Positions 1 to 64,000 of a DNA stretch of 64,000 nt are shown here, one piece after another; the first letter of the stretch is position 1, and every line of letters starts with the position of its first letter. The notes beneath the pieces were generated by a model. It did not search any database and was not told the DNA's origin. It worked only from the letters and a program-made list of their open reading frames with translations. The stretch is from the NCBI GenBank assembly GCA_963712115.1, contig CAVQGX010000007.1, positions 14,978-78,977 of the forward strand. Reading direction: 5' to 3'. A program made the position numbers and the translations under genes. This stretch comes from an uncultured delta proteobacterium. Lineage in GTDB: Bacteria; Desulfobacterota; Syntrophobacteria; BM002.

Positions 1-222
1 ATCCCCAAAGGAGTTGTCCTTCCCGGTCCATATTCGGGCCAGGAGGGTGAGCAGTAGTCGATCTTGGACACTCAGTTTAAGATTGTCGATATCCTGGAGA
101 ATCATCAGGAGGTCGAATTCCTTTGTGCCACAGTTCCAGTATTTCTGCCATTTAAAAGGTAGACAGCGCTGCATCAGTTCCATAAACCTTAACTTCCGAT
201 TCCTGCTATTCTCCGAATGCAT
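1..222 (-). CDS. hypothetical protein, truncated by window edge
   Basis: Hand-translated open frame MHSENSRNRKLRFMELMQRCLPFKWQKYWNCG... runs off the left edge; AGGTGGGG SD-like sequence upstream. Confidence 0.45.
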   Translation of the reverse strand, partial: MHSENSRNRKLRFMELMQRCLPFKWQKYWNCGTKEFDLLMILQDIDNLKLSVQDRLLLTLLARIWTGKDNSFGD

Positions 223-379
223 TAAGATCCCCACCTAATGAGCGACAGTTTTTTTATTAACAGATTTTGGATCGAAATCCCAGCGAAAATTGGCCGGTCC
301 AAACAGAGTGCATAAGGGTTACCTGGGGGCAAAGAAATTTTGACAGTCCCGTAGCAATTAGCTCAGGAAAATGAAGCAT

Positions 380-916
380 CTATTCCGGCAAATTCTTGCC
401 GAACTTCTCTATAGCCTCAGGGATCTGTTTGCGTATAAAAGTCTCTTTTTCGAGCTCAGAAAGTCTCTCAAATATCTGATATTTTGGATGCGATTCGCTA
501 AGCGGCGGAACCAGAGTTGTTCCTTGTTCCTTTAACTGCTGATATTGCTCGATTAGTTCAACAATCGGCACCTGACGCCTAGCGCTACTTTCCAACCAGT
601 TGAGTCTTCTCATACATTCGAAGCGAAGCTGATCCAGCAAGTAGATCGAGATGTCGATGACTTCCATCTTCTCAGCTTTATCTAGTTGGAAAAAATCAGA
701 GGTGGTGCCCAGGTCCTTTACCCCCATGACCAGCTCATACAAGGCAAAAATGTTCTGGTCGCCTGGAGAGATGAGAAAGAGTAAGATCTTGTTCGACAAG
801 TCGGACAGGCTGGTTTGCTCGTCCAATTTCTCTTTGAAGCGTCTCGACCAGGACCTAAACCCCCTTATTGCAGCCTGTTTGCGCTTAAAGGAATCCAGTT
901 GGATAACTTCTGCCAT
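380..916 (-). CDS. conserved-looking hypothetical protein (178 aa)
   Basis: Long ORF with natural composition; no motif recognised. Confidence 0.75.
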   Translation of the reverse strand: MAEVIQLDSFKRKQAAIRGFRSWSRRFKEKLDEQTSLSDLSNKILLFLISPGDQNIFALYELVMGVKDLGTTSDFFQLDKAEKMEVIDISIYLLDQLRFECMRRLNWLESSARRQVPIVELIEQYQQLKEQGTTLVPPLSESHPKYQIFERLSELEKETFIRKQIPEAIEKFGKNLPE

Positions 917-1168
917 TGCCTAGGAGTGCTCTCCAGCGAGAAAGTGAGTGAAATCGTCGGAAACTGAGGCTACTCTCAATCCTCCATTGCCATGATTACC
1001 AAGCCTTATGCGATCAAAGAGCCGTCCAGAGTTCTCATTTAGCCCGAATGTCAAAAAATAAGGAGGTGCGCCTGGACTTTATTATAATGGAGAATATAGG
1101 AGCCTAACTTATTACTTATAGCATGACTGGTAATGCACCGCAAGAAAAACTGCACCGCATTATCGCGG

Positions 1169-1957
1169 TCAAGATGAGCAGAAGTGGTCTCGGGCCTCAT
1201 CAAAGAGGCGCATGAACTCCTCAACGTCTTTTTTGGCAATTACTCTCTTGAGCTCAAAGATTATCCTCTCAAATTCTCGAAAAAATACTCCGTAAGTTGA
1301 ATTGAGCATTGGCATGGCTGCATAGAGATCTGCATCCTGGTCAAGGAGATGACTAATCTCCATGAGTCTCCTATGGAATGCGGGGGTGGCAAATCTTTTT
1401 AGGCTTTTAAGATCCATGCCCAACGAATCGATGGTGAGTCCTAGAACCAGAGTACTGAAATGAGTAAGACCTTGTACTACTGCCATATAAAAGTCATGGA
1501 CTTCTGGTGCAACCACCTCTACCTGGGCGCCACTTTCCAACAAAAGGTTGTTGAGCCAATCTTGCCACTTACGCCCTCGACCGGGACAAAGCACCACGGT
1601 CTGCCCGGTGATGTTAGGCTCACCTGGTCCAAATAGCGGGTGGGTCCCTATCACAGAGGAAGAGGAGACCTCGAGCATTGTTCTGAGCACCTCGCTCTTG
1701 ATTGAGGCAATATCCATGAGCAAAGCATCATCCCTGACCAGATGGCCGATATTTCGTACCACTTCCACCGTGTGCTGCAAGGGAACCGCCACAAGCAACA
1801 CATCACACCTTGGCGCCAAGTCTTCTGCCATTATTTCAGTATCAAGATCAGCCACTGATACCCTATACCCTAGCTCCTCGAAATATCGATGAAACCAGCG
1901 GCCCATCTTACCATGGCCGCCAACTATGCCAATCTCTATGTCCTTGTCGTTTTTCAT
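1169..1957 (-). CDS. tyrA: prephenate/arogenate dehydrogenase
   Basis: Rossmann GIVGGHGKMG, DIASIK, HPLFGP, HD..MAVVQGLTH motifs; last gene of aro operon. Confidence 0.9.
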   Translation of the reverse strand: MKNDKDIEIGIVGGHGKMGRWFHRYFEELGYRVSVADLDTEIMAEDLAPRCDVLLVAVPLQHTVEVVRNIGHLVRDDALLMDIASIKSEVLRTMLEVSSSSVIGTHPLFGPGEPNITGQTVVLCPGRGRKWQDWLNNLLLESGAQVEVVAPEVHDFYMAVVQGLTHFSTLVLGLTIDSLGMDLKSLKRFATPAFHRRLMEISHLLDQDADLYAAMPMLNSTYGVFFREFERIIFELKRVIAKKDVEEFMRLFDEARDHFCSS

Positions 1958-1966
1958 TGATCAGTT

Positions 1967-2092
1967 CTCATTGGGCATTTCACATTTTGCATCTGGCATT
2001 TATCAATCTCACATGAGAAGCATAATCAGACTCCATTTCATCCAAATGGGAAATGATAGATGAGAAATGGAGAATGCGAAATTTGAAATGTG
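1967..2092. repeat. fold-back heptamer array (NNCATTT)n ... (AAATGNN)n
   Basis: ggcattt-cacattt-tgcatct-ggcattt on the left, aaatggg-aaatgat-agatgag-aaatgga-gaatgcg on the right. Confidence 0.8.
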
Positions 2093-2107
2093 CGGGCAGT
2101 CTGTTGT

Positions 2108-3364
2108 CTATCCGTACAGATGCTCAAAAGTCTCCCAGAATTGGGGAAAAGACTTGTTTACACACATCTCATCAACTATACGGACTCCCTTCGCCACCAG
2201 CCCAGCAACGGCGAAACTCATGGCAATTCGGTGATCATTATGGGAATCAATCAAGGCTCCTTGGGGATTTCCACCTCTGATAGTGAGGCAGTCTTCCTTC
2301 TCCTCCACCTGGACATTCATTTTCTCAAGTCCTTCTGCAATCGCTCGGAGTCGATCGCTTTCTTTTATCCGCAGGTGGCCAACGTTAGTGATAACCGTTT
2401 TACCTTGGGCAAAGGCAGCCGTGACAGCGAGAGTTGGCACCATGTCGGGCATATCCTTCATATCCACCTCAATAGATCGAAGTTCTCCACCATACAGTGT
2501 CACACCGTAGTCATGCCACTCAGCCCGACATCCCATCTGGCATAGAATGTCCAGAAAGGCCAAATCCCCTTGACGGCTCTTATGGAGGATGTTTTTAGTT
2601 GACACTTTTCCCCCGGTGATGGCGGCGGCTGCCCAAAAGTATGAGGCCGATGAGCAGTCTCCCTCCACATCATAACTGCCTGCCAGGTAGCGTCCCGGCG
2701 CCTCCACCCGGAGATTTTCCTCATCCAGCCAACGCGCCTTTGCGCCAAACACGGACATCCCCTCCAAGGTCACATCTACGTACGGCTTGGAAACCAGTCC
2801 CTGGACGGCAACCTCAACGGGCTGTGAAGCATAGGGTGCCGCTAAAAGAATGGCAGAAACGAACTGACTTGATCGGCTCGCATTCACTTTGGTGCTGCCA
2901 CCTTTGAGACCACTGCCGTGGATGCGTACAGGAGGATAGCCCCTTTCTTGCAGGCTTTCAACCACTCCCCCTAGTGGCTGCAAGGCGACCAGCAGTTCTT
3001 CAATGGGACGAGTGTGCATTCGCTCATTTCCGACAAGTACAGACGATCCCCGGCCCAAACAGGCCACTGCAGTTAGTAACCTCATGGAGGTGCCTGCGTT
3101 TTCCAGATAGATGGGTTCTGACGGACAATTGAGGACGCCGCCCGTGCCAATTACTTCTATTGCCTCGGGTGAATGTCTGATCTGTGCCCCGAACCTTTCG
3201 AGCGCCGTTGCGGTGTAGCGGGTGTCATCGCACCAAAGTCCGTTGCGCAGCCAACTCCTCCCCTCGGCAAGGGCAGCCATAATTAGGTAGCGGTGGGTAA
3301 CGCTTTTGGAACCTGGGATATTTACAGATTTATCGAGATTATCAATGGTCTTTATCTGCTTCAT
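2108..3364 (-). CDS. aroA: 3-phosphoshikimate 1-carboxyvinyltransferase (EPSP synthase)
   Basis: PGSKSVTHR, NAGTSMR, SSQF, RIKESDR, DHRIAMS, KSFP motifs; start placed at MKQIKT (ORF track extends to 3403). Confidence 0.96.
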   Translation of the reverse strand: MKQIKTIDNLDKSVNIPGSKSVTHRYLIMAALAEGRSWLRNGLWCDDTRYTATALERFGAQIRHSPEAIEVIGTGGVLNCPSEPIYLENAGTSMRLLTAVACLGRGSSVLVGNERMHTRPIEELLVALQPLGGVVESLQERGYPPVRIHGSGLKGGSTKVNASRSSQFVSAILLAAPYASQPVEVAVQGLVSKPYVDVTLEGMSVFGAKARWLDEENLRVEAPGRYLAGSYDVEGDCSSASYFWAAAAITGGKVSTKNILHKSRQGDLAFLDILCQMGCRAEWHDYGVTLYGGELRSIEVDMKDMPDMVPTLAVTAAFAQGKTVITNVGHLRIKESDRLRAIAEGLEKMNVQVEEKEDCLTIRGGNPQGALIDSHNDHRIAMSFAVAGLVAKGVRIVDEMCVNKSFPQFWETFEHLYG

Positions 3365-3412
3365 TGCAAGTCTTGACACCCTGTTGCACGTGGTTGACTC
3401 CAAGGGTGTGAA

Positions 3413-4234
3413 CTATAGGGTTTCGTCTCCAGCTGCCTCCTCGAGCGCCCTACGCATAACTTCAACAGGCGCCGCTCTGCCAGTCCAGATTTCAAACTGG
3501 GCAACACCTTGATAAAGAAGCATGTCGAGTCCGGAAAGGCAGCCGCATCCAGCCCTCTCAGCATCTTGGAGAAGTCTTGTTTTAAGCGGGCGATATACCA
3601 TGTCCAAAACCACCATTCCGTCTCGCAGCCAATGAGCTGGAACCAGACTCTGATCCATTGTGGCCGACATACCCACGGTGGTGGCATTCACGACAAAATC
3701 CGTTCTGAACTGATCCCAGGCTTGCCCTGGCACAAAAGTGCAGTTCATTTCAGCTGCAAGCTTCTGTCCACGTGCTTCATTTCGGTTCATGATAAAAACT
3801 TGTGTGTCCTTGCTTTGCAAGCCATAGATAGCAGATCGAGCCGCACCACCGGCCCCCAGAATCAGGCCACGCTTACCCCCAAGCTCGGTCATCTGCTCCA
3901 ATGCCTGAACAACTCCCAGCCAGTCTGTATTGCTTCCATACAACCTGCCCTCTCGGGACAGAATTGTGTTCACTGCACCAATAGCGCGGCCTATCTCATC
4001 CACCTCGTCCAGATGGGGTATAATTTTTTCTTTGTGAGGAACCGTAATGCTGGCTCCTCGAAAACCCAATTTTCTTATGGCGGAGGCGGCTTCCCCTGCC
4101 TCATCCACCCGAAAAGCCAGATAGGCCAGGTTCAAACCCAGGTAAGAGAAGGCAGCGTTGTGCATCTGGGGGCTCAGGCTGTGGGCAACCGGATTGCCGA
4201 AAATAGCCACATATTCGGTCTGGGCGTCGATCAT
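3413..4234 (-). CDS. aroE: shikimate dehydrogenase
   Basis: GNPVAHSLSP.MHN, TVPHK, GAVNT, NTD, GAGGAA, DMVY.P..T motifs. Confidence 0.95.
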   Translation of the reverse strand: MIDAQTEYVAIFGNPVAHSLSPQMHNAAFSYLGLNLAYLAFRVDEAGEAASAIRKLGFRGASITVPHKEKIIPHLDEVDEIGRAIGAVNTILSREGRLYGSNTDWLGVVQALEQMTELGGKRGLILGAGGAARSAIYGLQSKDTQVFIMNRNEARGQKLAAEMNCTFVPGQAWDQFRTDFVVNATTVGMSATMDQSLVPAHWLRDGMVVLDMVYRPLKTRLLQDAERAGCGCLSGLDMLLYQGVAQFEIWTGRAAPVEVMRRALEEAAGDETL

Positions 4235-4899
4235 TTCAACAGCTCCAGAAGCTGGCGCATTTTTGCCAGAGTGAGCTGCCCCGGAGCAGCTTCAGCACCG
4301 CTTTCCAAAGCCGCGTAAGTGAAAGCTCCCCCCATCAAAAGGCAAGCCAATCTGCTGATTCGACCTAGAGGCCCAAGACAGAAGGCCACCACCTCTATGC
4401 CCCTGTTTCTACCCCGACCAATGAGATTCAACGATGAAATATTATCTTCCATCCTTTGAGCCAGAGTGACCACCTTTACCACCCCAGTACTTGAGGCGGC
4501 CATTTGGTCGAACAATGATTCGAGCTCCCTCTCTGCTGGAGTTTGTGCAAAATCATGGTAACTGAGAATGACCCGCTCCCGCATAGCTGAGAGTTCGTCT
4601 GGCAATGGTTCGCTCGGGCGGAATTCCCAGTCCACATATGAACTTCCACTGGTCGCAGCACGGCTTAGAAGTCTAAGTTGCTGCTGTCTAGTGCCTGAAA
4701 AATGACCCCCTTGCTCCACCGAGCGCACCGTGGCAATTACCGGCAAAGGAGATTGCGGCAAAACGGTCTCCACCTCAGGATCCCGGGTAACATCCAACCG
4801 CCACTCCAGTAAATCAGCACCCTCATCTCGCGCCCTGCACATGGTTTCGAGCACTCGATCAGCCGCTTCCACCATCACTGACACGCAGATTTGCGTCAA
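4231..4899 (-). CDS. aroD: type I 3-dehydroquinate dehydratase
   Basis: EWRLD, IATVR...QGG, SYHDF..TP, AAPGQ motifs. Confidence 0.93.
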   Translation of the reverse strand: MTQICVSVMVEAADRVLETMCRARDEGADLLEWRLDVTRDPEVETVLPQSPLPVIATVRSVEQGGHFSGTRQQQLRLLSRAATSGSSYVDWEFRPSEPLPDELSAMRERVILSYHDFAQTPAERELESLFDQMAASSTGVVKVVTLAQRMEDNISSLNLIGRGRNRGIEVVAFCLGPLGRISRLACLLMGGAFTYAALESGAEAAPGQLTLAKMRQLLELLK

Positions 4900-5219
4900 T
4901 TTTTTTTCCTTGCAGGAGATTCACCCTCGCCAGTCACCAGGCGTGACTGAATATCCCGAGAAGCGGCGAGGATTTCGCCGAAAATCTTCTTCACTGCACC
5001 CCAGGCCAGGGGACCTTGGTTCTGGCTTGCCAGCCTCCGAAATATTGCTTGTTCCCTGTTTAAGTCCATGGCATCCCTGCCCGCCTTGTTTTTGAGCGCA
5101 GCAATCTCCTCAACCAAGAGCATGCGTTGGTTAAGCAACCGGAGAATTTGATTGTCCAAATCATCTATGTCCTGTCGCAATTGCTGTAGATCAGACCTAT
5201 CTTTCTTGATCTCATTCAT
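4896..5219 (-). CDS. monofunctional chorismate mutase (AroQ type)
   Basis: L..LRQDIDDLD.QIL.LLN.R...K...D..RE pattern; ATGA overlap with upstream gene. Confidence 0.88.
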   Translation of the reverse strand: MNEIKKDRSDLQQLRQDIDDLDNQILRLLNQRMLLVEEIAALKNKAGRDAMDLNREQAIFRRLASQNQGPLAWGAVKKIFGEILAASRDIQSRLVTGEGESPARKKN

Positions 5220-6208
5220 TTTTCCCAAATGGTCTCCTCTACTTTGTGACCAAAGTGGCGTCCGGCGGACTCCAGAGCAACGAGCACCTCGCTCCCCCTT
5301 TCCAAAGAAACCACAGAACGGGGCTCGCCATCCGGTGCAGTGAGCCGGATAGTTTCGGCATTCTGCACCAAGGTGGAGATTTCTCCTGCCTCGGTCTCTG
5401 CTGTAACCAGCAATAGGGGGCGCCGCTCTATTTTCATTCGACCTACTATAACTTCATAAGCGAGCCCTCGATGATCTACGCACAAAACTGGATCCCCAGC
5501 CATCAATTCTGAAAGGTAGCGGGTCTTACCTCCGGGTACCCTAATGTAGGCATGAACCGGACCTGCATTCACCCTAAAGGGGCGTGGAGCTACATAGGGA
5601 TTTTCCACACTTTCAGCGTGGATGAGAAAGAGCCCGCCACTACTATTGCCCACGAGCATACCCTGACCCTGATCCATTTGGGTGCAGGTATCCACACAGG
5701 CACGATCTCCTAAACCTGCCTGACGCACGGTAATTATTCGCCCAGTGCTAAGCTGGATCTGCTCACCTTGCTCACGAACCACGGCAAGGGTTTTCTTTAG
5801 TTCTAAAGGATCAAGAGTCTCAATCAATATTCCGGCAACCCCTCGTTCTAGAACAGAGAGAGCATTCCTGGCTTCCTCACTGTTGGTCACCACCGTGAAA
5901 ATATTGTCCGCCTGAGCCACCAGATTCTCAAGGGGTATTATCGTCCAGTCCGTAGTGCGCACCACTACCGTAGCACTATGGGCCAGCTTGAGGATCTCCT
6001 TTTCATCATCCTGGTTCTTGACTTCATAGAATACAACTTCTTGGTCGAGCTTTAGATCGCCATCAGGGGCAATGGTGGCTATCCGTCCCAGTTCTTTTAC
6101 TTTCTGATGGTATCCCTCCGGAACCATGACGGCTGCAGCTCCTCCCTCAAGAGCAGTTGTCACCAGCGACTTGTTCCAGGGATCCACCTTTACCCAAGCT
6201 ACTTTCAT
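5216..6208 (-). CDS. 3-dehydroquinate synthase II (archaeal-type AroB')
   Basis: [44 protein letters not shown] motifs. Confidence 0.93.
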
Positions 6209-7035
6209 CCCGTTAATTTTCTCCTCTCAGATTCCAAAAGATCACTTTTGAGAAAAGCCAAGGCTTCTTCCACCGTGGCATTCTCATGAACTATCATGCT
6301 AATCGCCCCCACCATCCTTGTGGGGTCAGCATGCTGAAATATGTTCCGACCTATAGAAACGCCTTTGCCGCCGGCATCCATAGCCCCCCTCACAACTTGA
6401 AGGATCTCTTTGTCCGACTCCATTTTTTCACCACCGGCGATGACCACCGGAACCGGACACCCAAGTACCACTTCCCGGAAGGATTCCACACTGCCGCTGT
6501 AAGATATCTTGACCAGGTCAGCACCAAGCTCTGCTCCGAGCCGAGCAGCATGCTTCAGCACTTTAGGGTCGTACTCATTGTCTATCTTCTCACCACGAGG
6601 ATAGATCATTGCCAATAGAGGCATTCCCCATTCCCGGGCCCGGCGAGAAACCATGCCAAAATCACTTAGCATCTGTCGTTCCATTTCATCGCCAATGTTC
6701 ACATGTATGGATACCGCATCGGCACCCAAGCACAGAGCCTCTTCAACCGTGCAAATCATGGTCTTGGTGTTGGGATAGGGGGAAAGGGAAGTACTGGCAG
6801 ACAGATGAATGATTAGGCCAACGTCTTTGCCACTCCGGCGATGACCTGCACCGACCATTCCCTTATGTTCCACAATGGCATTTGCTCCGCCCCTGACAAC
6901 GTTATCAATTGCATCTCTCAAATCTATGATGCCAGCGATCGGACCAGAGCTAACCCCGTGATCCATGGGGACAATGACAGTTTTGCTGGTATTCCGGTCA
7001 ATTATCCGTTCCATCCTAATGTGTTTACCTATCAT
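6205..7035 (-). CDS. 2-amino-3,7-dideoxy-D-threo-hept-6-ulosonate synthase (archaeal-type AroA', class I aldolase family)
   Basis: [44 protein letters not shown]; directly upstream of DHQ synthase II. Confidence 0.9.
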
Positions 7036-7168
7036 GTGCAACTCCTTTTGCTAGTAAGGGTAAACGTGCCAATAAGGTGCGTTGAAAATCCATGAGCCTA
7101 TTAATTTAATAAAAAGGTAATCCTCCACATTTAAGGTATACATTCAAAAAACGGACCATTTCTCCCCC

Positions 7169-7205
7169 AAATAAAAAAGCCGCGGCTCGGGACTGCCGCG
7201 GCTTT
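7169..7205 (-). terminator. attenuator terminator of the aro operon
   Basis: Minus strand AAAGCCGCGGC-AGTCCCGA-GCCGCGGCTTTTTTATTT: 11-bp stem plus U tract, between leader peptide and first gene. Confidence 0.9.
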
Positions 7206-7230
7206 CGGAACATACTCAGCAACTATCGGG

Positions 7231-7311
7231 TCAGCATGCGCGCACAGCTCCCTCTATCGCCACCATGGCGTAATAATAATAGCAAAAAAATGGGGAGGGC
7301 CGTCGCTTCAT
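7231..7311 (-). CDS. aro operon leader peptide (Phe/Tyr-rich, 26 aa)
   Basis: MKRRPSPFFCYYYYAMVAIEGAVRAC*, with AAAGGG upstream; its GGGAGCTGTG segment can pair with the terminator 5' arm and loop. Confidence 0.82.
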   Translation of the reverse strand: MKRRPSPFFCYYYYAMVAIEGAVRAC

Positions 7312-7347
7312 TTTTCCCTTTCAGCTATGTTTGTGGCTGAGTTCAGC

Positions 7348-7376
7348 AAGTTAGACTATACAGCCAGAAAAGTCAA
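7348..7376 (-). promoter_or_regulatory. sigma70-type promoter of the aro leader
   Basis: TTGACT-N17-TAACTT about 35 nt upstream of the leader ATG. Confidence 0.5.
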
Positions 7377-7503
7377 GTTCCTTTTCACAGTGGTTCTTGA
7401 CATTTTCCCATCCGTCATGAGAAGTTATCATACCTAGCCCGGATACTTCATGAATGGCCCATTCCGCCCGCTGGCTTTGACGTTCTAGGCTTACCTCCAG
7501 CCA

Positions 7504-7519
7504 AGGCATGAAGCTTGCA
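7504..7519 (+). promoter_or_regulatory. sigma54 (-24/-12) promoter
   Basis: AGGCATGAAGCTTGCA: GG-N10-GC with TTGCA, 40 nt upstream of the ATG at 7559. Confidence 0.6.
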
Positions 7520-7558
7520 TTCCATTTCCAGCCGGTACATTGGAAGAGGAGACCTACA

Positions 7559-8032
7559 ATGAGTGAGGACATTGTAAAAAGAGTGATAGCGAGAGTTGAA
7601 GAAATGTCCCGAGCTGGTGAGGTGTTCGAGGACAGAGACTTAGAGGAATTCGCCGTTACCATTCAACATCTTCTGAGAGAACGGACCCGCAGAGAGGAAA
7701 TTCTTGCCATCGCCGCCGCCACTCTAGCCTTAGACGAACACAAAAAAAGTCTTGAGAATAAAGTTGAGTATGCCAAGGTTGGTGGCCTCAAAGAAAGGGA
7801 GGCAACACTGCTGGAGATCTTGGACCAGATTGACAAAGAACTAGAGATGGCCGTGACCATGAAGATCCACGAATACACCTACCAAAAAAATATCGCTGAT
7901 GAGCTCAAAACGGCCATATTGGAGCATCTTGCGCCCACTATGGGGCGAGGAAAATGGCATGCCCGTGAACAGGAAGCTTTAATGCAAATTGTATCCAAAG
8001 CCCTGGAAGGGTACATGGTGGTTAAAGCCTAG
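7559..8032 (+). CDS. hypothetical helical/coiled-coil protein
   Basis: GAGGAG RBS before MSEDIVK; charged, helical composition. Confidence 0.75.
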   Translation: MSEDIVKRVIARVEEMSRAGEVFEDRDLEEFAVTIQHLLRERTRREEILAIAAATLALDEHKKSLENKVEYAKVGGLKEREATLLEILDQIDKELEMAVTMKIHEYTYQKNIADELKTAILEHLAPTMGRGKWHAREQEALMQIVSKALEGYMVVKA

Positions 8033-8078
8033 ATGACCGCAGGATTAGCAGGTGTACCTGAGTACCTCTTTGCTCTTT

Positions 8079-8840
8079 TCATTTCAGTCCACGAAAAAAG
8101 CCACCCACCGCTTGGATCCCCTGGGCATTGAGTATTCTCAAGGCCTGGCTTCCCACTACGGCAACTTCTGCTTTACCCCGGAGAAACTCGACGTCCTCTT
8201 TCGAGCTTACCCCAAAGCCGAGAGCCAGTGGCAGCTGAGTTGCTCTTCTACATTGGTTTAGAAAATCAGTCATTTCATTAGAAAAATCAGTATCCGAGCC
8301 GGTTACCCCTTTTCGAGCAACACAGTAAAAAAACCCCCGGCCGAAACGGGCCAAGTGATTGATCCTTTCGGGGGAGGAAGTAGGTGCAAGAATAAATATC
8401 GGATCTATGTTGTTTGCCGCGGCAGCAGCTATATACGACTCCCCCTCCTCAGGCGGCAAGTCGGGGACAATTGTACCACGAATACCCGCCTCTCTGGCCT
8501 CAGCAAGAAAACGTTCTTCTCCTCTTTTGAAAAGAATATTGTAGTAAGTCATGAACAGGAAAGGTATGTCGAAGGCAGAGGTAACCTTTTGGGCGAATCT
8601 AAAGCAATCATCCACCTTAATGGAATCTGCGATGGCAGCCTGATTCGCCTGTAGGATCACCGGGCCATCGGCAATCGGCTCTGAGAAGGGAATCTGCAGC
8701 TCCATCAGATCTACACCCGCTTCAACTATTGTTCGCACCAACTCAAAGCTGTCCTCAATGCTAGGATAGCCCACCACTATGTGGGCCATGAGCAGAATAT
8801 CTTTTTCCCTCAGCCTCTTCCGAATGTAGTCCTCAAGCAC
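8079..8840 (-). CDS. trpA: tryptophan synthase alpha subunit
   Basis: GYPS, ELQIPFSEPIADGPVI, MTYYN, VPDLPPEE, GVTG, GFGVS motifs. Confidence 0.96.
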   Translation of the reverse strand: MLEDYIRKRLREKDILLMAHIVVGYPSIEDSFELVRTIVEAGVDLMELQIPFSEPIADGPVILQANQAAIADSIKVDDCFRFAQKVTSAFDIPFLFMTYYNILFKRGEERFLAEAREAGIRGTIVPDLPPEEGESYIAAAAANNIDPIFILAPTSSPERINHLARFGRGFFYCVARKGVTGSDTDFSNEMTDFLNQCRRATQLPLALGFGVSSKEDVEFLRGKAEVAVVGSQALRILNAQGIQAVGGFFRGLK

Positions 8841-10062
8841 GATATTCCTCCGCTTTCGTCATAATAAAAGATTTCCACCCTACGTCTCCAAGAGCGTCAG
8901 CGATGGTAAAAATATCTTTGTCCCCTCTTCCTGAGAGATTTACTATGATCACATGGTCTCGACTCATCTCCCCTGCTTCCCTAAATGCACCGGCCAGAGC
9001 ATGAGCTGACTCCAGCGCCGGAATTATGCCCTCATTTCTCATTACCAGCCTGGTCGCCTCGATCACTTCTTTGTCGGTTGCGGCCTCAAAGCGAATCCTA
9101 CCTTCTTCATGATAGGCAGAAAGGATGGGTGACACCCCGATGTAATCCAGTCCTGCCGCCACACTGTGAGTTTCCAGCATTTGGCCGTCATCGTCCTGGA
9201 GAAAGTAGGTCTTGTAACCCTGGGCCACGCCCACGCTGCCGCGGCCTGAGGCCAAGCGGGTTGCGTGCTTGTCGCTTTCCAACCCCTCACCTCCAGCTTC
9301 GACACCTACAAGTTCCACCTCCGAGTTGTCAATAAAACCGTTGAATATCCCCAAGGCATTGGAACCCCCGCCCACGCAGGCATACACCCTACTTGGCGAC
9401 CGCCCTGCCTGCTCGATTATCTGGTCTCGCACCTCCAACCCCACGATGGATTGAAAATAGGACACCATCTCCGGGAATGGATGAGGCCCACATGCTGTAC
9501 CCAGAACATAGTGGGTGGTATCCATGTTTGCGGACCAATCGCGCAGGGCTTCATTTATAGCGTCCTTCAATATCCTGGCTCCGTCCTTCACTGGAACTAC
9601 TTTGGCCCCCAGCTGTTCCATCCAAAAAACATTTGGCCGCTGGCGTGCCACGTCCACCTCACCCATGTAGATAGTGCAGGAGTAACCGAATTTGGCTGCC
9701 ATAGTTGCTGTCGCTACCCCGTGTTGGCCCGCCCCGGTCTCCGCAATCACTCGGCTTTTTCCCATTCTACCTACTAACAGTCCCTGCCCTATGACGTTAT
9801 TCAGCTTATGGGCGCCGGTGTGATTGAGATCCTCCCGCTTCAGGTAGATCTGGGGGCCACCCAAATGGCGGCTCAGATTCTCCGCATAAGTTAGGGGGGT
9901 GGGTCGACACGAATAGGTTGACATGAGGCTCTGATAGGTTGACCAGAAATCGGGGTCATTTTTTGCACCCTTAAAGGCAACTCGCAGTTGTTCGAGGGTG
10001 GTGCTGAGAATTTCCGGAATGAATGCACCGCCAAAACGTCCATAGTAGCCTGGCTTATCCAT
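8833..10062 (-). CDS. trpB: tryptophan synthase beta subunit
   Basis: KREDLNHTGAHK, AETGAGQHGVA, CVGGGSNA, GIIPALESAHA, NLSGRGDKD motifs. Confidence 0.97.
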   Translation of the reverse strand: MDKPGYYGRFGGAFIPEILSTTLEQLRVAFKGAKNDPDFWSTYQSLMSTYSCRPTPLTYAENLSRHLGGPQIYLKREDLNHTGAHKLNNVIGQGLLVGRMGKSRVIAETGAGQHGVATATMAAKFGYSCTIYMGEVDVARQRPNVFWMEQLGAKVVPVKDGARILKDAINEALRDWSANMDTTHYVLGTACGPHPFPEMVSYFQSIVGLEVRDQIIEQAGRSPSRVYACVGGGSNALGIFNGFIDNSEVELVGVEAGGEGLESDKHATRLASGRGSVGVAQGYKTYFLQDDDGQMLETHSVAAGLDYIGVSPILSAYHEEGRIRFEAATDKEVIEATRLVMRNEGIIPALESAHALAGAFREAGEMSRDHVIIVNLSGRGDKDIFTIADALGDVGWKSFIMTKAEEYRA

Positions 10063-10072
10063 AATCACTCCT

Positions 10073-10699
10073 CTATATGTTCGCGGCTTTACGTGCTTCT
10101 GCTATAAACTGAGTTACTTTCTCATGATCCTTAACCCCAGGACTCTGCTCCAAACCGCTGCTGGCATCCACGCCGTATGGTTTGACTATGCTGATGGCAG
10201 CGGCTACATTTTCCTGATTTAGGCCCCCTGCCAGAATGATCCGCCCATATTTCCCGGCCTCTAAAGCCCATTGCCAATTAAAGGTCATTCCGGTGCCACC
10301 CAGCTTGTCCGGCAGGTAAGTGTCCAGCAGCAGGGCCTGAACAACACCATCATATTCTGCCAGACTTTTGAGGTCCTGGCGGTTTCTCAACCGTATCGCC
10401 TTTATCACCCTCTGATTGAAGCTGTCACAGTAGTCAGCAGACTCACTGCCATGGAACTGGAGAATATCCAAACCACACATCTCAGCCACTGAGGATACTT
10501 CCCCGAGGTCTTCATCAACAAAAACTCCCACCGTTTGAACCAGGGGTGGCAGAGCTTTTATTATCTGTCGAGCCTTCTCGGGTGAGATGCGCCTTGGACT
10601 CGGGGCAAAAACGAAGCCAAGGGCGTCAGCGCCAAGTCGAGCTGCCGCCAAACCGTCTTCCTCGTTAGTTATACCGCAGATCTTTATCCACACGGTCAT
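10073..10699 (-). CDS. trpF: phosphoribosylanthranilate isomerase
   Basis: IKICGIT, SPRRI, QFHG.E, GGTG..F.W, LAGGL, GVDASSG.E motifs. Confidence 0.96.
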   Translation of the reverse strand: MTVWIKICGITNEEDGLAAARLGADALGFVFAPSPRRISPEKARQIIKALPPLVQTVGVFVDEDLGEVSSVAEMCGLDILQFHGSESADYCDSFNQRVIKAIRLRNRQDLKSLAEYDGVVQALLLDTYLPDKLGGTGMTFNWQWALEAGKYGRIILAGGLNQENVAAAISIVKPYGVDASSGLEQSPGVKDHEKVTQFIAEARKAANI

Positions 10700-10726
10700 A
10701 TAATTTACTCGCTCTTCTTATCCAAC

Positions 10727-11509
10727 CTAAGAACTCCTCCCCAATAGTTCTCTCAGCTTTGCTTCCGGGTCTTCGGCTCGCATAAGACTTGTCCCCACAA
10801 GTACTGCGTCAACGCCTGCTGACGCCAGAGACTGCAAATCACTCCTTGTCCGAATGCCGCTCTCACTTACAACTAAGCGATCTGAAGGAATGCGGGAACG
10901 CAGCCTGAGGGTAGTACCAAGGGATACCTCAAAGGTCCGCAGATCTCGGTTGTTGATCCCGATGAGACGGGCCTCCGTGTCCAGCACCCGAGACAATTCC
11001 TCTTCGTCATGGACCTCAACCAGGCAAGCCATAGCCAACTGACTCGCCATGGCTAGCAGTTCCTTCAGAATACTTTGCTGTAGAATTGCCGCAATTAATA
11101 GCAGTCCGTCGGCCCCAGCAGCACGGGCAGTGAAAATCTGTATGGGATCTATGATGAAATCTTTACAAAGAATCGGCAAAGAAACCGCCCCCCTCGCCTC
11201 CTCCAGGTATGCCAAGCGGCCCTCAAAGAAGTCTTCTTCTGTTATCACCGATATAGCAGCAGCCCCCGCCCTTTCATAACTGGTGGCAATTTTACTTACC
11301 TCAAGATCGGAACGAATTTGTCCAGCGGATGGGGAAGCTTTTTTGATCTCGGCTATTACTGCCGGCTTTTCACCATACTTCAGGGCAGCAAAAAAGTCTC
11401 GCGGCTCTGGGGCCGAAACCACAGCCTGTTCCAATTCTTTCTGGACTGACCTCTTCTTAAGCTCAGCCAAGCGTTCTTTCTTGCGTGCGACAATGTCGTC
11501 CAGAATCAT
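10727..11509 (-). CDS. trpC: indole-3-glycerol phosphate synthase
   Basis: IAEIKKASPS.G, KDFIID..Q, LVEVH, GINNRDL, SESGI motifs; start placed at MILDDI. Confidence 0.96.
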   Translation of the reverse strand: MILDDIVARKKERLAELKKRSVQKELEQAVVSAPEPRDFFAALKYGEKPAVIAEIKKASPSAGQIRSDLEVSKIATSYERAGAAAISVITEEDFFEGRLAYLEEARGAVSLPILCKDFIIDPIQIFTARAAGADGLLLIAAILQQSILKELLAMASQLAMACLVEVHDEEELSRVLDTEARLIGINNRDLRTFEVSLGTTLRLRSRIPSDRLVVSESGIRTRSDLQSLASAGVDAVLVGTSLMRAEDPEAKLRELLGRSS

Positions 11510-11553
11510 AACAATCCATCCACTTGCTAGACCATCAAAGGAACCGATCACGG

Positions 11554-11692
11554 CGCAGAGTGCGCAGCATATAGCTCTGAAGTTAAGTAGTCAGGAGCCA
11601 GAAGTCAGAATTCAGGAGAACCACGCATGCCACATTTGGCATCCAAAATCTTTTACCCTATGCTCCATGCCCTAGGCTCTATGCTCTATGCC
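11554..11692. repeat. nested heptamer arrays between trpD and trpC
   Basis: agtcagg-agccaga-agtcaga-attcagg lies inside gcgcag/gcatat ... ctatgct-ccatgcc-ctaggct-ctatgct-ctatgc. Confidence 0.7.
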
Positions 11693-12745
11693 TTATCGGT
11701 TGGTTATCTCTTTGAGCGCTTCCAGCTTTTTCATGGCCGCTCCCGAGTCGATGGCCTCCGCGGCCTGCTTAATACCTTCGTTGAAATCTCCGGCCCGCCC
11801 GGCAGCAACCAAGGCAGCAGCAGCATTGAGCAACACAATATCTCTTCGAGCTCCCGGTTCACCCTGGAGCACTCTTAGAACTATCTGGGCATTTTCATCA
11901 GCGTTGCCCCCTTTGATCTCATCAATAGACGCACGGGGCAGACCAAAATCTTCGGGTTCAATGGTGTACGTTGACACTTGACCATTTTTCAGCTCGCTGA
12001 CAAAGGTGCGGCCAGTAATGCTGATTTCATCGAGACTATCCTCGCCGTGCACCACAAAGGCACTCCGGGAGCCCAGCCTGTTCAAGACCTCGGCAAGAAC
12101 CGGTGTGAGCTTTTTATCGTAGACACCTAATATTTGGACATTGGCTCCTGCCGGATTTGTAAGAGGCCCGAGGATGTTAAAGATACTTCTAATGCCGATC
12201 TCTTTTCTGGGTCCAATGGCGTACTTCATTGCCCCGTGCAGTGCTGGTGCAAAGAGAAAGCCGATACCCACCCTACTGAGACACTCCTCCACCACTGCGG
12301 GGGACACATCCAAGTTCACCCCCAGATTCTCAATGACATCGGCGCTACCGCAAAGGCTCGATACCGAGCGATTTCCGTGCTTGGCCACCCGCAAGCCACA
12401 GCCTGCCACAACAAAGGCGGCAGTGGTGGAAACATTAAAAGTGTTGGTGCCGTCACCCCCCGTCCCGCAGGTATCGACGATGGTCTCCAAATCCAGGTTG
12501 ATGTCGTCCCGGTCCATGCTCACCATGGAATTATCCACAGCGATCCTAGTAGCTTTTCGTCGCATAACCCGGGCGGCTCCGGCAATTTCCTCGATGGTCT
12601 CACCTTTGAGCCTGAGGGCGGTGATGAAGGCGCCGATTTGGGCTGGCGTTGCCTCGCCGCTCATGATCACATCCATAGCAGCTTCCATTTCTTCTTCGCC
12701 CAGATCCTTGCCATCTACCACTTTCTGGATGGCCATCTTAAGCAT
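11693..12745 (-). CDS. trpD: anthranilate phosphoribosyltransferase
   Basis: [42 protein letters not shown] motifs. Confidence 0.97.
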
Positions 12746-12778
12746 GATCTCCTCCTTTGGTGATCCTCTGGAAGTCTA

Positions 12779-12933
12779 AACCACGGAGAGCACAGAGCCC
12801 ACAGAGGGTTGGGATTTCTGATTGTTGATCTTAGATTGCAGATTGAGAAATCTTCCCTTTCTAGGTAAATCACTCTGCAATCTACAATCTAAAATCTAAA
12901 ATGTCCTCTGTGTTCTCAGTGGTCTCTGTGGTT
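12779..12933. repeat. composite fold-back element: outer 9-mer arms, inner 7-mer arms (copy 1)
   Basis: AACCACGGAGAGCACAGAG ... AGATTGCAGATT ... AATCTACAATCTAAAATCTAAAAT ... CTCTGTGGTT; homologous copies at 33195 and 49311. Confidence 0.85.
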
Positions 12934-12965
12934 AAACCCCATCTACCTTTGCCAGCTGTAAAAAT

Positions 12966-13529
12966 TCAAAGGGTCAGGAAGTTCTTCAGAATTCGCATAC
13001 CCTCACTGGTTAAAATCGATTCTGGGTGAAATTGAATTCCCTCCACCGGATATTCCCGGTGCCGTAACCCCATAATTTCACCGTCCTCGGACTCAGCTGA
13101 AATCTCCAAACAAGCAGGCAAACTCTCACGTTCGACAGCCAGTGAATGATAGCGGGTAGCAGTGAAAGGGTCGGGCAAATCATGAAAAATTGTTTTGCCG
13201 TCATGGGAGATTTCTGAAGTTTTCCCATGCATGAGTTGGGCGGCGTGCACCACTCGGCCTCCAAGGGATGCCCCAATGGCCTGGTGTCCTAAACAGACTC
13301 CGAGGATGGGCACCTTTCGATGAAACCGCTCGATTATCGGTATTGTTATTCCCGCCGACTGAGGAGTGCCTGGGCCAGGTGAGATCACAATTCGCTCTGG
13401 TCTCATCTTTTCAATGTCATCCAGGGTGATTTTATCGTTCCGCTTTACTAGAACTTCAGACCCCAACACCCCCAGGTACTGGACCAGGTTGTAAGTGAAT
13501 GAGTCGTAGTTATCAATCATGAGTATCAC
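12966..13529 (-). CDS. trpG: anthranilate synthase component II (glutamine amidotransferase)
   Basis: [36 protein letters not shown] motifs. Confidence 0.96.
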
Positions 13530-13548
13530 CTGGAAGTCCTCCTTAAGT

Positions 13549-13648
13549 CATTGCAGATATTAGATTTTAGATTTAAGATTGCAGATTAAATAATCTTAAA
13601 ATTTGCCCAATCATATCTGCCTCAATCCGAAATCCGCAATCCGAAATC
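13549..13648. repeat. fold-back heptamer array between trpE and trpG
   Basis: agatatt-agatttt-agattta-agattgc-agatt ... aatccga-aatccgc-aatccga-aat. Confidence 0.75.
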
Positions 13649-13652
13649 ATCA

Positions 13653-15143
13653 TCACACTAAGCCATTGTTGGCCATCTCCAAAGCTCTAACCAGTGCTTC
13701 ACCTTTGGCCACCGTCTCTTCATATTCAGACTGGGGAACTGAGTCGGCCACAATTCCTGCGCCCACCTGAAGGTAAACCTTACCGTTGCGCACCAGCATT
13801 GTTCGAATGGTGATGCAAAAGTCCATATTACCGGAGAATGAAAAATATCCCACTGCCCCGGCGTACAGTCCACGGCGGCTGGGCTCTAGTTCATCAATTA
13901 TTTCCATTGCCCGAACCTTGGGAGCACCAGAAACGGTACCAGCTGGAAAAGAGGCGCGAAGGACATCAAACATATCTAGCCCAGGCGCTAAATCCCCTTC
14001 CACATGAGAGACCAAGTGCATTACATGGGAGTAGTACTCCACCACCATCAGGTCGGTCACCTCCACTGTGCCAACAGTCGCCACTCGGCCAACATCGTTG
14101 CGGCCCAGATCCACAAGCATCACATGTTCAGCCCGTTCCTTTGGGTCAGCTAGCAATTCTTCCTCCAGCCGGCGATCCTCACTACTATTTTTTCCCCTGG
14201 GTCGAGTCCCGGCGATGGGTCGCAGAGCCACTCTTCCGTTTTCCAACCGCACCAAGACCTCGGGTGAGGCACCGATAACTACATCTCCGTCAAAATCAAG
14301 GTAATACATATAAGGCGATGGATTTATCCGCCTAAGGGCCCGATAGATGTCAAATGGTTCAGAAATGAGATCAGTTTCAAAACGCTGACTGAGTACCACC
14401 TGTATAGCCTCGCCGTCTTGAATGTATTGTTTTGCCCTCTTGACCATTCCCTCGAACCGATCCCGCTCCATGTTCACTCGCAGCACCAGCTCCTGCTTGG
14501 ACTTTCCTATCGGCTTTGAAGGGGGCACAGGCTCCCTAAGTAATCTTAGAGTCTCATCTATTTGAGCGACGGCCTGATCATAAGCGGCAGCATGGTTGAC
14601 GTATTCGGGCACATAGATGTTTGCCACCACCTTGATGGTTTGCGTCAAGTTGTCGTAGATCATTACTTGCTCAGGCATCATGAAGGCCGCATCCGGCATG
14701 CCAACCTCATCTGGTTTAAAGGTGGGCAGGTGTTCAATGAAACGAACGATGTCATAGCTCAAGTAACCAACCAGGCCACCAAAAAACCTGGGCAGACCCT
14801 CCACGGGTACAGCCCGGAAGGTTTGCATAAGATTCTTCAGGTAGTTGAGGGGCGATGCTTTGAATTTTCCGCATTGCTCGCCATTTCGAGTTAGTTCAAT
14901 GTGATCACCACGAGCCTTGACCAACAGCCTGGGGCGATGACCAATGAAGCTGTAGCGACCCCAGCGTTCTCCTCCCTCTACACTTTCCAACAAGAATGAT
15001 TCCGACCCTTTGGCAACCTTTTTAAATAGACTTATAGGCGTATCAGTGTCTGCGGTGACTTCTCGGAAAACAGGAATGATATTGCCTTGCCGAGCCAAAC
15101 TGAGGAATTCGTCCTTACTCGGGTGGTACACGGTAACCTCCAT
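13653..15143 (-). CDS. trpE: anthranilate synthase component I
   Basis: FLLESVEGGE.WGRYS, NPSPYMY, PIAGTRPRG, KERAEH.MLVDLGRND, PAGTVSGAPK motifs. Confidence 0.97.
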   Translation of the reverse strand: MEVTVYHPSKDEFLSLARQGNIIPVFREVTADTDTPISLFKKVAKGSESFLLESVEGGERWGRYSFIGHRPRLLVKARGDHIELTRNGEQCGKFKASPLNYLKNLMQTFRAVPVEGLPRFFGGLVGYLSYDIVRFIEHLPTFKPDEVGMPDAAFMMPEQVMIYDNLTQTIKVVANIYVPEYVNHAAAYDQAVAQIDETLRLLREPVPPSKPIGKSKQELVLRVNMERDRFEGMVKRAKQYIQDGEAIQVVLSQRFETDLISEPFDIYRALRRINPSPYMYYLDFDGDVVIGASPEVLVRLENGRVALRPIAGTRPRGKNSSEDRRLEEELLADPKERAEHVMLVDLGRNDVGRVATVGTVEVTDLMVVEYYSHVMHLVSHVEGDLAPGLDMFDVLRASFPAGTVSGAPKVRAMEIIDELEPSRRGLYAGAVGYFSFSGNMDFCITIRTMLVRNGKVYLQVGAGIVADSVPQSEYEETVAKGEALVRALEMANNGLV

Positions 15144-15168
15144 TTAATCTTCAGCTTAGAGTCAACAG

Positions 15169-15205
15169 AAAAAAGGCCGTGAGGATTTTCAGCTCCCACG
15201 GCCTT
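15169..15205 (-). terminator. second (distal) terminator of the trp attenuator
   Basis: Minus strand AAGGCCGTG...CACGGCCTTTTTT. Confidence 0.8.
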
Positions 15206-15209
15206 CAAT

Positions 15210-15250
15210 AAAAAGAAAAAGCCGTGGGCAAGGAGTTTACCCACGGCTTT
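15210..15250 (-). terminator. first (proximal) terminator of the trp attenuator
   Basis: Minus strand AAAGCCGTGGG-TAAACTCCTTG-CCCACGGCTTTTTCTTTTT. Confidence 0.88.
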
Positions 15251-15266
15251 GAAGTACTATTGGCTT

Positions 15267-15359
15267 CTACTCACCTGGCAGTGGATAAACTCCTACACAG
15301 ACGTACCACCACCAGTACCAGTTGACGAGATTTTTCTGTCTATTTAGGTTTTTCTTCAT
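15267..15359 (-). CDS. trpL: trp operon leader peptide (30 aa)
   Basis: MKKNLNRQKNLVNWYWWWYVCVGVYPLPGE* with AAGGA RBS; contains antiterminator arm AGGAGTTTATCCAC complementary to GTGGGTAAACTCCT of terminator 1. Confidence 0.92.
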   Translation of the reverse strand: MKKNLNRQKNLVNWYWWWYVCVGVYPLPGE

Positions 15360-15378
15360 AACTTGTCCTTACCGGAGG

Positions 15379-15408
15379 ACTTTAAAAAACAGTAGCAACC
15401 TTTGTCAA
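15379..15408 (-). promoter_or_regulatory. sigma70-type promoter of the trp leader
   Basis: TTGACA-N18-TAAAGT just upstream of trpL. Confidence 0.55.
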
Positions 15409-15582
15409 GGAAAAACTTTATGGTTATTCCTTCTCTGTTGGCTGCCTTAACTTTTTTATACGAATGTACCCAATTAAATACTTATTGCCATTTTGTCGGT
15501 GGAATGGCTTGACTCCTCTCTACTTTTTCTATAAATAATAAGCTCGTTTTGCGAGGTCATTTATATTATCTGGAGTGGTCAT

Positions 15583-15723
15583 ATGGCGAAACAAAAGAGA
15601 AGCGAGCGTAAAAGAGAGCTAGACAGACAGCGAAGAAGACGAAAAAAGAGGTTAAAACTACGAGCTAAAGGTCTATTGCCGCCTGTGGAGGAGTCCAAGA
15701 AGAAAGCTGCCCCCAAGGGCTAA
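15583..15723 (+). CDS. small very basic protein (46 aa), absent from ORF track
   Basis: MAKQKRSERKRELDRQRRRRKKRLKLRAKGLLPPVEESKKKAAPKG* with GGAG RBS. Confidence 0.7.
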   Translation: MAKQKRSERKRELDRQRRRRKKRLKLRAKGLLPPVEESKKKAAPKG

Positions 15724-15883
15724 GCTTGGTGATAGTCTAATTCTCTGCCCCCAAACTAGACAACCCTTAACAACATCCCTACTGATAACTACCCTACGGA
15801 TAGAGGCTAGCCGACAACCATCTATCTGTCTTCCCCCTGTATAGACCCTGTCACCCCAGCATTTTCGGCCTTCTTTAGGGAAC

Positions 15884-15899
15884 TGGCATTGTAATTGCA
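15884..15899 (+). promoter_or_regulatory. sigma54 (-24/-12) promoter
   Basis: TGGCATTGTAATTGCA: GG-N10-GC, near consensus, 38 nt before the ATG at 15937. Confidence 0.7.
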
Positions 15900-15936
15900 T
15901 AGTTATCAAGGCGAACTATCAGGCCAGGAGACTGTC

Positions 15937-16674
15937 ATGAAGCAGAAAACTTTGCTCCTTTTCCAGCTCTTGCTAGCGGTTTTCTCCATTTATTCAGTTC
16001 TCAAATACAGTGGCAACCAGCGTATGATCATCCCTCTTACCTGTCTTGTTGCCATGTTTTTGGTGGGGAAAGTAGAGACTGCTGTCACCGAAAGCGAGAA
16101 GAAGAAAAAGGACGAAAGGGCAAAAAGGAGAAAGGGTACTGAAGAAAAGACGACGTTCAAGCCAGTCGACTGCCTGCTTAAGAGCAAGAATGTGCTACTC
16201 CTGACCGATGCAATTCACTACCTTTTGAATGAGCTAGGCCTAAAAGTCTCCCGCTCTCCAGATCAGACTTTCATTGACCGCTTGATCAGAACGGATGACA
16301 GCAACCAGGTAACCTTTGGTCTGAAAGTGCTTGGAGACGTTGGAGAGCTTAGCGAGAATTGGGAGAGTTGGGAGGAAGTTACTGACTTTGATATGGGGAA
16401 AGGTGGGAATAGACGTCTTGTTCTTATCAGCAGCAATAGTACTCAAGAGGAAGATGACGGTAAGCCAAAGTTCAGCGATTTTCCAGCTAATATTCAAAGC
16501 CTACTTTCTTCCAAAAACATAGTTGCTATGACCACCCTCACCTTTTACAAAATTTATCTTCTTTGCCAAAAAAAGAGTGTTAAACCCGGAGCGATTCTTG
16601 ACCTTATTCACCGTCACCCCGGCGGTGTTTTCCGCTTGGAACAATATATGAAGGGTTCCAAACAGGCCGCTTGA
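15937..16674 (+). CDS. membrane-anchored hypothetical protein, possible degenerate restriction-endonuclease-like domain
   Basis: AGGAG RBS; two N-terminal hydrophobic helices, a basic linker and an alpha/beta domain (L.ELGLKV...IDRLI...FGLKV...LVLIS). Confidence 0.7.
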   Translation: MKQKTLLLFQLLLAVFSIYSVLKYSGNQRMIIPLTCLVAMFLVGKVETAVTESEKKKKDERAKRRKGTEEKTTFKPVDCLLKSKNVLLLTDAIHYLLNELGLKVSRSPDQTFIDRLIRTDDSNQVTFGLKVLGDVGELSENWESWEEVTDFDMGKGGNRRLVLISSNSTQEEDDGKPKFSDFPANIQSLLSSKNIVAMTTLTFYKIYLLCQKKSVKPGAILDLIHRHPGGVFRLEQYMKGSKQAA

Positions 16675-16750
16675 GCCTCCGTGCTTGGAGGCGAATCCCC
16701 TAGTATCACTTCACCCAACTCCCCAGAGTTCGAGAGGTAGACCTACTTGC

Positions 16751-16878
16751 GTCATTTATCATCTCCCATTGCACATTTCGCATTTATCATTTGTGCAAAG
16801 AGCCGAGCCCCATGAATGGTTTTATTTTTCAAGCTTGAACATACAATGATAAATGACAGATGCGAAATGAGAAATGAC
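16751..16878. repeat. fold-back heptamer array (NNCATTT / AAATGNN)
   Basis: catttat-catctcc-cattgca-catttcg-catttat-cattt ... caatgat-aaatgac-agatgcg-aaatgag-aaatgac. Confidence 0.8.
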
Positions 16879-16954
16879 CGCGGTGCCTAGTTATTTTTGT
16901 GGTATATTCTTCAGAATCGTTGAAGCGCTAATGAGATAGCAAATCGGAGCTCTG

Positions 16955-18682
16955 GTGAATCTCCCTACTCTGGATTGGATAATCATTCTAGCCTACCTTG
17001 CTGCTAGTCTGATAATCGGCTTTTACTTCTCCAAGAGAGCCCTGCGGAGCGTGGACGACTACTTCGTCTCAGGCCGTGTCCTCCCGTGGTGGCTGGCCGG
17101 CATGTCCATGATTGCCTCCGCCTTCGCCATCGACACTCCTTTAGGCATTACCGGCCTGGTGGCCAAGGATGGTATCCCGGGTGTGTGGTATGCCTGGTCC
17201 TTTGTTCTAGGGGGAGCTGGCGCCCTGGGGGCCTTCATCTTTGCCTCTTTGCTGAGACGTTCTGAAATCATTACTACGGCTGAACTTATAGAGCTCCGCT
17301 ATGATGGCCCCTCTGCCGCTTTTCTGAGAGGTTTCAAAGGTGTCTACTTCGGTATATTTGCCAATGCTGTCACTTTGGGCTGGATCATTAAGGCAGTCTG
17401 GACAATTAGTGGGGTGGTAGCCCCCACAATTGATCGCCATCTTCTCTTGGGTGTCATACTTTCGGTCACCCTTACCTATACAGCAGCATCAGGGCTTTGG
17501 GGCATCGCTGCGACAGATCTCATTCAGTTTGTGATCGGCTCCGCAGGTTCCATTACCCTGGCAGTGCTTGCCTGGAATCACATCGGTGGAATGGGAAATA
17601 TCATTGACGGCTTCGTCAGTAGATATGGAGCTGGATCAGCTGCAGAGAGACTTAGCTTTTTCCCAACTGTAGGCACGCCTTTTTTCGTAACATTCCTGGT
17701 CTTCATAACCCTGAAATGGTGGGGCAATCCGCCCCCGGCAATCACTCAAAGAATTATTTCTGCGAAAAACGAAAAGCACGCCTCCTTTTCAACCATGTTT
17801 TTTGCAGTGGTTGCCTTTGGCTTCAATTACTGGCCCATGATCTTGGTGGCAATGGTTTCACTTATTGTCTATCCAGATTTAGAGGTTCCCGAGGCAGGCT
17901 ATGCCATGTTGATCTTGAAGCTCCTCCCCTCTGGGCTCCTAGGACTCATGCTAGCCTCTCTAATGGCAGCCTTCATGTCTACCGTAGATACCCACATAAA
18001 CTTTGGCGCTGCCTACATGGTCAATGACCTCTATCGCCGTTTTATTATGAAAAAGGCCTCAGAAAAACATTACGTCCGTGCTTCTCAGGTTAGCACAGTG
18101 CTTATGCTGCTACTTGCAGTGGTGATTGCCTATAATCTCGATTCGGTAAGTGATGCCTGGTATTACATATCTATGCTGACAGCGGGTTACGGTATTGTCA
18201 TAGTCGTTCGCTGGTTTTGGTGGCGGGTAAACGCTTGGGCAGAGATTGCAGCACTGGCGAGTTCAGGAGTCGGCAGCACTCTCCTATCGCCGAAATTTGC
18301 CAAAGCCGTGGGTTACTGGGACCATATTCCCCATTTGGACTGGCAGTACAGGTTTATGATTGTGGTGGCTTTCTGTACCGTTTCCTGGGTGGTAGTCTGC
18401 TTTTTGACCAAACCCACAGCAGAAGAGCATTTGAAAAAATTCTGCGCTAAGGTGAAACCTTTTCCTACCCTTTGGGGGCCTATCTATAAGAAAAATCCCG
18501 AGCTGGATTGGAATCCACATTTCACCAGATCATGCCTAAACTGGGTACTCGGTGCTGCCACCGTCTACTGTTTTTGTTTTGGCACAGGCCACCTTTTGTT
18601 CTTGAACTTCACCTATGGCTTCGTGCTCCTTGCATTAGCCGCTGTTCTAGCAATAATTATTCTGATAATTTGGAAAAGTTAG
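16955..18682 (+). CDS. sodium:solute symporter family protein
   Basis: Many TM helices; DYFVSGR.LPWW.AG.SM.A, GLWG...TDL.QF, AAFMSTVDTH.N.GA motifs. Confidence 0.92.
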   Translation: MNLPTLDWIIILAYLAASLIIGFYFSKRALRSVDDYFVSGRVLPWWLAGMSMIASAFAIDTPLGITGLVAKDGIPGVWYAWSFVLGGAGALGAFIFASLLRRSEIITTAELIELRYDGPSAAFLRGFKGVYFGIFANAVTLGWIIKAVWTISGVVAPTIDRHLLLGVILSVTLTYTAASGLWGIAATDLIQFVIGSAGSITLAVLAWNHIGGMGNIIDGFVSRYGAGSAAERLSFFPTVGTPFFVTFLVFITLKWWGNPPPAITQRIISAKNEKHASFSTMFFAVVAFGFNYWPMILVAMVSLIVYPDLEVPEAGYAMLILKLLPSGLLGLMLASLMAAFMSTVDTHINFGAAYMVNDLYRRFIMKKASEKHYVRASQVSTVLMLLLAVVIAYNLDSVSDAWYYISMLTAGYGIVIVVRWFWWRVNAWAEIAALASSGVGSTLLSPKFAKAVGYWDHIPHLDWQYRFMIVVAFCTVSWVVVCFLTKPTAEEHLKKFCAKVKPFPTLWGPIYKKNPELDWNPHFTRSCLNWVLGAATVYCFCFGTGHLLFLNFTYGFVLLALAAVLAIIILIIWKS

Positions 18683-18852
18683 CTACTGAAAGCTGAACGC
18701 TCATGGCGCGAGTCCAAAAAAACGTTGTTTTCGGATGAGCACTAGCTAGTTAGTGAAGGTGAACCTGCTCTTTTGCAGGTCATTCTCAGGAGTCCCGCTT
18801 AAGCGGCATGAGGAAGAATGTCGCAGTTGGCGGAAAAGTAGGCAATATCTCT

Positions 18853-19182
18853 TTATTTGTCGCCGCGGACGAAATACACGTAGATATTCACTGCCGCAAT
18901 GGCAATAAACCCACCACAGAAAATCAGCAGTTTTTCGGCATTAAAATCCAAAGCATTAGTCCCCTCTACCGTCAGCTGAAAAAGAAGAAGAAAAGCTGGG
19001 GCAGATAGAAGGGTAACCAGTGCCTTTTCCATCCCCCGGATTATGAAAACAATACTGCAGACCACCATAAAACCTATGAAATAGGGATTCTTTATCAGGG
19101 TCAGCATGTCAATCGAGGCAAGGATATCATTGAGCCTGCTGAAATCCAGGTCTCTTATGGCGGATATAATGTCTGACAACAT
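18853..19182 (-). CDS. small membrane protein, hypothetical
   Basis: Three hydrophobic segments; AAGGAG RBS. Confidence 0.7.
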   Translation of the reverse strand: MLSDIISAIRDLDFSRLNDILASIDMLTLIKNPYFIGFMVVCSIVFIIRGMEKALVTLLSAPAFLLLFQLTVEGTNALDFNAEKLLIFCGGFIAIAAVNIYVYFVRGDK

Positions 19183-19258
19183 GGTTGACAAACTCCTTGC
19201 TTTTTATTCTATAAGCCAAGCTAGCATAATAACTTGATTTATTATACAGTATTTATTT

Positions 19259-19274
19259 AGCAACTCCTATGCCA
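19259..19274 (-). promoter_or_regulatory. sigma54 (-24/-12) promoter
   Basis: Minus strand TGGCATAGGAGTTGCT: GG-N10-GC. Confidence 0.65.
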
Positions 19275-19395
19275 TAAGTTGCACCTCCAACCTGTCAAAA
19301 AGATTTTCTCCTCCTTCTTCGCCTCAAGACTCAGATCTGATATTTTACCATACTCCTGCTGCGCCCTCGGACACGACCATTCTCCCTGGCCTAGC

Positions 19396-19571
19396 CCGGA
19401 TGTTTCATGAATCACTTGCTGCGACCGCGGATATGAACGTCCTTCCGGGCGTCCTCAGGTGTCGTACCCTGCGACGTACCGTTCAGGTACGCCTCGGGTT
19501 CAACACCCTGCGGTTGCCCGGTGGCACGCCCATCTTCGTGGTCTCGCGACAGCAATTCATGAAACATCCGG
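19396..19571 (+). mobile_element. MITE-like element, family A, copy 1
   Basis: Perfect 17-bp TIR CCGGATGTTTCATGAAT...ATTCATGAAACATCCGG; non-coding; homologous to 26621 and 58801. Confidence 0.85.
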
Positions 19572-19823
19572 CCTGGGACTTACTCTTGAGGGATCCAGCC
19601 AACTGTGCCGCTTCTTGCCATCGTTGTTCAGAGTCAATTAGTTAACTCAAAGTATTAGCCTTATGATAAAAAAGCTAATTATTACGAGCTATTAAAAATA
19701 TATGAATCATGGTATGAGCTGCAAATTAAGTTGGCTAGACTGAGTGAGATGCCCAGTGTGGGTAGGGCCACCGATTCTGCAGACCTATAATCTCTGGTTG
19801 ATCAGGTAGTTTGGCAGGCAGGT

Positions 19824-20534
19824 TTATTTACTAGCTGACTTTTCGCATTCAGATGTACGGTATGTTCTCATCCGCGCCAAATCGAAGGCATAATCATAAA
19901 TATGGAGACCTTTAGAAGCCACAATCATTTCCCCGTCTTCAACACCAATCTCACTTGCCATGTATTCTTTCAAAAGCTGAATCCCGCCTAAATTGGCCGG
20001 ATATCCGTTCCAGGCATCCCAGGAACGGAAATAGACAAAGAAATGAAGTCGGTTGTCTTGAATGCGTGTATCAATCTGACGCAAGCATGGAGGGTCTTCC
20101 AGCTTCAAGTCGGTGGGCATTCCTACGGTCATCACCATCTGATTATTGCGAAATCCGTGACTTTTGTAAGTATCGATGACCGTCTGGATCTGGTCAATCC
20201 CCATCCCCCCAGCTAATCGTTCGCCATAGGTGTAATCCTCATCAGGCTCTTTGTGAGGCGTCATAAGATATGGCAAGTAATTGTCAAGATAGTCGTCCGC
20301 CACTGGATTGGGAATGCCTAAATGGGCAGGTATATCCGGCAAAAGTGGCCTACCGCCGGGATGTTTAATATGAACTGTCACATAATCCAGCTCTAATCGC
20401 TTTTGTCCTGCGTAGGAACCTCTATCAATAAGAAACTCCCGGCCGTGATCGAGCAAATTCCAGATAATCTGAAACCAGGAATCTGGAAGTGTGGTGGCCT
20501 CGATGTAAACAGGATTCAATGATACTTTCGCCAT
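19824..20534 (-). CDS. thyA: thymidylate synthase, short archaeal-like type
   Basis: YTYGERL, PPCLR catalytic Cys, FRSWD...G.PAN, KGLHIY; 236 aa. Confidence 0.88.
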   Translation of the reverse strand: MAKVSLNPVYIEATTLPDSWFQIIWNLLDHGREFLIDRGSYAGQKRLELDYVTVHIKHPGGRPLLPDIPAHLGIPNPVADDYLDNYLPYLMTPHKEPDEDYTYGERLAGGMGIDQIQTVIDTYKSHGFRNNQMVMTVGMPTDLKLEDPPCLRQIDTRIQDNRLHFFVYFRSWDAWNGYPANLGGIQLLKEYMASEIGVEDGEMIVASKGLHIYDYAFDLARMRTYRTSECEKSASK

Positions 20535-20573
20535 CCCTTTCTCCCTCTCAGCTGGGTTCAGCCCGGACTTGGG

Positions 20574-20773
20574 GTTAACCCTAATGTTGCATACCTACAC
20601 CGGTAAAAACCGCTGCGCTCGCTCGATTGCACACCATCTGCGGCTGTGCTCGCCTCGGACAGGACTTCACGTACGGTCAAGTACGCCTCGACCTGTCCGA
20701 GCCTGCACGCAGCCACATCTGACGCACTCTTGAGCGTTTTTACTCGACATTGCTATGCAACACTAGGGTCAAC
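20574..20773 (+). mobile_element. MITE-like fold-back element, family B
   Basis: TIR GTTAACCCTAATGTTGCATA...TATGCAACACTAGGGTCAAC; nested internal inverted repeats; apical ACGTACGGTCAAGTACGCCTCG. Confidence 0.78.
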
Positions 20774-20861
20774 TCTGCTGTAGCGCAGCACCATAGCACG
20801 AGGCTACCTCACAGAGTTCAACCACCCGAGTTCCCATTATTGGGGCTCCTTATAAAGGAGC

Positions 20862-21614
20862 TTAAGACACGGTCTCTAGTCTTGAGCCTTCCTCTTGGGG
20901 TATTTCTTCTCCCCGAACGGAGACCTTGACGGTTTCTACTGGAATCTTTTTGCCGCTGGCTTCTATTGCCTTGTGCACCACATGCAATAGGCCGGCACAG
21001 CAGGGCACCTCCATATAGCCTATGGTGATTGATTTTATATCATTGTTGGCAAATATTTGTCCCAACTTTTCCACATAAAATTTGCTATCGTCCAGCTTGG
21101 GGCACCCAATCGCCAGTATCTTGCCGTGAAGCAAGCGCTGATGAAAGGCTCCCATGGCAAATGGAACGCAGTCAGCCGCAATCAGCAGCTCTGCCCCATT
21201 GAAAAATGGAGCATTCACCGGCAGCAGGTGGATTTGAACAGGCCAGTTTCTCAGTTCCGAGGTCTGACCGCCTACCTTCTGCGCTGCTGCCGCAGGAGCT
21301 TGCGGCTGGAAATGTATCAGTTTTGACCCGGGACAGCCGATTTCGAGCTCTTTAGGTGGTTGCTCGTCCCGTAGGCTTTTGACGTGTTCTTCTGTTGCTT
21401 CTTCGTCGAATGGGTCTGAGTCCTTTATCACAATTTCTAAGGCTCCTTGGGGGCATTCACCTATGCAGGCACCCAGGCCGTCACAATATATCTCTTTTAT
21501 AATTTTGGCCTTGCCGTCCCGGATTTCAAGCGCCCCTTCAGCGCAGGAAATCACACATAAGCCACAACCATCACATTTTTCTTCATCTATCTCTACGATG
21601 TTTCTCACTGCCAT
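20862..21614 (-). CDS. 4Fe-4S dicluster protein (hcp/NO-stress-associated iron-sulfur oxidoreductase type)
   Basis: CDGCGLCVISC, CDGLGACIGECP, GCPGS, WPVQ, AADC, GCPKLD, MEVPCC motifs. Confidence 0.88.
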   Translation of the reverse strand: MAVRNIVEIDEEKCDGCGLCVISCAEGALEIRDGKAKIIKEIYCDGLGACIGECPQGALEIVIKDSDPFDEEATEEHVKSLRDEQPPKELEIGCPGSKLIHFQPQAPAAAAQKVGGQTSELRNWPVQIHLLPVNAPFFNGAELLIAADCVPFAMGAFHQRLLHGKILAIGCPKLDDSKFYVEKLGQIFANNDIKSITIGYMEVPCCAGLLHVVHKAIEASGKKIPVETVKVSVRGEEIPQEEGSRLETVS

Positions 21615-21678
21615 CTTGCACCTCCGCTCTTGTTTTTACTGTTGTCCGCAATGATAATACCCCTTGGGCAGCGGTGCT

Positions 21679-21692
21679 TTGATTTAAGTCAA
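21679..21692. promoter_or_regulatory. FNR/HcpR-type (Crp family) binding site
   Basis: TTGAT-TTAA-GTCAA about 65 nt upstream of the Fe-S gene, with TATTAT -10 at 21654-21659 (class II geometry). Confidence 0.65.
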
Positions 21693-22020
21693 ATAGCTGA
21701 GCTTTAACAAATTATTTCCTTAGAAGAAAAAAGCTAACATGGAATTATAGGTCTGGCAATGATAAAACTCGGCAGGAGTTTCCCCAAAAATATTTTTGTG
21801 ACATAGGCCGCGGGAAAGCTACTCCACAACGAGCAATTGAAGACCCCTGCAGTCTGCCTCCGGCGGCAGCAGGCCGACCTGGGTCTTCGTAGTTCAATAT
21901 TACTGCTGTTAAAACCCTTTAAAAATTTACCCTGGGTCATTATAATGGGCTATGAGCGGAATGATTCAGACAAATGGATTGCCTATTCCGCGATTTTCGA
22001 GTGATCGAGGAGAGTGACGC

Positions 22021-22476
22021 ATGACAGGAGAGAACATGGTTACCATCAGTGAAGTTTATCTTAAAAGCGACCGCAGTTCTGGCAACATGGTGGTATTGAA
22101 GGAGACAGAAGAAGACCAGAACCATTTCGTCATGTTTGTGGGCGATTCGGAATTCGCGGCCATTGCCAAAGAAAAAGGGTTAGTGGAGCCAAAGAGGCCT
22201 TTAACTCATGACCTCTATTTGCGAATCAGCGATAACCTCCCGGTGGAGTTTCTACGAATAGAAATATATGACATGAAAGAAAACACTTATTACGCCAACG
22301 TGTTGTTTCGTGCCAATGGGCAAGAACATACGGTGGACTGTCGACCCAGCGATGCTGTGGCACTCGCCTTAAACAGGAAGATACCTATCTTGGTAAATAA
22401 GAAGCTGTTCCGCCGCGAACTTACTACGGAAGAGATCAAAGAGTATGAGGAGATTTGTAAGACGGTGAAATTCTAG
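22021..22476 (+). CDS. bifunctional nuclease family protein (DUF151)
   Basis: RPLTHDL, TYYA, VDCRPSDAVALAL motifs. Confidence 0.9.
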   Translation: MTGENMVTISEVYLKSDRSSGNMVVLKETEEDQNHFVMFVGDSEFAAIAKEKGLVEPKRPLTHDLYLRISDNLPVEFLRIEIYDMKENTYYANVLFRANGQEHTVDCRPSDAVALALNRKIPILVNKKLFRRELTTEEIKEYEEICKTVKF

Positions 22477-22556
22477 TTTGGCGGCTGCATGCCGAAACTT
22501 TGGGACTATTGTGGCTACCCCTATCTCGAAGAACTTGCACGGAAACAAACTGCTGA

Positions 22557-22808
22557 CTACTCTGCAGCCTGCTCGCCCGATTTGACGATTTTCTCGGTTG
22601 CCTCTGCCAGGGCCACAAAAGCTCTGATCACATCGAAGTGCTGCATAATTAACTTTATATGGTGTTCCACCAACTCGCCTTTGCTCACTTTTTCCAGTTC
22701 AGCCTTTATTTCCTCAGGATTCAACTCTTGCTGGCTAATTCTCTTAAGCTCAGGAAGTATCTGTTCAAAGGCACGCAAAGTGGTCATCGGGTCTGCCGTT
22801 TGGTCCAT
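22557..22808 (-). CDS. hypothetical protein (83 aa)
   Basis: GAGGAG RBS; natural helical composition. Confidence 0.65.
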   Translation of the reverse strand: MDQTADPMTTLRAFEQILPELKRISQQELNPEEIKAELEKVSKGELVEHHIKLIMQHFDVIRAFVALAEATEKIVKSGEQAAE

Positions 22809-22897
22809 CTCCAGCTCCTCTCTTATTTTATCGCGACTCCCATTGGCTTACTTTTTGAGATTCCCCTTTCCGCTCTAGCTTTCCTGCGCCTGGCGGC

Positions 22898-22916
22898 CAT
22901 GAAACATCCGGGTTAA
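22898..22916. mobile_element. isolated terminal repeat of MITE family A
   Basis: CATGAAACATCCGGGTTAA, identical to the end of the copy at 58801-58984. Confidence 0.65.
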
Positions 22917-22920
22917 CCTC

Positions 22921-23187
22921 TCAATACCTTCGAAAGCCTCGTCGGGGTTTGTCCCGACGCGGTTGAGCTTTATCGACCTTCATCGCCCGTCCCTTGAAAA
23001 CGGAACCGTTAAGCGCTTCTATTGCTTTTTCCGCCTCACTAACATTAGACATCTCTACGAAGCCAAAGCCTCTCCTCTCGATGATCTTGACTTCCTTAAC
23101 CATGCCATAATCGGCAAATAGCTTTTCCAGCTCTTCACTGGTCACCGAGTAATTGAGATTGCCAACATAGAGTTTACCACCTTCCAT
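22921..23187 (-). CDS. RRM-domain RNA-binding protein
   Basis: RNP2 LYVGNL and RNP1 RGFGFVEM. Confidence 0.95.
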   Translation of the reverse strand: MEGGKLYVGNLNYSVTSEELEKLFADYGMVKEVKIIERRGFGFVEMSNVSEAEKAIEALNGSVFKGRAMKVDKAQPRRDKPRRGFRRY

Positions 23188-23241
23188 GACTTTCTCCTTT
23201 TGCGGGCACCAATACCCTGAGCAACTCTATTTCAAAGCAAA

Positions 23242-23274
23242 AGTAAAGAATCTGGGCCCATAGAACCCGGCTTT
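23242..23274 (-). promoter_or_regulatory. 33-nt 5'UTR motif shared with the FKBP gene
   Basis: 28/33 identical to 24071-24103; hairpin followed by ATTCTTTACT on the minus strand. Confidence 0.6.
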
Positions 23275-23298
23275 CCATGGACAAACTCTTCACCCTTC

Positions 23299-23472
23299 TT
23301 ACCAGTATGACCTTCTACGTCGCCGTTTATTCAACCGCCTCAAAGCTTTCTGGTGCTTAAGCCTGTTTCTCTCACCCTTACTTAGATGATAACGATGTCT
23401 TTTGATAGAAGGCCCGACGTTTCTCTGAAAGTCTTTCTTGAGTCGCTTTAACCGTTGCTCAAAACTACTCAA
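23299..23472 (-). CDS. rpsU: divergent ribosomal protein bS21-like protein (57 aa), absent from ORF track
   Basis: TTG start after GAGAGG; MSSFEQRLKRLKKDFQRNVGPSIKRHRYHLSKGERNRLKHQKALRRLNKRRRRRSYW* follows the S21 pattern; adjacent to an RRM gene. Confidence 0.65.
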   Translation of the reverse strand: MSSFEQRLKRLKKDFQRNVGPSIKRHRYHLSKGERNRLKHQKALRRLNKRRRRRSYW

Positions 23473-23605
23473 GTCTAGCCGCCTCTCTTTTTAGTTAAAG
23501 TCAAGAAAGAATTCTTGAATATTAAATGCAATGGAAGTAATCTTCATATTTAGTGAAGCTTGTTTTCTCTTTGTCGAGAGATACTTATTCTACTTGCACG
23601 AATGG

Positions 23606-24034
23606 CTAGAGGATTTCTAGCAGTTCAATCTTTAGGCCTATTTCTTGTCCAGCAAGGGGATGGTTTCCGTCTAGGGTTACATCGTCTTCAGTAAGCTCTC
23701 TTACGATAAAATATCTGATGTCACCTTCTTGGAACCGAATTTCCAATCTCATGCCCGGCTTTGGATCAATATTTGTTGGTAGTTGTGACCTCTCCAGGGT
23801 AATTTGCAGATCTTCGCTATAGTCCCCAAATCCCTCCTCGGGGGGTATTTCGACGGATTTAGTCTCTCCCACACTCATTCCAACAACGGCATTTTCAAAC
23901 CCTGGAATTACCATCTCCTGGCCAATAACAAATTCAAATGGCTCACCTCCAATGGAAGAGTCGAAAACACTGCCATCATCCAACAGTCCTTCATAGTGAA
24001 CTTTCACAGTGTCACCCACCTTTGCCTGCGCCAT
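23606..24034 (-). CDS. FKBP-type peptidyl-prolyl isomerase (SlyD-like, no His tail)
   Basis: GDTVKVHYEG.L.DG.VFDSS, IPGFE, DGNHPLAG motifs. Confidence 0.93.
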   Translation of the reverse strand: MAQAKVGDTVKVHYEGLLDDGSVFDSSIGGEPFEFVIGQEMVIPGFENAVVGMSVGETKSVEIPPEEGFGDYSEDLQITLERSQLPTNIDPKPGMRLEIRFQEGDIRYFIVRELTEDDVTLDGNHPLAGQEIGLKIELLEIL

Positions 24035-24070
24035 TTAACACCTCCTGAATAAAATTCCAAATATCTAAGT

Positions 24071-24103
24071 AGTAAAGAATCCGGGCCTAAAGGACCCAGC
24101 TTT
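24071..24103 (-). promoter_or_regulatory. 33-nt 5'UTR motif shared with the RRM gene
   Basis: AGTAAAGAATCCGGGCCTAAAGGACCCAGCTTT; 28/33 identical to 23242-23274. Confidence 0.6.
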
Positions 24104-24152
24104 GAACTGACCCCAGAAGGGATTTCAATGGTCTTTCCCTCATGCTGGACTC

Positions 24153-24186
24153 TATTGGAGTAATGGAGTGGTGGAGTAATGAATGG
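24153..24186. repeat. octamer array (TGGAGTAA)n
   Basis: tggagtaa-tggagtgg-tggagtaa-tgaatgg. Confidence 0.6.
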
Positions 24187-24423
24187 ACTAATTCACGGTG
24201 AACATAGCAGCAATTTCTTTGATAATCAACCGGCAATCTAATCAGGAGTTCTCACTAATGAGCAGCCAGTCTCCAGCAAGAAAAGGGTGAGCTACGAGGG
24301 ACAGGAGCAACCGCTGTGGGACCTCCGTTGCTTGCGAGAACCACCGTCGGCGTCGGCACGAGTATACTTTAAGCGGCTTAGCCCAAAGGACAGAAAAGGG
24401 GAAACTCCTGGCAATTCAGCCAA

Positions 24424-25695
24424 CTAGGCTGAAGAGGATTCTGGCTCTTGTGCACGAAATACTCGAATCCTGATAAGGGCGTTTTCAAACATTTCCTCCA
24501 CCTGAAAGCGAAATGTTTCCCATTTTACCTCTTCACTTGTTTCTGGTAACCGGCCGAAGAGGGTCAAGACGAGCCCGGCAAGGGTCTGGTATCCGTCTTC
24601 TGGCAAATTCCATTTTAACCATTTGTTTAGGTCACGTATTGAAATGCTGGCGTCAATTAGAAAAGATCCATCCTGCTGTGGCTGGATCTTTCGAAGAAAC
24701 CTATCATGTTCATCTTGGATTTCCCCTACTATCTCTTCAAGGATGTCCTCCAGCGTTACGATCCCCACAACCTCTCCGTACTCATCAACCACAAATGCCA
24801 AGTGACTCCTAGTCTTCTGAAAATCCACGAGTTGTTGTCGCACCGACTTCACCTCCGGCACATAGCTCGCCGTGCGCATGATTTTTCTGAGAGAAAACTC
24901 ACCAACTGAACCGGACCACTTCAGCAGATCCCTTATGTGGACGAAGCCGGCCACCTCACCCTTGTCCTCTTTATATATGGGATACCGAGAAAACTCACTT
25001 CTTTTCATCCCAGCTAGGACCTCGTCGTAGGGCGTGTTCATTTCGAAGGAAACCATGTCCCGGGTGGGTATCATCACGGACTCAACCGAAATACTACCCA
25101 GGGTTAGAACTGCCTGAAGCATTTCTTCTTCTCTTTTCTTCAAGATCCCTTCCTCAGCGCCCACCGTGATCATAGCTGCGATTTCCTCGACACCTGCAAG
25201 AGCTCCAGGTCCAGGTTTCTCCAGACGAGCCAGAACAATGAGCATGTTGCTCATTGCCGAAAGCACCCGGACAACGGGATACAGCACCTTGATGAGTCCA
25301 TAAATGGGCTGGACGATGAGAATGGCCATCTGCTCCGGATAGTAAGCTGCAATAGTTTTAGGTGTGATTTCCGCAAACACCAAGATAATCAGGGTCATAA
25401 TCAGGGTGGCCCAGATCACTCCCCCCTCACCCCACAGACTTATGGCCATCCAGGTTGCAATAGCCGAAGCCGCCACATTGACTAGGTTGTTCCCTAGAAG
25501 GATCGTACCAATAAATTTCTCAGGTTCCCTGAGGGTCTTCTCCACCAGCCGGGCTCGTCTTCTTTTCCGGCTAAGGTGACGGATGCGCCAGCGATCAACG
25601 GCCATTAGAGCGGTCTCTGACCCCGAAAAAAAGGCTGAGGAGACAATAAGAAAAATTAGTCCCAGCAGAACAAAAGGCCAGGCTGCCAAATTCAT
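24424..25695 (-). CDS. HlyC/CorC (CNNM) family transporter
   Basis: SAFFSGSETAL, TIL.GNNLVN, EITPK, CBS pair with VVDEYG...TLEDILEEIVGEI.DE, CorC_HlyC tail. Confidence 0.93.
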   Translation of the reverse strand: MNLAAWPFVLLGLIFLIVSSAFFSGSETALMAVDRWRIRHLSRKRRRARLVEKTLREPEKFIGTILLGNNLVNVAASAIATWMAISLWGEGGVIWATLIMTLIILVFAEITPKTIAAYYPEQMAILIVQPIYGLIKVLYPVVRVLSAMSNMLIVLARLEKPGPGALAGVEEIAAMITVGAEEGILKKREEEMLQAVLTLGSISVESVMIPTRDMVSFEMNTPYDEVLAGMKRSEFSRYPIYKEDKGEVAGFVHIRDLLKWSGSVGEFSLRKIMRTASYVPEVKSVRQQLVDFQKTRSHLAFVVDEYGEVVGIVTLEDILEEIVGEIQDEHDRFLRKIQPQQDGSFLIDASISIRDLNKWLKWNLPEDGYQTLAGLVLTLFGRLPETSEEVKWETFRFQVEEMFENALIRIRVFRAQEPESSSA

Positions 25696-25922
25696 AACTT
25701 CTCCTTCACTTTATGAATTCACCACGCCGAGGGTATAATGGTCCTGGACTCCGAAATACAGGAGTTCGCTTGCCTCTGAAGGTACAGTTTGTTATATAGA
25801 AATCGAGGGTTGGAGTGCTGTCCACGGTTTTCCTTCACCTCAGAAGCCTCTGCTGTGTAAAGAAAGAAATTGGCCTTCTTCCGACCAGCAGGGGCTTTCT
25901 TATACGAGGAGGTAGATTAAGA

Positions 25923-26078
25923 ATGACCAGAGATGAGGAAAAAATACTGAAGGTTGCCAAGGAAGTCGTAGTAAAATTCATTGAAATCGGTCGGGTTTCC
26001 CCCACGCAGTTTGACGGTGTCTTTCAAAGTGTCTTCCGCGCCATCAAATCGAGCGTCAGCTTCAATGAGTCAGAGTAG
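25923..26078 (+). CDS. small protein (51 aa) resembling the MucR/Ros N-terminal domain
   Basis: GAGGAGG RBS; MTRDEEKILKVAKEVVVKFIEIGRVSPTQFDGVFQSVFRAIK... Confidence 0.75.
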   Translation: MTRDEEKILKVAKEVVVKFIEIGRVSPTQFDGVFQSVFRAIKSSVSFNESE

Positions 26079-26246
26079 TTCTGGTTTTTGCTCGCCCCTG
26101 GAAACGACTGCCGCCGGTGCGGCAACTAATTATGCTTTTAGTATAAGGGGCGACTGCTTTTCTTGCAACTAGCATTGCGCCAAGCCCATTCTCCCACCAC
26201 CCCGTGCCTGCTCTTCAGTGGGATCTCTTTATACAGGGAGTGGAGA

Positions 26247-26290
26247 TAAAAGAAGCGGCCGCGACTTCAGATGTAGCCGGGGCCGCTCTC
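26247..26290 (-). terminator. intrinsic terminator after acpP
   Basis: Minus strand AGCGGCC...GGCCGCTTCTTTT. Confidence 0.6.
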
Positions 26291-26325
26291 TTTGGTCTTA
26301 TCAGCAAGAAATATCGTATCCTCTT

Positions 26326-26574
26326 TTATGCAGCCTGGAGAGCATTCTCCATGTGGCTAAAGATATCCTTAACACTTTTGATTTTTTCTGCTTCCTCATC
26401 TGGAATTTCAAGGTTGAACTCTTCTTCCAGTGCCATGATCAACTCAACCACGTCGAGAGAGTCAGCACCTAAGTCATCCACCACGCTGGCCTCCGGGGTC
26501 ACATCTCCTCGATCAATTCCCAGTTGATTGGCAATAATCTCTACGATTTTCTCTTTCATTGCACCCATATCCAT
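26326..26574 (-). CDS. acpP: acyl carrier protein
   Basis: [31 protein letters not shown]. Confidence 0.97.
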
Positions 26575-26620
26575 TGCTTATCCTCCAAGAATTAAGTCAA
26601 AACCACTTTGTTGTTTACCC

Positions 26621-26803
26621 AACCAGGATGTTTAATGTATCGCTTGCTGCGACCCTGGATTTGGCCGTCCTCCCGGGCGTCCTCGGGTGTCGGCTACTGC
26701 GACGTACCGTTCAGGTACGCCTCGCAACCAACACCCTGCGGTTGCCCGGTGACACGCCCATCTTCATGGTCTCGCGACAGCAATTCATGAAAACATCCTG
26801 GTT
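26621..26803 (+). mobile_element. MITE-like element, family A, copy 2
   Basis: AACCAGGATGTTT...AAACATCCTGGTT ends; homologous to 19396; ends about 45 nt upstream of acpP. Confidence 0.85.
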
Positions 26804-26965
26804 AAAACTCAGTTGCAAAAGCTAATATAAACCTCAACCGATCCTGTTCGCCCTCGAATAGTTTCAGCTCAATGATTCAGAACAGTCTACATTCAGTCTG
26901 AGCATCCCCCCTTTCCTCTCTGTGTGTTCACCAACCTCAGCCCGAGACCCTTTCTACCAACCTAG

Positions 26966-27937
26966 CTAGCCGAAGGTATTCTCCCTCGAGAGCTCGGATG
27001 GCTCAAGATTTACGAACCCGTAAAAGATAGTCTCGGTCACAGTGGCTATTTCATCCACCAGCGAGTATTCGGTTTCGCTTGCCAACCACTTCTGCATTAC
27101 ACCATCGATAAAACCCATTACTCCGTAGAAAACTGTATGAAAATCCATTTGCTTTAGATGGCCTTTTCGGGCCGCAAGGAAGATCTTTCGTTTCAGCAGT
27201 GGCACTTTTTTAAGAATGTTGCCGATATAGAGGGCTTTGACTTCGGCACCAAAATCGCTCTGCTCCTGGATAAGGACCCTATAAAGATCTCGGTTACGGT
27301 CAAAGAAGGAGAAATAGGTCCTAAGATAAGTCTCAATAATATTAAGTACATCAGCATGAGGATCAATGGCACCCTGCACCGTCTCCTCCAGCTCGGCCAC
27401 CTTCAATCGAATAAGCTCAGAAAACAACCCTTTCTTACTGTGAAAATGGCGATATACCGTTCCTTTGCCCAGTGCAGCACGCTCTGCAATCTCGTCTACA
27501 GCAGTGCCGTGGAATCCCTTGGCAGAGAAAACCTCCAGGGCTGCTGCCAAAATTTTCTCCCGGGTCCCTGAGGTCTGTGGCCTGGCCTGATCCCTTTGTC
27601 CAAGTCTCTTAGAGAACTGCCGGGTAAGTAATAGTTCGCTAAAATCCGCCTGATCTACTCCCCAATTCTTAGCTACCCTAATAATCTCTCTTATCCAAAG
27701 GCTGATGGAATCTTCAGCTTCCATGTTGGTGGAAGTTATTTCAGAAACCCCCTCCTCAAAAATCGAAACCAGGGTCTCTATATATTTTCCGTTACCCCTA
27801 GTTGCCTCACCCAAGGTGTTTTGCCAAAACAGCTGCCAGGCAGATGGATCCGCTGCCGCGCCCTGGGAGAGCAAATCCAGAAGCTCAGCCCGCTCGTCTT
27901 TATCAAGTTGAGAATTTTTTCTTACATAACCTGACAT
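26966..27937 (-). CDS. TetR/AcrR family regulator with ~110-aa N-terminal extension
   Basis: TREKILAAALEVFS.KGFHGT.VDEIAERA.LGKGTVYRHF.SK HTH begins near residue 125. Confidence 0.92.
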   Translation of the reverse strand: MSGYVRKNSQLDKDERAELLDLLSQGAAADPSAWQLFWQNTLGEATRGNGKYIETLVSIFEEGVSEITSTNMEAEDSISLWIREIIRVAKNWGVDQADFSELLLTRQFSKRLGQRDQARPQTSGTREKILAAALEVFSAKGFHGTAVDEIAERAALGKGTVYRHFHSKKGLFSELIRLKVAELEETVQGAIDPHADVLNIIETYLRTYFSFFDRNRDLYRVLIQEQSDFGAEVKALYIGNILKKVPLLKRKIFLAARKGHLKQMDFHTVFYGVMGFIDGVMQKWLASETEYSLVDEIATVTETIFYGFVNLEPSELSRENTFG

Positions 27938-27959
27938 GATCGCAGTCCTTAAAATACTG

Positions 27960-28004
27960 TGACGGACCAGTCCGTCATTATCTCCAATTAATTGTAGGTG
28001 TCAA
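27960..28004 (-). promoter_or_regulatory. TetR-type operator palindrome plus sigma70 promoter
   Basis: TGACGGAC-CA-GTCCGTCA (27960-27977) directly downstream of TTGACA-N16-GATAAT. Confidence 0.75.
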
Positions 28005-28041
28005 GTCCTTTTTACAGGAGATACCGGAAACAGCCCTTTGA

Positions 28042-28521
28042 CTAAGGATAAATTGAAATGGTTTTCTTGACTTTATAGATGGGGGGGGAGTCGCCGTTCA
28101 AACGCTGGTAAGCCTTATTGATTACCTCTCTAGTTTCCTTGGTAAGTTTGTATCCGTCCAAGGCTGAGAAAGGTACCCGAGCACAAGAAATAGCATCGCT
28201 ACTGGCCCGTAGTTTACCTCCTGTTTGACGGCAGAGGAAGTCCAGGAGTACGTAATGGAACTGTACTTGACCCTCCTTGTCCAAAAAAATCCTATCCAAT
28301 ATAGCAACCAACTCCAACACCTCAACCTCGAGTCCGATTTCTTCGCTGACCTCTCGAATAACAGCCTTCTCCACAGTCTCTCCAAGTTCCACCGCACCTC
28401 CTGGTAACGACCATTCTCCATATGCCGGCGGTCTACCTCGGCGGACCAGAGCTACCTTGTCATTTTCTATGACAACCGCGGCCACCCCAATTATTGGACG
28501 CTCTGGGTAATCTCGTGGCAT
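28042..28521 (-). CDS. NUDIX hydrolase (ADP-ribose pyrophosphatase-like)
   Basis: GEWSLPGGAVELGETVEKAVIREVSEEIGL Nudix box. Confidence 0.93.
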   Translation of the reverse strand: MPRDYPERPIIGVAAVVIENDKVALVRRGRPPAYGEWSLPGGAVELGETVEKAVIREVSEEIGLEVEVLELVAILDRIFLDKEGQVQFHYVLLDFLCRQTGGKLRASSDAISCARVPFSALDGYKLTKETREVINKAYQRLNGDSPPIYKVKKTISIYP

Positions 28522-28532
28522 AGTGAACCCCG

Positions 28533-28561
28533 CTGCTTACTGCTTTCTTTTCACTGCTTAC
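28533..28561. repeat. heptamer array (GCTTACT)n
   Basis: gcttact-gctttct-tttcact-gcttac; inverse of the array at 29211-29246. Confidence 0.6.
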
Positions 28562-28567
28562 AAATCA

Positions 28568-29203
28568 TCACGGTTTACACCGGCGGCCGGGGCTAAACCC
28601 CTGATATAAGGCTTGGTAGCGGTTTTCGAAAAAAACTCGATTATGACCTGCTGTCTTGAGACCAAACTGACAATGAGGCCGGTGGAATACCCAAGTCCGT
28701 TTGTTCCCCAAATAATGCTTTTCGGGTTTGGCAACAGGTAATGACCAAATACCCTTTTTATCCTTTAAGGCTTCACGTTGGAGATTCAGCAGTCTTTCCC
28801 AGTAAAGTGTCTTGGACTGGCGACGTATTAAATGAGCATAGCCCTGTTGGACCAGCTCGCCATTGACAAAAGTACCATCTTCAAGGAAAACATAAGCCAG
28901 CAGCCTCCCATAGTGGTCACGGGACTCCTCAGCCAACTCGAGGTTTAGCCAACGGCCCAGGACCAATTTCTGGTTGAATGCCCGGGCCTCATCACCGTAG
29001 GGCTCCCCGGGTTCACCATCGTGAGCTATTTCAGGAGCGTTGATACCAGCGTAGCGCACCCGTTCACCACCCGTGAGGACAATTGTGTCACCGTCAGCCA
29101 CCCAGCGCACTCGGCCACGTTTTTCAGCACCATACAAGGGTAAAGCCGCCAGGGTGCAGACTATTAAAATAGGATGGAGTGTGAGAATGAAACGTTTGAG
29201 CAT
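28568..29203 (-). CDS. thermonuclease (SNase) family protein with signal peptide and C-terminal Ada-like metal-binding domain
   Basis: V.DGDTI, VRY.GINAPE, D.YGRLLAYV, N.ELV..GYA; tail YLGNK..FHRPHC...NRVFF...GFSP..RC.P. Confidence 0.9.
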   Translation of the reverse strand: MLKRFILTLHPILIVCTLAALPLYGAEKRGRVRWVADGDTIVLTGGERVRYAGINAPEIAHDGEPGEPYGDEARAFNQKLVLGRWLNLELAEESRDHYGRLLAYVFLEDGTFVNGELVQQGYAHLIRRQSKTLYWERLLNLQREALKDKKGIWSLPVAKPEKHYLGNKRTWVFHRPHCQFGLKTAGHNRVFFENRYQALYQGFSPGRRCKP

Positions 29204-29210
29204 ATTTAAT

Positions 29211-29371
29211 CAGTAAGCGATAAGCAGTGAGCAGTGAGCAGTAAGCCCTCGGCACTAAGTAGTCAGGAGTCAGAATTCAGAAGCCAGGAGAATCACCTAA
29301 GCGATCTGTCCTTGTCTCCTGTCTACTGGCTCCTATCTCCTAGCTCCTTTACTTAAACTATGCTCTATGCT
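29211..29371. repeat. compound heptamer arrays
   Basis: (CAGTRAG)x5, then agtcagg-agtcaga-attcaga-agccagg with complementary tcctgtc-tactggc-tcctatc-tcctagc, then ctatgct-ctatgc. Confidence 0.75.
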
Positions 29372-29409
29372 GAAATGAGGAATGATAACCGATCGATCAA
29401 TGGTGACCC

Positions 29410-30111
29410 TCATCGATAGCCGCAGCGACGATCCACCTCTGCCATCATAGTGTTCAACCGCTCTTGAACCAGTTGCCGGTAGTGCTCCAACTCCTCGCCG
29501 GTGGTTTCTCTCGGAATGTGGATCGGGTCACCAAAGGCCATGGAAATCCTACTCCAAGGAAGGGGCAATATCATCTTATCCCAACTATTTCGCAGGGTAA
29601 TAGTGCGGTTGGCAGACCAAATAGCTGGAATAAATGGCGATTCCGTTTGCATGGCCAGAACGATCATTCCTTTCTTGGCCACATAGGCTGGCCCCCGGGG
29701 GCCATCTAGCACCGTCGCACATGCCTTGCCGCCGCTAGTTAAATGGTGGTGCATCTGTTTCAGAGCTTCCTTGCCACCCCGGCTGGAAGAACCGCGCGCC
29801 GGAATCGCTCCCATTGCAGATGTATACTGGGCAAGAATTTCGCCGTCTTTACTTTGACTGATCATGATCATAGGGTGAAAATGACCAAAGAAGTATAGAA
29901 AGTAAATGGCGGCTCGGTGCCAGGTACCAACAACTACAGGCGTGTCATTCGAAGCATATTCCCGGTAGACCTGCTCATTAATGAATGTCACTTTGCAGGT
30001 ATTGAACCATATACGGGCGAGAGGTGCCACAACTTTGCGTATAAGGCGGGCCATGAGAGTTTCATGGGCGAAGTCACGAATTCTAAAATTTTTCCTGCGT
30101 CTACTGGCCAT
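29410..30111 (-). CDS. lysophospholipid acyltransferase family protein (DUF374)
   Basis: WH, ISQSKDGE, RGSSSRGG, DGPRGP, SWDK..LP.P motifs. Confidence 0.9.
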   Translation of the reverse strand: MASRRRKNFRIRDFAHETLMARLIRKVVAPLARIWFNTCKVTFINEQVYREYASNDTPVVVGTWHRAAIYFLYFFGHFHPMIMISQSKDGEILAQYTSAMGAIPARGSSSRGGKEALKQMHHHLTSGGKACATVLDGPRGPAYVAKKGMIVLAMQTESPFIPAIWSANRTITLRNSWDKMILPLPWSRISMAFGDPIHIPRETTGEELEHYRQLVQERLNTMMAEVDRRCGYR

Positions 30112-30196
30112 TAGCTATGCTGCCTTTGCGATCCCACCTGATGTTTGAGAACAACAGACCAGGTCATCCAGCGCGGGATAAATCTTCCTGGGCGAA

Positions 30197-30225
30197 AAGC
30201 TAACAGAGCCTCAAACCCCTGTCAA
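30197..30225 (-). promoter_or_regulatory. sigma70-type promoter
   Basis: TTGACA-N17-TAGCTT with TG extension upstream of the DUF374 gene. Confidence 0.55.
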
Positions 30226-30243
30226 ACATTAAGGGTGATTGAT

Positions 30244-31311
30244 TTAAAGTAGGGCCTGCCTGTCCAGCATAGCGCTCAGGCCTCCGCGGTCCGCAGGGGT
30301 GAATCCGAGAGCCTCACGCCACACATCATTACTCTCCATACACAGATAGAGGCAGAGATCTTTATGGACTGAGAGCAGTAACTCTTTGAGGTGACTGTAC
30401 ATCTCCACCCGGAGATCGCGAAAGTAACGCAGCTTTCCGTCCAGCCCTGGGACAAACTCCTCATCCAGAATTGTAGAGAGGGGATGGTGGTATCGAATAG
30501 TGGCTTTGAGTGAAGGCATGAACCGGAGAGTACCCAGGCTGATCCAGGCGATACCATCTGGATCTACGGCTGAAAATAAGCGATCTACAACCTCAGCGTA
30601 GCCCTCCTTCCACTTAGGGTAAGCCAAAAGAGGATCAAAGTGAAAAGCCAGGCGAAAGCCCCACTCTTGGCACCGGCGAGCTGCCTCGAGCCTTTCTCTC
30701 AAGGAAGAGGCAGCCCCTTCCTCCCTGGCAATCACCTCAGCTGGATTGAGCGACCAGGCAACAATAGTGCGCCCTCCGTGATCCAGCTTTTCGAGTAAAT
30801 CTACCTGGGCGGTCTTGGTTTTCAGTTCGAGAACCGCATTGGGCTGCTTGGCGAAAAACGGCACCAGGATTGCGCTCAAGCGGGTCAAGTGATCCAAGAG
30901 CAGGCTATCGGTGAACTCGCCAGTTCCTATGCGGTGCACTGCCCTGGGGGAATTGCGCAGATGCTCTCTCAACTCCTGCATCATCTCATCAATATTGGCA
31001 AATAGCCTCAGGTTGGGATTGGGGAAATAGGCCTGCAGAATGCAGTAGGAGCAACCAAGGGAACATTGGTGGCCAAAATTTAGTATCTGGTAGCCGCAGC
31101 AATTGTAGGAGCGCGTTCCCGGGCAGGCTTTTACAAAACGCCCCTTGAATTTTACGATTTCCAGAACTTTACCTGTTTCACTTTTCCTCTCTTCACCTAG
31201 CCGATCCACCCATTTCACCGGGATTCCAGGCAGACCCGCCAGAATACTTCTCACCAAGGGGCTTCCGGCAACCTCCTCTTCAATTACTAGCTTCTCGGGA
31301 TGATATGTCAC
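30244..31311 (-). CDS. spore photoproduct lyase-like radical SAM protein
   Basis: CPGT..Y.CCGY, CxxxCxxC (CSLGCSYC), GTGEFTDSL, ELKTK, WSLNP, FHFDP, DGKLRY, YLCME motifs. Confidence 0.88.
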   Translation of the reverse strand: MTYHPEKLVIEEEVAGSPLVRSILAGLPGIPVKWVDRLGEERKSETGKVLEIVKFKGRFVKACPGTRSYNCCGYQILNFGHQCSLGCSYCILQAYFPNPNLRLFANIDEMMQELREHLRNSPRAVHRIGTGEFTDSLLLDHLTRLSAILVPFFAKQPNAVLELKTKTAQVDLLEKLDHGGRTIVAWSLNPAEVIAREEGAASSLRERLEAARRCQEWGFRLAFHFDPLLAYPKWKEGYAEVVDRLFSAVDPDGIAWISLGTLRFMPSLKATIRYHHPLSTILDEEFVPGLDGKLRYFRDLRVEMYSHLKELLLSVHKDLCLYLCMESNDVWREALGFTPADRGGLSAMLDRQALL

Positions 31312-32275
31312 TCTTGCTTTCCATCATACCCTGGAGTTCAGGCTGATCAGCCAGCTGGGCTACATGTCGCAGTCGACTTGCCAACTCCTCGGCTCGCTCA
31401 AAGGTACATTCCAAAATCCACTTGGGCCCCTCAAAATAAGGAGGGGGTACCAGCCGCACTCCAGAAGGCAGGCCGAGATCCCTCGCCTCCCTGGCAAACC
31501 TTTCTCTGCGGGCGGTGAGGCGAGGATTGCGCCGGGCCTGCAGATGCTTTCGAATTTCTTGGGCGCACTGCCGTGCTGGCCTTTTGGAAGCCTGTTGCAG
31601 TGCTCTGACCTCTTTACTGCTTAAGATCTGCTCAGGCGTGAGATTATCCTTCCGGGCGATCTCCTCAACTGTTTCGATTATTTCCTCCTGCACACTCACA
31701 CTGAAAGGAAGCTCTTCAAATAAAAGCAAGTAAGCGAGCCGGTCTTTCTGTTCCTGCGTTGCCAGGGCAAAAGCAATGCGCTCATTGAGTCTGCCCGCAG
31801 CCAGAGAATCGAGTATGACCTCTTCCAGATCATGCAACCCCAAGTACCGGTTGAAGAGTGTAATGCTGGGCTCCAAATCCAGAAGGGGCATGAACTCATC
31901 AATGAGTTGCGGCTCCTCCAAATAATCCGCCATCTTAGCAAGAACCAAGGACTTCTCTACCGGATTTAGGGTCCTTTGGGCCACATTGTCATAAATTGCC
32001 AGCCGAAGGCATCTTTGATGTTCAAAAGAGCTGGGCAACACTCGACAGCTTAGTGAGTCTAAACCAATTTTCTTGCAGGCAGCCAATCGACGGCCTCCGC
32101 AGACGATCCTGAAAAGGCCGTTTTTTTTGCCCTGCAGCAGGGGTGGCTCAATCAAGCCAACGGTTTGGATGGAAAGTAGAAGCTTATGGGGAAGAGGACC
32201 ATAAGTGATCAGGCAGGAGGTGTCAGTCCAATCTATTTTGTTAAGCTGGATGGAACAAGACTCCGTTTCAACCAT
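31280..32275 (-). CDS. ParB N-terminal domain protein
   Basis: L..SI..VGLIEPPLL, IVCGGRRL.A (GxRR), AIYDN..R.LNPVEK; overlaps the radical SAM gene by 32 nt. Confidence 0.82.
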   Translation of the reverse strand: MVETESCSIQLNKIDWTDTSCLITYGPLPHKLLLSIQTVGLIEPPLLQGKKNGLFRIVCGGRRLAACKKIGLDSLSCRVLPSSFEHQRCLRLAIYDNVAQRTLNPVEKSLVLAKMADYLEEPQLIDEFMPLLDLEPSITLFNRYLGLHDLEEVILDSLAAGRLNERIAFALATQEQKDRLAYLLLFEELPFSVSVQEEIIETVEEIARKDNLTPEQILSSKEVRALQQASKRPARQCAQEIRKHLQARRNPRLTARRERFAREARDLGLPSGVRLVPPPYFEGPKWILECTFERAEELASRLRHVAQLADQPELQGMMESKSDISSREASN

Positions 32276-32285
32276 AATCCCGCTC

Positions 32286-33173
32286 CTAACCTTGGGTAAG
32301 ACGTTCCAGAGCCTCCAAGTAGCGGGTCCTAGTGTTCTGCACTACCTCGTCGGGAAGCTGTGGGGCAGGCGGTTTGTGATTCCAGCCGCTCTGATCAAGG
32401 TAATCGCGCAAGTACTGCTTATCGAAGCTCTCTTGGCTCCGACCCGGCTCATACTTGTCTGCCGGCCAGAACCTGGAAGAGTCTGGGGTAAGGACTTCAT
32501 CTATCAGAGCAAGCTGATCACCTACTGTGCCGAACTCAAACTTGGTATCGGCGATGATTATGCCTCTCTGGCTAGCAATGGCTGCCCCCTTCTCGTACAA
32601 GGCTATGCTGAGTTCACAAAGTTTTTCTGCCAAGCTAGTCCCCACTTTTTCACCCAGGGTGGCAAAATCGATGTTCTCGTCATGGAGACCCCTCTCAGCC
32701 TTGGTCGACGGGGTAAATATTGGCGATTCTAGGCTAGAGGACTCCAAAAGTCCCGGTGGGAGTGTTATGCCGCACACCGATCCCTGTCTCTCATAGTCCT
32801 TCCACCCGGACCCGCTGAGATAACCGCGCACAATACACTCCACCGGCAGGGGTTTCGCTTTGGTCACCAGCATGCTGCGACCCGCCAATTCCTCAGCATA
32901 AGGTCGGCATTGTTCAGGAAATTCATCAATGTCTGCGGTAACCAGGTGATTGTCCACCACCTCGGCCAAGGCCCTGAACCAGAAAGCGGATATCTTGGTC
33001 AGAATCCTGCCTTTGTCAGGAATAGGTGTAGGCATTACCACATCGTAGGCAGAGATCCTGTCAGTGGCAACTATGAGCAACTGCTCCCCCAAATCATAAA
33101 TGTCGCGCACCTTTCCCCGTCCGCGCAAGGTAAGATTAGGGAAGTTGGTCTCAAACACCGGCCCTGCTGTCAT
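32286..33173 (-). CDS. purC: SAICAR synthase
   Basis: [56 protein letters not shown] motifs. Confidence 0.97.
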
Positions 33174-33194
33174 ACCATCCTCCAAAGCAGTTTG

Positions 33195-33316
33195 AACCAC
33201 AGAGAGTTGGAATTTCAGATTATTGATTGTAGATTGCAGATTTAGAAATCTTCTCGTTGGTACTCAAGTCACTCTACAATCTAAAATCTAAAATGTCCTT
33301 AGTGCACTCTGTGGTT
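33195..33316. repeat. composite fold-back element (copy 2 of the 12779 type)
   Basis: AACCACAGAG...GATTGTAGATTGCAGATT...CAATCTAAAATCTAAAAT...CTCTGTGGTT. Confidence 0.85.
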
Positions 33317-33339
33317 GAATCCCCTTGAGTTAAATTGAC

Positions 33340-33377
33340 AAAGGGGCGAACTCACAACCTCTTGGAGCCGCCCCTTT
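33340..33377 (-). terminator. probable terminator after the carboxyltransferase gene
   Basis: AAAGGGGCG...CGCCCCTTT inverted repeat. Confidence 0.6.
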
Positions 33378-33393
33378 GATGGTAGAGCAGATT

Positions 33394-35373
33394 TTAGCCA
33401 ATCACTGCCAAGGTATTGCCCTTCTGAACTGAATCACCACTTTTGAAGGGTATGGACAGCACCGTCCCGGAAATAGGGGCAGTAATGGAATTCTCCATCT
33501 TCATAGCCTCTAGGATGAGGACCACATCCCCCTCATTTACCGAGTCCCCCTCATTGACTTCATAGCGAATTACCATTCCCGGCATGGGCGCCTCAATGCG
33601 AGTACCCTCAACAGCAGGTTTTGCAACGGGCTTGGCCGCTGCAGGAGCTGCCGCTGGCGCAGGGGCTGGAGCGGCTGCTGCCGCAGCCGGTGGTACCGCT
33701 GGTTGTGGCATCATAGGGGTCACCGAGGTCACAACTGGTGCTCCACCCACTTCATCCACTTCCACCTCGAAGTAGTCACCGTCCACAAATACGTTAAAGG
33801 TGCGTACTCCAGGGCCCTTTTCCGGTGCTGGCTTTTCCACTTTTTCAACTAGCTTGCCCGCTTTGGCCAGAGACACCAACCGTTCTACTTCCTTGACCTG
33901 TTCTAAAGTCTTAGGTTTGACCTCGGCCGGGATTTCTTCCAGCCCATATTTCCACTTCAAGAATCGAACACCTGTGGTGGGATAAATAGCAACAATTAGC
34001 TGATCGTCTATGTCTTTAGCCAGATCACCTGCCAAAGCCTTGGCTTTGTCCAATTCGGGTTCCAGAACATCTGCCGGCCTGACCTTGATGGGTTTTTCCC
34101 CGCGCTCGTAACCCTTTAAGGCTTTCTTACGGACTTCGGGGTCAATGGGCACAGGTGTCTCGCCGTAGAGGCCGTAACAGAGGTCTTTCACCTGTGCGGT
34201 GATCATTTTGTAGCGTTCGTCTCCGGTATCAAAGAGAACATTGTTAACCGTCTGAATTCCAACAATCTGACTGGTGGGAGTTACCAGTGGTACCTGGCCC
34301 AGTTCTTTTCGGACTCGGGGAAGTTCGGCAAAAACCTCGTCAATACGATCCAAGGCATCCATTTCCCTGAGCTGGTTTACAAGATTGGAGAGCATGCCAC
34401 CCGGAGTCTGATGGAGGAGCACATTAATATCTATGACGGAAAGCTTGGTGTCATCCAAGAGATGCCTATATTTGGGAGACACCTTTTCTATATGTTCAGA
34501 GAGGGCTGCCAGCTGTTTGATGTCAAAACCCGTATCCCTGTTTGTTCCCTTCAGGGTCATTGCCAGAGGTTCAATGGCCGGGTGCGAGGTCCGGTAAGCC
34601 CAAGGTGAGAGTACGGTGTCAACAATGTCCACTCCTGCTTCTATGGCCTTCAACAGGGCCATGCACGATTGGCCGGAAGTGAAGTGGCTGTGGAGGTGAA
34701 TGGGCACCTTCACCTGCTCCTTTAGGGCCTTTACCAGCATATAGGCATCATAGGGCGAGATAAGACCTGCCATGTCTTTGATACATACAGTGTCTGCCCC
34801 CATATCCTCGAGCTGTTTGGCCTTCTTCACATAGTATTCGATGTTATATACCGACCCGCCCATGCGTGGAGCTGTGAGGGAATAACAGATAGCTCCCTGA
34901 AAATGTTTGCCCATCTTCTTGATTACCGGCACAACCGTCGTAAAATTGCGCAAATCATTCACCGCATCGAAAACCCGAAAAACATCGATGCCGTTTTCAG
35001 CTGCTCGCTCTACGAATATCTTGGCCACGTCGTCGGCGTAGTTGCGGTAGCCCACCAGATTTTGCCCGCGAAGCAACATCTGTAGTGGAGTTTTCTTGAC
35101 GTACTTTTTCAATGTTCGCGGTCTTTCCCACGGGTCTTCCCCGAGGAAGCGGTGCATGGTGTCAAAGGTTGCACCACCCCACACACCCAAGGCCCAGAAA
35201 CCCACCTTATCCATTTCTTCTGCTATGGGTATCATGTCTTCGGTGCGCCCGCGGGTTGCGAAGATTGATTGGTGCGCATCACGAAAGGTCAAATCTTGAA
35301 CCTTGACCGGATTGGACACTTTTACTTCCTCTTCTACCAGTCCAGCCGTAAGTTTCCCGTGTTTGTCTGCCAT
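33394..35373 (-). CDS. pyruvate carboxylase subunit B / oxaloacetate decarboxylase alpha type: carboxyltransferase plus biotin carrier
   Basis: RDAHQS, WGGATFD, MLLRGQNLVGY, IKDMAG, HLHSH, PGGM.SN, LVTPTSQIVG, Ala/Pro linker, EAMKM. Confidence 0.93.
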   Translation of the reverse strand: MADKHGKLTAGLVEEEVKVSNPVKVQDLTFRDAHQSIFATRGRTEDMIPIAEEMDKVGFWALGVWGGATFDTMHRFLGEDPWERPRTLKKYVKKTPLQMLLRGQNLVGYRNYADDVAKIFVERAAENGIDVFRVFDAVNDLRNFTTVVPVIKKMGKHFQGAICYSLTAPRMGGSVYNIEYYVKKAKQLEDMGADTVCIKDMAGLISPYDAYMLVKALKEQVKVPIHLHSHFTSGQSCMALLKAIEAGVDIVDTVLSPWAYRTSHPAIEPLAMTLKGTNRDTGFDIKQLAALSEHIEKVSPKYRHLLDDTKLSVIDINVLLHQTPGGMLSNLVNQLREMDALDRIDEVFAELPRVRKELGQVPLVTPTSQIVGIQTVNNVLFDTGDERYKMITAQVKDLCYGLYGETPVPIDPEVRKKALKGYERGEKPIKVRPADVLEPELDKAKALAGDLAKDIDDQLIVAIYPTTGVRFLKWKYGLEEIPAEVKPKTLEQVKEVERLVSLAKAGKLVEKVEKPAPEKGPGVRTFNVFVDGDYFEVEVDEVGGAPVVTSVTPMMPQPAVPPAAAAAAPAPAPAAAPAAAKPVAKPAVEGTRIEAPMPGMVIRYEVNEGDSVNEGDVVLILEAMKMENSITAPISGTVLSIPFKSGDSVQKGNTLAVIG

Positions 35374-35527
35374 AATCCTCTCCTCTTAGTCTCTCCTCCC
35401 GTTTTCTGAAACTCTCAACCGAAGGAAGGTCGTTCCTCGGTGAGCGTTCAATATGAGTCAAAAGGAACAGAAGTAAATACAACTAGCAGAATGATTGAAA
35501 ACGCTGATTGTCTCTTGCTATGAACAA

Positions 35528-35737
35528 CTAGCGCATCATACGCAACTGAAGCAGCCTGCGCATCTCCATCCCAGCCTGCCTCCCCGAGGCGGACCACAGA
35601 CTTACCGCCCCTAGAGCCGGTGCAGAGACTGGCCTGCTTACCGCTGCCATTGCAAGTTGTTGTTCTTCTTGGCTCCTCAGATATCTATAGACCGCAGTAA
35701 CTGCCGCAACAATGCTTTTCTTCTGAGGTACGTCCAT
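35528..35737 (-). CDS. small accessory subunit of biotin-dependent carboxylases (epsilon/delta-like)
   Basis: IVAAVTAV..YL...SLW..SGR pattern; directly upstream of the carboxyltransferase. Confidence 0.65.
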   Translation of the reverse strand: MDVPQKKSIVAAVTAVYRYLRSQEEQQLAMAAVSRPVSAPALGAVSLWSASGRQAGMEMRRLLQLRMMR

Positions 35738-35860
35738 TCTCTCTACTTAGTTTGTTGAGGTTGTCCTAGTATCTTCTTCGCCACTGCCTTCCCGCCTACC
35801 ACTGTTCGGCTGGCGGACGGGCGAAGTGCACAGGAAGCCCTCAGGGGATGATCTGATCTA

Positions 35861-36415
35861 CTAAAGGCCGAGTTGGTCGCTGATCCCTTGCATGGCCACC
35901 AGGCTGAGCTCGGCAAAATCCGCCATGGGCACCCCGATTTCTTCACAGAGCCTTATTTGCTCTCGATTGACCCGCCTGGCAAAATCTTTTTGTTTCATCC
36001 GTTTCAAGATGGATTTCGGTTTAACACTTTTTAGACGTTTATCTGGGTAGACGAGTGCCGTGGCGATAACCATGCCGGTAATAGATTCGGCACAGGTGAG
36101 GGCGAAATCGAGCTTAGACTCTCTCTCCAGACCCAAGACCTCAGCATTGTGCGCCTTGATAGCGCTAATCACCTCAGTTGGCAAGTCGCTATCGGCCAGC
36201 ATGGCAGCCGTCTTTAACCCATGCTCGGAGGGATTATCAGCTGTCTCCTCATAATCCAAGTCGTGTAAAAGGCCTGTAATACCCCACAAGTCAATGGGTT
36301 CATCTAACCGCTCTGCCAGAGCCCGCATTACTGCTTCAGTGGCAAGGCAGTGTTTTCTCAAATTGTCGGCCCTCATGTGACTTTCGAGTAGATCAAGGGC
36401 TTGCTGCCGATCCAT
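35861..36415 (-). CDS. HDIG-domain phosphohydrolase
   Basis: LRKHCLATEA.M, GLLHDLDYE, AIKAH, K.FAR.VNR motifs; start placed at MDRQQ. Confidence 0.9.
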   Translation of the reverse strand: MDRQQALDLLESHMRADNLRKHCLATEAVMRALAERLDEPIDLWGITGLLHDLDYEETADNPSEHGLKTAAMLADSDLPTEVISAIKAHNAEVLGLERESKLDFALTCAESITGMVIATALVYPDKRLKSVKPKSILKRMKQKDFARRVNREQIRLCEEIGVPMADFAELSLVAMQGISDQLGL

Positions 36416-36510
36416 GGACAATCTTACGACCTCCTCAACCCCAAAAGGGAAGCACAAACCACAGAGCACTTATAGCTGCCACCGAATTCGAATTTCGGAT
36501 TTAGTAACAA

Positions 36511-36849
36511 CTATGCTGCTTTGGTGGCCCGACGGGTTTTCTTTTTCAGCCGGCTAATTCTCCTTCTAAGCAGCTGCACCTTATCTTTTTCTCCTGCCTC
36601 CCTCATTGTCTCTTTCTGGCTCCGGAGTTCCCTTATTTTCTTCTTGATGCTGCGAACGTCGCCGCTCTTGTCGCGTTTTTTCTCATCTGCAATTCCTTTG
36701 GCCTCCTTTATGGCGGCAACCAGCTCACTTTTATTCATGGCATGAACGCCGACGATACCCTCCATACCCAGGGCCATCTCTCGCAGTTCCTTGGCAGTCA
36801 TCCGATCTAGGGGTTTCTCCTTTTTTTCCTTTTTCTCTTTCTTAGCCAT
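36511..36849 (-). CDS. small basic protein with Rho N-terminal-like helical domain
   Basis: LDRMTAKELREMA...GVHAMNKSELVAAI. Confidence 0.78.
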   Translation of the reverse strand: MAKKEKKEKKEKPLDRMTAKELREMALGMEGIVGVHAMNKSELVAAIKEAKGIADEKKRDKSGDVRSIKKKIRELRSQKETMREAGEKDKVQLLRRRISRLKKKTRRATKAA

Positions 36850-36914
36850 TTACTTCCACTCCTCCATCTAATACCAGTCGGGCAAGGGCAATCGGGTGTT
36901 TTGCACCAATCACC

Positions 36915-37700
36915 TTACTTGTCAGAGTCATCTTTTTTACGCTTCTCAAGAACTTCCGATAACTGAATAAATGGTTTGAACAAGTCTATTGGAATGGGGA
37001 AAAGGGTGGTGGAATTATTTTCCGCCGAAACCTCCCTCAGTGTCTGGAGGTATCGCAACTGTAAGGCCATGGGATGTTCAGCGATTATCTCTGCTGCTTG
37101 GGCTAAGCGGGCTGCCGCCTGGTGCTCACCCTCAGCATTTATAACCTTGGCACGTCTTTCCCGTTCGGCCTCGGCCTGCCTCGCCATAGCACGCTGCATG
37201 TCTTGGGGCAGATCGATGTGTTTGACTTCCACGGTGGTGACTTTAACGCCCCAGGGGTCTGTGTGCTTGTCCAAAATCTCTTGTAGTTCGGTGTTAATCT
37301 TATCTCGGTCAGATAGGAGTTCATCCAGCTCCGCCTGCCCACAGACGCTTCGTAGGGTGGTCTGGGCCAACTGAGAAGTAGCGTAGAGATAATTTTCAAC
37401 CTCTACTACCGCCTTAATGGAATCCATCACCCGAAAATAGATGACTGCATTTACCTTCACAGAAACGTTGTCTCGAGTAATTACGTCCTGCGGCGGCACG
37501 TCCATGGCCACCAGTCGCAAACTTATTTTCACCAGCCTGTCTACTACCGGTATTATGATAATAAGGCCCGGGCCTTTGGCTCTTGACATTACTCGGCCCA
37601 AACGAAATACAACTCCCCTTTCGTACTCGTTTAGGATCCTAATTGCACTGGCCAAAAAAAGGACCGCGAGTACTATCAAAAATATAATTGAGTAAGACAT
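36915..37700 (-). CDS. slipin / SPFH (stomatin-like) protein
   Basis: [51 protein letters not shown] motifs. Confidence 0.95.
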
Positions 37701-37757
37701 GGAGTCCTCCTATCAAGGCGGCAAAAAAGCTGTAAATTCCCGCTCTAAGTGACCAAA

Positions 37758-39101
37758 TCATTGCTTTGTATCACCTATTTTTCTCACTTTCAACAACAAA
37801 TTTTCAACCCCAATTACCTCCACCCTGGTACCAACAGGCACGATGTCCTCGGAGGTAGCGTTCCAGAGTTCGCCGTGGACGAACACCTTTCCCTCTGGGG
37901 CCAAAGACTCTTTGGCAACCGCTATCTCTCCGATCAACCCCTGATACCCGGTGCGCGGCTTGGCCATGTGGGCCCGGACAGCCAGAAAAGCCACAGTAAT
38001 GAAGAAGCCTGAGATGACAAGTACTGCCGGAATCAACACACTCCAGGAAACCCGCAACCCGGTAGTCCCGGTGTTAAAGAGCATGATGGAACCGAGGGTA
38101 AGGCAGATGACACCCCCTATGCTGAGCAAACCGTAACTGGTTACTTTGATTTCCAGAAGAAATAGAATGGCTCCCAAAAGGATCAACAGCACCCCGGCAT
38201 AGTTCACTGATAGGGTCTGGAAAGCATAAAAGGCAAGAATCAGGGAAATTCCACCGATGACACCAGGGAAAATGGCGCCGGGATGGGAGAGCTCGAAATA
38301 AAGGCCAGCCAAACCGATGAGCATTAGTATGTAGGCGATATTTGGGTTGCTAATGGTTTTGAGAATCTTATCCCGCAGATTCTCTTGGAGGCTTTCGGTA
38401 GAGAGCCCCTTGAGGGCTAGCTTTTTTTCTCCTTCTTTGGTCTGCACCGGCCAGCCTTCAAGTTTGAGCAATAGATCGTTCATGTCTTTGGCGATCAGAT
38501 CAACTACATTCAGCCTCAAGGCCTCTTCAGCAGTAATGGACACGCTTTTTCTCACCGCCTCCTCGGCCCAATCAGCATTGCGGTCCCTCTTGCTGGCAAT
38601 GGACTTGATGAAAGCCACCAGATCATTGACCATCTTTGTGTCCATGGTTTCGTCCATCTCCTTGCCCCCAGCCACAACCGGATGAGCGGCGCCTATGTTG
38701 GTACCTGGCGCCATGGCAGCAATATCGGCAGCCATTACAACAAATACACCTGCAGATGCAGCCTGGGCGCCACTGGGAGACACATAAACCACCACCGGAA
38801 CGGGGGAGTTCATGATGGTCTTCACCATGGTTCTCATGGAGGAAACCAAACCACCAGGGGTGTCCAATTGGACCACAATGAGCACTGCCTCATCTTCCAC
38901 TGCTTGCTGTGTCCCCCTAGCCAGAAAGGCTGCTGTACCCGGGTTTATACTCTCCTCGATGTGAATCACCTTGATGCGCTCGCCAGTTGCCGCCGAGAGG
39001 GAAGTCCCAGACGTTATCAGTAAGATAAAAAGCAACCCAGCCAGAAAAGAAAAACCTCTTCTAAGTCTGGCTGGTTCAGTTAATTTCGCTACAAGCCGCA
39101 T
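37758..39101 (-). CDS. nfeD: NfeD family membrane-bound ClpP-class protease
   Basis: LDTPGG, AASAG, TNIGAAHPV, TM domain, C-terminal OB fold (GKVFVHGELWNA); paired with slipin. Confidence 0.93.
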   Translation of the reverse strand: MRLVAKLTEPARLRRGFSFLAGLLFILLITSGTSLSAATGERIKVIHIEESINPGTAAFLARGTQQAVEDEAVLIVVQLDTPGGLVSSMRTMVKTIMNSPVPVVVYVSPSGAQAASAGVFVVMAADIAAMAPGTNIGAAHPVVAGGKEMDETMDTKMVNDLVAFIKSIASKRDRNADWAEEAVRKSVSITAEEALRLNVVDLIAKDMNDLLLKLEGWPVQTKEGEKKLALKGLSTESLQENLRDKILKTISNPNIAYILMLIGLAGLYFELSHPGAIFPGVIGGISLILAFYAFQTLSVNYAGVLLILLGAILFLLEIKVTSYGLLSIGGVICLTLGSIMLFNTGTTGLRVSWSVLIPAVLVISGFFITVAFLAVRAHMAKPRTGYQGLIGEIAVAKESLAPEGKVFVHGELWNATSEDIVPVGTRVEVIGVENLLLKVRKIGDTKQ

Positions 39102-39189
39102 TTTTATTTCCTTTCTATGCTTCTAGACCACAATCGGCTTTTTTGCCGTGCCCCCTAGACAGGCTGAAAAACCTCCCAGGCCAGCACCC

Positions 39190-39918
39190 TCAGCTATCCC
39201 CCTTTTTTACCAGAGACAGGAGCAACTGGACATCCTTCCAAGCCTGGCGCTTCTGCAGAGGATTGCGGAGAAGATATGCAGGATGGTAGGTGGGCACCAC
39301 GGGAATACCCTCAAACTGGTAAACCTGGTTCCTCAGTCTAGATATTGGTTGCTGCGAGGAGAGCAGAAATTGGGCGGCAAAACTTCCTACGGCTAAAATG
39401 GCCTGAGGACGAATGGCGCGAAGCTGACGGCGAAGGAATGGGCCGCACAATTCGATTTCATCTGGCAGAGGGTCTCTGTTCCTCGGTGGTCTGCATTTGA
39501 TCACGTTGCAAATGTACACCTCATGGCGCCGCCACCCCATTGCTGCAATTATGTGGTCGAGTAATTTGCCGGCTGGGCCCACAAAGGGTCGACCCAATCG
39601 GTCCTCTTCCCGGCCTGGTCCTTCTCCAACGAGCACTACTCTGGCTGAGGGGTTTCCTTCCCCAAAGACAATATGGGTTCGATCGGAGTGAAGTCTGCAG
39701 CGGTTACATTCTCCCAAATCGACCTTTATCTCATCCAGGGTCTCCGGCAGAGCTTGGGTGATAGGTAGCAACTCTGAGGGCAACCATTCCAGACCCATCA
39801 TGGCCTGGTAGCTGAGATGCTGGCGAAGGGAGGCTGCCAGTTGAGCGAGGTCTCGGCGAGTCGATCTCACTAGCTCTTTGTCATCATGGGCTTTTCCACT
39901 CTGATTGCCAAAACGCAT
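39190..39918 (-). CDS. uracil-DNA glycosylase family 4
   Basis: C..CRL...R...VFGEG, GEGPG.EED..GRPFVG, NVIKCRPP.NR, TYHPAYLLR motifs. Confidence 0.94.
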   Translation of the reverse strand: MRFGNQSGKAHDDKELVRSTRRDLAQLAASLRQHLSYQAMMGLEWLPSELLPITQALPETLDEIKVDLGECNRCRLHSDRTHIVFGEGNPSARVVLVGEGPGREEDRLGRPFVGPAGKLLDHIIAAMGWRRHEVYICNVIKCRPPRNRDPLPDEIELCGPFLRRQLRAIRPQAILAVGSFAAQFLLSSQQPISRLRNQVYQFEGIPVVPTYHPAYLLRNPLQKRQAWKDVQLLLSLVKKGDS

Positions 39919-40051
39919 GTTTTGCTTATCCTATTCTTTTTGGGTTCATCTGGGATTTGCTTGGTTGATCATCTCCAAGCAAATCCCGGATGAACCTCTT
40001 TTTGACCCCCATTATAACAGGTTTTCTCAATCCCTAAGAATTGACAGGTTG

Positions 40052-41251
40052 TTACTTTCGCCACAGACGCTCCACTCGATCCCATATCTCCATGGCGATC
40101 AATTCTTTGCTCTTCAGAGGTAGGTTTTCCACCTCGCCTCCCGGCCACAAAATGGTCACTTCATTGGTATCACTGCCAAAGCCGGCATTAGCTGCGGTGA
40201 GATCATTTGCCACAATGAAATCCAGATTCTTCTGGCGGAGCTTTGTCTTTGCATTTTCCAGCAAATCTTCGGTCTCTGCGGCAAATCCTACCAGGATTTG
40301 CCCCTGCTTCAGTTCTCCAAGACGCAGTAGGATATCCTCGGTCTTTTCCAGCTCTAGAGATTCGCTGGCTTTTATTTTTTTTATTTTCTCCACCGCCCTT
40401 TTCATTGGCCGATAGTCAGAAACTGCCGCCGCCATCACCACGGCATCCATCTGGGTGAATTGGTCCACAACAGCCTCGTACATCTCCTTAGCACTCATAA
40501 CCTGGATCTGCGAAACTCCATAAGGTGGAGTCAGAGAAGATGGTCCGCTCACCAGAGTGACCTCAGCTCCCCTCCTCCTAGCTGCACTCGCCAGAGCATA
40601 ACCCATCTTTCCAGATGAGGGGTTGGTCAAATGTCTTACTGGATCCAACAATTCTCTGGTGGGGCCGGCGGTCACTAAAACTTTTTTCCCCTGAAGGGAT
40701 TGCGGTGTCGACACTTGTCGGATGCATTCCAAAATTTCATCTACAGGCGCCAATCTTCCCAACCCTTGAACCCCACAAGCAAGGTCACCGGTTTCGGGAC
40801 CCACTTGATGGAACCCCCAACCCCTGAGCTTGGCGAGATTTTCCTGTACAGCCTGACTTTCATACATATTCACATTCATGGCAGGACAAATAATCTTGGG
40901 AGCGGTGCAAGCCAGCAGGGCCGTGGTTAAGTAATCATCGGCAATCCCGTGTGCCAGTTTGCCAATTATGTTGGCTGTGGCGGGAGCAATGACAGCCACT
41001 TCAGCCTCGGTGGCAACTTGGATGTGACCGATTCGTGATTCCGTCTCTAAATCGAAAAGATGAGTGCACACAGGCTGGCCAGAGAGTACCTGAAATGACA
41101 GAGGTTGCACGAACTCCATAGCGCTTTGGGTCATGATCACCCGCACTTGCGCCGCTGCCAAAGCCAAAAGCCTGGTTAGCTCCAAGGCTTTGTACGCTGC
41201 GATCCCTCCACTTACTCCCAAGAGAATCTTCCGGTCTTTTAATGTCGTCAT
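40052..41251 (-). CDS. coaBC: phosphopantothenoylcysteine decarboxylase/synthase
   Basis: GGIAAYKA, APATAN, PAMN..M, LACG..G.GR, TAGPT.E..DPVR, SSGKMG, GFAAET motifs. Confidence 0.97.
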   Translation of the reverse strand: MTTLKDRKILLGVSGGIAAYKALELTRLLALAAAQVRVIMTQSAMEFVQPLSFQVLSGQPVCTHLFDLETESRIGHIQVATEAEVAVIAPATANIIGKLAHGIADDYLTTALLACTAPKIICPAMNVNMYESQAVQENLAKLRGWGFHQVGPETGDLACGVQGLGRLAPVDEILECIRQVSTPQSLQGKKVLVTAGPTRELLDPVRHLTNPSSGKMGYALASAARRRGAEVTLVSGPSSLTPPYGVSQIQVMSAKEMYEAVVDQFTQMDAVVMAAAVSDYRPMKRAVEKIKKIKASESLELEKTEDILLRLGELKQGQILVGFAAETEDLLENAKTKLRQKNLDFIVANDLTAANAGFGSDTNEVTILWPGGEVENLPLKSKELIAMEIWDRVERLWRK

Positions 41252-41366
41252 GCCTTCCTCTTTGCTTTCTAACCTTAAGTCGAGTTGATCCTGAGGTTCT
41301 CATTCTAAGCGAATCGAATTAACTGATGAATCAATCCCCCTCTTGCAGCATCTAAATGTAGTTCTT

Positions 41367-41445
41367 CACCACAAAGGGCACAAAGAGCACAAAGGTTTTT
41401 TCAAATAGAAGTAGTTCCTTTGTGTACTTTGAGATCTTCGTGGTT
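41367..41445. repeat. fold-back nonamer array
   Basis: caccacaaag-ggcacaaag-agcacaaag ... ctttgtgta-ctttgagat-cttcgtggtt. Confidence 0.8.
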
Positions 41446-41461
41446 AAGCCTGCTTCAGGCC

Positions 41462-41941
41462 TCAAGGCATGGTTGCACTCACTTGGGGTGCCACCCAGAT
41501 TTCAACTCCGGTTTTCAGGGGATACTCGGCCACACTTACTAGGCAGCTACGCTTATCCTTTTCGAAGTTCAGGATTACCCGGCGATAGCGAAAACTGGAT
41601 TTCAGAATCCAACCGTCCTTGGGCATATTAGTGGTAAAAAAATTTACCAGTGACTCACCCTGCACATACCCCTCGAACACCAGGACACCAGCTGAAAAGG
41701 AGGGCGTACTGTAGACAAAGGAATTCTTTTTATTAAGGGAAAGTTCTGCGGGAATTAAAATGTCAGCAAAGTCATAGTAGACAGGAGCCGGTCCTTTAAC
41801 TTCACTTTTCTTCTCTTCAGTTTCTCCAGAGTTATCCTCAGACTTTTGAAAAGCCGCACACCCGAAGCCGACAAGGAAAAGCAGCGAAACCAAACAGATT
41901 AGCAAACCACTTCTACCTGCAATACCACCATCAATTCTCAT
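41462..41941 (-). CDS. putative lipoprotein
   Basis: Hydrophobic signal ending GFGC (lipobox-like); YYDF.DILIP.EL motif. Confidence 0.75.
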   Translation of the reverse strand: MRIDGGIAGRSGLLICLVSLLFLVGFGCAAFQKSEDNSGETEEKKSEVKGPAPVYYDFADILIPAELSLNKKNSFVYSTPSFSAGVLVFEGYVQGESLVNFFTTNMPKDGWILKSSFRYRRVILNFEKDKRSCLVSVAEYPLKTGVEIWVAPQVSATMP

Positions 41942-42012
41942 AACTTCCCCCTCCTTGCCCCGTTCGCTTTAACCTTGCTTAAAGTCACTCTGGTTATGAA
42001 CCCATTGCCCAA

Positions 42013-42531
42013 TCATACTTCCTTGAACACAAGGTCTGAAAGTGACTTGCGGTCGGACTTCTGCTGCCGATGCTTAGGATGCCCAATAGCTAGAACCGCC
42101 ATCAATTCATAGGTCTCAGGCGCATCTAGGATCTCCCCCACCCTCTCTTTGTTCTTCAAGATTTCGCCAAGCCAGACGCCTCCGAGGTCCAAAGCATGAG
42201 TTGCCAGCCACATATTCTGTAGGCAGGCGCCTATCCCCTGACAGTCCTTGGTCCGATCATAGCTGGCATCATTATCAATAAATACTGCAATGATCACAGG
42301 GGCATTACGAATGATCTCCCGGTAACGGGTATGCTTCGCAACTTCATCTTTAACTTTAGAATCCTGAACAACAGCAAAACGCCAAGGCTGGTTATTGAGT
42401 CCGGAAGGAGCCCAGCGACCAGCCTCCAGGATTGTTTGCACATCATGCTGGTCTACCGGATCATCGGTATACTGCCTGATGCTTCTCCTGGCAAATATGG
42501 CTTCCAACACAGCTTGACCGGATTTACTCAT
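42013..42531 (-). CDS. nitroreductase family protein
   Basis: RRSIR.Y, WAPSGLNNQPWRF, QNMWL...LG..W motifs. Confidence 0.94.
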   Translation of the reverse strand: MSKSGQAVLEAIFARRSIRQYTDDPVDQHDVQTILEAGRWAPSGLNNQPWRFAVVQDSKVKDEVAKHTRYREIIRNAPVIIAVFIDNDASYDRTKDCQGIGACLQNMWLATHALDLGGVWLGEILKNKERVGEILDAPETYELMAVLAIGHPKHRQQKSDRKSLSDLVFKEV

Positions 42532-42699
42532 TTGTTCTCCCGTGGTCTCGCGCCTGACCTTCGCGGTAAGGGAATTGAACCTCGCTGGTCACATAACCCC
42601 TTTAGTTGCTTGATATTATTGAGAGTATATCGGTATCCACCAAACCCGTCAATGATTAAGGCAAAGCTCTACGAGCTTTGCCTTACGAGACTGGATGTC

Positions 42700-42814
42700 G
42701 GGCGAGAGGGGAAATCGGGAATAACGGGTATTTGATTATTTTGATTGTGCACCTCTCTCCCGTATCGCTCGTCTCGCTGTTTCCCCGTGCCTGGTGCCTA
42801 GTGCTCAGTGCCTA
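42700..42814. repeat. degenerate octamer/heptamer fold-back array
   Basis: gggcgaga-ggggaaat-cgggaata ... ccgtatcg-ctcgtctcg-ctgtttcc, then gtgcctg-gtgccta-gtgctca-gtgccta. Confidence 0.55.
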
Positions 42815-43465
42815 GTTCGCACTGCGGTTGAACCGCAGTCCGTTAATAACCCCGTGGCAACGGCAGGCGGTCGCCACTAGAATATTCTTCACCGAGGATC
42901 TCGCTGCTTCGAGAAGCCGCCAAAGAGTTGACAATTGGTAGCCGCCAACACCTGGCGTCAGTTGATGGCTGCGAACCACCAGGGTCTTATAGCCACGGAC
43001 CTCTATTTGTTGGATAAGCTCATACAAATTAGCTTCGCGACGTTCTCGGGTGACGCTACAGATATCTTCAGGCTCCTCACAGTCGTTGGGACAGCGAAAG
43101 GTTGCAAAACTCGTATAGAGAACCCCTCCTTTGCCTCTCATGGGGTTGGGAATTTGCTGATCGAGAGCTGAAGGGGCGACAAGTGGCGTAACTGCCCCCT
43201 CTTTGGTCAACTGTTGACAGAGCCAGGAGAAAGCAACATGTTCGGGAATTGCTGGGATAATCCACTCATTCCCCGCACCAGTATGGGATAGAAGAAAGTC
43301 GACAGCATCCTGTTTTATGATCTTCAAGGGCTCATCCCTCAGATCATCCAGTGCATCTTCATGGTGATCCACTACTAGCAAATTGCATCTCCTTTTTCGC
43401 TGCAAAATGCGCTTCGCCGCTAAAGAGCCAAAATGTCCGGCTCCAAGAATCCAAAAAGATTCCAT
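42812..43465 (-). CDS. NAD-binding (TrkA_N-like) domain protein with Cys-rich C-terminus
   Basis: ILGAGHFG Rossmann motif; CPNDC..P..C, SHQL.PGVGG, ATACRCHGV. Confidence 0.75.
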   Translation of the reverse strand: MESFWILGAGHFGSLAAKRILQRKRRCNLLVVDHHEDALDDLRDEPLKIIKQDAVDFLLSHTGAGNEWIIPAIPEHVAFSWLCQQLTKEGAVTPLVAPSALDQQIPNPMRGKGGVLYTSFATFRCPNDCEEPEDICSVTRERREANLYELIQQIEVRGYKTLVVRSHQLTPGVGGYQLSTLWRLLEAARSSVKNILVATACRCHGVINGLRFNRSAN

Positions 43466-43530
43466 GAACCCTACCCTTTTTTTATCTTTCATTATCTTAA
43501 CAACATGATAGAGTAAACAGCAAACTATCG

Positions 43531-43641
43531 CAGATACTAGATTGCAGATTTTAGATTTCAAACTGACCTATCTTAAAAATATGGAATTCCGCAATCTGAA
43601 ATAACCATCACGCCATCGCTCCAATACTCCAGTACTCCATT
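43531..43641. repeat. heptamer fold-back plus octamer array
   Basis: agatact-agattgc-agatttt-agattt ... attccgc-aatctga-aat; ctccaata-ctccagta-ctccatt. Confidence 0.65.
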
Positions 43642-43649
43642 GTCGTTTG

Positions 43650-43678
43650 TTGACACCCCCTTTTTTTAATTTTATAGT
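43650..43678 (+). promoter_or_regulatory. sigma70 promoter upstream of tatD
   Basis: TTGACA-N17-TATAGT. Confidence 0.7.
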
Positions 43679-43744
43679 TCATCCAAAGTGCGGCAAAGCT
43701 GCATTCATATTTGAAAAGCCAAGCACGAAACAAATTGTGGCAAC

Positions 43745-43897
43745 AGATGTGGGATGTGCGATATGCGATCTATAAATTTAGGAATTGCGAATTAAGGGAT
43801 TAAGGAATTGAGCCTGGTCTAGAAAAATCCCTGAATTCCTCAATCCCTAAATTCCTAAATTTGATTCCCGCATCTCAGATCTCAGATCTCACATCCA
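43745..43897. repeat. nested fold-back (outer 7-mer, inner 8-mer) in the tatD 5'UTR
   Basis: gatgtgg-gatgtgc-gatatgc [ggaattgc-gaattaag-ggattaag ... aatccctg-aattcctc-aatcccta-aattccta] gcatctc-agatctc-agatctc-acatc. Confidence 0.8.
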
Positions 43898-43907
43898 GAT
43901 AAAAAAC

Positions 43908-44744
43908 ATGTTTGTAGATACCCATTGTCATCTTGACTTTGATGATTTTGCCAAAGATCGAGGAGATATTCTGGCTCGAGCGAAGCGGGCCGGCGTCCAG
44001 CAAATGGTCACCATAGGAATCGATCTTCCCTCCTCCAGGCGAGCCATCGCACTGGCTGAGAACAATGGAGAGATTTACGCCACAGTAGGAATCCATCCCC
44101 ATGATGCCAAGGTTCTTTCTCCTGAGGACATCCAGGAGTTGCTCAGCCTAGGAAGTAAATCACAAGTTGTAGCTTACGGCGAGATTGGCCTAGATTTCTT
44201 CCGCAATTATCAAGCGCAATCTGTGCAAGTCGCTTGCATGGAGGAGCAACTTAATTTGGCCCATCAATTAGGATTGCCCGTGGTCATTCATGATCGCGAG
44301 GCTCACCAAGAGATCTTCCAGATCTTGCAGGAAAATAAGGTCTGGGAAATAGGTGGAGCCATGCATTGCTTTTCTGGCGACTGGTCCTTTGCGAAAAAAT
44401 GTTTAGATCTCGGCTTGTACCTCTCCATAGCAGGACCCGTTACCTTCGATAAATCACAAATTCTGCAGGAGCTGGCCCAAAATTGTCCACTTGACCGGTT
44501 ACTTATTGAGACCGACGCCCCTTTTCTGGCTCCAGTACCCAAACGTGGCAAAAGGAACGAACCCGCTTTTGTAGTTTACACGGCAGAAAAAATCGCATCT
44601 TTGAGGAAACTCCCCTTGGAGGACGTAGCCAGACAGACCAGTTTAAACGCCCGACAGCTCTTCAGGCTGCCAACTCCGGAACCATTTAGAGTAGGAAAAA
44701 TTGTAACCACAGAGGACACAGAGATTACAGAGCATAGGAGTTAG
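43908..44744 (+). CDS. tatD: TatD family deoxyribonuclease
   Basis: DTHCHL, GIHPH, GEIGLD, IHDREA, HCFSG, ETDAPFLAP...RGKRNEP motifs. Confidence 0.95.
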   Translation: MFVDTHCHLDFDDFAKDRGDILARAKRAGVQQMVTIGIDLPSSRRAIALAENNGEIYATVGIHPHDAKVLSPEDIQELLSLGSKSQVVAYGEIGLDFFRNYQAQSVQVACMEEQLNLAHQLGLPVVIHDREAHQEIFQILQENKVWEIGGAMHCFSGDWSFAKKCLDLGLYLSIAGPVTFDKSQILQELAQNCPLDRLLIETDAPFLAPVPKRGKRNEPAFVVYTAEKIASLRKLPLEDVARQTSLNARQLFRLPTPEPFRVGKIVTTEDTEITEHRS

Positions 44745-44970
44745 CTCTAAATTCGAAATCCTAAATTCTCCTTCGGAGTCCCCACCCTGCGGGCGGGGTC
44801 CCGGTTTCGAAGCACAAAACAAATTAGGGAATTAAGGTTAGAATTGAGGAATTAAGAGATTAGGCTTCGTTCTTTTTTCAATCCCTGAATTCCTGAATCC
44901 CTAAATTCCTTAATCTGTGCATTTCGATATTCGGATTTCGGATTTATTCTTTCCCATGATTTTTGTGGTT
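44705..44970. repeat. triply nested fold-back element (9-mer > 7-mer > 8-mer) with an inserted GC hairpin
   Basis: accacagag arms, attcgaaatcct/gatttcggattt arms, ggaattga/aattcctg core; cccaccctgcgggcggg inserted near 44780. Confidence 0.8.
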
Positions 44971-45023
44971 TAATCTTTTCCTCCTCTCAATTGCGAGCCG
45001 GCGAATTCGTGCCACCGGTTAAA

Positions 45024-45623
45024 ATGACTGAAAAACACAAGAAAGGAGATTTTATTCTAGCATCGGCTTCGCCGCGGCGCCGAGAACTTTTGGCACAACT
45101 TGGACTCTCTTTTATCGTGGTTCCCAGCAAGCTCCAAGAGATCAACCAAAGTGGGATGAAGCCACATGTGCACGCCACTTACTTTGCTGAGGCCAAGGCC
45201 AAAGAGGTGGCTAACCACCACCCGCATCAGTGGGTTTTGGGGGCAGACACCATTGTTGTACTTGGCCAAGAAATCTTGGGAAAACCAGCAGACTTCACCG
45301 AGGCCTCCTCCATGCTCTCTCGACTGGGCGGACAAAGCCATGGCGTTATTACCTCCATTTGTCTTGCACACGCAAGTATGGAAGTTTTGGAAAGCGAGTG
45401 GGTTGAAACCAAGGTCTTCATGAGAAGCCTCAGTGGGGAGGATATCGAGGGTTATATAAGAACTGGTGAACCCATGGACAAAGCTGGTGCTTATGGCATC
45501 CAGGGCATAGGTGGTTGTCTGGTCCAGCGGATAGAGGGCTCTTACTCCAATGTGGTAGGACTGCCTCTGTGCGAGACCTTGGAGTTGTTACGTCGCCATG
45601 GGGTAGCCAACCCTTTCAAATAG
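45024..45623 (+). CDS. maf: Maf family nucleoside triphosphate pyrophosphatase
   Basis: ILASASPRRRELL, GADTIV..LGKP, GEPMDKAGAYGIQ, YSNVVGLP motifs. Confidence 0.95.
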   Translation: MTEKHKKGDFILASASPRRRELLAQLGLSFIVVPSKLQEINQSGMKPHVHATYFAEAKAKEVANHHPHQWVLGADTIVVLGQEILGKPADFTEASSMLSRLGGQSHGVITSICLAHASMEVLESEWVETKVFMRSLSGEDIEGYIRTGEPMDKAGAYGIQGIGGCLVQRIEGSYSNVVGLPLCETLELLRRHGVANPFK

Positions 45624-45650
45624 GTGGCAATGCTTCGAGGGGTGTATAAA

Positions 45651-45877
45651 ATCACAGAGATCACTGAGCAGATGAGCTACCATAAAATTCGAAATCCTAA
45701 ATTCTCCTTCGAGAGCTCACGAACCTGACAGACATAATCCTAATTTCGAATTCTCCAATGCTCAAAACAAAAACCAATAAATTAGTGGTTTGTTAGTTTT
45801 TGTCATTTGGATTTTGAAAATTTGAATTTGTTTAGGATTTCGATATTCGGATTTCGGATTTGCTCTCCTCTGTGGTT
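45651..45877. repeat. composite fold-back element (AAATTCGAAATCCTAAAT family, copy 1)
   Basis: 9-mer outer arms; inner aaattcgaaatcctaaat ... tttgtttaggatttcgatattcggatttcggattt; related copies at 57507 and 61358. Confidence 0.8.
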
Positions 45878-45909
45878 TCAATTTTCGGCCGTTGCAAGTA
45901 GAGGACTCT

Positions 45910-46599
45910 ATGGGGTCAATTGCGGACAATCTTGCCCGAGTGAAGGAGAGAATGGCGGAGGCCGCCATACGTTCGGGCCGCACGCCGGATTCGGTCAAAC
46001 TTGTAGGTGTTACTAAGACCGTAGATGTGGTCCGGATTAAACAAGCAGTCTCTGCAGGTTTACAGACACTAGGGGAAAACTACGTCCAAGAAGCCCGGAA
46101 TAAAATCAAGGAGGTCGGGAGCGAAGCAAGTTGGCATTTCGTAGGACGATTGCAGACAAACAAAGCAAAATATGCAGTGAAGCTTTTCGACCTGATTCAA
46201 ACCGTTGATTCAATTAAGCTGGCAAAGGAACTGAACCATCGTGCCCAACCATTGGGCCGGACAATTCCCATCATCATACAGGTAAATCTAGCCAGCGAAT
46301 TTACTAAAGGAGGAGTGGAGCCGTCAGAATGTCTCTCCCTAATCAAAAAAATCTCCGCCCTGGAAAATCTGCAGATCCGTGGACTTATGACCATGCCCCC
46401 ATTCTTCGATCAAGCTGAGCGAGCCAGACCTTATTTTTCCCAGCTGAGAGAATTGAGTCAAGAAATAGCCCAGGCCCAAGTGGTTGGAGTTGAAATGAAT
46501 GAATTGTCCATGGGCATGTCTGGCGATTTTGAAACGGCTATCGAGGAAGGGGCAACCATGATTAGGGTGGGAACTGCTATTTTTGGGGAGCGGCTGTAA
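45910..46599 (+). CDS. yggS: pyridoxal phosphate homeostasis protein
   Basis: LVGVTK, GENYVQE, WHFVG.LQTNK, GLMTMP, LSMGMS.DFE.AI.EGAT.IRVGT motifs. Confidence 0.96.
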   Translation: MGSIADNLARVKERMAEAAIRSGRTPDSVKLVGVTKTVDVVRIKQAVSAGLQTLGENYVQEARNKIKEVGSEASWHFVGRLQTNKAKYAVKLFDLIQTVDSIKLAKELNHRAQPLGRTIPIIIQVNLASEFTKGGVEPSECLSLIKKISALENLQIRGLMTMPPFFDQAERARPYFSQLRELSQEIAQAQVVGVEMNELSMGMSGDFETAIEEGATMIRVGTAIFGERL

Positions 46600-47329
46600 G
46601 CCTCTGACGCATGGTCTCATACAAAGCCATAGCGCCTGCTGCCGCTGCATTTAAAGAATCCAATCTCCCTCGCTGGGGAATTGAAGCGTGCAAATCGCAG
46701 GTCCGTTTTATTAGTGGTCGGATACCTTTAGCCTCCCCCCCTATTACCAAAGCGATGGGCTGGCAGAGATCTAGTTTATAGATGGGTTGATCCCCTTCCA
46801 TGGTCAAACCCACCACCCATATTCCCTTTTCCTTCAATAGCTCCAATGTTCGCCTCAGGTTAGTGACCCGGGCAACCTTAGAATGCTCAAGCGCACCTGC
46901 AGAGGCTTTGGCCACCGCTGCTGTTAGGGGCGCAGCACGATCTTTGGGCACCACCACTCCGTGAGCTCCGCAAACATAAGCCGTGCGAATCAAAGCGCCC
47001 AGATTTTGAGGGTCTTCGATTCCGTCCAGCACTACAACCAGGGCTGGGCCTTCATGCAGGGAGACTTCCAGAATGGTCTCCACCTCCACATAATCATAGG
47101 GGGAGAGGAATGCTATGATCCCCTGGTGACTGGTAGTCCCTGCCCTGGCTTCCAAGAGTTGACGATCGGAGGTTCGGACCTTAATGCCAAGCCCCCGCGC
47201 CTGGATGAGGATCTTGTGGACCGTGGCGCTAGATCCTCTTCGACTTACCCAGATCTCTCTAATCTTATGGCCACGGCTAGCCAGTGCTTCCCGGATTGGA
47301 TTGGTACCGTAAAGGATCTCGTCTGCCAT
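46577..47329 (-). CDS. rlmB: 23S rRNA (guanosine-2'-O)-methyltransferase
   Basis: YG.NP..EAL, HQGI, LDGIEDPQNLGA..R, KASAGA, IPQRG..DSLNA motifs. Confidence 0.92.
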   Translation of the reverse strand: MADEILYGTNPIREALASRGHKIREIWVSRRGSSATVHKILIQARGLGIKVRTSDRQLLEARAGTTSHQGIIAFLSPYDYVEVETILEVSLHEGPALVVVLDGIEDPQNLGALIRTAYVCGAHGVVVPKDRAAPLTAAVAKASAGALEHSKVARVTNLRRTLELLKEKGIWVVGLTMEGDQPIYKLDLCQPIALVIGGEAKGIRPLIKRTCDLHASIPQRGRLDSLNAAAAGAMALYETMRQRLTAAPQK

Positions 47330-47434
47330 GGGAGGGGCTATTTTTGTAGTCAACGAGTGTTTTGGCCTCAGATTTCGGGTTTCAGCTTTCAGGGCTTTAG
47401 GTCTTAGTAATCCAAAACCTCGGTGGTTTGTTGT

Positions 47435-48049
47435 TCATTCTGGTTGCAAAAGATCTCTGACCCGCGGCAAAACAACCTGTCGACGGTAACGGGCAGCCAA
47501 GACGACAGCCTTCAGAGCCTCTGCCGCCTCATCGAGAACGTCGTTGATTATCAGATAGTCATACCAAGAGGCTTCCAAAAGCTCTCCCATGGCGTTCTCC
47601 AGCCTGGCCTCTATGTCCTCTCCTTGTTCGGTACCCCTCTCCAGAAGTCTTTTTTCCAGAGTCTCACGGTCGGGTGGCAAGACGAAAATGAAGCAAGCTT
47701 GGGGAAAATGGGCTTTGACCTGACGAGCACCCTGAACGTCAATTTCCAGAAGCACATCCCCGTTTTCCTTCAGTTGCCTCTCTAGCTGATTCACCGAGGT
47801 GCCATAATAGTTGCCGTGAACGAAAGCCCATTCCAAGAAAGCACCCGCTTCCCTCATGGCAAAAAAACTTTCCTCTGATACAAAGTGATAGTCCTTGCCC
47901 TCACTCTCTCCATGGCGCGGCGGTCTTGTGGTGTACGAGATCGAGTATGCGAGTTGAGGGAATTCCTTCCGCACATTTTCGCGCAAACTCGATTTTCCCA
48001 CCCCTGATGGTCCGGATAGCACGAAGAGTTGTCCGCTGGACTCCATCAC
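47435..48049 (-). CDS. gmk: guanylate kinase
   Basis: [40 protein letters not shown] motifs. Confidence 0.97.
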
Positions 48050-48318
48050 TTTTTGCTATCGCCGTCCTTGCCGAGTGAATCAGCCATAAACCGTTGGGCA
48101 ATTGTCTCAGCCTGCACCCCGGACAATATGACATGATTGCTGTCGGTAATAATGATTGCCCGAGTACGGCGGCCCATGGTGGCATCAATAAGTTTCTTGG
48201 CCATCTTGGCATCTTCTTTCAAACGCTTCATTGGTGCAGATCCTGGGGAAACGATTGCAACCACCCGATCTGCCACCACCGTATTGCCAAAGCCGATGTT
48301 TAAAAGCTTTCCATCCAT
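48046..48318 (-). CDS. DUF370 / RemA family protein
   Basis: LLNIGFGN.V...R..AIV.P.SAP.KR, DAT.GRRTR, HVILS motifs; between yicC and gmk. Confidence 0.93.
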
Positions 48319-48391
48319 TTCAACCCCACCTTCTGGAAAATGGCTCCCTGAACCGATTGCCTCAGTAAATTAATTTAACTTGACCTGCAGC

Positions 48392-49273
48392 TTATTCGAC
48401 GTTCTGTAACTGTTCTCGAAACCTTTCAAGCTCCGTTTTCATCTGGATCACTTTTTGCCCAATCTCCACATCATTAGCCTTGGAGCCTATGGTGTTGATC
48501 TCACGGTGCATCTCCTGCAGGAGAAACTCCAACTGGCGCCCGCGGGGCCCGCTGGCCTTGAGTAAGGCCCTGAACTGCTGTACATGGCTTTTAAAGCGTA
48601 TCAACTCTTCGGTGATGTCGCTCTTTTCCGCCAAAATGGCAACCTCCTGAGCCAAGCGGGACTCATCCAGCTCCCCTTGGCCAAGAAGTTCCGCAATCCG
48701 CTTCTGTAATCGGTCGCGCACATCCAGAACAACAATAGGCGTCCGGCTTTCAACCTCACTGCCAAGGGTCTCCAGTTGATTCAACCGTTCATTGAAATCG
48801 GTCTGAATGGCGGAGCCCTCCTCCCTTCTCATCTTAATGCACTCTTTCACGCTCTGATCAAGAGCCTCTTCAATTAATTTCCATGCTTGTCCGCGACTCT
48901 CCTCATCTTCTTTAAAAACAAAGATGTCCCGAAAATGCAAAAGTGTATCCAAGCGCAGATCGGCCTCAAGGCCCAATTTATCTCGAAGATCGAAAAGTAA
49001 CCTTTTGTAAGTCTCAGCCAACTCCGTATCAACCGCGAGATGCTGCACTTTATCCAAGGTTTCATCTGCAACAACGTTTACCTCAATGCGTCCCCTGGAA
49101 AACTGAGCGCTAAGCTTCCGCTTTATCTCCTCCTCGAAGTCTGTGTATCTGCGAGGCAACTTTATGCGAATATCGTAAAAACGATGGTTAAGCGTACGTA
49201 ATTCTACGGTAAATCGATATCCGTCAGCCATGGCCTCGCCACGTCCAAAGGCAGTCATACTATGAAGCACCAT
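48392..49273 (-). CDS. yicC: YicC/YloC family endoribonuclease
   Basis: SMTAFGR, NHRF, RGRIE, DITEEL.R, GR.LEFLLQEM.RE.NTIGSK, REQ.QNVE motifs. Confidence 0.94.
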   Translation of the reverse strand: MVLHSMTAFGRGEAMADGYRFTVELRTLNHRFYDIRIKLPRRYTDFEEEIKRKLSAQFSRGRIEVNVVADETLDKVQHLAVDTELAETYKRLLFDLRDKLGLEADLRLDTLLHFRDIFVFKEDEESRGQAWKLIEEALDQSVKECIKMRREEGSAIQTDFNERLNQLETLGSEVESRTPIVVLDVRDRLQKRIAELLGQGELDESRLAQEVAILAEKSDITEELIRFKSHVQQFRALLKASGPRGRQLEFLLQEMHREINTIGSKANDVEIGQKVIQMKTELERFREQLQNVE

Positions 49274-49310
49274 TCCACCCCTTATTTGTCAACAAAATCT
49301 TTGAGTTGAG

Positions 49311-49456
49311 AACACAAAGGTCACAAAGCAATGTAATTTCAAATTGTTGATTGTAGATTGCAGATTGCGAGATCTTCCAGGTACTACTTGTGTCAATCTA
49401 CAATCTACAATCTCCAATCTCAAATATCCTTTGCCTTCTCTGTGCTCTCTGTGGTT
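49311..49456. repeat. composite fold-back element (copy 3 of the 12779 type), overlapping the 3' end of the DUF4416 gene
   Basis: aacacaaag ... gattgtagattgcagattg ... caatctacaatctacaatctccaatct ... ctctgtgctctctgtggtt. Confidence 0.85.
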
Positions 49457-49986
49457 TGTTCTGCTCTTCGCACTTGCAGCAAGTACTTCTCTCTCAAGGC
49501 CCGAAGCCAACGTCGGACTTCCGACTCTCCATAGTCCGGATAGGTCCAAGCCAGAGGCTGATAGTCTTTGTCACGGTAAATCAGGGTCAAATCCGCGTAG
49601 ATGCCTTTACTAAGGTAGATCCGATGTCCATAATTCTTGCCGCTGGCCAGCACCAATCGTTCGGCCACCAGGTAACCTGGATCAATATTAACAAGTCGGT
49701 TTCCCTCTTCGGTCTGCTCATCTTCGAACGCATTGGTCTGAACTTTGATCAAGGCTAAATCTTCCTGTCGGATCAGGCGATCAAAGCTGGCAAACCGGCG
49801 GAACAAGACTTCACCCATCTCTGCACAATAATAATCGGTGTAGTTGAATAGCAGCAATGGGCTAACAAAATCCAGTATGCCATAATGAGCGGCGAGTTCG
49901 GACAATGTTGCGTTTATGCGTTCCGCAGAAGAAGAAATCACGCTGACGAACAGCTTTGCCGGTTTCGGCTCCTGTGGAGTGCTCAT
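49420..49986 (-). CDS. DUF4416 family protein
   Basis: F.YTDYY..EMG, L..IK..TN..E, R.VNIDPGY, HRIYL..GIYA, WTYPDY motifs. Confidence 0.88.
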   Translation of the reverse strand: MSTPQEPKPAKLFVSVISSSAERINATLSELAAHYGILDFVSPLLLFNYTDYYCAEMGEVLFRRFASFDRLIRQEDLALIKVQTNAFEDEQTEEGNRLVNIDPGYLVAERLVLASGKNYGHRIYLSKGIYADLTLIYRDKDYQPLAWTYPDYGESEVRRWLRALREKYLLQVRRAEQTTESTEKAKDI

Positions 49987-50113
49987 GTAATTTCTATGAA
50001 GACTTGGTATTTGGTCTCAGACTTTTTACAGTCTTTTTGGATTATAAAGCTTTCAAAAAGCTTGCTTCGTTTCGTCGTAAGTGGAATGATGGGGCGAAGG
50101 CCCCAGGTTTTTT

Positions 50114-51424
50114 CTAAACATAACTCTGCCGGCCGACACAGACATAACGGAAACCAAGTCCGCGCATTTTTTCTGGCTCGTAGATGTTTCTGAGATCAAC
50201 TACTACTGGCTCTTTCAGGAGTTCGGCCATCCGCTTCCAATTGAGATTACGAAACTGGTTCCATTCGGTGATAATCACCAAGCCGTGAGCACCGAGCGCA
50301 GCGTCGTAGGCATCCTTGGCATAATACACGGATTTAAATATTTTCCGGGCTGCTTTCATCCCTGCCGGATCAAATACCCTAATTTTGGCCCCCTGCCTCT
50401 GCAAACCCCTAATAATCGTTATGGATGGAGCCTCGCGCATGTCGTCTGTATTAGGCTTAAAAGTAAGGCCAAGGATGGCAAGTACCTTCCCTTCCAACTC
50501 GCCTAAGGTGCTGCTGATTTTCTCTATCATCAGCTTTCGTTGGCGCTTGTTAACCCGTCTCACGGCCTTGACAATATCAAAGCTGTATCCGTGATCCCGG
50601 CCAATCCTCTCGATTGCCTTAATGTCTTTGGGAAAACAGGAACCACCAAAACCAGGGCCAGGATGGAGAAACTTCGGCCCTATTCGCCTATCCAAACCCA
50701 TGCCTTTGGCCACCTGGTGAACATCAGCACCCACTCGCTCACAGATATTGGCCATCTCATTGATAAACGAAACCTTGGTGGCAAGAAAGGCGTTCGAAGC
50801 GTATTTGATCATTTCAGAGGTTTGGACATCGGTGATGATAAAAGGGGTCTCGATAAGATAAAGGGGGCTGTAGAGATCCTTCAAGATGGCTACTGCCTGG
50901 TCACTCTTCGCTCCAAGCACCACCCGATTGGGCCGCATAAAATCCTCAATGGCTGAACCCTCTCTGAGAAATTCGGGATTGGAAACCACGTCAAAGGCAA
51001 CCTCGGACTTCCGCTCTTCCTCAATGATTTGACTTATTACTTGACTGGTGCCGACAGGTACAGTGCTTTTGGTGACAATTACCTTGTAGCCGTCCAGATT
51101 CTGGCCAATGGTCCCAGCCACCTCCCTTATATACTTGAGATCGGCCCTGCCATCAGGAGCAGAGGGAGTACCAACTGCAATGAAGACTACTAGGGCTTGC
51201 CGGATGGCACTGCCGGCCTCTGTGGTAAAAGTCAAGCGGCCTTCTTGGACATTCTTGGAAACAAGTTCCGTTAGGCCCGGCTCATAAAATGGTACCTCTC
51301 CTTTCTTCAATAGCTCGATTTTGCCTCCATCTTTGTCAACACAGGTAACATTGACACCAAACTCCGCAAAACAGGCACCAGTTACCAGGCCTACATATCC
51401 CACCCCAACCACGCATATATGCAT
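50114..51424 (-). CDS. ugd: UDP-glucose 6-dehydrogenase
   Basis: GVGYVGL, AVGTP, KSTVPVGT, SNPEFLREG, KYASNAFLA, GFGGSCFPKD, FKPNTDD.R motifs. Confidence 0.95.
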   Translation of the reverse strand: MHICVVGVGYVGLVTGACFAEFGVNVTCVDKDGGKIELLKKGEVPFYEPGLTELVSKNVQEGRLTFTTEAGSAIRQALVVFIAVGTPSAPDGRADLKYIREVAGTIGQNLDGYKVIVTKSTVPVGTSQVISQIIEEERKSEVAFDVVSNPEFLREGSAIEDFMRPNRVVLGAKSDQAVAILKDLYSPLYLIETPFIITDVQTSEMIKYASNAFLATKVSFINEMANICERVGADVHQVAKGMGLDRRIGPKFLHPGPGFGGSCFPKDIKAIERIGRDHGYSFDIVKAVRRVNKRQRKLMIEKISSTLGELEGKVLAILGLTFKPNTDDMREAPSITIIRGLQRQGAKIRVFDPAGMKAARKIFKSVYYAKDAYDAALGAHGLVIITEWNQFRNLNWKRMAELLKEPVVVDLRNIYEPEKMRGLGFRYVCVGRQSYV

Positions 51425-51442
51425 CAGTATTGCTCCTCAGAT

Positions 51443-52450
51443 CTATCTTCGTTCCACAGCAGTGTCAATCAGGACCTCTTTTAGTCTAGAGGCTGCAACC
51501 GTAGCCGTACCAACCTCGCCAACCACGATCCCAGCAGCCAGATTTGCTAGTACGGCGGCCTGACTGGGAGTCAGACCGGCTGCTAAAGCCAAAGTGAAGG
51601 TTGCTATAACAGTGTCACCTGCTCCAGATACGTCAAAGACCTTTCTGGCCACCGTGGGGATTTGAGTTGTCTGCCCGTTGCCCTCAAATAGCGTCATCCC
51701 CTTATCTCCCTGGGTGATAAGGACCATCTGACAGCCGAGTTCTTCGAGCAGACGGGCTCCAGTTCGCCTGAGGCTCTGGTCGTCTTCTATTTGAATTCCG
51801 GACATTTGCTGAGCTTCATAATTGTTGGGAGTGATAAGAGTAACATCTTTGTATAACGCCAAGTTCCGCACTGTGGGATCCACTGCTAAGATAAACTGAT
51901 TATCTTGGCTTAGAGAGCGGATGCCGTCCATAAGGCTCCGAGTCACAACACCCTTACCATAGTCGGCAACCACAATCGCATCGCTCTCATTTATCTCCTC
52001 TTTGAGGGTGGCGAGAATCCTGCCGATGCTCTTCTCATCCACAGGCTTCCGCTCCTCGCGATCAACCCTTACAACTTGCTGAGAGTGGGCCACCACTCGC
52101 GTTTTCATAGTGGTGGGTCTGCTATTCTCAACCACTAGTCCGTCAGTGATATTATTAAGCTTGCCCACAATACGCGTCAGCTTTTTCCCCATCGAGTCAT
52201 TACCTACAACACCGCAAAGTAAAGCTTGACCTCCTAGAGCAAGGATGTTGTTTACAACGTTACCTGCCCCCCCTAGCATATGAGACTGTCTCTCTACTTC
52301 TACAACCGGCACAGGTGCCTCGGGTGAAATTCTATCAACGCGGCCCCAAAGGAACTCGTCCATAATCACATCTCCCACTACCGTTATCCGGCAAGATGTG
52401 AACCTGTCTATACCATTGGAGAGAGCCTTGGAATCATAAGCGGGTGACAT
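51443..52450 (-). CDS. rfaE1: D-glycero-beta-D-manno-heptose-7-phosphate kinase
   Basis: RISPEAPVPVV, GGAGNV, TT.KTR, DYGKG, TPN..EA, VFDVSGAGDTV motifs. Confidence 0.94.
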   Translation of the reverse strand: MSPAYDSKALSNGIDRFTSCRITVVGDVIMDEFLWGRVDRISPEAPVPVVEVERQSHMLGGAGNVVNNILALGGQALLCGVVGNDSMGKKLTRIVGKLNNITDGLVVENSRPTTMKTRVVAHSQQVVRVDREERKPVDEKSIGRILATLKEEINESDAIVVADYGKGVVTRSLMDGIRSLSQDNQFILAVDPTVRNLALYKDVTLITPNNYEAQQMSGIQIEDDQSLRRTGARLLEELGCQMVLITQGDKGMTLFEGNGQTTQIPTVARKVFDVSGAGDTVIATFTLALAAGLTPSQAAVLANLAAGIVVGEVGTATVAASRLKEVLIDTAVERR

Positions 52451-52590
52451 GTGTGGAATCTACCTTGTAAAAATTACGCTGGCTGCACCTGAATATAGCA
52501 CAGCATTGCAAGGAAGCCAGCACTTTTTTGCTAGGTCCAAGAGGTTAGCTCCAGAGGGCTTAGTAAGAGTCAAAGGCTGTGCCATTCGTC

Positions 52591-52711
52591 AAATTTCGGA
52601 TTGTAGACTTCGGATTTCGGATGCAAAATAATAAAATACAAATCTAGAGCTAAATTAGAATTCCGCAATCCCCATTCCCAAATCCGCGATCTTGTTGCTC
52701 CATTACTCCAA
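52591..52711. repeat. fold-back heptamer array plus octamer remnant
   Basis: atttcgg-attgtag-acttcgg-atttcgg ... attccgc-aatcccc-attccca-aatccgc. Confidence 0.7.
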
Positions 52712-52834
52712 AAACCAGCCCGGGTGGGTGGGAGCTTAAACCTCCTCTGGGGATCTCGCACAGAGACGCGTTCCATGGACCTGTAAGTGCTTGGTCATTT
52801 ACAAACTAACGTGCTTCAATTACACTTTGGCCTT

Positions 52835-54007
52835 ATGCGACGGACCTTGTTTAGATATTTTTTGGTTGAGGAGGCCATTCCATTCTTCGTCAGCCTATTG
52901 GTTCTGACCCTTGTTTTATTTCTGGGCAAGACCATGCGCTACACCAAGTTGCTTTTTATTACTGGGTCCGGTCTGGCTGAATTCGGCAAACTCCTGCTTT
53001 ATTTGATTCCGTACTTGTTGGCCTTCACTATTCCTATGGCCACCCTCATGGCCACTCTTCTCGCTTTCGCCAGATTGGCGCATGACAATGAACTCACCGC
53101 CATGAAGGCTGCTGGCATCAGTTTCTATCAGACAATTCCTCCAGTGGCCTTGCTGACGGGGCTTGCTTGTTTGGTCACCCTGGCTCTCTCCAATTTTGTT
53201 CTTCCACATGCCAACAGCGCCTTCAAGCGCGCCGTCCTTGAAATGGCGCGGTCCAGAGGCCAGTTGATTCTCAAAGAGCGGATCTTTAATGATCAATTCG
53301 CAGGCCTGGTTTTTTTCATTAACAGCATCTCTCCTGATGGCAATCATTTACGAAAGGTATTTATTTCAGACAGTCGATCACCTGAAACTAATAGCTCGAT
53401 TATTGCCGAAGAAGGTTTTGTAATCCACTCGCCCAGCGGCAACCGAATGACCCTGAGGCTCCTTCGGGGGCGGATCTTTCGGGTGGCAGCTGAGAGGCAG
53501 AGCCTGCAAACCATCCGCTTCCAAAATTATGACTTTAACCTTGATTTGGACTCTTTTGCTTTAGGTGATAAGGAATTTCGCAAGGCGGAACGGCACCTTG
53601 GCTTTACTGAATTAAGACAGGCACTGGCTGCAGCTATAGTCGGTTCAAAGGAACACAACAGGCTATCCTATGAATTCCACAGACGCTTATCCCTCCCCTT
53701 CGCTTGTATTGTTTTAGGGTTTCTTGCTGCGCCTTTGAGCGTTCAATCCAGAACCGGATCCCGACTCTCCGGAGTGGTTCTTGGTATTCTTCTTTTCTTG
53801 CTCTACTATGTTTTCGTCTCAGCCGCCAAGGCCCTGGGGGAAGGAGGATCATATCCACCTGCCATCGGCCTATGGTTGCCAAATGTCATTTTTTCTACCC
53901 TTGCAGTCGTTTTGTGGATCAAAACCGCAAGGGAGTCCCCATTCAAGCCAATTGTCGTTGTTCAGAGAATTGTGGGGCTGGCTACTTCTCGGATCAAATT
54001 AGGTTGA
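52835..54007 (+). CDS. lptF: LPS export ABC transporter permease LptF (no adjacent lptG)
   Basis: TL.RY...E, TIPMA.L...L..F.RL..DNELTAMKAAG, EFHRR.SLPFAC, WLPN motifs. Confidence 0.85.
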   Translation: MRRTLFRYFLVEEAIPFFVSLLVLTLVLFLGKTMRYTKLLFITGSGLAEFGKLLLYLIPYLLAFTIPMATLMATLLAFARLAHDNELTAMKAAGISFYQTIPPVALLTGLACLVTLALSNFVLPHANSAFKRAVLEMARSRGQLILKERIFNDQFAGLVFFINSISPDGNHLRKVFISDSRSPETNSSIIAEEGFVIHSPSGNRMTLRLLRGRIFRVAAERQSLQTIRFQNYDFNLDLDSFALGDKEFRKAERHLGFTELRQALAAAIVGSKEHNRLSYEFHRRLSLPFACIVLGFLAAPLSVQSRTGSRLSGVVLGILLFLLYYVFVSAAKALGEGGSYPPAIGLWLPNVIFSTLAVVLWIKTARESPFKPIVVVQRIVGLATSRIKLG

Positions 54008-54169
54008 AGATACAGCGCAGTGTAAACTTTGCATTATCGTCCAACCCATGGCCCAGGTTAAAGAAAGAAATCGACCCCAAAGCGGCCGGCTTTGAGCTGC
54101 TCTTTCCTCTGTGCCCAACTCTGCTTCTGAACAGGCCCCAAGGGCCAGGCTTTCTTTGGCGAACAAAAA

Positions 54170-55225
54170 ATGATTCTAGAACCTGATAAAATACACTCGA
54201 TTTTAGTTTTAATGATGGATAGACACCTGGGAAATTTCTTAGTTTCTTTGTCATCTATCGTCGCATTCCAAAAATACTTTCAAAACAAAAAATGCTATTT
54301 CGCCTTTGACAGTAATTACAGAGAGGTTGTTGAAAGCGTCCATGGTTTAAACAACATAATCTCTTTTCCCAGAAGAGAAATATACAAAAGTGGGCTGATA
54401 AAACGAATATTACTATATCTGAGGTTTATCAATAGTCTTAGAAGTACAGATTGCGATGTCGCAATTGACTTACAGGGAGGAAACGCTTCTTCTATTGCAA
54501 GCTTCTTGTCAGGTGCATCACGCCGCCTGAGTAATTCTAGTGCCAGAAGACCTTATATTTACAATATAAAGATCGACCTCCCAGTAGGTGAGCACAAGGT
54601 TCGCAGTTATACGAAGATTGCTGAGGCCTTAGGGGCCACCATAGACGAACCACACTATCGACTATACCCTTCGAACCGCAGAACAGAGTCACTAAACAAG
54701 ATACTCGAACTTCACAGAATAGCCTCCCATAGACCGATTATCTCTGTACACGCCGGCGCCGGCAATATTCACAAGCAATGGACCACAGATGGATTTGTGG
54801 CGATTGCGGACTGGCTTGCCTCAAAAGACTTCCAGGTCATCTTGGTTGGATCTGATCGAGATTTAGATAAGATTGAGGCAATAATGACCAGATTGAGTCA
54901 TAAAGCTTACAATCTCGGGGGGGCCTTGTCTCTCGGCGAGTTGATGGCCCTTTTTCACATGAGTTCACTTTTCTTGGGAAATGACAGTGGTCCCATGCAC
55001 CTGGCTGCAGCCATGGGAACGCCCCTGGTGGGTTTGTTCGGTCCAGTTGATGAGAGGAGATGGGGGCCCCTCTCTGCCAACTCTATCGTTTTGAGAGGTG
55101 AGGAGGCTTGTGAAGACTGTAGGGAGAAGCGCAAAGATTGTCATGACTTCCCCTGCATAACCACGCTGAAGCCAGACAAGGTGAAAAAAGCGATCAGCGA
55201 GCTGCTAGCAGCTGGACAGGACTAA
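54170..55225 (+). CDS. glycosyltransferase family 9 (heptosyltransferase-like)
   Basis: D.AIDLQG, H.GA...K.W, SL.EL.AL, GNDSGPMHLAAA.GTP.VGLFGP motifs. Confidence 0.9.
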   Translation: MILEPDKIHSILVLMMDRHLGNFLVSLSSIVAFQKYFQNKKCYFAFDSNYREVVESVHGLNNIISFPRREIYKSGLIKRILLYLRFINSLRSTDCDVAIDLQGGNASSIASFLSGASRRLSNSSARRPYIYNIKIDLPVGEHKVRSYTKIAEALGATIDEPHYRLYPSNRRTESLNKILELHRIASHRPIISVHAGAGNIHKQWTTDGFVAIADWLASKDFQVILVGSDRDLDKIEAIMTRLSHKAYNLGGALSLGELMALFHMSSLFLGNDSGPMHLAAAMGTPLVGLFGPVDERRWGPLSANSIVLRGEEACEDCREKRKDCHDFPCITTLKPDKVKKAISELLAAGQD

Positions 55226-55281
55226 ACCATCATTTCATTCGCTCGTCTCGCCCGACCTCCCGTCTCGCCGAGCAGTGCGAA

Positions 55282-56241
55282 TTAACGAAATCCTCCCTTG
55301 CGGTATAATCGCCAAGAAAGTATGCACACCGCCAGCAGGGGATGGCGTTTTAGCCGTGGAGTCCACTCAACCCTGACCCCAGAGTGCCGCTCTATTTTCC
55401 ACTGGATGTAGTCCACCCCTCCCTCGAAAGTAAAAACCGCTTTGGCGAGGCGCAAAATTGAAAGCACTTTTCCCTGGAGCCTCCTCAAAGTCCAAGCCAA
55501 ATGGCTGCGGTACCGAACCTGGTTTGGAATGTGGGCGTGATAAAGGAAGCCATCTGGTTCAGCAAAAGTCTCCACCTTAAAGGGAACGGAAAACATGGCA
55601 GCGCGGGTAACTTGTGCATAGTATTCTGGAGCAGCGTCAACCAGATAAACGAGTTTATCAGGTTTTTCTGACCTGAGTTCCGCCCTATAGCTGAGCAAAA
55701 GTCCATGGTGCCACAAATCTCGAGCTGTAAACCTCTCCTCTACACCTGGCATTACACGGGTAATAAAAGTAATAACAGCCTGAGCCAGCGCCATTTGCAC
55801 CTGTTTTTCCACCTGGTTGTTACGTGCGTACAGCAGCCCGGCAGGTTGGGCAAATCTTCCCCACAGGTAGGAGTGGAACCATTGCTTCGAGGTGCCCCTC
55901 TGTAAGTCTTTGAGGGAGAGAACAGCGTACTTTGTGCGCACCACGCGATCTTGCACGGGCAATTCCAGATAGAACACATTGGGTGGTAGTAGCTTGTTGG
56001 CCATGGCCTGTAAACGATTTGGCAAAGCGGCGCGGTAGCTATCTACTATGACGTACAGGTCAACCAGTCCGTCGGTATCATCACCCGTGCGAAAACATGA
56101 ACCATAGAAAAGGATTGCTTGGGTAGCCTCGCCATAGCGGTTCAGAAGCACCTCCGCCAGGGCACGCACTCCATCCGGAGCCTCCCGAGAGGATTCTTGT
56201 CGAATCAAGGTGATTAGGTTCGATGGCACTGTCACGGTCAC
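55282..56241 (-). CDS. Tam41/Mmp37-like cytidylyltransferase (CpgC-like)
   Basis: FYGSC, DLYVIVD, PPNVFY, KYAVLS, YLWGRFAQP, SYRAELR motifs. Confidence 0.72.
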   Translation of the reverse strand: MTVTVPSNLITLIRQESSREAPDGVRALAEVLLNRYGEATQAILFYGSCFRTGDDTDGLVDLYVIVDSYRAALPNRLQAMANKLLPPNVFYLELPVQDRVVRTKYAVLSLKDLQRGTSKQWFHSYLWGRFAQPAGLLYARNNQVEKQVQMALAQAVITFITRVMPGVEERFTARDLWHHGLLLSYRAELRSEKPDKLVYLVDAAPEYYAQVTRAAMFSVPFKVETFAEPDGFLYHAHIPNQVRYRSHLAWTLRRLQGKVLSILRLAKAVFTFEGGVDYIQWKIERHSGVRVEWTPRLKRHPLLAVCILSWRLYRKGGFR

Positions 56242-57251
56242 AATCTCAGAAATGAGGCCTTACCGCCATTTTGGACAACAACTGGTCCGAGGTGAGCTTT
56301 CGCCTCGAAAAGCTCACCGTCGAGGGTGAATCCACTATTTAGGCTTAGCCGGACTCGCTCTACATTATGGCTAACGTAGCCATTTTTTGCGGTCCCGTAA
56401 CGGTTCGTCCGACCACGTATCAGAGCCGGCAGTGCCCGCAACAGGTATCGAGGCTGCGAATCGACCGCAGTGTAATGCAAAGGCCCGTCTTCTTTGCCCC
56501 AATAAGGACGCAGACCAAGAAATAGCCGCTCCAGTCCAGTAATCATTAGCAGAAACCAGTCCCTCTGTTCGGGCGGATTGTCATCCAACCCCACGGTGAT
56601 AGGCACGGGAGCAACATGGGTAGTGCCCCTTACTGCAACGGCCAGGAGAAACAAAGCAATAGTCAACCCTGGAGCCCACTCTCCCCTAAAACCAGGCCGG
56701 TTCAGCTTGTTGTTGCAAAACTGGATTCCCTGATAAATACTGGCCGTCCCCAAAAACATCCCGTAAACGGGTTCCACATTGGGAGCCGCCTGGACACGCA
56801 AAACCGGGCGTTGTAGATGAACCACCTCGCCCTTCCCGTCACAGGCCCATGTCAATAGCTTTCGTAACCCTTGAGCCCGAGATCCTTTCAGACCCACATC
56901 CCCAGCGGTCATACTTGTTGTGCCGGCTCGCAAAACTGCCAGAAGCGGCAGTCTTTCAAAAGGACTTTGGTGGTATAGAACCGTTAGCGCCGCCTGAATA
57001 GTGCCGTCGCCACCGTTTATTGCGACCACATTCACCTCTTGGCGAGCAAAATCGGCCAAGGCTGATGCCACATCGGCTGGAGTCTGGACATCACGATCCG
57101 ATACTTGCGGGTAGGCCGCCAAAACCTCCCGGACGGTCCCTAGCCCTTTCCGGTTGGCGCCGCTGAGAGGGTTATTTAATACCCCTACGCGCAGAGGTCT
57201 GGCAGGTGCCGAAATGCGTTGTGAATGGTCGCTAAGCTTCCTCTCCGCCAC
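56238..57251 (-). CDS. diacylglycerol/sphingosine kinase family protein (ceramide kinase CpgB-like)
   Basis: NPLSG, INGGDGT, AGTTSMTA.D.G, FTLDGE motifs. Confidence 0.82.
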   Translation of the reverse strand: MAERKLSDHSQRISAPARPLRVGVLNNPLSGANRKGLGTVREVLAAYPQVSDRDVQTPADVASALADFARQEVNVVAINGGDGTIQAALTVLYHQSPFERLPLLAVLRAGTTSMTAGDVGLKGSRAQGLRKLLTWACDGKGEVVHLQRPVLRVQAAPNVEPVYGMFLGTASIYQGIQFCNNKLNRPGFRGEWAPGLTIALFLLAVAVRGTTHVAPVPITVGLDDNPPEQRDWFLLMITGLERLFLGLRPYWGKEDGPLHYTAVDSQPRYLLRALPALIRGRTNRYGTAKNGYVSHNVERVRLSLNSGFTLDGELFEAKAHLGPVVVQNGGKASFLRL

Positions 57252-57506
57252 CCTTAGCCCTTCCTAGTACAAAAGAAAAGTGAAAATCCAACCACATAGG
57301 AGTTCTGCCTTGACTTCACCCCGCTCAAATAAAACTTGTCCCAAGTGGATTAGTGACTGTAATGAGGACCCCATTATCCTTGGGAACCTTAAGCATACGT
57401 GGCAAAAAATGAACTGGTATTGTATATTAGACCCACGAATTCTGTAAAGCCCAGTGACTATAGATGCAACTTCACCTATGATCTTTAACTGGTCAATGGC
57501 GGATTT

Positions 57507-57724
57507 AACCACAGAGAACACGGGGAAAATAAATCCGAAATCCTAATATCGAAATCCTAAACAAATTCAAATTCTCAAAATCCAAATGACCAAAACTTTA
57601 AAATCATATATTGATTCCATGTTGTTTTGAACATTGGAGAATTTGAAATTCGGATTTGTTTCGTGCTTAGGATTTAGGATTTCGAATTTAGTGGCAACTA
57701 CGCTACTCCTAGGTCTCTGTAGTT
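57507..57724. repeat. composite fold-back element (AAATTCGAAATCCTAAAT family, copy 2)
   Basis: aaccacagag outer arm; aaatccgaaatcctaatatcgaaatcctaaacaaat ... atttgtttcgtgcttaggatttaggatttcgaattt. Confidence 0.85.
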
Positions 57725-57751
57725 TAATTCCTAGCCTTATGACCGCTCACT

Positions 57752-58711
57752 GTGGTCGAGCCCCAAAACATGAACGATACCTTCACACTAGCCCATCTTT
57801 CCGACTTCCATCTTTCTTCTCTGAATAAGGTCAAGTTACGAGATCTACTGAACAAGCGCATATTCGGTTATGTCAAATGGCAGCTTCGCAGACATAGTGA
57901 GCACAGTCCAGAGGTCCTCGAGGCCTTGCTCCGCGATTTACAGATTACCCGACCTGACCACATCGTGGTTACCGGCGACTTGACACATTTGGGTTTGCCT
58001 GCTGAATTCCGTGAGGCCAGGAATATTCTGCATTCAATAGGTTCACCCCCGGAGGTCACAGTAATCCCTGGTAACCACGACGCCTATGTGAGAACTGACT
58101 GGAATAGCACATTCGGCCTTTGGGCAGACTATATGGTCTCTGATGGCCCTTCCCCCCGTGGTGAAGCGGGGACTGACTCCCAAAATACCTTTCCCAGCCA
58201 ACGAATACGTGGGTTTGTAGCACTTGTTGGCGTATCCACCGCCAGACCTAGTGGACTCTTTCTTGCTGTGGGTAGTGTTGGTCAGTTACAACTGCGAGAA
58301 CTGGAAAGGATTTTAGCAGAGACAGGACAACAGCGGCTTTTTCGGGTCCTACTGATCCACCATCCCCCGCTGCCCGGCATCGTAAGTTGGCGCAAACGGT
58401 TAACCGATGGCGAAGCCTTACGTTTGATTCTGGCACGGCAAGGTGTGGAACTCGTCCTGCACGGCCACTCCCACCGCGGTTCGCTGGGTCATATCGACAC
58501 TGTCATGGGTGAGGCTCCAACATTCGGCGTTACTTCTGCCTCAGCGCCAGGTCGCACAACCAAGCGGAGGGCTCGCTACCATATCCACCGCCTCAAAAAA
58601 AATCCTCAAGGCTGGGAAATTGTCGTCTCAGTGAGGTGTTATTCCCCACAATCAGAGAGTTTTGTAGAAGAAACTGAAACCCGTCTCGTCCTTCCCCGTG
58701 CGATCGCCTGA
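57752..58711 (+). CDS. calcineurin-like metallophosphoesterase
   Basis: HLSDFH, TGDL, PGNHD, IHHPP, LHGHSH motifs. Confidence 0.92.
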   Translation: MVEPQNMNDTFTLAHLSDFHLSSLNKVKLRDLLNKRIFGYVKWQLRRHSEHSPEVLEALLRDLQITRPDHIVVTGDLTHLGLPAEFREARNILHSIGSPPEVTVIPGNHDAYVRTDWNSTFGLWADYMVSDGPSPRGEAGTDSQNTFPSQRIRGFVALVGVSTARPSGLFLAVGSVGQLQLRELERILAETGQQRLFRVLLIHHPPLPGIVSWRKRLTDGEALRLILARQGVELVLHGHSHRGSLGHIDTVMGEAPTFGVTSASAPGRTTKRRARYHIHRLKKNPQGWEIVVSVRCYSPQSESFVEETETRLVLPRAIA

Positions 58712-58800
58712 TTAATCTTAATGTATTTTATGAGTTTTGTAGATCTAAATTGTAGTATTGTTAGCTACTTCAGGAATGATTGATTGTGGGAGCTGCTTTA

Positions 58801-58984
58801 AACCGGATGTTTCATGAATTGATGTCGCGAGGCCTTGGAGATGGGCGTGCCACTGGGCAACCGTACCGCGGGATTGGTTCCGAGGCGTACCTGAACGGTA
58901 CGTCGCAGGAGCCGACACCCGAGGACGCCCAGAAGAACGGCCACATCCTTGGCCACAGCAAGCGATTCATGAAACATCCGGGTT
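58801..58984 (-). mobile_element. MITE-like element, family A, copy 3 (inverted)
   Basis: CCGGATGTTTCATGAAT...ATTCATGAAACATCCGG flanked by TTAA; core is the reverse complement of copies 1 and 2. Confidence 0.85.
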
Positions 58985-58987
58985 AAG

Positions 58988-60058
58988 CTAGGGAGCCTGG
59001 CGAAGCTGCCAGAGAGCTATCGTCAAAATTAGAGCTACAGGGGTTAAGGTGGTGAGCGGTGCAGGGAACTCTAACAATAGCCCTAGATAGCCGATTATCT
59101 GATTTGCCAGATAAAAACCAATTCCCACCGAGGCTCCCAGGGTTATCCTCAATCCCACGGTCATGCCCCGTGGTGGCCCAAATACGAAGGGTAGTGAGAG
59201 TAGAACCATTGCACCCGTTGTTAAAGGCATGACCAGTTTCTGCCACAGAGCCAGACTGTAGTTGTCCGCATTCTGTCCCCTCTCCCGAAGAGCCTTGATA
59301 TACAAGTATAAGTCTGACGGTGCTAGGCTCTCTGGAGGTAGTTCCAAGACACTAACCTGGTCCTTACTAAAAAATGAGTCAATCTCTAGGCTTGGTAAGT
59401 ACTGGGTGCTGATCCCCTGCTCCTCGATGACCTTTTTTTGAATGTCCTTGAGTGTCCATCGTCCATCTTTATGGATATCTGCTTCACGCGCATGAATAAA
59501 GGATCGTAAAAAACCCTCTTCGTCACGTTCGTAAATATCCAAATCCGCCGCAATTCCACCCGACAGGGTTAAGCCAACTCGGATGAAGGAGTTGCCATGC
59601 CGCGCCCAAAATCCCCGTTTCGTCAACATAATGCCACTTGAACCCGAGAGTGATAAAGAGCGGCGCGCATGGGCATATTGCTCAAGTTGCGGTACTATAT
59701 ATTGTTCGGTGGCGGCACTGGCTAGCATAAGCAAGCCTGCAGAGGCAAGCACTGAAAAGCAAATTCTCCGGACTGACAATCCAGCAGCTCGCATGGCAAT
59801 AAGTTCGCCTCTTTCGGCCAACATCCCGAGGCCAATGATCCCACCCAGCAGAGCACTGATGGGCAACATATCAATGATTCTCTTGGGGAGTGTCAGACCA
59901 ACGAAGATGAAAGCGTCAACTGCCTGGAAATTCCCTTTGCCCACATCGTCGAGTTGGGTCACTAAATCCAGAAAACTAAACAAAGAGACCAGAACGAGGA
60001 CCACCAAGAAAAAGCCCCGGAAAAAACTACTGCCTAGGTAACGATCAAGTGTTCTCAT
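58988..60058 (-). CDS. lptG: LptG-family permease (second copy, in the lipid cluster)
   Basis: TLDRYL, P...ALLG...L...GELIAMRAAGLS, LW.KL..P motifs. Confidence 0.85.
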   Translation of the reverse strand: MRTLDRYLGSSFFRGFFLVVLVLVSLFSFLDLVTQLDDVGKGNFQAVDAFIFVGLTLPKRIIDMLPISALLGGIIGLGMLAERGELIAMRAAGLSVRRICFSVLASAGLLMLASAATEQYIVPQLEQYAHARRSLSLSGSSGIMLTKRGFWARHGNSFIRVGLTLSGGIAADLDIYERDEEGFLRSFIHAREADIHKDGRWTLKDIQKKVIEEQGISTQYLPSLEIDSFFSKDQVSVLELPPESLAPSDLYLYIKALRERGQNADNYSLALWQKLVMPLTTGAMVLLSLPFVFGPPRGMTVGLRITLGASVGIGFYLANQIIGYLGLLLEFPAPLTTLTPVALILTIALWQLRQAP

Positions 60059-60171
60059 TTATCATTTATCATTTCGCATTTGTCATTTTTCAATTCATAT
60101 ATCGAGCTTCCAGTCTTATCCCTCAATGTGCAATGAGAAATGAGCAATGGGAGATGAAAAATGGCAAATGG
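60053..60171. repeat. fold-back heptamer array (NNCATTT / AAATGNN) between lptF and lptG
   Basis: ctcattt-atcattt-atcattt-cgcattt-gtcattt ... caatgag-aaatgag-caatggg-agatgaa-aaatggc-aaatgg. Confidence 0.85.
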
Positions 60172-60205
60172 GCTATGTTCTGTGATCTCTCCCCAATGGT
60201 GGCCT

Positions 60206-61315
60206 TCACGGGAAAAACCTTCTTGAGGACAAGCGTTGTCTAATCTGACCCCATTTAAACATCAGCTTTGGCTGAATTGAAAGGGCCAGCACTACTATTG
60301 CAAGCAATACCACAACCCACCAAATCCCCACCACTGGCCCCACAACCCCCTGTTCAACCCAGTCCTTAGCCATGGCGCTGGTGTTGTAATAGACGGCCAG
60401 GATTATCACCGCCGCCACCAATCTGGCGTACTTGCCCTTACGAGGAGCTGTGCGACTCAGGGGAATACCAAGCAGAGCTAGTAGCAAGGTGGAGATGGGC
60501 GTAGAGAGTCTCCATTGATACTCTGCGATATCTTCGAGGTCGCTAGAACGGGCCAACTTCAATGTTGAGGCAGCTTTGCGTTTATACTCCATTGGTTTTG
60601 TCTTTCCATAATCAATAGACATTGTGGACTGCTGGAACTTCATGAAGTGGCCTTCCTCGCCAGTGCGAGATAATTCATAAATGTACCCGTCCTGGAATAT
60701 TAGCAGTGGCTTACCATTACTGTCATCACTGTATTGTTGGACTTTTTTAGCATATATGACCTGCACTTTATCCCCTTGATCGCTTTGGATGAAAACTCCC
60801 TCTGCTCGCTTTTTTTCTTGATTTATCTCGTCTGCGTAGATGACACGGTTCATCCCCGGGATCTTATAAAAGTTACCTTCTTTCCATTTACCAATATCTA
60901 GTGCGGTTTTCGCCATTGCTGTCAGTACATAACCCTGCTGGTAAGCCCAGGGACGGACATAAAGGGACAAACATGCAACCAAAAGAGCAATAGGTACTGA
61001 CAGGTAGATAACGGCTTTGAAAATGCGACCGATGCCCACACCACATGCAAAGAGAGCCGTCATTTCGGAATCGGCGTACAACCTTCCAAGAACAACTACA
61101 ACAGAGAGGTACAGGGTGGTGGGAAGAAGCACCTCCATAGCGATGGCTATTTTTAGTAGGACTAGGTATAAAACGATCTTTCCCGCAATCAGGCCAGCTA
61201 CGGCCTCAGCCAGGTATTGTGCTGCTCTGTAGCTTGCGAAGATCACCACCAAGAAGGCACAAATAGCAATTAGAGGTTTGCTTATTTCTCGTATTAGATA
61301 GCGGTCGATGATCAA
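60206..61315 (-). CDS. lptF: LptF-family permease (second copy, in the lipid cluster)
   Basis: IIDRYL.RE, LGRLY.DSEMTAL..CG, AEYQWR, PLSR..PR.G motifs. Confidence 0.85.
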   Translation of the reverse strand: MIIDRYLIREISKPLIAICAFLVVIFASYRAAQYLAEAVAGLIAGKIVLYLVLLKIAIAMEVLLPTTLYLSVVVVLGRLYADSEMTALFACGVGIGRIFKAVIYLSVPIALLVACLSLYVRPWAYQQGYVLTAMAKTALDIGKWKEGNFYKIPGMNRVIYADEINQEKKRAEGVFIQSDQGDKVQVIYAKKVQQYSDDSNGKPLLIFQDGYIYELSRTGEEGHFMKFQQSTMSIDYGKTKPMEYKRKAASTLKLARSSDLEDIAEYQWRLSTPISTLLLALLGIPLSRTAPRKGKYARLVAAVIILAVYYNTSAMAKDWVEQGVVGPVVGIWWVVVLLAIVVLALSIQPKLMFKWGQIRQRLSSRRFFP

Positions 61316-61357
61316 AGCTCTTACCCCTATTCGCAGTGGGTGGTCAGGGGGAGTCTA

Positions 61358-61558
61358 AACATAGAGAACACGAATCCACATAGCACCACTAAATTCGAAA
61401 TCCTAAATCCTAAGCACGAAACAAATCCCAGTGTCAAATTCTCCAATTTTTAAAACAAAAGCGAATCAACATGTGACTTAAGAGTTTGGTAATTTGAAAT
61501 TGTTTCGGATCTCGAGTTAGATTTCGGATCACGCTATCCTCGAGGTCTCACGTCGGTT
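61358..61558. repeat. composite fold-back element (AAATTCGAAATCCTAAAT family, copy 3)
   Basis: 61386-61428 is the exact 43-bp reverse complement of 57652-57694. Confidence 0.85.
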
Positions 61559-61580
61559 TCATTCTAAGCGGTGCGACCGG

Positions 61581-62390
61581 TTACTTGTGCTGTAGGTCTC
61601 TGGCCACAATTGATTCAACTAGCTTCCAGTCGCTTAAGCTATCAACATCCACTGCTGCTTCCGGAAAGGGCAGGAGAACGGCACCGGCTCTTAGCCCAAT
61701 CCGCTGCGATATTCGTTCCAACCCTTCTTCAAGAGATGGCCGCTTCAGCAAATAGAGCAATAAGTTGAGCCAACCAAAACCAGCGATAACCCGCAATGTT
61801 TTTTTGCGCTGGCTTTCAACCTTACGCCAAAAAAGAGCTGCAATCCGCGCCTCAGGTGTCAGGAAACCGAAGAGGTTACATGAGCAGTAAGAAGCGTCTC
61901 CCAGTGGAATAGCAGTTCTCTTCGTCTCCGGATATTTAGCCGTAACCAATTCATGCAGAGCCAGTCCTACTACTACGTCCTTATTGCTTTGGCGAGCCCC
62001 GGAGCAGAAATAATCCACTATCTCGGCAGTGAGCAGCGCATGGTCTGCTGTGGTCACCAAAACTGGGGTGCTATCTGGCAGAGACTGCATAGCGTGGTAA
62101 GTGCTGGAGCTTGGAGTTGCCTGACTTTCCAGCCATCTAACCTTACCCGAACCGATACGAACACAAAGTTCTTTGTCCTGCTCTACAGCAGACTTGTCAG
62201 GCCCGCAAAGTACTATTCCTTCTATCTCCCGAGCTGCCTCTAGAGCATCAAGTACGCGGAGTACCATTGCCCTTCCCCCCACCGGAGTCAGAGACTTGGA
62301 GCTAACGCCGGCGGCCCTGGCCACCGGGTCCCCAGAACTGCGGTCTCCGGCTAGGACCACCGCAGTAAAAGGTGTTATCAGCCTGCTCAT
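61581..62390 (-). CDS. MobA-like nucleotidyltransferase
   Basis: AVVLAG.R...DP.A...G...K.L..VGG, TTADHALLT, CNLF, EAAVDVD...D motifs. Confidence 0.85.
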   Translation of the reverse strand: MSRLITPFTAVVLAGDRSSGDPVARAAGVSSKSLTPVGGRAMVLRVLDALEAAREIEGIVLCGPDKSAVEQDKELCVRIGSGKVRWLESQATPSSSTYHAMQSLPDSTPVLVTTADHALLTAEIVDYFCSGARQSNKDVVVGLALHELVTAKYPETKRTAIPLGDASYCSCNLFGFLTPEARIAALFWRKVESQRKKTLRVIAGFGWLNLLLYLLKRPSLEEGLERISQRIGLRAGAVLLPFPEAAVDVDSLSDWKLVESIVARDLQHK

Positions 62391-62535
62391 AAAGTTGTTT
62401 ACTCCTGCCGGGGGACTACTGGCAACATAGTAAACTGGCTAACATCCCACAAGTTTATTTAACATCCAAAACCCGGTCCTTAGGGCTAGGTCAGTCCCGC
62501 CCGTGGCGGGATTGCCGCGACGATTACGAGCTGTC

Positions 62536-62712
62536 TTGGAGCATTGGAGTATCAGAAATTCCAAATTCCAGGGTTTTAGGTGTCAGGTTTCGGGTTTCAG
62601 GTGTCAGGAGATGAAACACAAAGGCTGAAACCTGAACACTGAAACCTGAAACCTCAGGTAATGTGATTTGGGATTTAATAGATTCCATCATTCCAACATT
62701 CCATTATTCCAA
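62536..62712. repeat. triply nested fold-back element (8-mer > 7-mer > 7-mer)
   Basis: ttggagca-ttggagta [aaattcc-aaattcc [ggtgtca-ggtttcg-ggtttca-ggtgtca ... ctgaaac-ctgaaca-ctgaaac-ctgaaac] gatttgg-gattt] ttccatca-ttccaaca-ttccatta-ttcca. Confidence 0.85.
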
Positions 62713-62746
62713 TTGCGGAAGTAAATGAAGCTAGGTTCTCTAACGG

Positions 62747-63904
62747 TTAAACACCTGCTAAGTCTTTAGCGAAGATGCGGTAGCGTTTGTACACAACCCC
62801 TCCCATAGACTCGAGGATGTTACGCATTCCCGCATTATCTTCGAGAATCCAGGACAGTTCAACTTCCTTGGCACCGTATTTGACTCCGAGCCGACGCCCT
62901 CTCTCTACTACCATGACGGCAAGGGCCGCGCCCAGGAGACTGTTGTGGTGACGCTTTCGTACACCCATTAGAGGCACACGGGCTGTCTTGGGACGACTCA
63001 CCTTCAGCCGCCAAAGTAGCTTGAGCCAGCCGAAAGGGAGGAGCCTTCCGTTTAGATCTTTGATAATCTCATTAACATTTGGTACCCCTACGATCATGGC
63101 ATCCGGTGAACCGTCAACTTCAGCAATTTGGACGTACTCGTCATGCACTAGATGTTTCAAATTCTGCCCCAGATGCTTGAATTCCGCCTTGGTAAAAGGT
63201 ACAAAGCCCCAATTTTCCGACCAGGCATCCTCAAAGATGTCCTGCAAAATTTCAAGCTCTTCACTAAAACGTTCTCTCCTCAACGAGCGGATGCTTACCC
63301 TTCTCGCTGCTCTCTTGATCACAGCCCTCATTGCTCTTGTCAGTTCGAAATCAACGTCAATACGGTAGGCAAGTAGGTCTTTCTCTTTTCTGTAACCGTT
63401 CTCTTCTACCCTAGCACCGTAGTATGGGCGGGCATGCCCCATCATCACCATGGGAGGACTGTCAAAGCCTTCCACCAGCAACCCACATTCTTGGTTTATG
63501 GACAGATTAAACGGGCCAAGAATTCGGCGCATGCCCTGGTTGCTCAACCATTTCTCAGCGGTATCCATAAGAGCCTGGAAGGTCTCCGGATCGTCCTCAG
63601 CTTCCAGGAGCCCGAAAAAACCTGTGGAGTCTTCGTAACGTTGGAGATGGAGCTGGTCCACCTGAGCACTGATGCGTCCCACTGGTCTCTCACCGCGATA
63701 GGCCAACCAAAACCTGCATTTCGCATGCTCGAAGAAGGGATTGCGCTTAGATAAGTGCTCACTACGCTCCAACAATAGTGGCGGAACCCAGGCAGGGTCG
63801 TCTCCATAGATCGACCAGGGCAGTCGAATAAACTTGCGCAAGCCCTGTCGACCTTCCACTGGTACGATCCGTAGAGGGCCGCTATGCAACTGCCTTTGCA
63901 CCAT
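62747..63904 (-). CDS. GNAT-fold acyltransferase, YghO / bacterial ceramide synthase family
   Basis: WVPPLL.ER, GRISAQ.D, GFFG, GPFNLSINQECGLLV.GF, AW..NWGFVP, LMGVRK, ELSWILEDN motifs. Confidence 0.82.
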   Translation of the reverse strand: MVQRQLHSGPLRIVPVEGRQGLRKFIRLPWSIYGDDPAWVPPLLLERSEHLSKRNPFFEHAKCRFWLAYRGERPVGRISAQVDQLHLQRYEDSTGFFGLLEAEDDPETFQALMDTAEKWLSNQGMRRILGPFNLSINQECGLLVEGFDSPPMVMMGHARPYYGARVEENGYRKEKDLLAYRIDVDFELTRAMRAVIKRAARRVSIRSLRRERFSEELEILQDIFEDAWSENWGFVPFTKAEFKHLGQNLKHLVHDEYVQIAEVDGSPDAMIVGVPNVNEIIKDLNGRLLPFGWLKLLWRLKVSRPKTARVPLMGVRKRHHNSLLGAALAVMVVERGRRLGVKYGAKEVELSWILEDNAGMRNILESMGGVVYKRYRIFAKDLAGV

Positions 63905-64000
63905 AATCTCCTAAAGCAACGACCAAATAGTGTATTGGTCCTACCAGTATGTTTTGCCGGTGAGAGCCCCAAACTTGGACACTCGAGCAATATAACTGAT

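Follow-up and report, generated by a model that had tools for sequence, protein, structure and literature searches.

Fold-Back Arrays in Intergenic DNA

The stretch of DNA analysed here (the window, 64 kb from an uncultured delta proteobacterium) carries aroA and tyrA, a set of trp genes, tatD, maf, yggS, rlmB, gmk, yicC, lptF and lptG, and the gaps between its genes hold tandem runs of a short degenerate unit facing runs of the complement. Intergenic period-7 runs number 26, against 2 in coding sequence and a mean of 0.07 (maximum 1) in 30 dinucleotide shuffles; period-8 runs number 6 in intergenic DNA (shuffle mean 0.1) and period-9 runs number 3, with 4 in coding sequence (shuffle mean 0.1), and the same scan of the window gave 0 intergenic runs at periods 4-6 and 10-13. 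A second periodicity analysis agreed with these counts, and arrays of period 7, 8 and 9 are almost restricted to intergenic DNA. The elements concerned are listed below together with the evidence for each; only the promoter has an assigned strand.

1967..2092, NNCATTT 7-mer fold-back, empty, aroA/tyrA gap (29 of 43 positions paired; weak fold z)
11586..11696, partial or chimeric element, trpD/trpC gap, AGTCAGR arm without its partner arm, plus unrelated CTATGCT arm
12776..12935, 9-mer (NNCACAGAG) fold-back around AGATTNN 7-mer fold-back, trpG/trpD gap (z -9.3; pairing; homology)
13550..13648, AGATTNN 7-mer fold-back, trpE/trpG gap (run scan; pairing)
16752..16877, NNCATTT 7-mer fold-back upstream of a sodium/solute symporter gene (run scan; fold; pairing)
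24153..24181, lone 8-mer (TGGAGTAA) arm (periodicity scans)
28533..28561, lone 7-mer arm, complement of CAGTRAG (sequence inspection; periodicity)
29207..29375, CAGTRAG arm, whole AGTCAGR fold-back (29255-29348) and CTATGCT arm (run scan; pairing); the outer arms at 29207 and 29360 count among the partial or single arms
33195..33316, 9-mer around 7-mer, homologous to 12776 and 49309 (fold; pairing; homology)
36470..36512, mini hairpin, remnant of the AAATCCG family (fold z -4.4)
41366..41446, plain empty 9-mer fold-back, present in L002, missing from L005 and L007 (fold; orthologues; pairing)
42690..42816, degenerate paired arms and lone GTGCCTA arm (run scan)
43530..43640, AGATTNN pair and one remaining 8-mer arm (periodicity scans)
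43650..43678, plus strand, Sigma-70-type tatD promoter, TTGACA-17-TATAGT, kept in relatives (motif; orthologues)
43745..43900, GATGTGN 7-mer around GGAATTRA 8-mer, tatD leader, where relatives have other families (z -7.4; orthologues; pairing)
44702..44972, 9-mer around long AAATCCG 7-mer around small palindrome and 8-mer, tatD/maf, left arm translated as the TatD C-terminal tail (orthologues; pairing; homology)
45648..45880, 9-mer around long AAATCCG 7-mer with small insert, maf/yggS (86% identity to L003 orthologue)
47368..47392, remnant of a GTCAG composite after deletion, rlmB/gmk, whole in L004 (orthologues)
49309..49440, 9-mer around 7-mer, DUF4416/yicC, loop content varying across orthologues and one arm encoding the DUF4416 tail (orthologues; homology)
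52590..52715, GATT 7-mer pair and one 8-mer arm upstream of lptF (orthologues; pairing)
57503..57728, 9-mer around long AAATCCG 7-mer, missing from L002, L005 and L006 (fold; orthologues)
60052..60172, NNCATTT 7-mer fold-back, lptF/lptG gap (fold; pairing)
61360..61530, eroded 9-mer around long AAATCCG composite (pairing p 0.065; homology)
62534..62714, 8-mer around two nested 7-mers, 72% identity to the L004 rlmB/gmk element (fold; pairing; homology)

Twenty-five arm pairs from 16 loci were delimited by hand, the lone arm at 11586 being excluded, and 23 of them were more complementary than 200 shuffles at p<=0.02, values which are optimistic because the arms were chosen by eye; the exceptions are the 9-mer at 44705 and the long 7-mer at 61390. 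In total, 528 of 702 aligned positions are paired. An earlier note on this DNA had described arms that match in a fixed core and vary at about two positions per unit, and mismatches do concentrate at two adjacent phases (in NNCATTT, 21 of 35, against 11 of 85 in the core). Where it counted 20 or more loci carrying a run followed by the complement, a slightly high figure, 16 are clear and about eight more are partial, chimeric or single arms (11586, 24153, 28533, 36480, 42787, 43530, 47368, and the outer arms at 29207 and 29360). The nestings it proposed were recovered (9-mer around 7-mer at 12779, 33195 and 49311, a further 8-mer inside at 44705, and 8-mer around two 7-mers at 62536), as were the tatD promoter and the recurrence of whole composites, whose copies share 65-86% identity. 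Arm order is fixed, with the core first in 21 cases against 2, both exceptions belonging to the long AAATCCG family.

A fold z of -3 or lower, on one strand or both, was reached by 12 of 23 loci; the other 11, including 1967, 13550, 52592 and 61360, lie above that value. Elements occupy 22 of 40 co-directional or divergent gaps in the window against 0 of 5 convergent ones. Rfam and tRNA scans of the window gave no match, rRNA included. The window also holds a conventional MITE-like family, which is non-periodic and bounded by the same 4 nt at both sides. The thermonuclease gene at 28568-29203 was considered as a filled copy and rejected, since an enclosed gene would require the arms on its two sides to follow another order.

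Turnover at Orthologous Junctions

Seven related genomes (L001-L007, YicC identity 70-89%) were compared at the corresponding junctions. Between tatD and maf, two of the seven covering genomes (L005 and L007) have no element and overlapping genes, and between maf and yggS a 9-mer around a 7-mer is found in 3 of 8, an 8-mer around a 7-mer in 1 of 8 and no element in 4 of 8. The tatD leader carries some element in every relative that covers it, drawn from three different outer families. At the DUF4416/yicC junction the 9-mer arms are kept in 7 of 7 genomes, and the loop within them is empty in four and taken up by an AGATT 7-mer, a long 7-mer or an 8-mer in the others. A triple composite occurs at two sites of L003 with 83% identity and the same inner insert. 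Relatives also have elements in convergent gaps, and half-deleted remnants are common.

Because the same junctions differ among the seven relatives in presence, family or loop content, the elements are, judged by this comparison, mobile. Presence/absence differences and family swaps thus bear out the earlier description of empty, non-autonomous, mobile cassettes, and a preference for insertion into existing hairpins is likewise supported. In some cases the content of a loop has been exchanged for another instead of being extended, which the earlier note had missed.

Probable Partner Genes in Other Phyla

The same repeat families occur in Bacteroidota, Gemmatimonadota, Cyanobacteriota, Alpha- and Gammaproteobacteria, with the same units, arm order and sharp outer ends, and there some copies enclose a gene. 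The 9-mer family of the window encloses a GxxExxY gene of the PD-(D/E)XK fold (TIGR04256/PF13366) at L089, L093 and L095; the AGTCAGR 7-mer family, that of the 29255-29348 fold-back, encloses an Avd-like four-helix-bundle gene (TIGR02436) at L106 and L110, and 8-mer arms enclose a four-helix-bundle gene at L107. Strong enclosure (score >18) was found for 6 of 13 cargo genes and 0 of 40 control genes, the highest of which reached 16.7; L089 and L106 were discovered through the repeat and are not independent cases, and the four-helix genes come from 5 of 24 records. The association mentioned in the earlier note thus holds at real loci and is family-specific, unit length tracking gene family across phyla (9-mers with GxxExxY, 7- and 8-mers with the four-helix bundle). 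Filled copies are linked to only 2 of the roughly 8 families of the window, and no other gene type was seen in any loop.

Seven of the 13 cargo genes have no strong enclosure. The score of L096 lies inside the control range, L094 has its gene between two empty elements, L097, L098, L099 and L108 show arrays in other arrangements, and L109 has a single arm. L108, with long near-perfect arrays on both sides of its gene, passed the shuffle test, but its score is low owing to low complexity and it was left uncounted as an enclosed copy. Cargo genes are promoterless and mostly lie within operons, 10 of 13 being co-oriented with both annotated neighbours. The D...E-x-K motif is intact in 7 of 7 GxxExxY proteins; Pfam lists PDDEXK_3 as a family without known function. 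One precise empty allele was found: at L110 a 182-nt empty element interrupts a four-helix gene relative to the L106 allele, without target duplication and with an ambiguity of only 1 nt.

No gene lies inside any of the copies in the window and relatives, and in agreement with the earlier note no cargo gene was found in the window, nor in 1.39 Mb of loci L001-L080, where the single weak match, in L047, falls inside bamA. The long AAATCCG element had no blastn match among plasmids or phages, and the 62530, 60045 and 43780 elements gave short arm matches only, with no cargo gene. The GxxExxY protein had no match among phages or solved structures. ORF motif scans of up to 104 sequences returned no four-helix candidate, and further genomic regions inspected held no four-helix gene.

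RNA Helix or DNA Site?

The RNA-processing role proposed earlier would place the paired arms on the transcript. Mismatches across the arms of the sense strand are G-U in 33 cases and A-C in 38, the sense strand is the more stable at 13 of 23 loci and the antisense at 9, and an arm pairs with its own partner no better than with the arm of another copy. Arms covary across lineages (420 of 532 against 345, 19 elements), but we discount this as a sign of a tuned helix because it vanishes within the clade (137 of 196 against 138.6, 7 elements). This role was thus not upheld. As there is neither a G-U bias on the transcript strand nor copy-specific covariation, the arms look like putative inverted protein-binding sites rather than tuned RNA helices.

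Comparison with Known Systems

In 2009, two of the window's families were already described as paired sites of Geobacter metallireducens, which the earlier note had missed: class 2 (TCTCCGTS[Y], three times) and class 3 (MTYCTGA, five times), proposed as sites of regulators such as IHF/HU (PMC2700814). Comparison by eye of its supplementary alignments with the window arms gives the same units as the 9-mer and AGTCAGR families, and these sites are likewise inverted pairs with a variable spacer inside operons, some common to both classes; the available part contains no mobility test and no partner gene (PMC2700814). The literature searched gave no published link between these repeat families and GxxExxY or four-helix genes.

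REP/REPtron (RAYT) and TIRtron systems also combine many empty intergenic hairpin dimers with a rare repeat-flanked gene expressed by read-through, and have several repeat-specific families per genome (PMC3733652). However, a REP is a 20-40 bp palindrome with a GTAG or CGTC tag, whereas the window arms are tandem 7-9-nt arrays without internal palindrome or tag, and the REPtron gene is an HUH tyrosine transposase, whereas the genes enclosed here are PDDEXK_3 or TIGR02436. Bacterial MITEs are similar in being 70-300 nt long, non-coding and near genes, with inverted ends, and the window elements are also multicopy and polymorphic; however, no target-site duplication accompanies the one precise site (L110 against L106), and no cognate IS with a DDE transposase is among the filled copies seen.

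The heptamer families resemble cyanobacterial STRR heptamers and the P6b hairpin in the Nostoc tRNA-Leu intron. In that hairpin degenerate heptamers pair, and two interchangeable classes occupy one site with extra inserted elements, as here (PMC3488679). In the available part of that paper STRR heptamers serve as markers, with no 8- or 9-mer families or partner gene described (PMC3488679). Similar arm pairs lie on Nostoc plasmids.

The four-helix-bundle protein was first found in rRNA intervening sequences, and the 23S rRNA intervening sequences and Avd of DGRs share this family, with the gene carried in a stem-loop. Those sequences lie in rRNA genes, whereas here the regions are mRNA, the arms periodic and the filled copies between protein genes; unlike for DGR Avd, no reverse transcriptase or template repeat is nearby. 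Rickettsia palindromic elements insert in frame into conserved genes, as does a related 7-mer family in Bacteroides finegoldii, whereas the coding sequence that elements contribute in the window is confined to C-terminal tails. In a homing endonuclease element the encoded nuclease cuts the empty allele; of the GxxExxY proteins, putative nucleases, 7 of 7 keep the catalytic motif intact.

Origin of the Elements

An unrelated enzyme of the host (HUH/RAYT-type or another transposase, or general recombination) might mobilise the arms in trans, and the GxxExxY and four-helix genes could then be passengers using them as a cassette in integron-like traffic. RAYTs do move REPs in trans (PMC3733652), the window and its relatives lack a cargo gene, a catalytic site is not known for the four-helix bundle, 7 of the 13 cargo genes lie beside rather than within arms, and L094 has an element-gene-element layout; we nevertheless consider this rather unlikely, since unit length follows gene family across phyla, no loop was seen to hold any other kind of gene and the arms lack GTAG/CGTC tags. 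Still less probable are mRNA intervening sequences whose arms pair in the transcript, are cut or processed in an RNase III-like manner and spread through RNA with an Avd-like pentamer and a borrowed reverse transcriptase. TIGR02436, as rRNA intervening-sequence protein and Avd homologue, the absence from convergent gaps in the window and the strong folds at 12 of 23 loci would suit them, but relatives do have elements in convergent gaps, the sense-strand G-U count (33 against 38 A-C) and the pairing of arms with those of other copies speak against a transcript helix, and intragenic Bacteroides copies keep frame and are translated through, as expected if elements stay in the transcript.

We give little credence to host cis-regulatory sites, either paired IHF/HU-type global-regulator sites or stabilising hairpins, as proposed for the Geobacter families (PMC2700814). 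Location in leaders and operons, one element directly following the tatD promoter, and the presence of some element in every covered tatD leader fit such sites, yet unrelated families swap at one site, sister genomes' sites are empty, half-deleted remnants are common, arms overlap coding tails and the gene-filled forms are left unexplained. Lowest of all we place a neutral origin in slippage and template switching (microsatellite-like arrays, local inversion), which the variable number of units, the long near-perfect arrays of L108 and an earlier proposal of heptamer slippage (PMC4679880) would favour. The same units, arm order and sharp ends across phyla, the recurrence of homologous loops and entire composites at sites that are unlinked, and the clean 182-nt insertion largely refute this already, although slippage may tune unit number.

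The reading we favour is a REPtron-like system, met here in its empty copies, in which genes other than transposases are the partners: probably, several small mobile-element families exist side by side, with partner genes in their full forms, and what the window carries are their empty, non-autonomous copies. Its core, a mobile element with a partner gene, we regard as highly likely; empty and filled forms share arm sequence, orthologous sites show gain and loss, and nesting, composite copying and one duplication-free insertion were observed. An element consists of two inverted arms of 3-6 degenerate 7-, 8- or 9-nt units each around a loop, which in the full form would hold one promoterless gene, for a GxxExxY PD-(D/E)XK-fold protein within 9-mer arms and an Avd-like four-helix-bundle protein within 7- and 8-mer arms. 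The two small genes are the best candidates for what spreads the repeats. Expressed by host read-through, the product would bind each unit at its fixed core through one subunit and also serve empty copies in trans. Nicking at the extruded hairpin or next to it, followed by host recombination, would copy the element into gene boundaries and other hairpins, and crossovers within homologous arms would exchange loop contents; this nick-and-recombine chemistry is possible but doubtful. For 9-mers the GxxExxY protein would be the likely nuclease, and for 7- and 8-mers the catalyst may be borrowed, a host nuclease or, as with Avd, a reverse transcriptase, because no active site is known in the four-helix bundle.

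More tentatively still, these families may form an unrecognised class of prokaryotic mobile element without a known transposase type, in which oligomeric GxxExxY nucleases and Avd-like pentamers read tandem cores of 9 or 7/8 nt with a single subunit on each and mobilise fold-back cassettes with their nested passengers. If so, cyanobacterial STRR hairpins, Geobacter paired sites, Bacteroides in-frame inserts and the rRNA intervening-sequence protein would have one origin, and DGR Avd would be a recruit from such an element. For two widespread protein families with no known function, GxxExxY/PDDEXK_3 and the four-helix intervening-sequence protein, the repeats offer a defined, family-specific substrate open to synthesis and assay, and for the long-noted excess of heptamers in bacterial intergenic DNA a testable source. 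Close species also differ through these elements in their operon junctions, their leaders and the tails of their proteins.

Periodic Arrays and Their Setting

The window is gene-dense with a G+C content of 49% and carries the aro and trp operons, tatD-maf-yggS, rlmB-gmk-remA-yicC and lptFG; its nearest GTDB relatives are Syntrophobacterales/Deltaproteobacteria MAGs. Rfam and tRNA scans found no Rfam family or tRNA in it. A periodicity scan detected 26 period-7, 6 period-8 and 3 period-9 intergenic runs, with dinucleotide shuffles (30 per gap) averaging 0.07, 0.1 and 0.1; periods 4-6 and 10-13 gave zero intergenic runs. The periodic fold-back arrays described from sequence alone in the earlier note are thus genuine, and the complementarity of their arms was likewise borne out, since 23 of 25 arm pairs (delimited by eye, at 16 loci) were better than 200 shuffles at p ≤ 0.02. 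Paired positions amount to 528/702 in these 25 pairs, with mismatches concentrated at two adjacent phases. Folding z-scores were −3 or lower at 12 of 23 loci and above that cut-off at 11, and about eight more loci are single arms or chimeras. Arm order is constant within each family, core-first in 21 pairs versus 2 when cores were picked after inspection of the data; both exceptions belong to the long AAATCCG heptamer family, which is consistently opposite.

Some other features of the window are as follows (leader ORFs located by eye):
380-916, ORF without NCBIfam or Pfam match
7255-7311 (-), short Phe/Tyr-codon-rich leader ORF upstream of the aro operon, hairpins downstream
7508-8032, ORF without NCBIfam or Pfam match
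about 15290-15359 (-), short Trp-codon-rich leader ORF upstream of trpE, hairpins downstream
15895-16674, ORF without NCBIfam or Pfam match
41462-41941, ORF without NCBIfam or Pfam match

The two leader ORFs with their hairpins are likely attenuators. A separate, non-periodic palindromic element of about 180 nt (19395-19570, 26630-26800 and 58800-58985; copies 81-87% identical) is an ordinary MITE-like family; at remA/yicC it is flanked on both sides by the same 4 nt (CTAG) in the related genome L002, and the window has no copy at that junction. A different element at about 20565-20740 has a core related to that of this palindrome.

Turnover at Orthologous Junctions

A YicC genome scan gave 80 loci. 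Gene order is conserved in seven of them (L001-L007; 99.5 kb; 70-89% identity), and the comparison of filled and empty sites proposed earlier uncovered presence/absence polymorphism. At tatD/maf, 2/7 genomes lack an element and the genes overlap. The other five hold a 9-mer element, and its loop consists of plain spacer, of the window's nest (a 7-mer around an 8-mer element) or, in L002, of an AGATT 7-mer. At maf/yggS, 9-mer arms enclose the long 7-mer with differing inner inserts in 3/8, an 8-mer encloses a 7-mer element in 1/8, and 4/8 have none. The rlmB/gmk gap holds a whole composite in L004, 72% identical to the window's element at 62534, remnants in the window and L002, and no element in L001 and L003; the element at 57503 is missing in three relatives. 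Three different outer families occupy the tatD leader, downstream of a conserved promoter, among the genomes.

At DUF4416/yicC the 9-mer arms are kept in 7/7 genomes, one arm being translated as protein tail, and the loop is empty in four. L004 carries an inserted 8-mer element with the old spacer on either side; the window and L003 have lost the spacer and carry composites known from other sites instead. In L003, a triple composite also recurs at a second place (identity 83%, inner insert shared). Mobility and nesting are evident from these comparisons, from which we infer both loop insertion and crossover exchange within arms.

9-mer arms form lineage-variable C-terminal tails of TatD (44702-44744) and the DUF4416 protein (49420-49460). 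Small non-periodic palindromes of other families lie inside arms or loops of periodic elements in the window (44770-44810, 45703-45735) and in L003, L004, L006 (waaF gap) and L007 (tatD leader, rlmB/gmk); the periodic elements are landing sites for unrelated hairpins.

Genes Enclosed by the Repeats

As the earlier note stated, the window has no GxxExxY or four-helix-bundle gene according to NCBIfam (40 ORFs), Pfam (12) and tblastn, and tblastn found none in L001-L080. The 9-mer arm was traced into plasmid records, including Gemmatirosa with triple-nested 9-mer elements at at least 39 places per record. A Bacteroides finegoldii record has empty copies and, close to them, a filled one: between radA and the gene that follows, a GxxExxY gene lies inside a 9-mer loop. 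Its protein as query yielded eight records, all inspected: the genes of Bernardetia (ade/manC) and Sphingomonas (fabD/fabG) are enclosed by the window's 9-mer family, that of Treponema weakly by a different 9-mer, and four others adjoin 9-periodic arrays in other layouts. D...E-x-K is kept in 7/7 intact proteins.

The window's AGTCAGR arm directly matched four-helix-bundle genes, one of which occupies an AGTCAGR loop in Trichormus (TIGR02436, E 1e-34; Avd model, E 6e-7; PDB 2GSC matched). Five of 24 records found were inspected: three genes are enclosed, one of them by 8-mer arms between cas10 and cmr3, one has direct arrays and one a single arm. The four-helix gene of L110 is interrupted by an empty element, 182 nt long and from the family of the enclosing arms; relative to L106 there is no target duplication. 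Such genes are repeat-flanked within cas operons in L107 (cas10/cmr3) and L108 (cas6/cas4), which suggests that the reported CRISPR-locus link stems from insertion, not function.

The earlier proposal that the repeats flank both gene families elsewhere is borne out: 6 of 13 cargo genes scored above 18 for enclosure (two of the six had been found via the repeat itself) against a maximum of 16.7 in 40 neighbouring control genes, and the other seven did not exceed 18. Comparison of these records demonstrates gene enclosure by arms. Ten of the 13 genes point the same way as the annotated genes on either side. The exceptions are L098 and L109; L094 is unannotated.

RNA Helix or Protein Site

The suggested RNA-level role of the hairpins found no support: sense-strand mismatches comprise 33 G-U versus 38 A-C, the sense strand folds better at 13/23 loci and the antisense at 9/23, and an element's own arms match no better than those of other copies, within the window or within the clade (137 against 138.6). 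Between lineages both arms change together (420 against 345), and the pattern is consistent with a putative lineage-specific protein site that is present twice in inverted orientation. Elements occur in 19/34 co-directional, 3/6 divergent and 0/5 convergent gaps of the window; convergent gaps of relatives do hold elements.

Known Systems and a Possible Mechanism

Elhai et al. reportedly described nested small cyanobacterial repeats in 2008. In the literature, the 9-mer and AGTCAGR families are described as paired regulator sites (PMC2700814), multicopy sequences cluster within the same gaps (PMC2996986), a Nostoc P6b heptamer hairpin is described (PMC3488679), and heptamer direct repeats are treated without an evident mechanism (PMC4679880); PDDEXK_3 is listed as unknown with many transfers (PMC3424549), and the four-helix protein is located in cas loci and rRNA inserts and set beside Avd (PMC3936711, PMC10053308, 10.1101/2024.02.27.582315). 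The passages of PMC3531188 yielded nothing. Our literature search, covering few subscription papers, found no paper tying these repeats to GxxExxY or four-helix genes; database comments on these genes may already mention flanking repeats. The elements work like REPtrons and MITEs, both defined in PMC3733652, but they lack the HUH transposase and tag of the former and, at the one precise site, the target duplication of the latter.

Related heptamers occur within genes elsewhere. In B. finegoldii (L089 13976-14090, among other records), an AGTTGAG fold-back family lies in frame within annotated genes, including nusA, coaD, dapF and coaBC, and translation continues across it. On a Nostoc plasmid (L082 5117-5317), an ATTTTGG/AATCTAA heptamer pair, itself containing further inserts, splits a transposase-like reading frame into two halves.

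Most likely, the promoterless partner gene would be expressed via read-through and its oligomeric protein would bind unit cores; a nick close to the extruded hairpin, together with host recombination, would let cassettes be copied or swapped. We infer the unit binding, the nicking and the catalyst of the 7/8-mer families. By analogy with TRAP, one subunit may read each repeat unit; arms of about five units and a reference title that names a pentameric structure speak for this reading. Empty copies would multiply in trans and decay through deletion. The repeats were partly described before, their nature was not, and there is a real chance that they represent a new class of element.

Follow-up and report, generated by a model that had tools for sequence, protein, structure and literature searches.

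The question raised by this locus is whether a Desulfobacterota-like MAG lineage makes an anionic sphingolipid of the type described in Caulobacter and, if so, which part of the pathway these genes encode. The stretch of DNA that we analyzed (64 kb; hereafter, the window) carries seven genes that probably constitute the head-group and export half of such a Caulobacter-type pathway. A sequence-only reading had proposed that the organism makes a phosphorylated ceramide and exports it by a dedicated Lpt-like route. Protein families, gene order, and the Lpt tree uphold the Caulobacter-type head-group and export cluster, while the synthesis of ceramide itself is something that we still infer.

A conserved seven-gene cluster beside LPS genes

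All seven genes named by the sequence-only reading are present as intact open reading frames (ORF check with Pfam/TIGR matches). On the minus strand, the start of a Tam41/Mmp37-like nucleotidyltransferase gene (55282-56241; 319 aa; PF09139 with 30.3 bits against a cut-off of 24) overlaps by 4 nt the stop of a gene encoding a lipid kinase of the DAGK/YegS/sphingosine-kinase fold (56238-57251; 337 aa; PF00781 with 40.7 bits), the counterparts of CpgC (CC_1161) and CpgB (CC_1160), respectively. They are followed by a calcineurin-type metallophosphoesterase on the plus strand (57752-58711; 319 aa; PF00149 with 58.8 bits), the probable counterpart of CC_1158, and, again on the minus strand, by LptG and LptF of the sphingolipid-locus type, i.e., LptG2-like (58988-60058; 356 aa; TIGR04408 with 352 bits versus 240) and LptF2-like (60206-61315; 369 aa; TIGR04407 with 339 bits versus 230). 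The remaining minus-strand genes encode a MobA/CofC-like nucleotidyltransferase (61581-62390; 269 aa; PF12804 with 60.2 bits), counterpart of CC_1153, and a YghO/bCerS-type GNAT resembling E. coli YghO (62747-63904; 385 aa), counterpart of CC_1154 and a predicted ceramide synthase. LPS genes do lie next door as had been claimed, comprising rfaE domain I (51443-52450; TIGR02198 with 372 bits versus 345), a GT9 heptosyltransferase gene adjoining the cluster (54170-55225), and between them a solitary third LptF/G-family permease on the plus strand (52787-54007; TIGR04407 with 244 bits versus 230) that is outside the conserved module.

The Caulobacter locus CC_1152-CC_1168 encodes bCerS, CpgA-D, LptF2/G2/C2, Spt, AcpR, CerR, and AasR. 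The window has counterparts of CC_1153, 1154, 1155, 1156, 1158, 1160, and 1161 in nearly the same order, with protein families that agree with S1 Text and with Lpt paralogues likewise embedded among lipid genes; orthology to the CC_115x genes rests on published tables and synteny. Unlike the Caulobacter locus, it has no cpgA (CC_1159), cpgD (CC_1152), HIT protein (CC_1157), flippase (CC_1166), or LptC2 (CC_1168), and no gene for Spt, AcpR, CerR, or AasR adjoins the cluster on its visible side. The host is Desulfobacterota-like, and LPS core genes directly border the cluster. The clusters of Nitrosomonas eutropha and Azotobacter vinelandii consist of GNAT, MobA-like nucleotidyltransferase, LptF, LptG, cpgA, kinase, and Tam41-like genes, which, apart from cpgA, follow one another as in the window. 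Gene order in the Nitrosomonas and Azorhizophilus loci that we examined is that of the published Neut_1100-1106 and Avin_44240-44370, which are orthologues of CC_1154, 1153, 1156, 1155, 1159, 1160, and 1161 (Olea-Ozuna et al. 2024), and identities between the window proteins and the corresponding ones of Nitrosomonadaceae and Azorhizophilus are 27-58%. However, these clusters contain cpgA and no phosphoesterase, whereas the window shows the reverse.

As related loci we compared the best 80 of at least 599 confirmed GNAT matches, a set in which the source genome and the GNAT relative with 83% identity are not included. In 61 of these 80 loci, the gene right after the GNAT is MobA-like and has the same orientation. 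Within 10 kb of the GNAT we found LptF in 48 and LptG in 42 of the 80, and phosphoesterase, kinase, and Tam41-like genes in 39 each. All six partners are present in 12/80 loci from Nitrospirota, Thermodesulfobacteriota, Gammaproteobacteria, and Alphaproteobacteria, and only 8/80 GNAT genes have none of them. Because the gene set recurs around the GNAT across several phyla, the clustering of the seven genes is far beyond chance.

The GNAT and the link to ceramide synthesis

Over 366 residues, the GNAT shares 49% identity with YghO of E. coli K-12 (E = 8e-140), in line with its earlier "YghO-type" label; no Pfam family matched it above cut-off. It pairs with relatives of 83% and 75% identity in the GNAT tree (SH-aLRT 99), and this trio falls inside an 11-row group (support 91) in which 7 of 8 loci are linked to Spt (within 10 kb). 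Its sequence thus predicts a ceramide synthase of the YghO/bCerS type. Among the matches listed, its closest relatives with readable context adjoin genes for acyl-ACP synthetase, reductase, ACP, and Spt, and E. coli yghO is divergent from genes for a fatty acyl-AMP ligase, an epimerase, ACP, and Spt (RefSeq). Among the best 80 of at least 599 matches, 40 have an Spt-type gene no farther than 10 kb from the GNAT, including 31 of the 48 loci with flanks of 8 kb or more on either side; the Spt proteins of two loci, L003 and L006, reach 629 and 602 bits on the NCBI serine palmitoyltransferase model (cut-off 500). An AasR-type ligase is accompanied by Spt in 29 of 34 loci within the same best 80, where 20 loci share the gene order of the window and extend at least 5 kb upstream, with ligase and Spt found upstream in 8 and not in the other 12.

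In the window, a Pfam search of 56 ORFs spanning the 64 kb and tblastn with seeds from related loci found no Spt, reductase, or CDP-alcohol transferase, as the sequence-only reading had noted. A dedicated ACP and an acyl-ACP synthetase were not found in the 64 kb either; the sole ACP is encoded by a stand-alone gene ca. 30 kb from the cluster (26326-26574). We infer that the host organism synthesizes ceramide with an Spt encoded outside the window, and the genes for Spt, ACP, reductase, and acyl-ACP synthetase are probably located just past position 64000. A 20,533-bp JGI contig is reported both for a GNAT that is 95.6% identical to that of the window and for an AasR-type ligase (NF006624 with 821 bits versus 600). 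The lists of GNAT relatives and ligases have two more large contig sizes in common (13,367 and 139,818 bp), while control lists share only sizes up to 7,518 bp. This linkage is indirect, and of the five size matches in total the one at 1,950 bp is certainly and the one at 7,009 bp probably due to chance.

Alternatively, the cluster might be a leftover that has lost Spt and works without ceramide; its kinase and Tam41-like enzyme would then act on diacylglycerol and phosphatidate to form a glycerolipid analogue or nothing at all. The lack of Spt in the window would fit this scenario, as would signs of gene loss (absence of cpgA and cpgD and a possible relic, see below). Furthermore, CpgB can also phosphorylate diacylglycerol (S1 Text), so that the kinase family does not fix the substrate, and the known substrate of Tam41 is phosphatidate (Pfam description). 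However, all seven proteins are full length compared to their homologues (coverage 91-100%) and keep the invariant residues, and the 96% relative has an AasR-type ligase linked to its GNAT. Moreover, the absence of Spt from a single window means little because N. eutropha also has no Spt in its cluster region and encodes it in a distant part of the genome (Olea-Ozuna et al. 2024). We thus consider a leftover cluster improbable and favor a cluster that serves ceramide.

The LptF/LptG pair

The sequence-only reading had described a second LptF/LptG pair. The pair itself is confirmed, but a first pair is not visible in the window, which shows one complete pair plus one orphan paralogue. LptF belongs to a 38-row clade (SH-aLRT 99) that contains the LptF of the E. 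coli spt locus and excludes both the canonical LptF of E. coli and the third paralogue of the window; it is 35-55% identical to most cluster-embedded LptF proteins from outside the Alphaproteobacteria among the matches listed. LptG falls into a 5-row clade (support 99) with Desulfobulbia and delta loci, nested in a 36-row group (support 93) that includes the LptG of the E. coli spt locus but not the canonical one. The third permease shares 21% identity with LptF and 24% with LptG of the cluster and has no orthologue in the related loci (best 80 of at least 599 matches). In the tree, it forms a long branch (1.53) that does not belong to the sphingolipid-locus LptF clade.

One could argue that this pair is an ordinary LPS exporter flanked by enzymes that modify LPS or phospholipids, with a resemblance to the Caulobacter locus at family level only. 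Both permeases clearly exceed the NCBI equivalog cut-offs for LptF and LptG, LPS core genes lie within 5 kb, the window holds no second complete pair, and S. wittichii reportedly has no LptFG besides its sphingolipid-locus pair. Yet the pairs embedded in the clusters of Nitrosomonas and E. coli also clear these cut-offs or were given the same PGAP names, even though E. coli has its canonical pair elsewhere, and in the tree the pair of the window falls with that of the E. coli spt locus, apart from the canonical one. Given that the whole seven-gene order is also found beside Spt in other phyla, we regard an ordinary LPS exporter as very unlikely. A role of LptF2/G2 in anionic lipid transport has been shown in Caulobacter genetically and by pull-down, and we assign an export role to the window pair because of its phylogeny.

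The E. coli locus is intact in APEC E19019, with yghO, acyl-AMP ligase, epimerase, ACP, spt, and a second lptG and lptF; strain UTI89 is named in a preprint (Fig. 2B legend). It shares the YghO-type GNAT and the second Lpt pair with the window, but has no kinase, Tam41-like, MobA-like, or phosphoesterase genes and presumably makes a different head group. In E. coli K-12, the yghO-spt locus is disrupted by IS5.

Predicted head-group enzymes and end product

In the kinase, G81-D82-G83 are invariant and T84 is nearly invariant across the alignment, and profile matches comprise DAGK-domain proteins, YegS, DgkB, and sphingosine kinase 1 (E-values of 2e-11 to 6e-7). Of 34 loci carrying both genes, 31 have the kinase gene next to the Tam41-like gene, and three loci (L016, L020, and L025) encode fusions of 664-669 aa (both among the best 80). 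Ceramide kinase activity of CpgB has been shown in Caulobacter, and we assign this function to the window kinase because family, synteny, and fusion agree. The best solved relatives of the Tam41-like family profile are structures of mitochondrial Tam41, a CDP-diacylglycerol synthase (6ig2 and 6ig4; E = 1.2e-5 over ca. 140 residues), and the Pfam match is confined to residues 86-203; similarity to mitochondrial Tam41 is low. Unlike mitochondrial Tam41, the bacterial proteins adjoin or are fused to a lipid kinase, and their substrate is presumably ceramide-1-phosphate and not phosphatidate.

Profile matches of the MobA-like protein in the PDB include TTHA0179 (6.7e-38), IspD (4e-8), and a 3-phospho-D-glycerate guanylyltransferase (7p97; 2.8e-5). 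We rejected it as a CpgD candidate, since its E-value with a CpgD-like profile is 45 and it matches the description of CC_1153 as MobA/CobY/CofC-like (S1 Text). The metallophosphoesterase has the metal-binding motifs (D18, H20, G75-D76, G107-N108-H109-D110, H203-H204, G238-H239, and H241), with GpdQ (5.7e-12) and Rv0805 (3e-11) as closest solved relatives. Homologues occur in 39/80 related loci overall and in 0/11 betaproteobacterial ones (best 80 of at least 599 matches), and N. eutropha has no CC_1158 orthologue (Olea-Ozuna et al. 2024). The sequence-only reading had suggested that this enzyme could modify or turn over the head group and possibly give a different lipid. However, it does not distinguish the cluster from that of Caulobacter, which has CC_1158, a calcineurin-type phosphoesterase that contributes to CPG2 formation.

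The actual difference from Caulobacter is that cpgA, encoding a CDP-alcohol phosphotransferase, and a cpgD-type nucleotidyltransferase gene are absent from the 64-kb window. Where synteny would place them, the window has gaps (500 and 265 bp), whereas the closest loci among the matches listed (L001, L003, L004, L006, L030, and L033) hold both genes inside the cluster. We compared a profile of 30 CpgA-like proteins to all stop-to-stop fragments of the window and obtained as top match among 2464 fragments a stretch on the minus strand (57267-57542), in the 500-bp gap (38% GC), i.e., where synteny would place cpgA and in the orientation expected for it. This match, which overlaps an orphan 85-aa ORF (57264-57521), reaches only E = 0.064 over 27 residues and is no more than a hint of a deleted cpgA. 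The corresponding profile test for cpgD yielded nothing among the window fragments.

Assuming a working pathway, we lean slightly towards the mono-phosphoglycerate form (CPG) as end product instead of ceramide diphosphoglycerate (CPG2), because cpgA and the cpgD-type gene are missing from their syntenic places. Full CPG2 synthesis with both genes elsewhere in the genome is possible though less probable. S. wittichii indeed has a separate cluster made up of the orthologues of CC_1153, 1159, 1157, and 1152, the CC_1152 orthologue of N. eutropha lies in another region (Olea-Ozuna et al. 2024), and the window retains CC_1153-like and CC_1158-like genes of the Caulobacter CPG-to-CPG2 side. Then again, among the best 80 of at least 599 matches, both genes were found in 22 loci, one in 16, and neither in 42, and 5 of the 25 loci with full flanks, kinase, and Tam41-like gene have neither. 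Zymomonas mobilis also has orthologues of the kinase, Tam41-like, LptF2/G2, and bCerS genes without CC_1159, and its lipid is predicted to be CPG without CPG2 (Olea-Ozuna et al. 2024). However, this aerotolerant alphaproteobacterium has no phosphoesterase, and its genes are scattered over ca. 10 regions.

Under the CPG reading, the GNAT would form ceramide together with Spt, ACP, reductase, and acyl-ACP synthetase encoded outside the window, followed by CpgB-like phosphorylation to ceramide-1-phosphate. The Tam41-like enzyme would convert this to ceramide phosphoglycerate, as genetics have shown for the CpgC step in Caulobacter, plausibly via a CTP-dependent cytidylyl intermediate like Tam41 on phosphatidate. 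The MobA/CofC-like nucleotidyltransferase and GpdQ-like phosphodiesterase may process a nucleotide-activated head-group precursor, and the LptF2/LptG2-type pair, powered by the LptB of the cell, would pull the anionic lipid from the inner membrane toward the outer membrane. The cluster type, the Lpt paralogues, and Spt in Desulfobacterota have all been published before, and the cluster is thus a further example of the known Caulobacter-type system and not a new one.

Gene content of the cluster and its published counterparts

The region 55282-63904, described in the sequence-only reading as a cluster of seven genes, holds seven intact open reading frames (ORFs), and the outermost two end at these very positions. 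From right to left, they encode a GNAT protein (62747-63904, minus strand) that matches no Pfam family above cut-off yet shares 49% identity over 366 residues with E. coli K-12 YghO (E=8e-140), in keeping with its earlier label as YghO-type, followed on the same strand by a MobA-like NTP transferase (61581-62390), LptF (60206-61315) and LptG (58988-60058), the latter two scoring 339 and 352 bits and thus above the respective NCBIfam equivalog cut-offs. Further left lie a calcineurin-type metallophosphoesterase on the plus strand (57752-58711) and, again on the minus strand, a DAGK-fold kinase (56238-57251) and a Tam41-like protein (55282-56241; PF09139, 30.3 bits against a gathering score of 24), the genes of which overlap by 4 nt. 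The families of the NTP transferase, the phosphoesterase and the kinase were confirmed by Pfam/NCBIfam.

To the left of the cluster, we found genes for a GT9 heptosyltransferase, a third and solitary LptF/G-family protein, rfaE domain I and a UDP-glucose dehydrogenase; rfaE domain I and the GT9 protein (Pfam/NCBIfam) bear out the claim of LPS genes next door. The 41 other larger ORFs of the window, scanned with Pfam, are housekeeping genes (shikimate, tryptophan and others) and, as had been read from the sequence, include no Spt-type aminotransferase, SDR/epimerase or CDP-alcohol transferase. An acyl carrier protein gene (26326-26574, minus strand; 82 aa, DSLD motif, upstream of a TetR-family gene) was rejected as AcpR: it stands alone about 30 kb from the cluster and is probably a housekeeping gene. 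Within the shikimate/tryptophan gene run, a 3-dehydroquinate synthase II gene (PF01959) adjoins one for a DeoC/LacD-family aldolase (5216-7041, minus strand), a pair that forms an alternative entry to aromatic amino-acid synthesis known chiefly from archaea. Promoter-like sites (22 against 12.0 +/- 3.5 expected) and terminator-like sites (10 against 12.3 expected) gave nothing decisive. Among the matches listed, the closest named relatives of the GNAT come from a MAG labelled Deltaproteobacteria (83% identity) and from Syntrophobacteria, Desulfobacteraceae and Syntrophobacterales MAGs (75-78%), and it is solely from the taxonomy of these relatives that we infer an anaerobic lifestyle of the host.

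The sphingolipid locus of Caulobacter comprises, as described by Olea-Ozuna et al. (2024, PMC11324152), a PF00483 nucleotidyltransferase later named CpgD (CC_1152), a MobA/CobY/CofC-like nucleotidyltransferase (CC_1153), the ceramide synthase bCerS (CC_1154), LptG2 and LptF2 (CC_1155 and CC_1156), a HIT protein (CC_1157), a calcineurin-type phosphoesterase (CC_1158), the CDP-alcohol transferase CpgA (CC_1159), the ceramide kinase CpgB (CC_1160), the Tam41-domain protein CpgC (CC_1161), the ceramide core enzymes Spt, AcpR, CerR and AasR (CC_1162-1165), a flippase (CC_1166) and LptC2 (CC_1168). According to the same study, ceramide phosphoglycerate (CPG) needs CC_1160 and CC_1161, while CC_1159, CC_1158, CC_1153 and CC_1152 have a necessary or contributing role in forming the diphosphoglycerate, CPG2; lipid profiles of Caulobacter mutants are also given by Zik et al. 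(2022, PMC9393093), and CDP-glycerate is reported as the CpgD product (Dhakephalkar et al. 2025, PMC12275187). Anionic sphingolipids are described as a partial stand-in for LPS and a polymyxin target in Caulobacter (PMC12275187, PMC9393093). The window has counterparts of CC_1153, CC_1154, CC_1155, CC_1156, CC_1158, CC_1160 and CC_1161, a correspondence that is transitive, via published orthologue tables (PMC11324152) and synteny. The sequence-only reading had seen in the phosphoesterase a possible novelty that might lead to a different lipid; because the Caulobacter locus has CC_1158, this enzyme is part of the known set.

Beyond Caulobacter, the conserved cluster has been reported for alpha-, beta- and gammaproteobacteria, with CC_1161 homologues noted in delta-proteobacteria (PMC11324152). 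From the Black Sea, Spt-like genes were described in 38 phyla including Desulfobacterota, and Spt-bearing Desulfobacterota were linked to unusual ceramides (PMC11334938); this study and its preprint were the relevant literature on sphingolipids or serine palmitoyltransferase in Desulfobacterota, and our literature search found no paper joining bCerS ceramide synthase with Deltaproteobacteria. The Caulobacter genes and lipids, the proteobacterial cluster, the Lpt paralogues and Spt-like genes in Desulfobacterota are already in print. The cluster of the window is a further example of a known system with reduced gene content, which is a gain in annotation rather than a discovery.

The GNAT family and the genes of ceramide synthesis

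The GNAT belongs to a large family (7487 representatives with E<=1e-3, of which 1334 reach E<=1e-30), and a profile search of genome contigs with an alignment of 51 members gave at least 600 stretches, of which 599 were confirmed. We analyzed the best 80 of these at least 599 loci (GNAT identity 47-66%), a similarity-ranked sample rather than a census, which does not include the source genome. A quick IQ-TREE run (SH-aLRT support only) on 87 rows (the GNAT of the window, eight database proteins and 78 loci, with L045 and L070 omitted from the 80 for coverage below 90%) united the GNAT of the window with the relatives of 83% and 75% identity (support 99) and placed this trio in an 11-row group with Geobacteraceae and Nitrospirota loci, the support of which (91) is below the threshold of 95. 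Seven of the eight loci in this group are linked to Spt and the exception, L005, is a contig of 6.6 kb; the outgroup of five distant members of the GNAT family has branches 2.0-2.6 in length. The YghO identity and the Spt-linked group mark the GNAT of the window as the bCerS/YghO-type GNAT of a Caulobacter-type locus.

The link from this family to published ceramide synthases has two independent anchors. First, related loci of Nitrosomonas and Nitrosospira have the gene order of Neut_1100-1106 (GNAT, MobA-like, LptF, LptG, CpgA-like, kinase and Tam41-like) and the Azorhizophilus locus L050 that of Avin_44240-44370, where the species compared are congeners or relatives and the strains differ. 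The Neut_1100-1106 and Avin genes are listed as orthologues of CC_1154, CC_1153, CC_1156, CC_1155, CC_1159, CC_1160 and CC_1161, with GNATs 41% (Neut) and 47% (Avin) identical to CC_1154 (PMC11324152). Second, in the RefSeq genome of E. coli APEC E19019, yghO is divergent from the genes annotated as fatty acyl-AMP ligase, NAD-dependent epimerase, ACP and "spt, serine palmitoyltransferase", after which a second lptG and lptF follow. The E. coli K-12 locus is cut by an IS5 element that overlaps one end of yghO (L083:11044-12216); a search for a link to E. coli with the GNAT DNA of locus L069 gave no match. The K-12 protein is annotated as "putative DNA-binding transcriptional regulator" despite its bCerS-type GNAT family and the spt neighbour in other strains.

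A tight alphaproteobacterial GNAT clade (L059, L071 and L073, also L017 and L048; support 100) has neither a sphingolipid partner nor Spt within 10 kb, and therefore not every member of the GNAT family need be a ceramide synthase. Across the best 80 of at least 599 loci, eight lack both any partner and Spt, two of them on contigs below 8 kb.

Partners were counted in these 80 loci by tblastn of the window proteins within 10 kb of the GNAT. The MobA-like gene directly follows the GNAT on the same strand in 61/80, LptF is present in 48/80 and LptG in 42/80, and phosphoesterase, kinase and Tam41-like protein in 39/80 each. All six partners occur together in 12/80 loci, i.e., one from Nitrospirota, five from Thermodesulfobacteriota or "delta", four from Gamma- and two from Alphaproteobacteria; one of the five is from the cultured anaerobe Desulfoprunum benzoelyticum DSM 28570, which has the whole head-group module. 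In four of the closest loci, Pfam additionally identified genes of the AMP-binding ligase, epimerase-family reductase, PP-binding ACP and class I/II aminotransferase types, a CDP-alcohol transferase gene located between those for phosphoesterase and kinase, a PF00483 nucleotidyltransferase gene adjoining that for LptF and one for an MsbA-like exporter. Used as tblastn seeds on the best 80 of at least 599 loci, these neighbours detected the Spt-type gene in 40/80 at >=45% identity (two more matches of ca. 31% were dropped) and in 31 of the 48 loci with both flanks of 8 kb or more, ACP in 38/80, reductase in 37/80, ligase in 36/80, CpgA-like in 31/80, CpgD-like in 29/80 and MsbA-like in 25/80. 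The aminotransferases of L003 and L006 score 629 and 602 bits on the NCBI serine palmitoyltransferase model NF047599 (cut-off 500), and the ligase scores 783 bits against 600 on NF006624.

In the 64-kb window itself, Spt, AcpR, CerR and AasR are absent by Pfam and tblastn. Among the best 80 of at least 599 loci, 20 share the gene order of the window and have at least 5 kb upstream. In eight of these, ligase and Spt lie upstream of the GNAT in divergent orientation, which is not the case for the other 12, eight of them Nitrosomonadaceae. For N. eutropha, Spt has been described as sitting elsewhere in the genome (PMC11324152). Where an AasR-type ligase is present in the same 80 loci, Spt generally is as well (29/34), and three of the five exceptions are contigs below 9 kb.

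We also looked for linkage by comparing the sizes of the longest contigs across the matches listed (120 each) for the GNAT, AasR (query from related locus L001) and Spt (query from L003). Contigs of 20,533, 13,367, 139,818, 7,009 and 1,950 bp were shared between the matches listed for GNAT and AasR. The first three are JGI entries with GNATs 95.6%, 78% and 76% identical to that of the window and with ligases that share 80-81% identity among themselves and reach 803-825 bits on NF006624 (cut-off 600). The 1,950-bp co-listing was rejected as chance, as such a contig cannot hold both genes, and that of 7,009 bp is probably chance too, for its ligase is only 68% identical to the one of 20,533 bp (P0415) although the GNATs of the two are 93% identical. 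Control comparisons of GNAT with Spt and of AasR with Spt shared only contigs of 1,476-7,518 bp among the matches listed, and no long contig linked Spt to either gene among its 120 matches listed (down to 76% identity). Indirectly, these data place an AasR-type ligase no more than 20.5 kb from the GNAT in a population whose GNAT is 96% identical to that of the window. Because the window is without a ligase in the 64 kb on one side, this gene would lie beyond 64000 if the gene order is shared.

Head-group enzymes and Lpt permeases

The CpgB-type kinase is next to the CpgC-type Tam41-like gene in a position equal to Neut_1105/1106. Within the best 80 of at least 599 loci, 34 have both genes, and 31 of these show them side by side. 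Three Nitrosomonadaceae loci (L016:15515-17509, L020:15513-17522 and L025:17453-19462) encode kinase and Tam41-like protein as a single ORF of 664-669 aa, a natural fusion of CpgB- and CpgC-type enzymes as expected for consecutive steps.

Searched against the PDB, the kinase profile matched DAGK-domain, YegS, DgkB and sphingosine kinase structures; G81-D82-G83 are invariant and T84 nearly so. Diacylglycerol and sphingosine kinases also belong to its family. The nearest solved relative of the Tam41-like profile is Tam41 itself (6ig2, 6ig4; E=1.2e-5), which together with the PF09139 score above the gathering score places this protein in the Tam41/Mmp37 family. The MobA-like profile matched TTHA0179, IspD, GlmU and KdsB-type transferases as well as a 3-phospho-D-glycerate guanylyltransferase (7p97, 2.8e-5), and the phosphoesterase, with all metal ligands intact, resembles phosphodiesterases of the GpdQ/Rv0805 type. 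By analogy to steps demonstrated elsewhere, the kinase would convert ceramide to ceramide-1-phosphate, the Tam41-like enzyme would turn the latter into CPG, and LptF2G2 with LptB would pull the anionic lipid from the inner membrane. The MobA-like enzyme might activate a phosphorylated head-group precursor, and the phosphoesterase may act as a phosphodiesterase of its structural type.

With 61 of the best 80 loci from at least 599, the MobA/CofC-like (CC_1153-type) gene accompanies the bCerS-type GNAT more constantly than any other, and it follows the GNAT even without a kinase, Tam41-like or Lpt gene nearby, e.g., in the Geobacteraceae loci L002 and L008. The 39/80 loci of this sample with a phosphoesterase include Gamma- (15) and Alphaproteobacteria (12), Desulfobulbia, delta, Nitrospiria and others but none of the 11 betaproteobacterial ones. 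No CC_1158 orthologue is given for the five genomes tabulated in S2A-E of PMC11324152, and the distribution of this enzyme is wider than in those tables.

The sequence-only reading had taken LptF and LptG for a second pair and inferred export of a phosphorylated ceramide by a dedicated Lpt-like route. NCBIfam equivalog cut-offs do not discriminate here, because the cluster pairs of Nitrosomonas communis, L003 and L006 pass them just as the window pair does and because PGAP names the pair of the E. coli spt locus "LPS export ABC transporter permease LptF/LptG", the canonical E. coli pair being at another locus. A tree of 91 rows (seven references and 84 segments with at least 85% coverage) puts the window pair with that of the E. 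coli spt locus: the LptF of the window is in a 38-row clade (support 99) with the spt-locus LptF of E. coli, and its LptG in a 36-row group (93) with the spt-locus LptG, while the canonical pair, represented by E. coli as the single canonical reference, falls outside both. The third LptF/G-family permease (52787-54007, plus strand; 406 aa), between rfaE1 and the GT9 heptosyltransferase gene, is also outside the LptF clade, shares 21-24% identity with the cluster pair, sits on a long and unreliably placed branch and lacks orthologues in the related loci. Possibly it is the LptF of the LPS side, with a partner that is not in the window.

For Caulobacter, a recent preprint (Uchendu, Isom and Klein 2026, 10.64898/2026.04.12.717747) reports that lptF2, lptG2 and lptC2 can be deleted only without Spt or CpgB and that LptF2 and LptG2 co-purify together and with LptB, and describes lptC2 as apparently restricted to Caulobacter. 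In locus L006, from a Desulfobulbaceae MAG, genes for LptB (TIGR04406, 364 against 240 bits) and LptC (TIGR04409, 101 against 38) lie at 19666-21030 (minus strand), immediately adjoining that end of the sphingolipid locus which carries Spt and the MsbA-like gene; locus L030 ("uncultured delta proteobacterium") has LptB/LptC near 18667-19491 by tblastn only. An MsbA/HepA-like half-transporter beside Spt was found in 25 of the best 80 of at least 599 loci, e.g., at L003:17396-19183, and lies directly downstream of Spt in L003 and L006. At 252 bits it is below the MsbA equivalog cut-off of 602, and it is a candidate sphingolipid flippase that would replace the CC_1166-type protein of Caulobacter.

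Absence of cpgA and cpgD from the window and the predicted end product

Compared to locus L001, the window has the same arrangement minus two genes, cpgA and the cpgD-type gene. Neither the CDP-alcohol phosphotransferase CpgA nor the PF00483 cytidylyltransferase CpgD, i.e., the CPG2 branch, was found in the window at E<=1e-6; the expected cpgA site between phosphoesterase and kinase is a gap of 500 bp with 38% GC, and the expected cpgD-type site between the MobA-like gene and LptF is one of 265 bp. When a profile of 30 CpgA-like proteins was compared to 2464 stop-to-stop fragments of the window, 57267-57542 (minus strand) ranked first (E=0.064), with a match of 27 residues that ends just before the catalytic motif and has the syntenic place and strand. 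This weak match suggests that the fragment may be a relic of a deleted cpgA. It is overlapped by an orphan ORF of 85 aa (57264-57521), with a promoter-like site (10/12 matches) within at 57448-57419 (minus strand); this ORF has no family match and was rejected as an ACP or real gene. No relic of cpgD was detected, the best match of a CpgD-like profile to the window fragments being elsewhere at E=2.5, and weak tblastn matches at 61252-61335 were rejected as such a relic.

Among the best 80 of at least 599 loci, 22 have a cpgA-like as well as a cpgD-like gene, 42 have neither and 16 have one without the other, in line with the published view that CpgA receives CDP-glycerate from CpgD. Loci of this sample with full flanks, kinase and Tam41-like gene lack both in 5/25 cases, and Z. 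mobilis, without CC_1159, has been interpreted as CPG-only by the authors of PMC11324152. On these grounds, we lean slightly towards a mono-phosphoglycerate rather than CPG2 as the end product. The two genes could also be elsewhere in the host genome, as described for genes of the set in S. wittichii (PMC11324152).

A joint reading that goes further, and that we consider rather doubtful, is that the lineage has a pared-down pathway in which cpgA (leaving a relic) and cpgD were lost while the MobA-like nucleotidyltransferase and the GpdQ-like phosphodiesterase were kept. In this case, the first head group would be made or modified by these two enzymes themselves, e.g., via a nucleotide-activated phosphoglycerate, and the product would be a ceramide phospholipid with a single charge or of some other undescribed kind, located in the outer membrane of an LPS-making strict anaerobe. 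More broadly, this reading would make the seven-gene module an ancient outer-membrane lipid system shared by several phyla (Nitrospirota, Thermodesulfobacteriota and Pseudomonadota) and not a proteobacterial speciality.

The cluster of the window is useful for annotation and offers a few testable leads. For the unsolved steps of the pathway, testable points are the fusion of kinase and Tam41-like protein, the usual co-occurrence of cpgA and cpgD and the constancy of the CC_1153-like gene beside bCerS. An Lpt-like route of sphingolipid export was first demonstrated in 2026 (10.64898/2026.04.12.717747), and the presence of the module in Desulfobacterota- and Nitrospirota-type genomes extends the biology of anionic sphingolipids to anaerobic and nitrifying lineages that are relevant to the lipid biogeochemistry of sediments.
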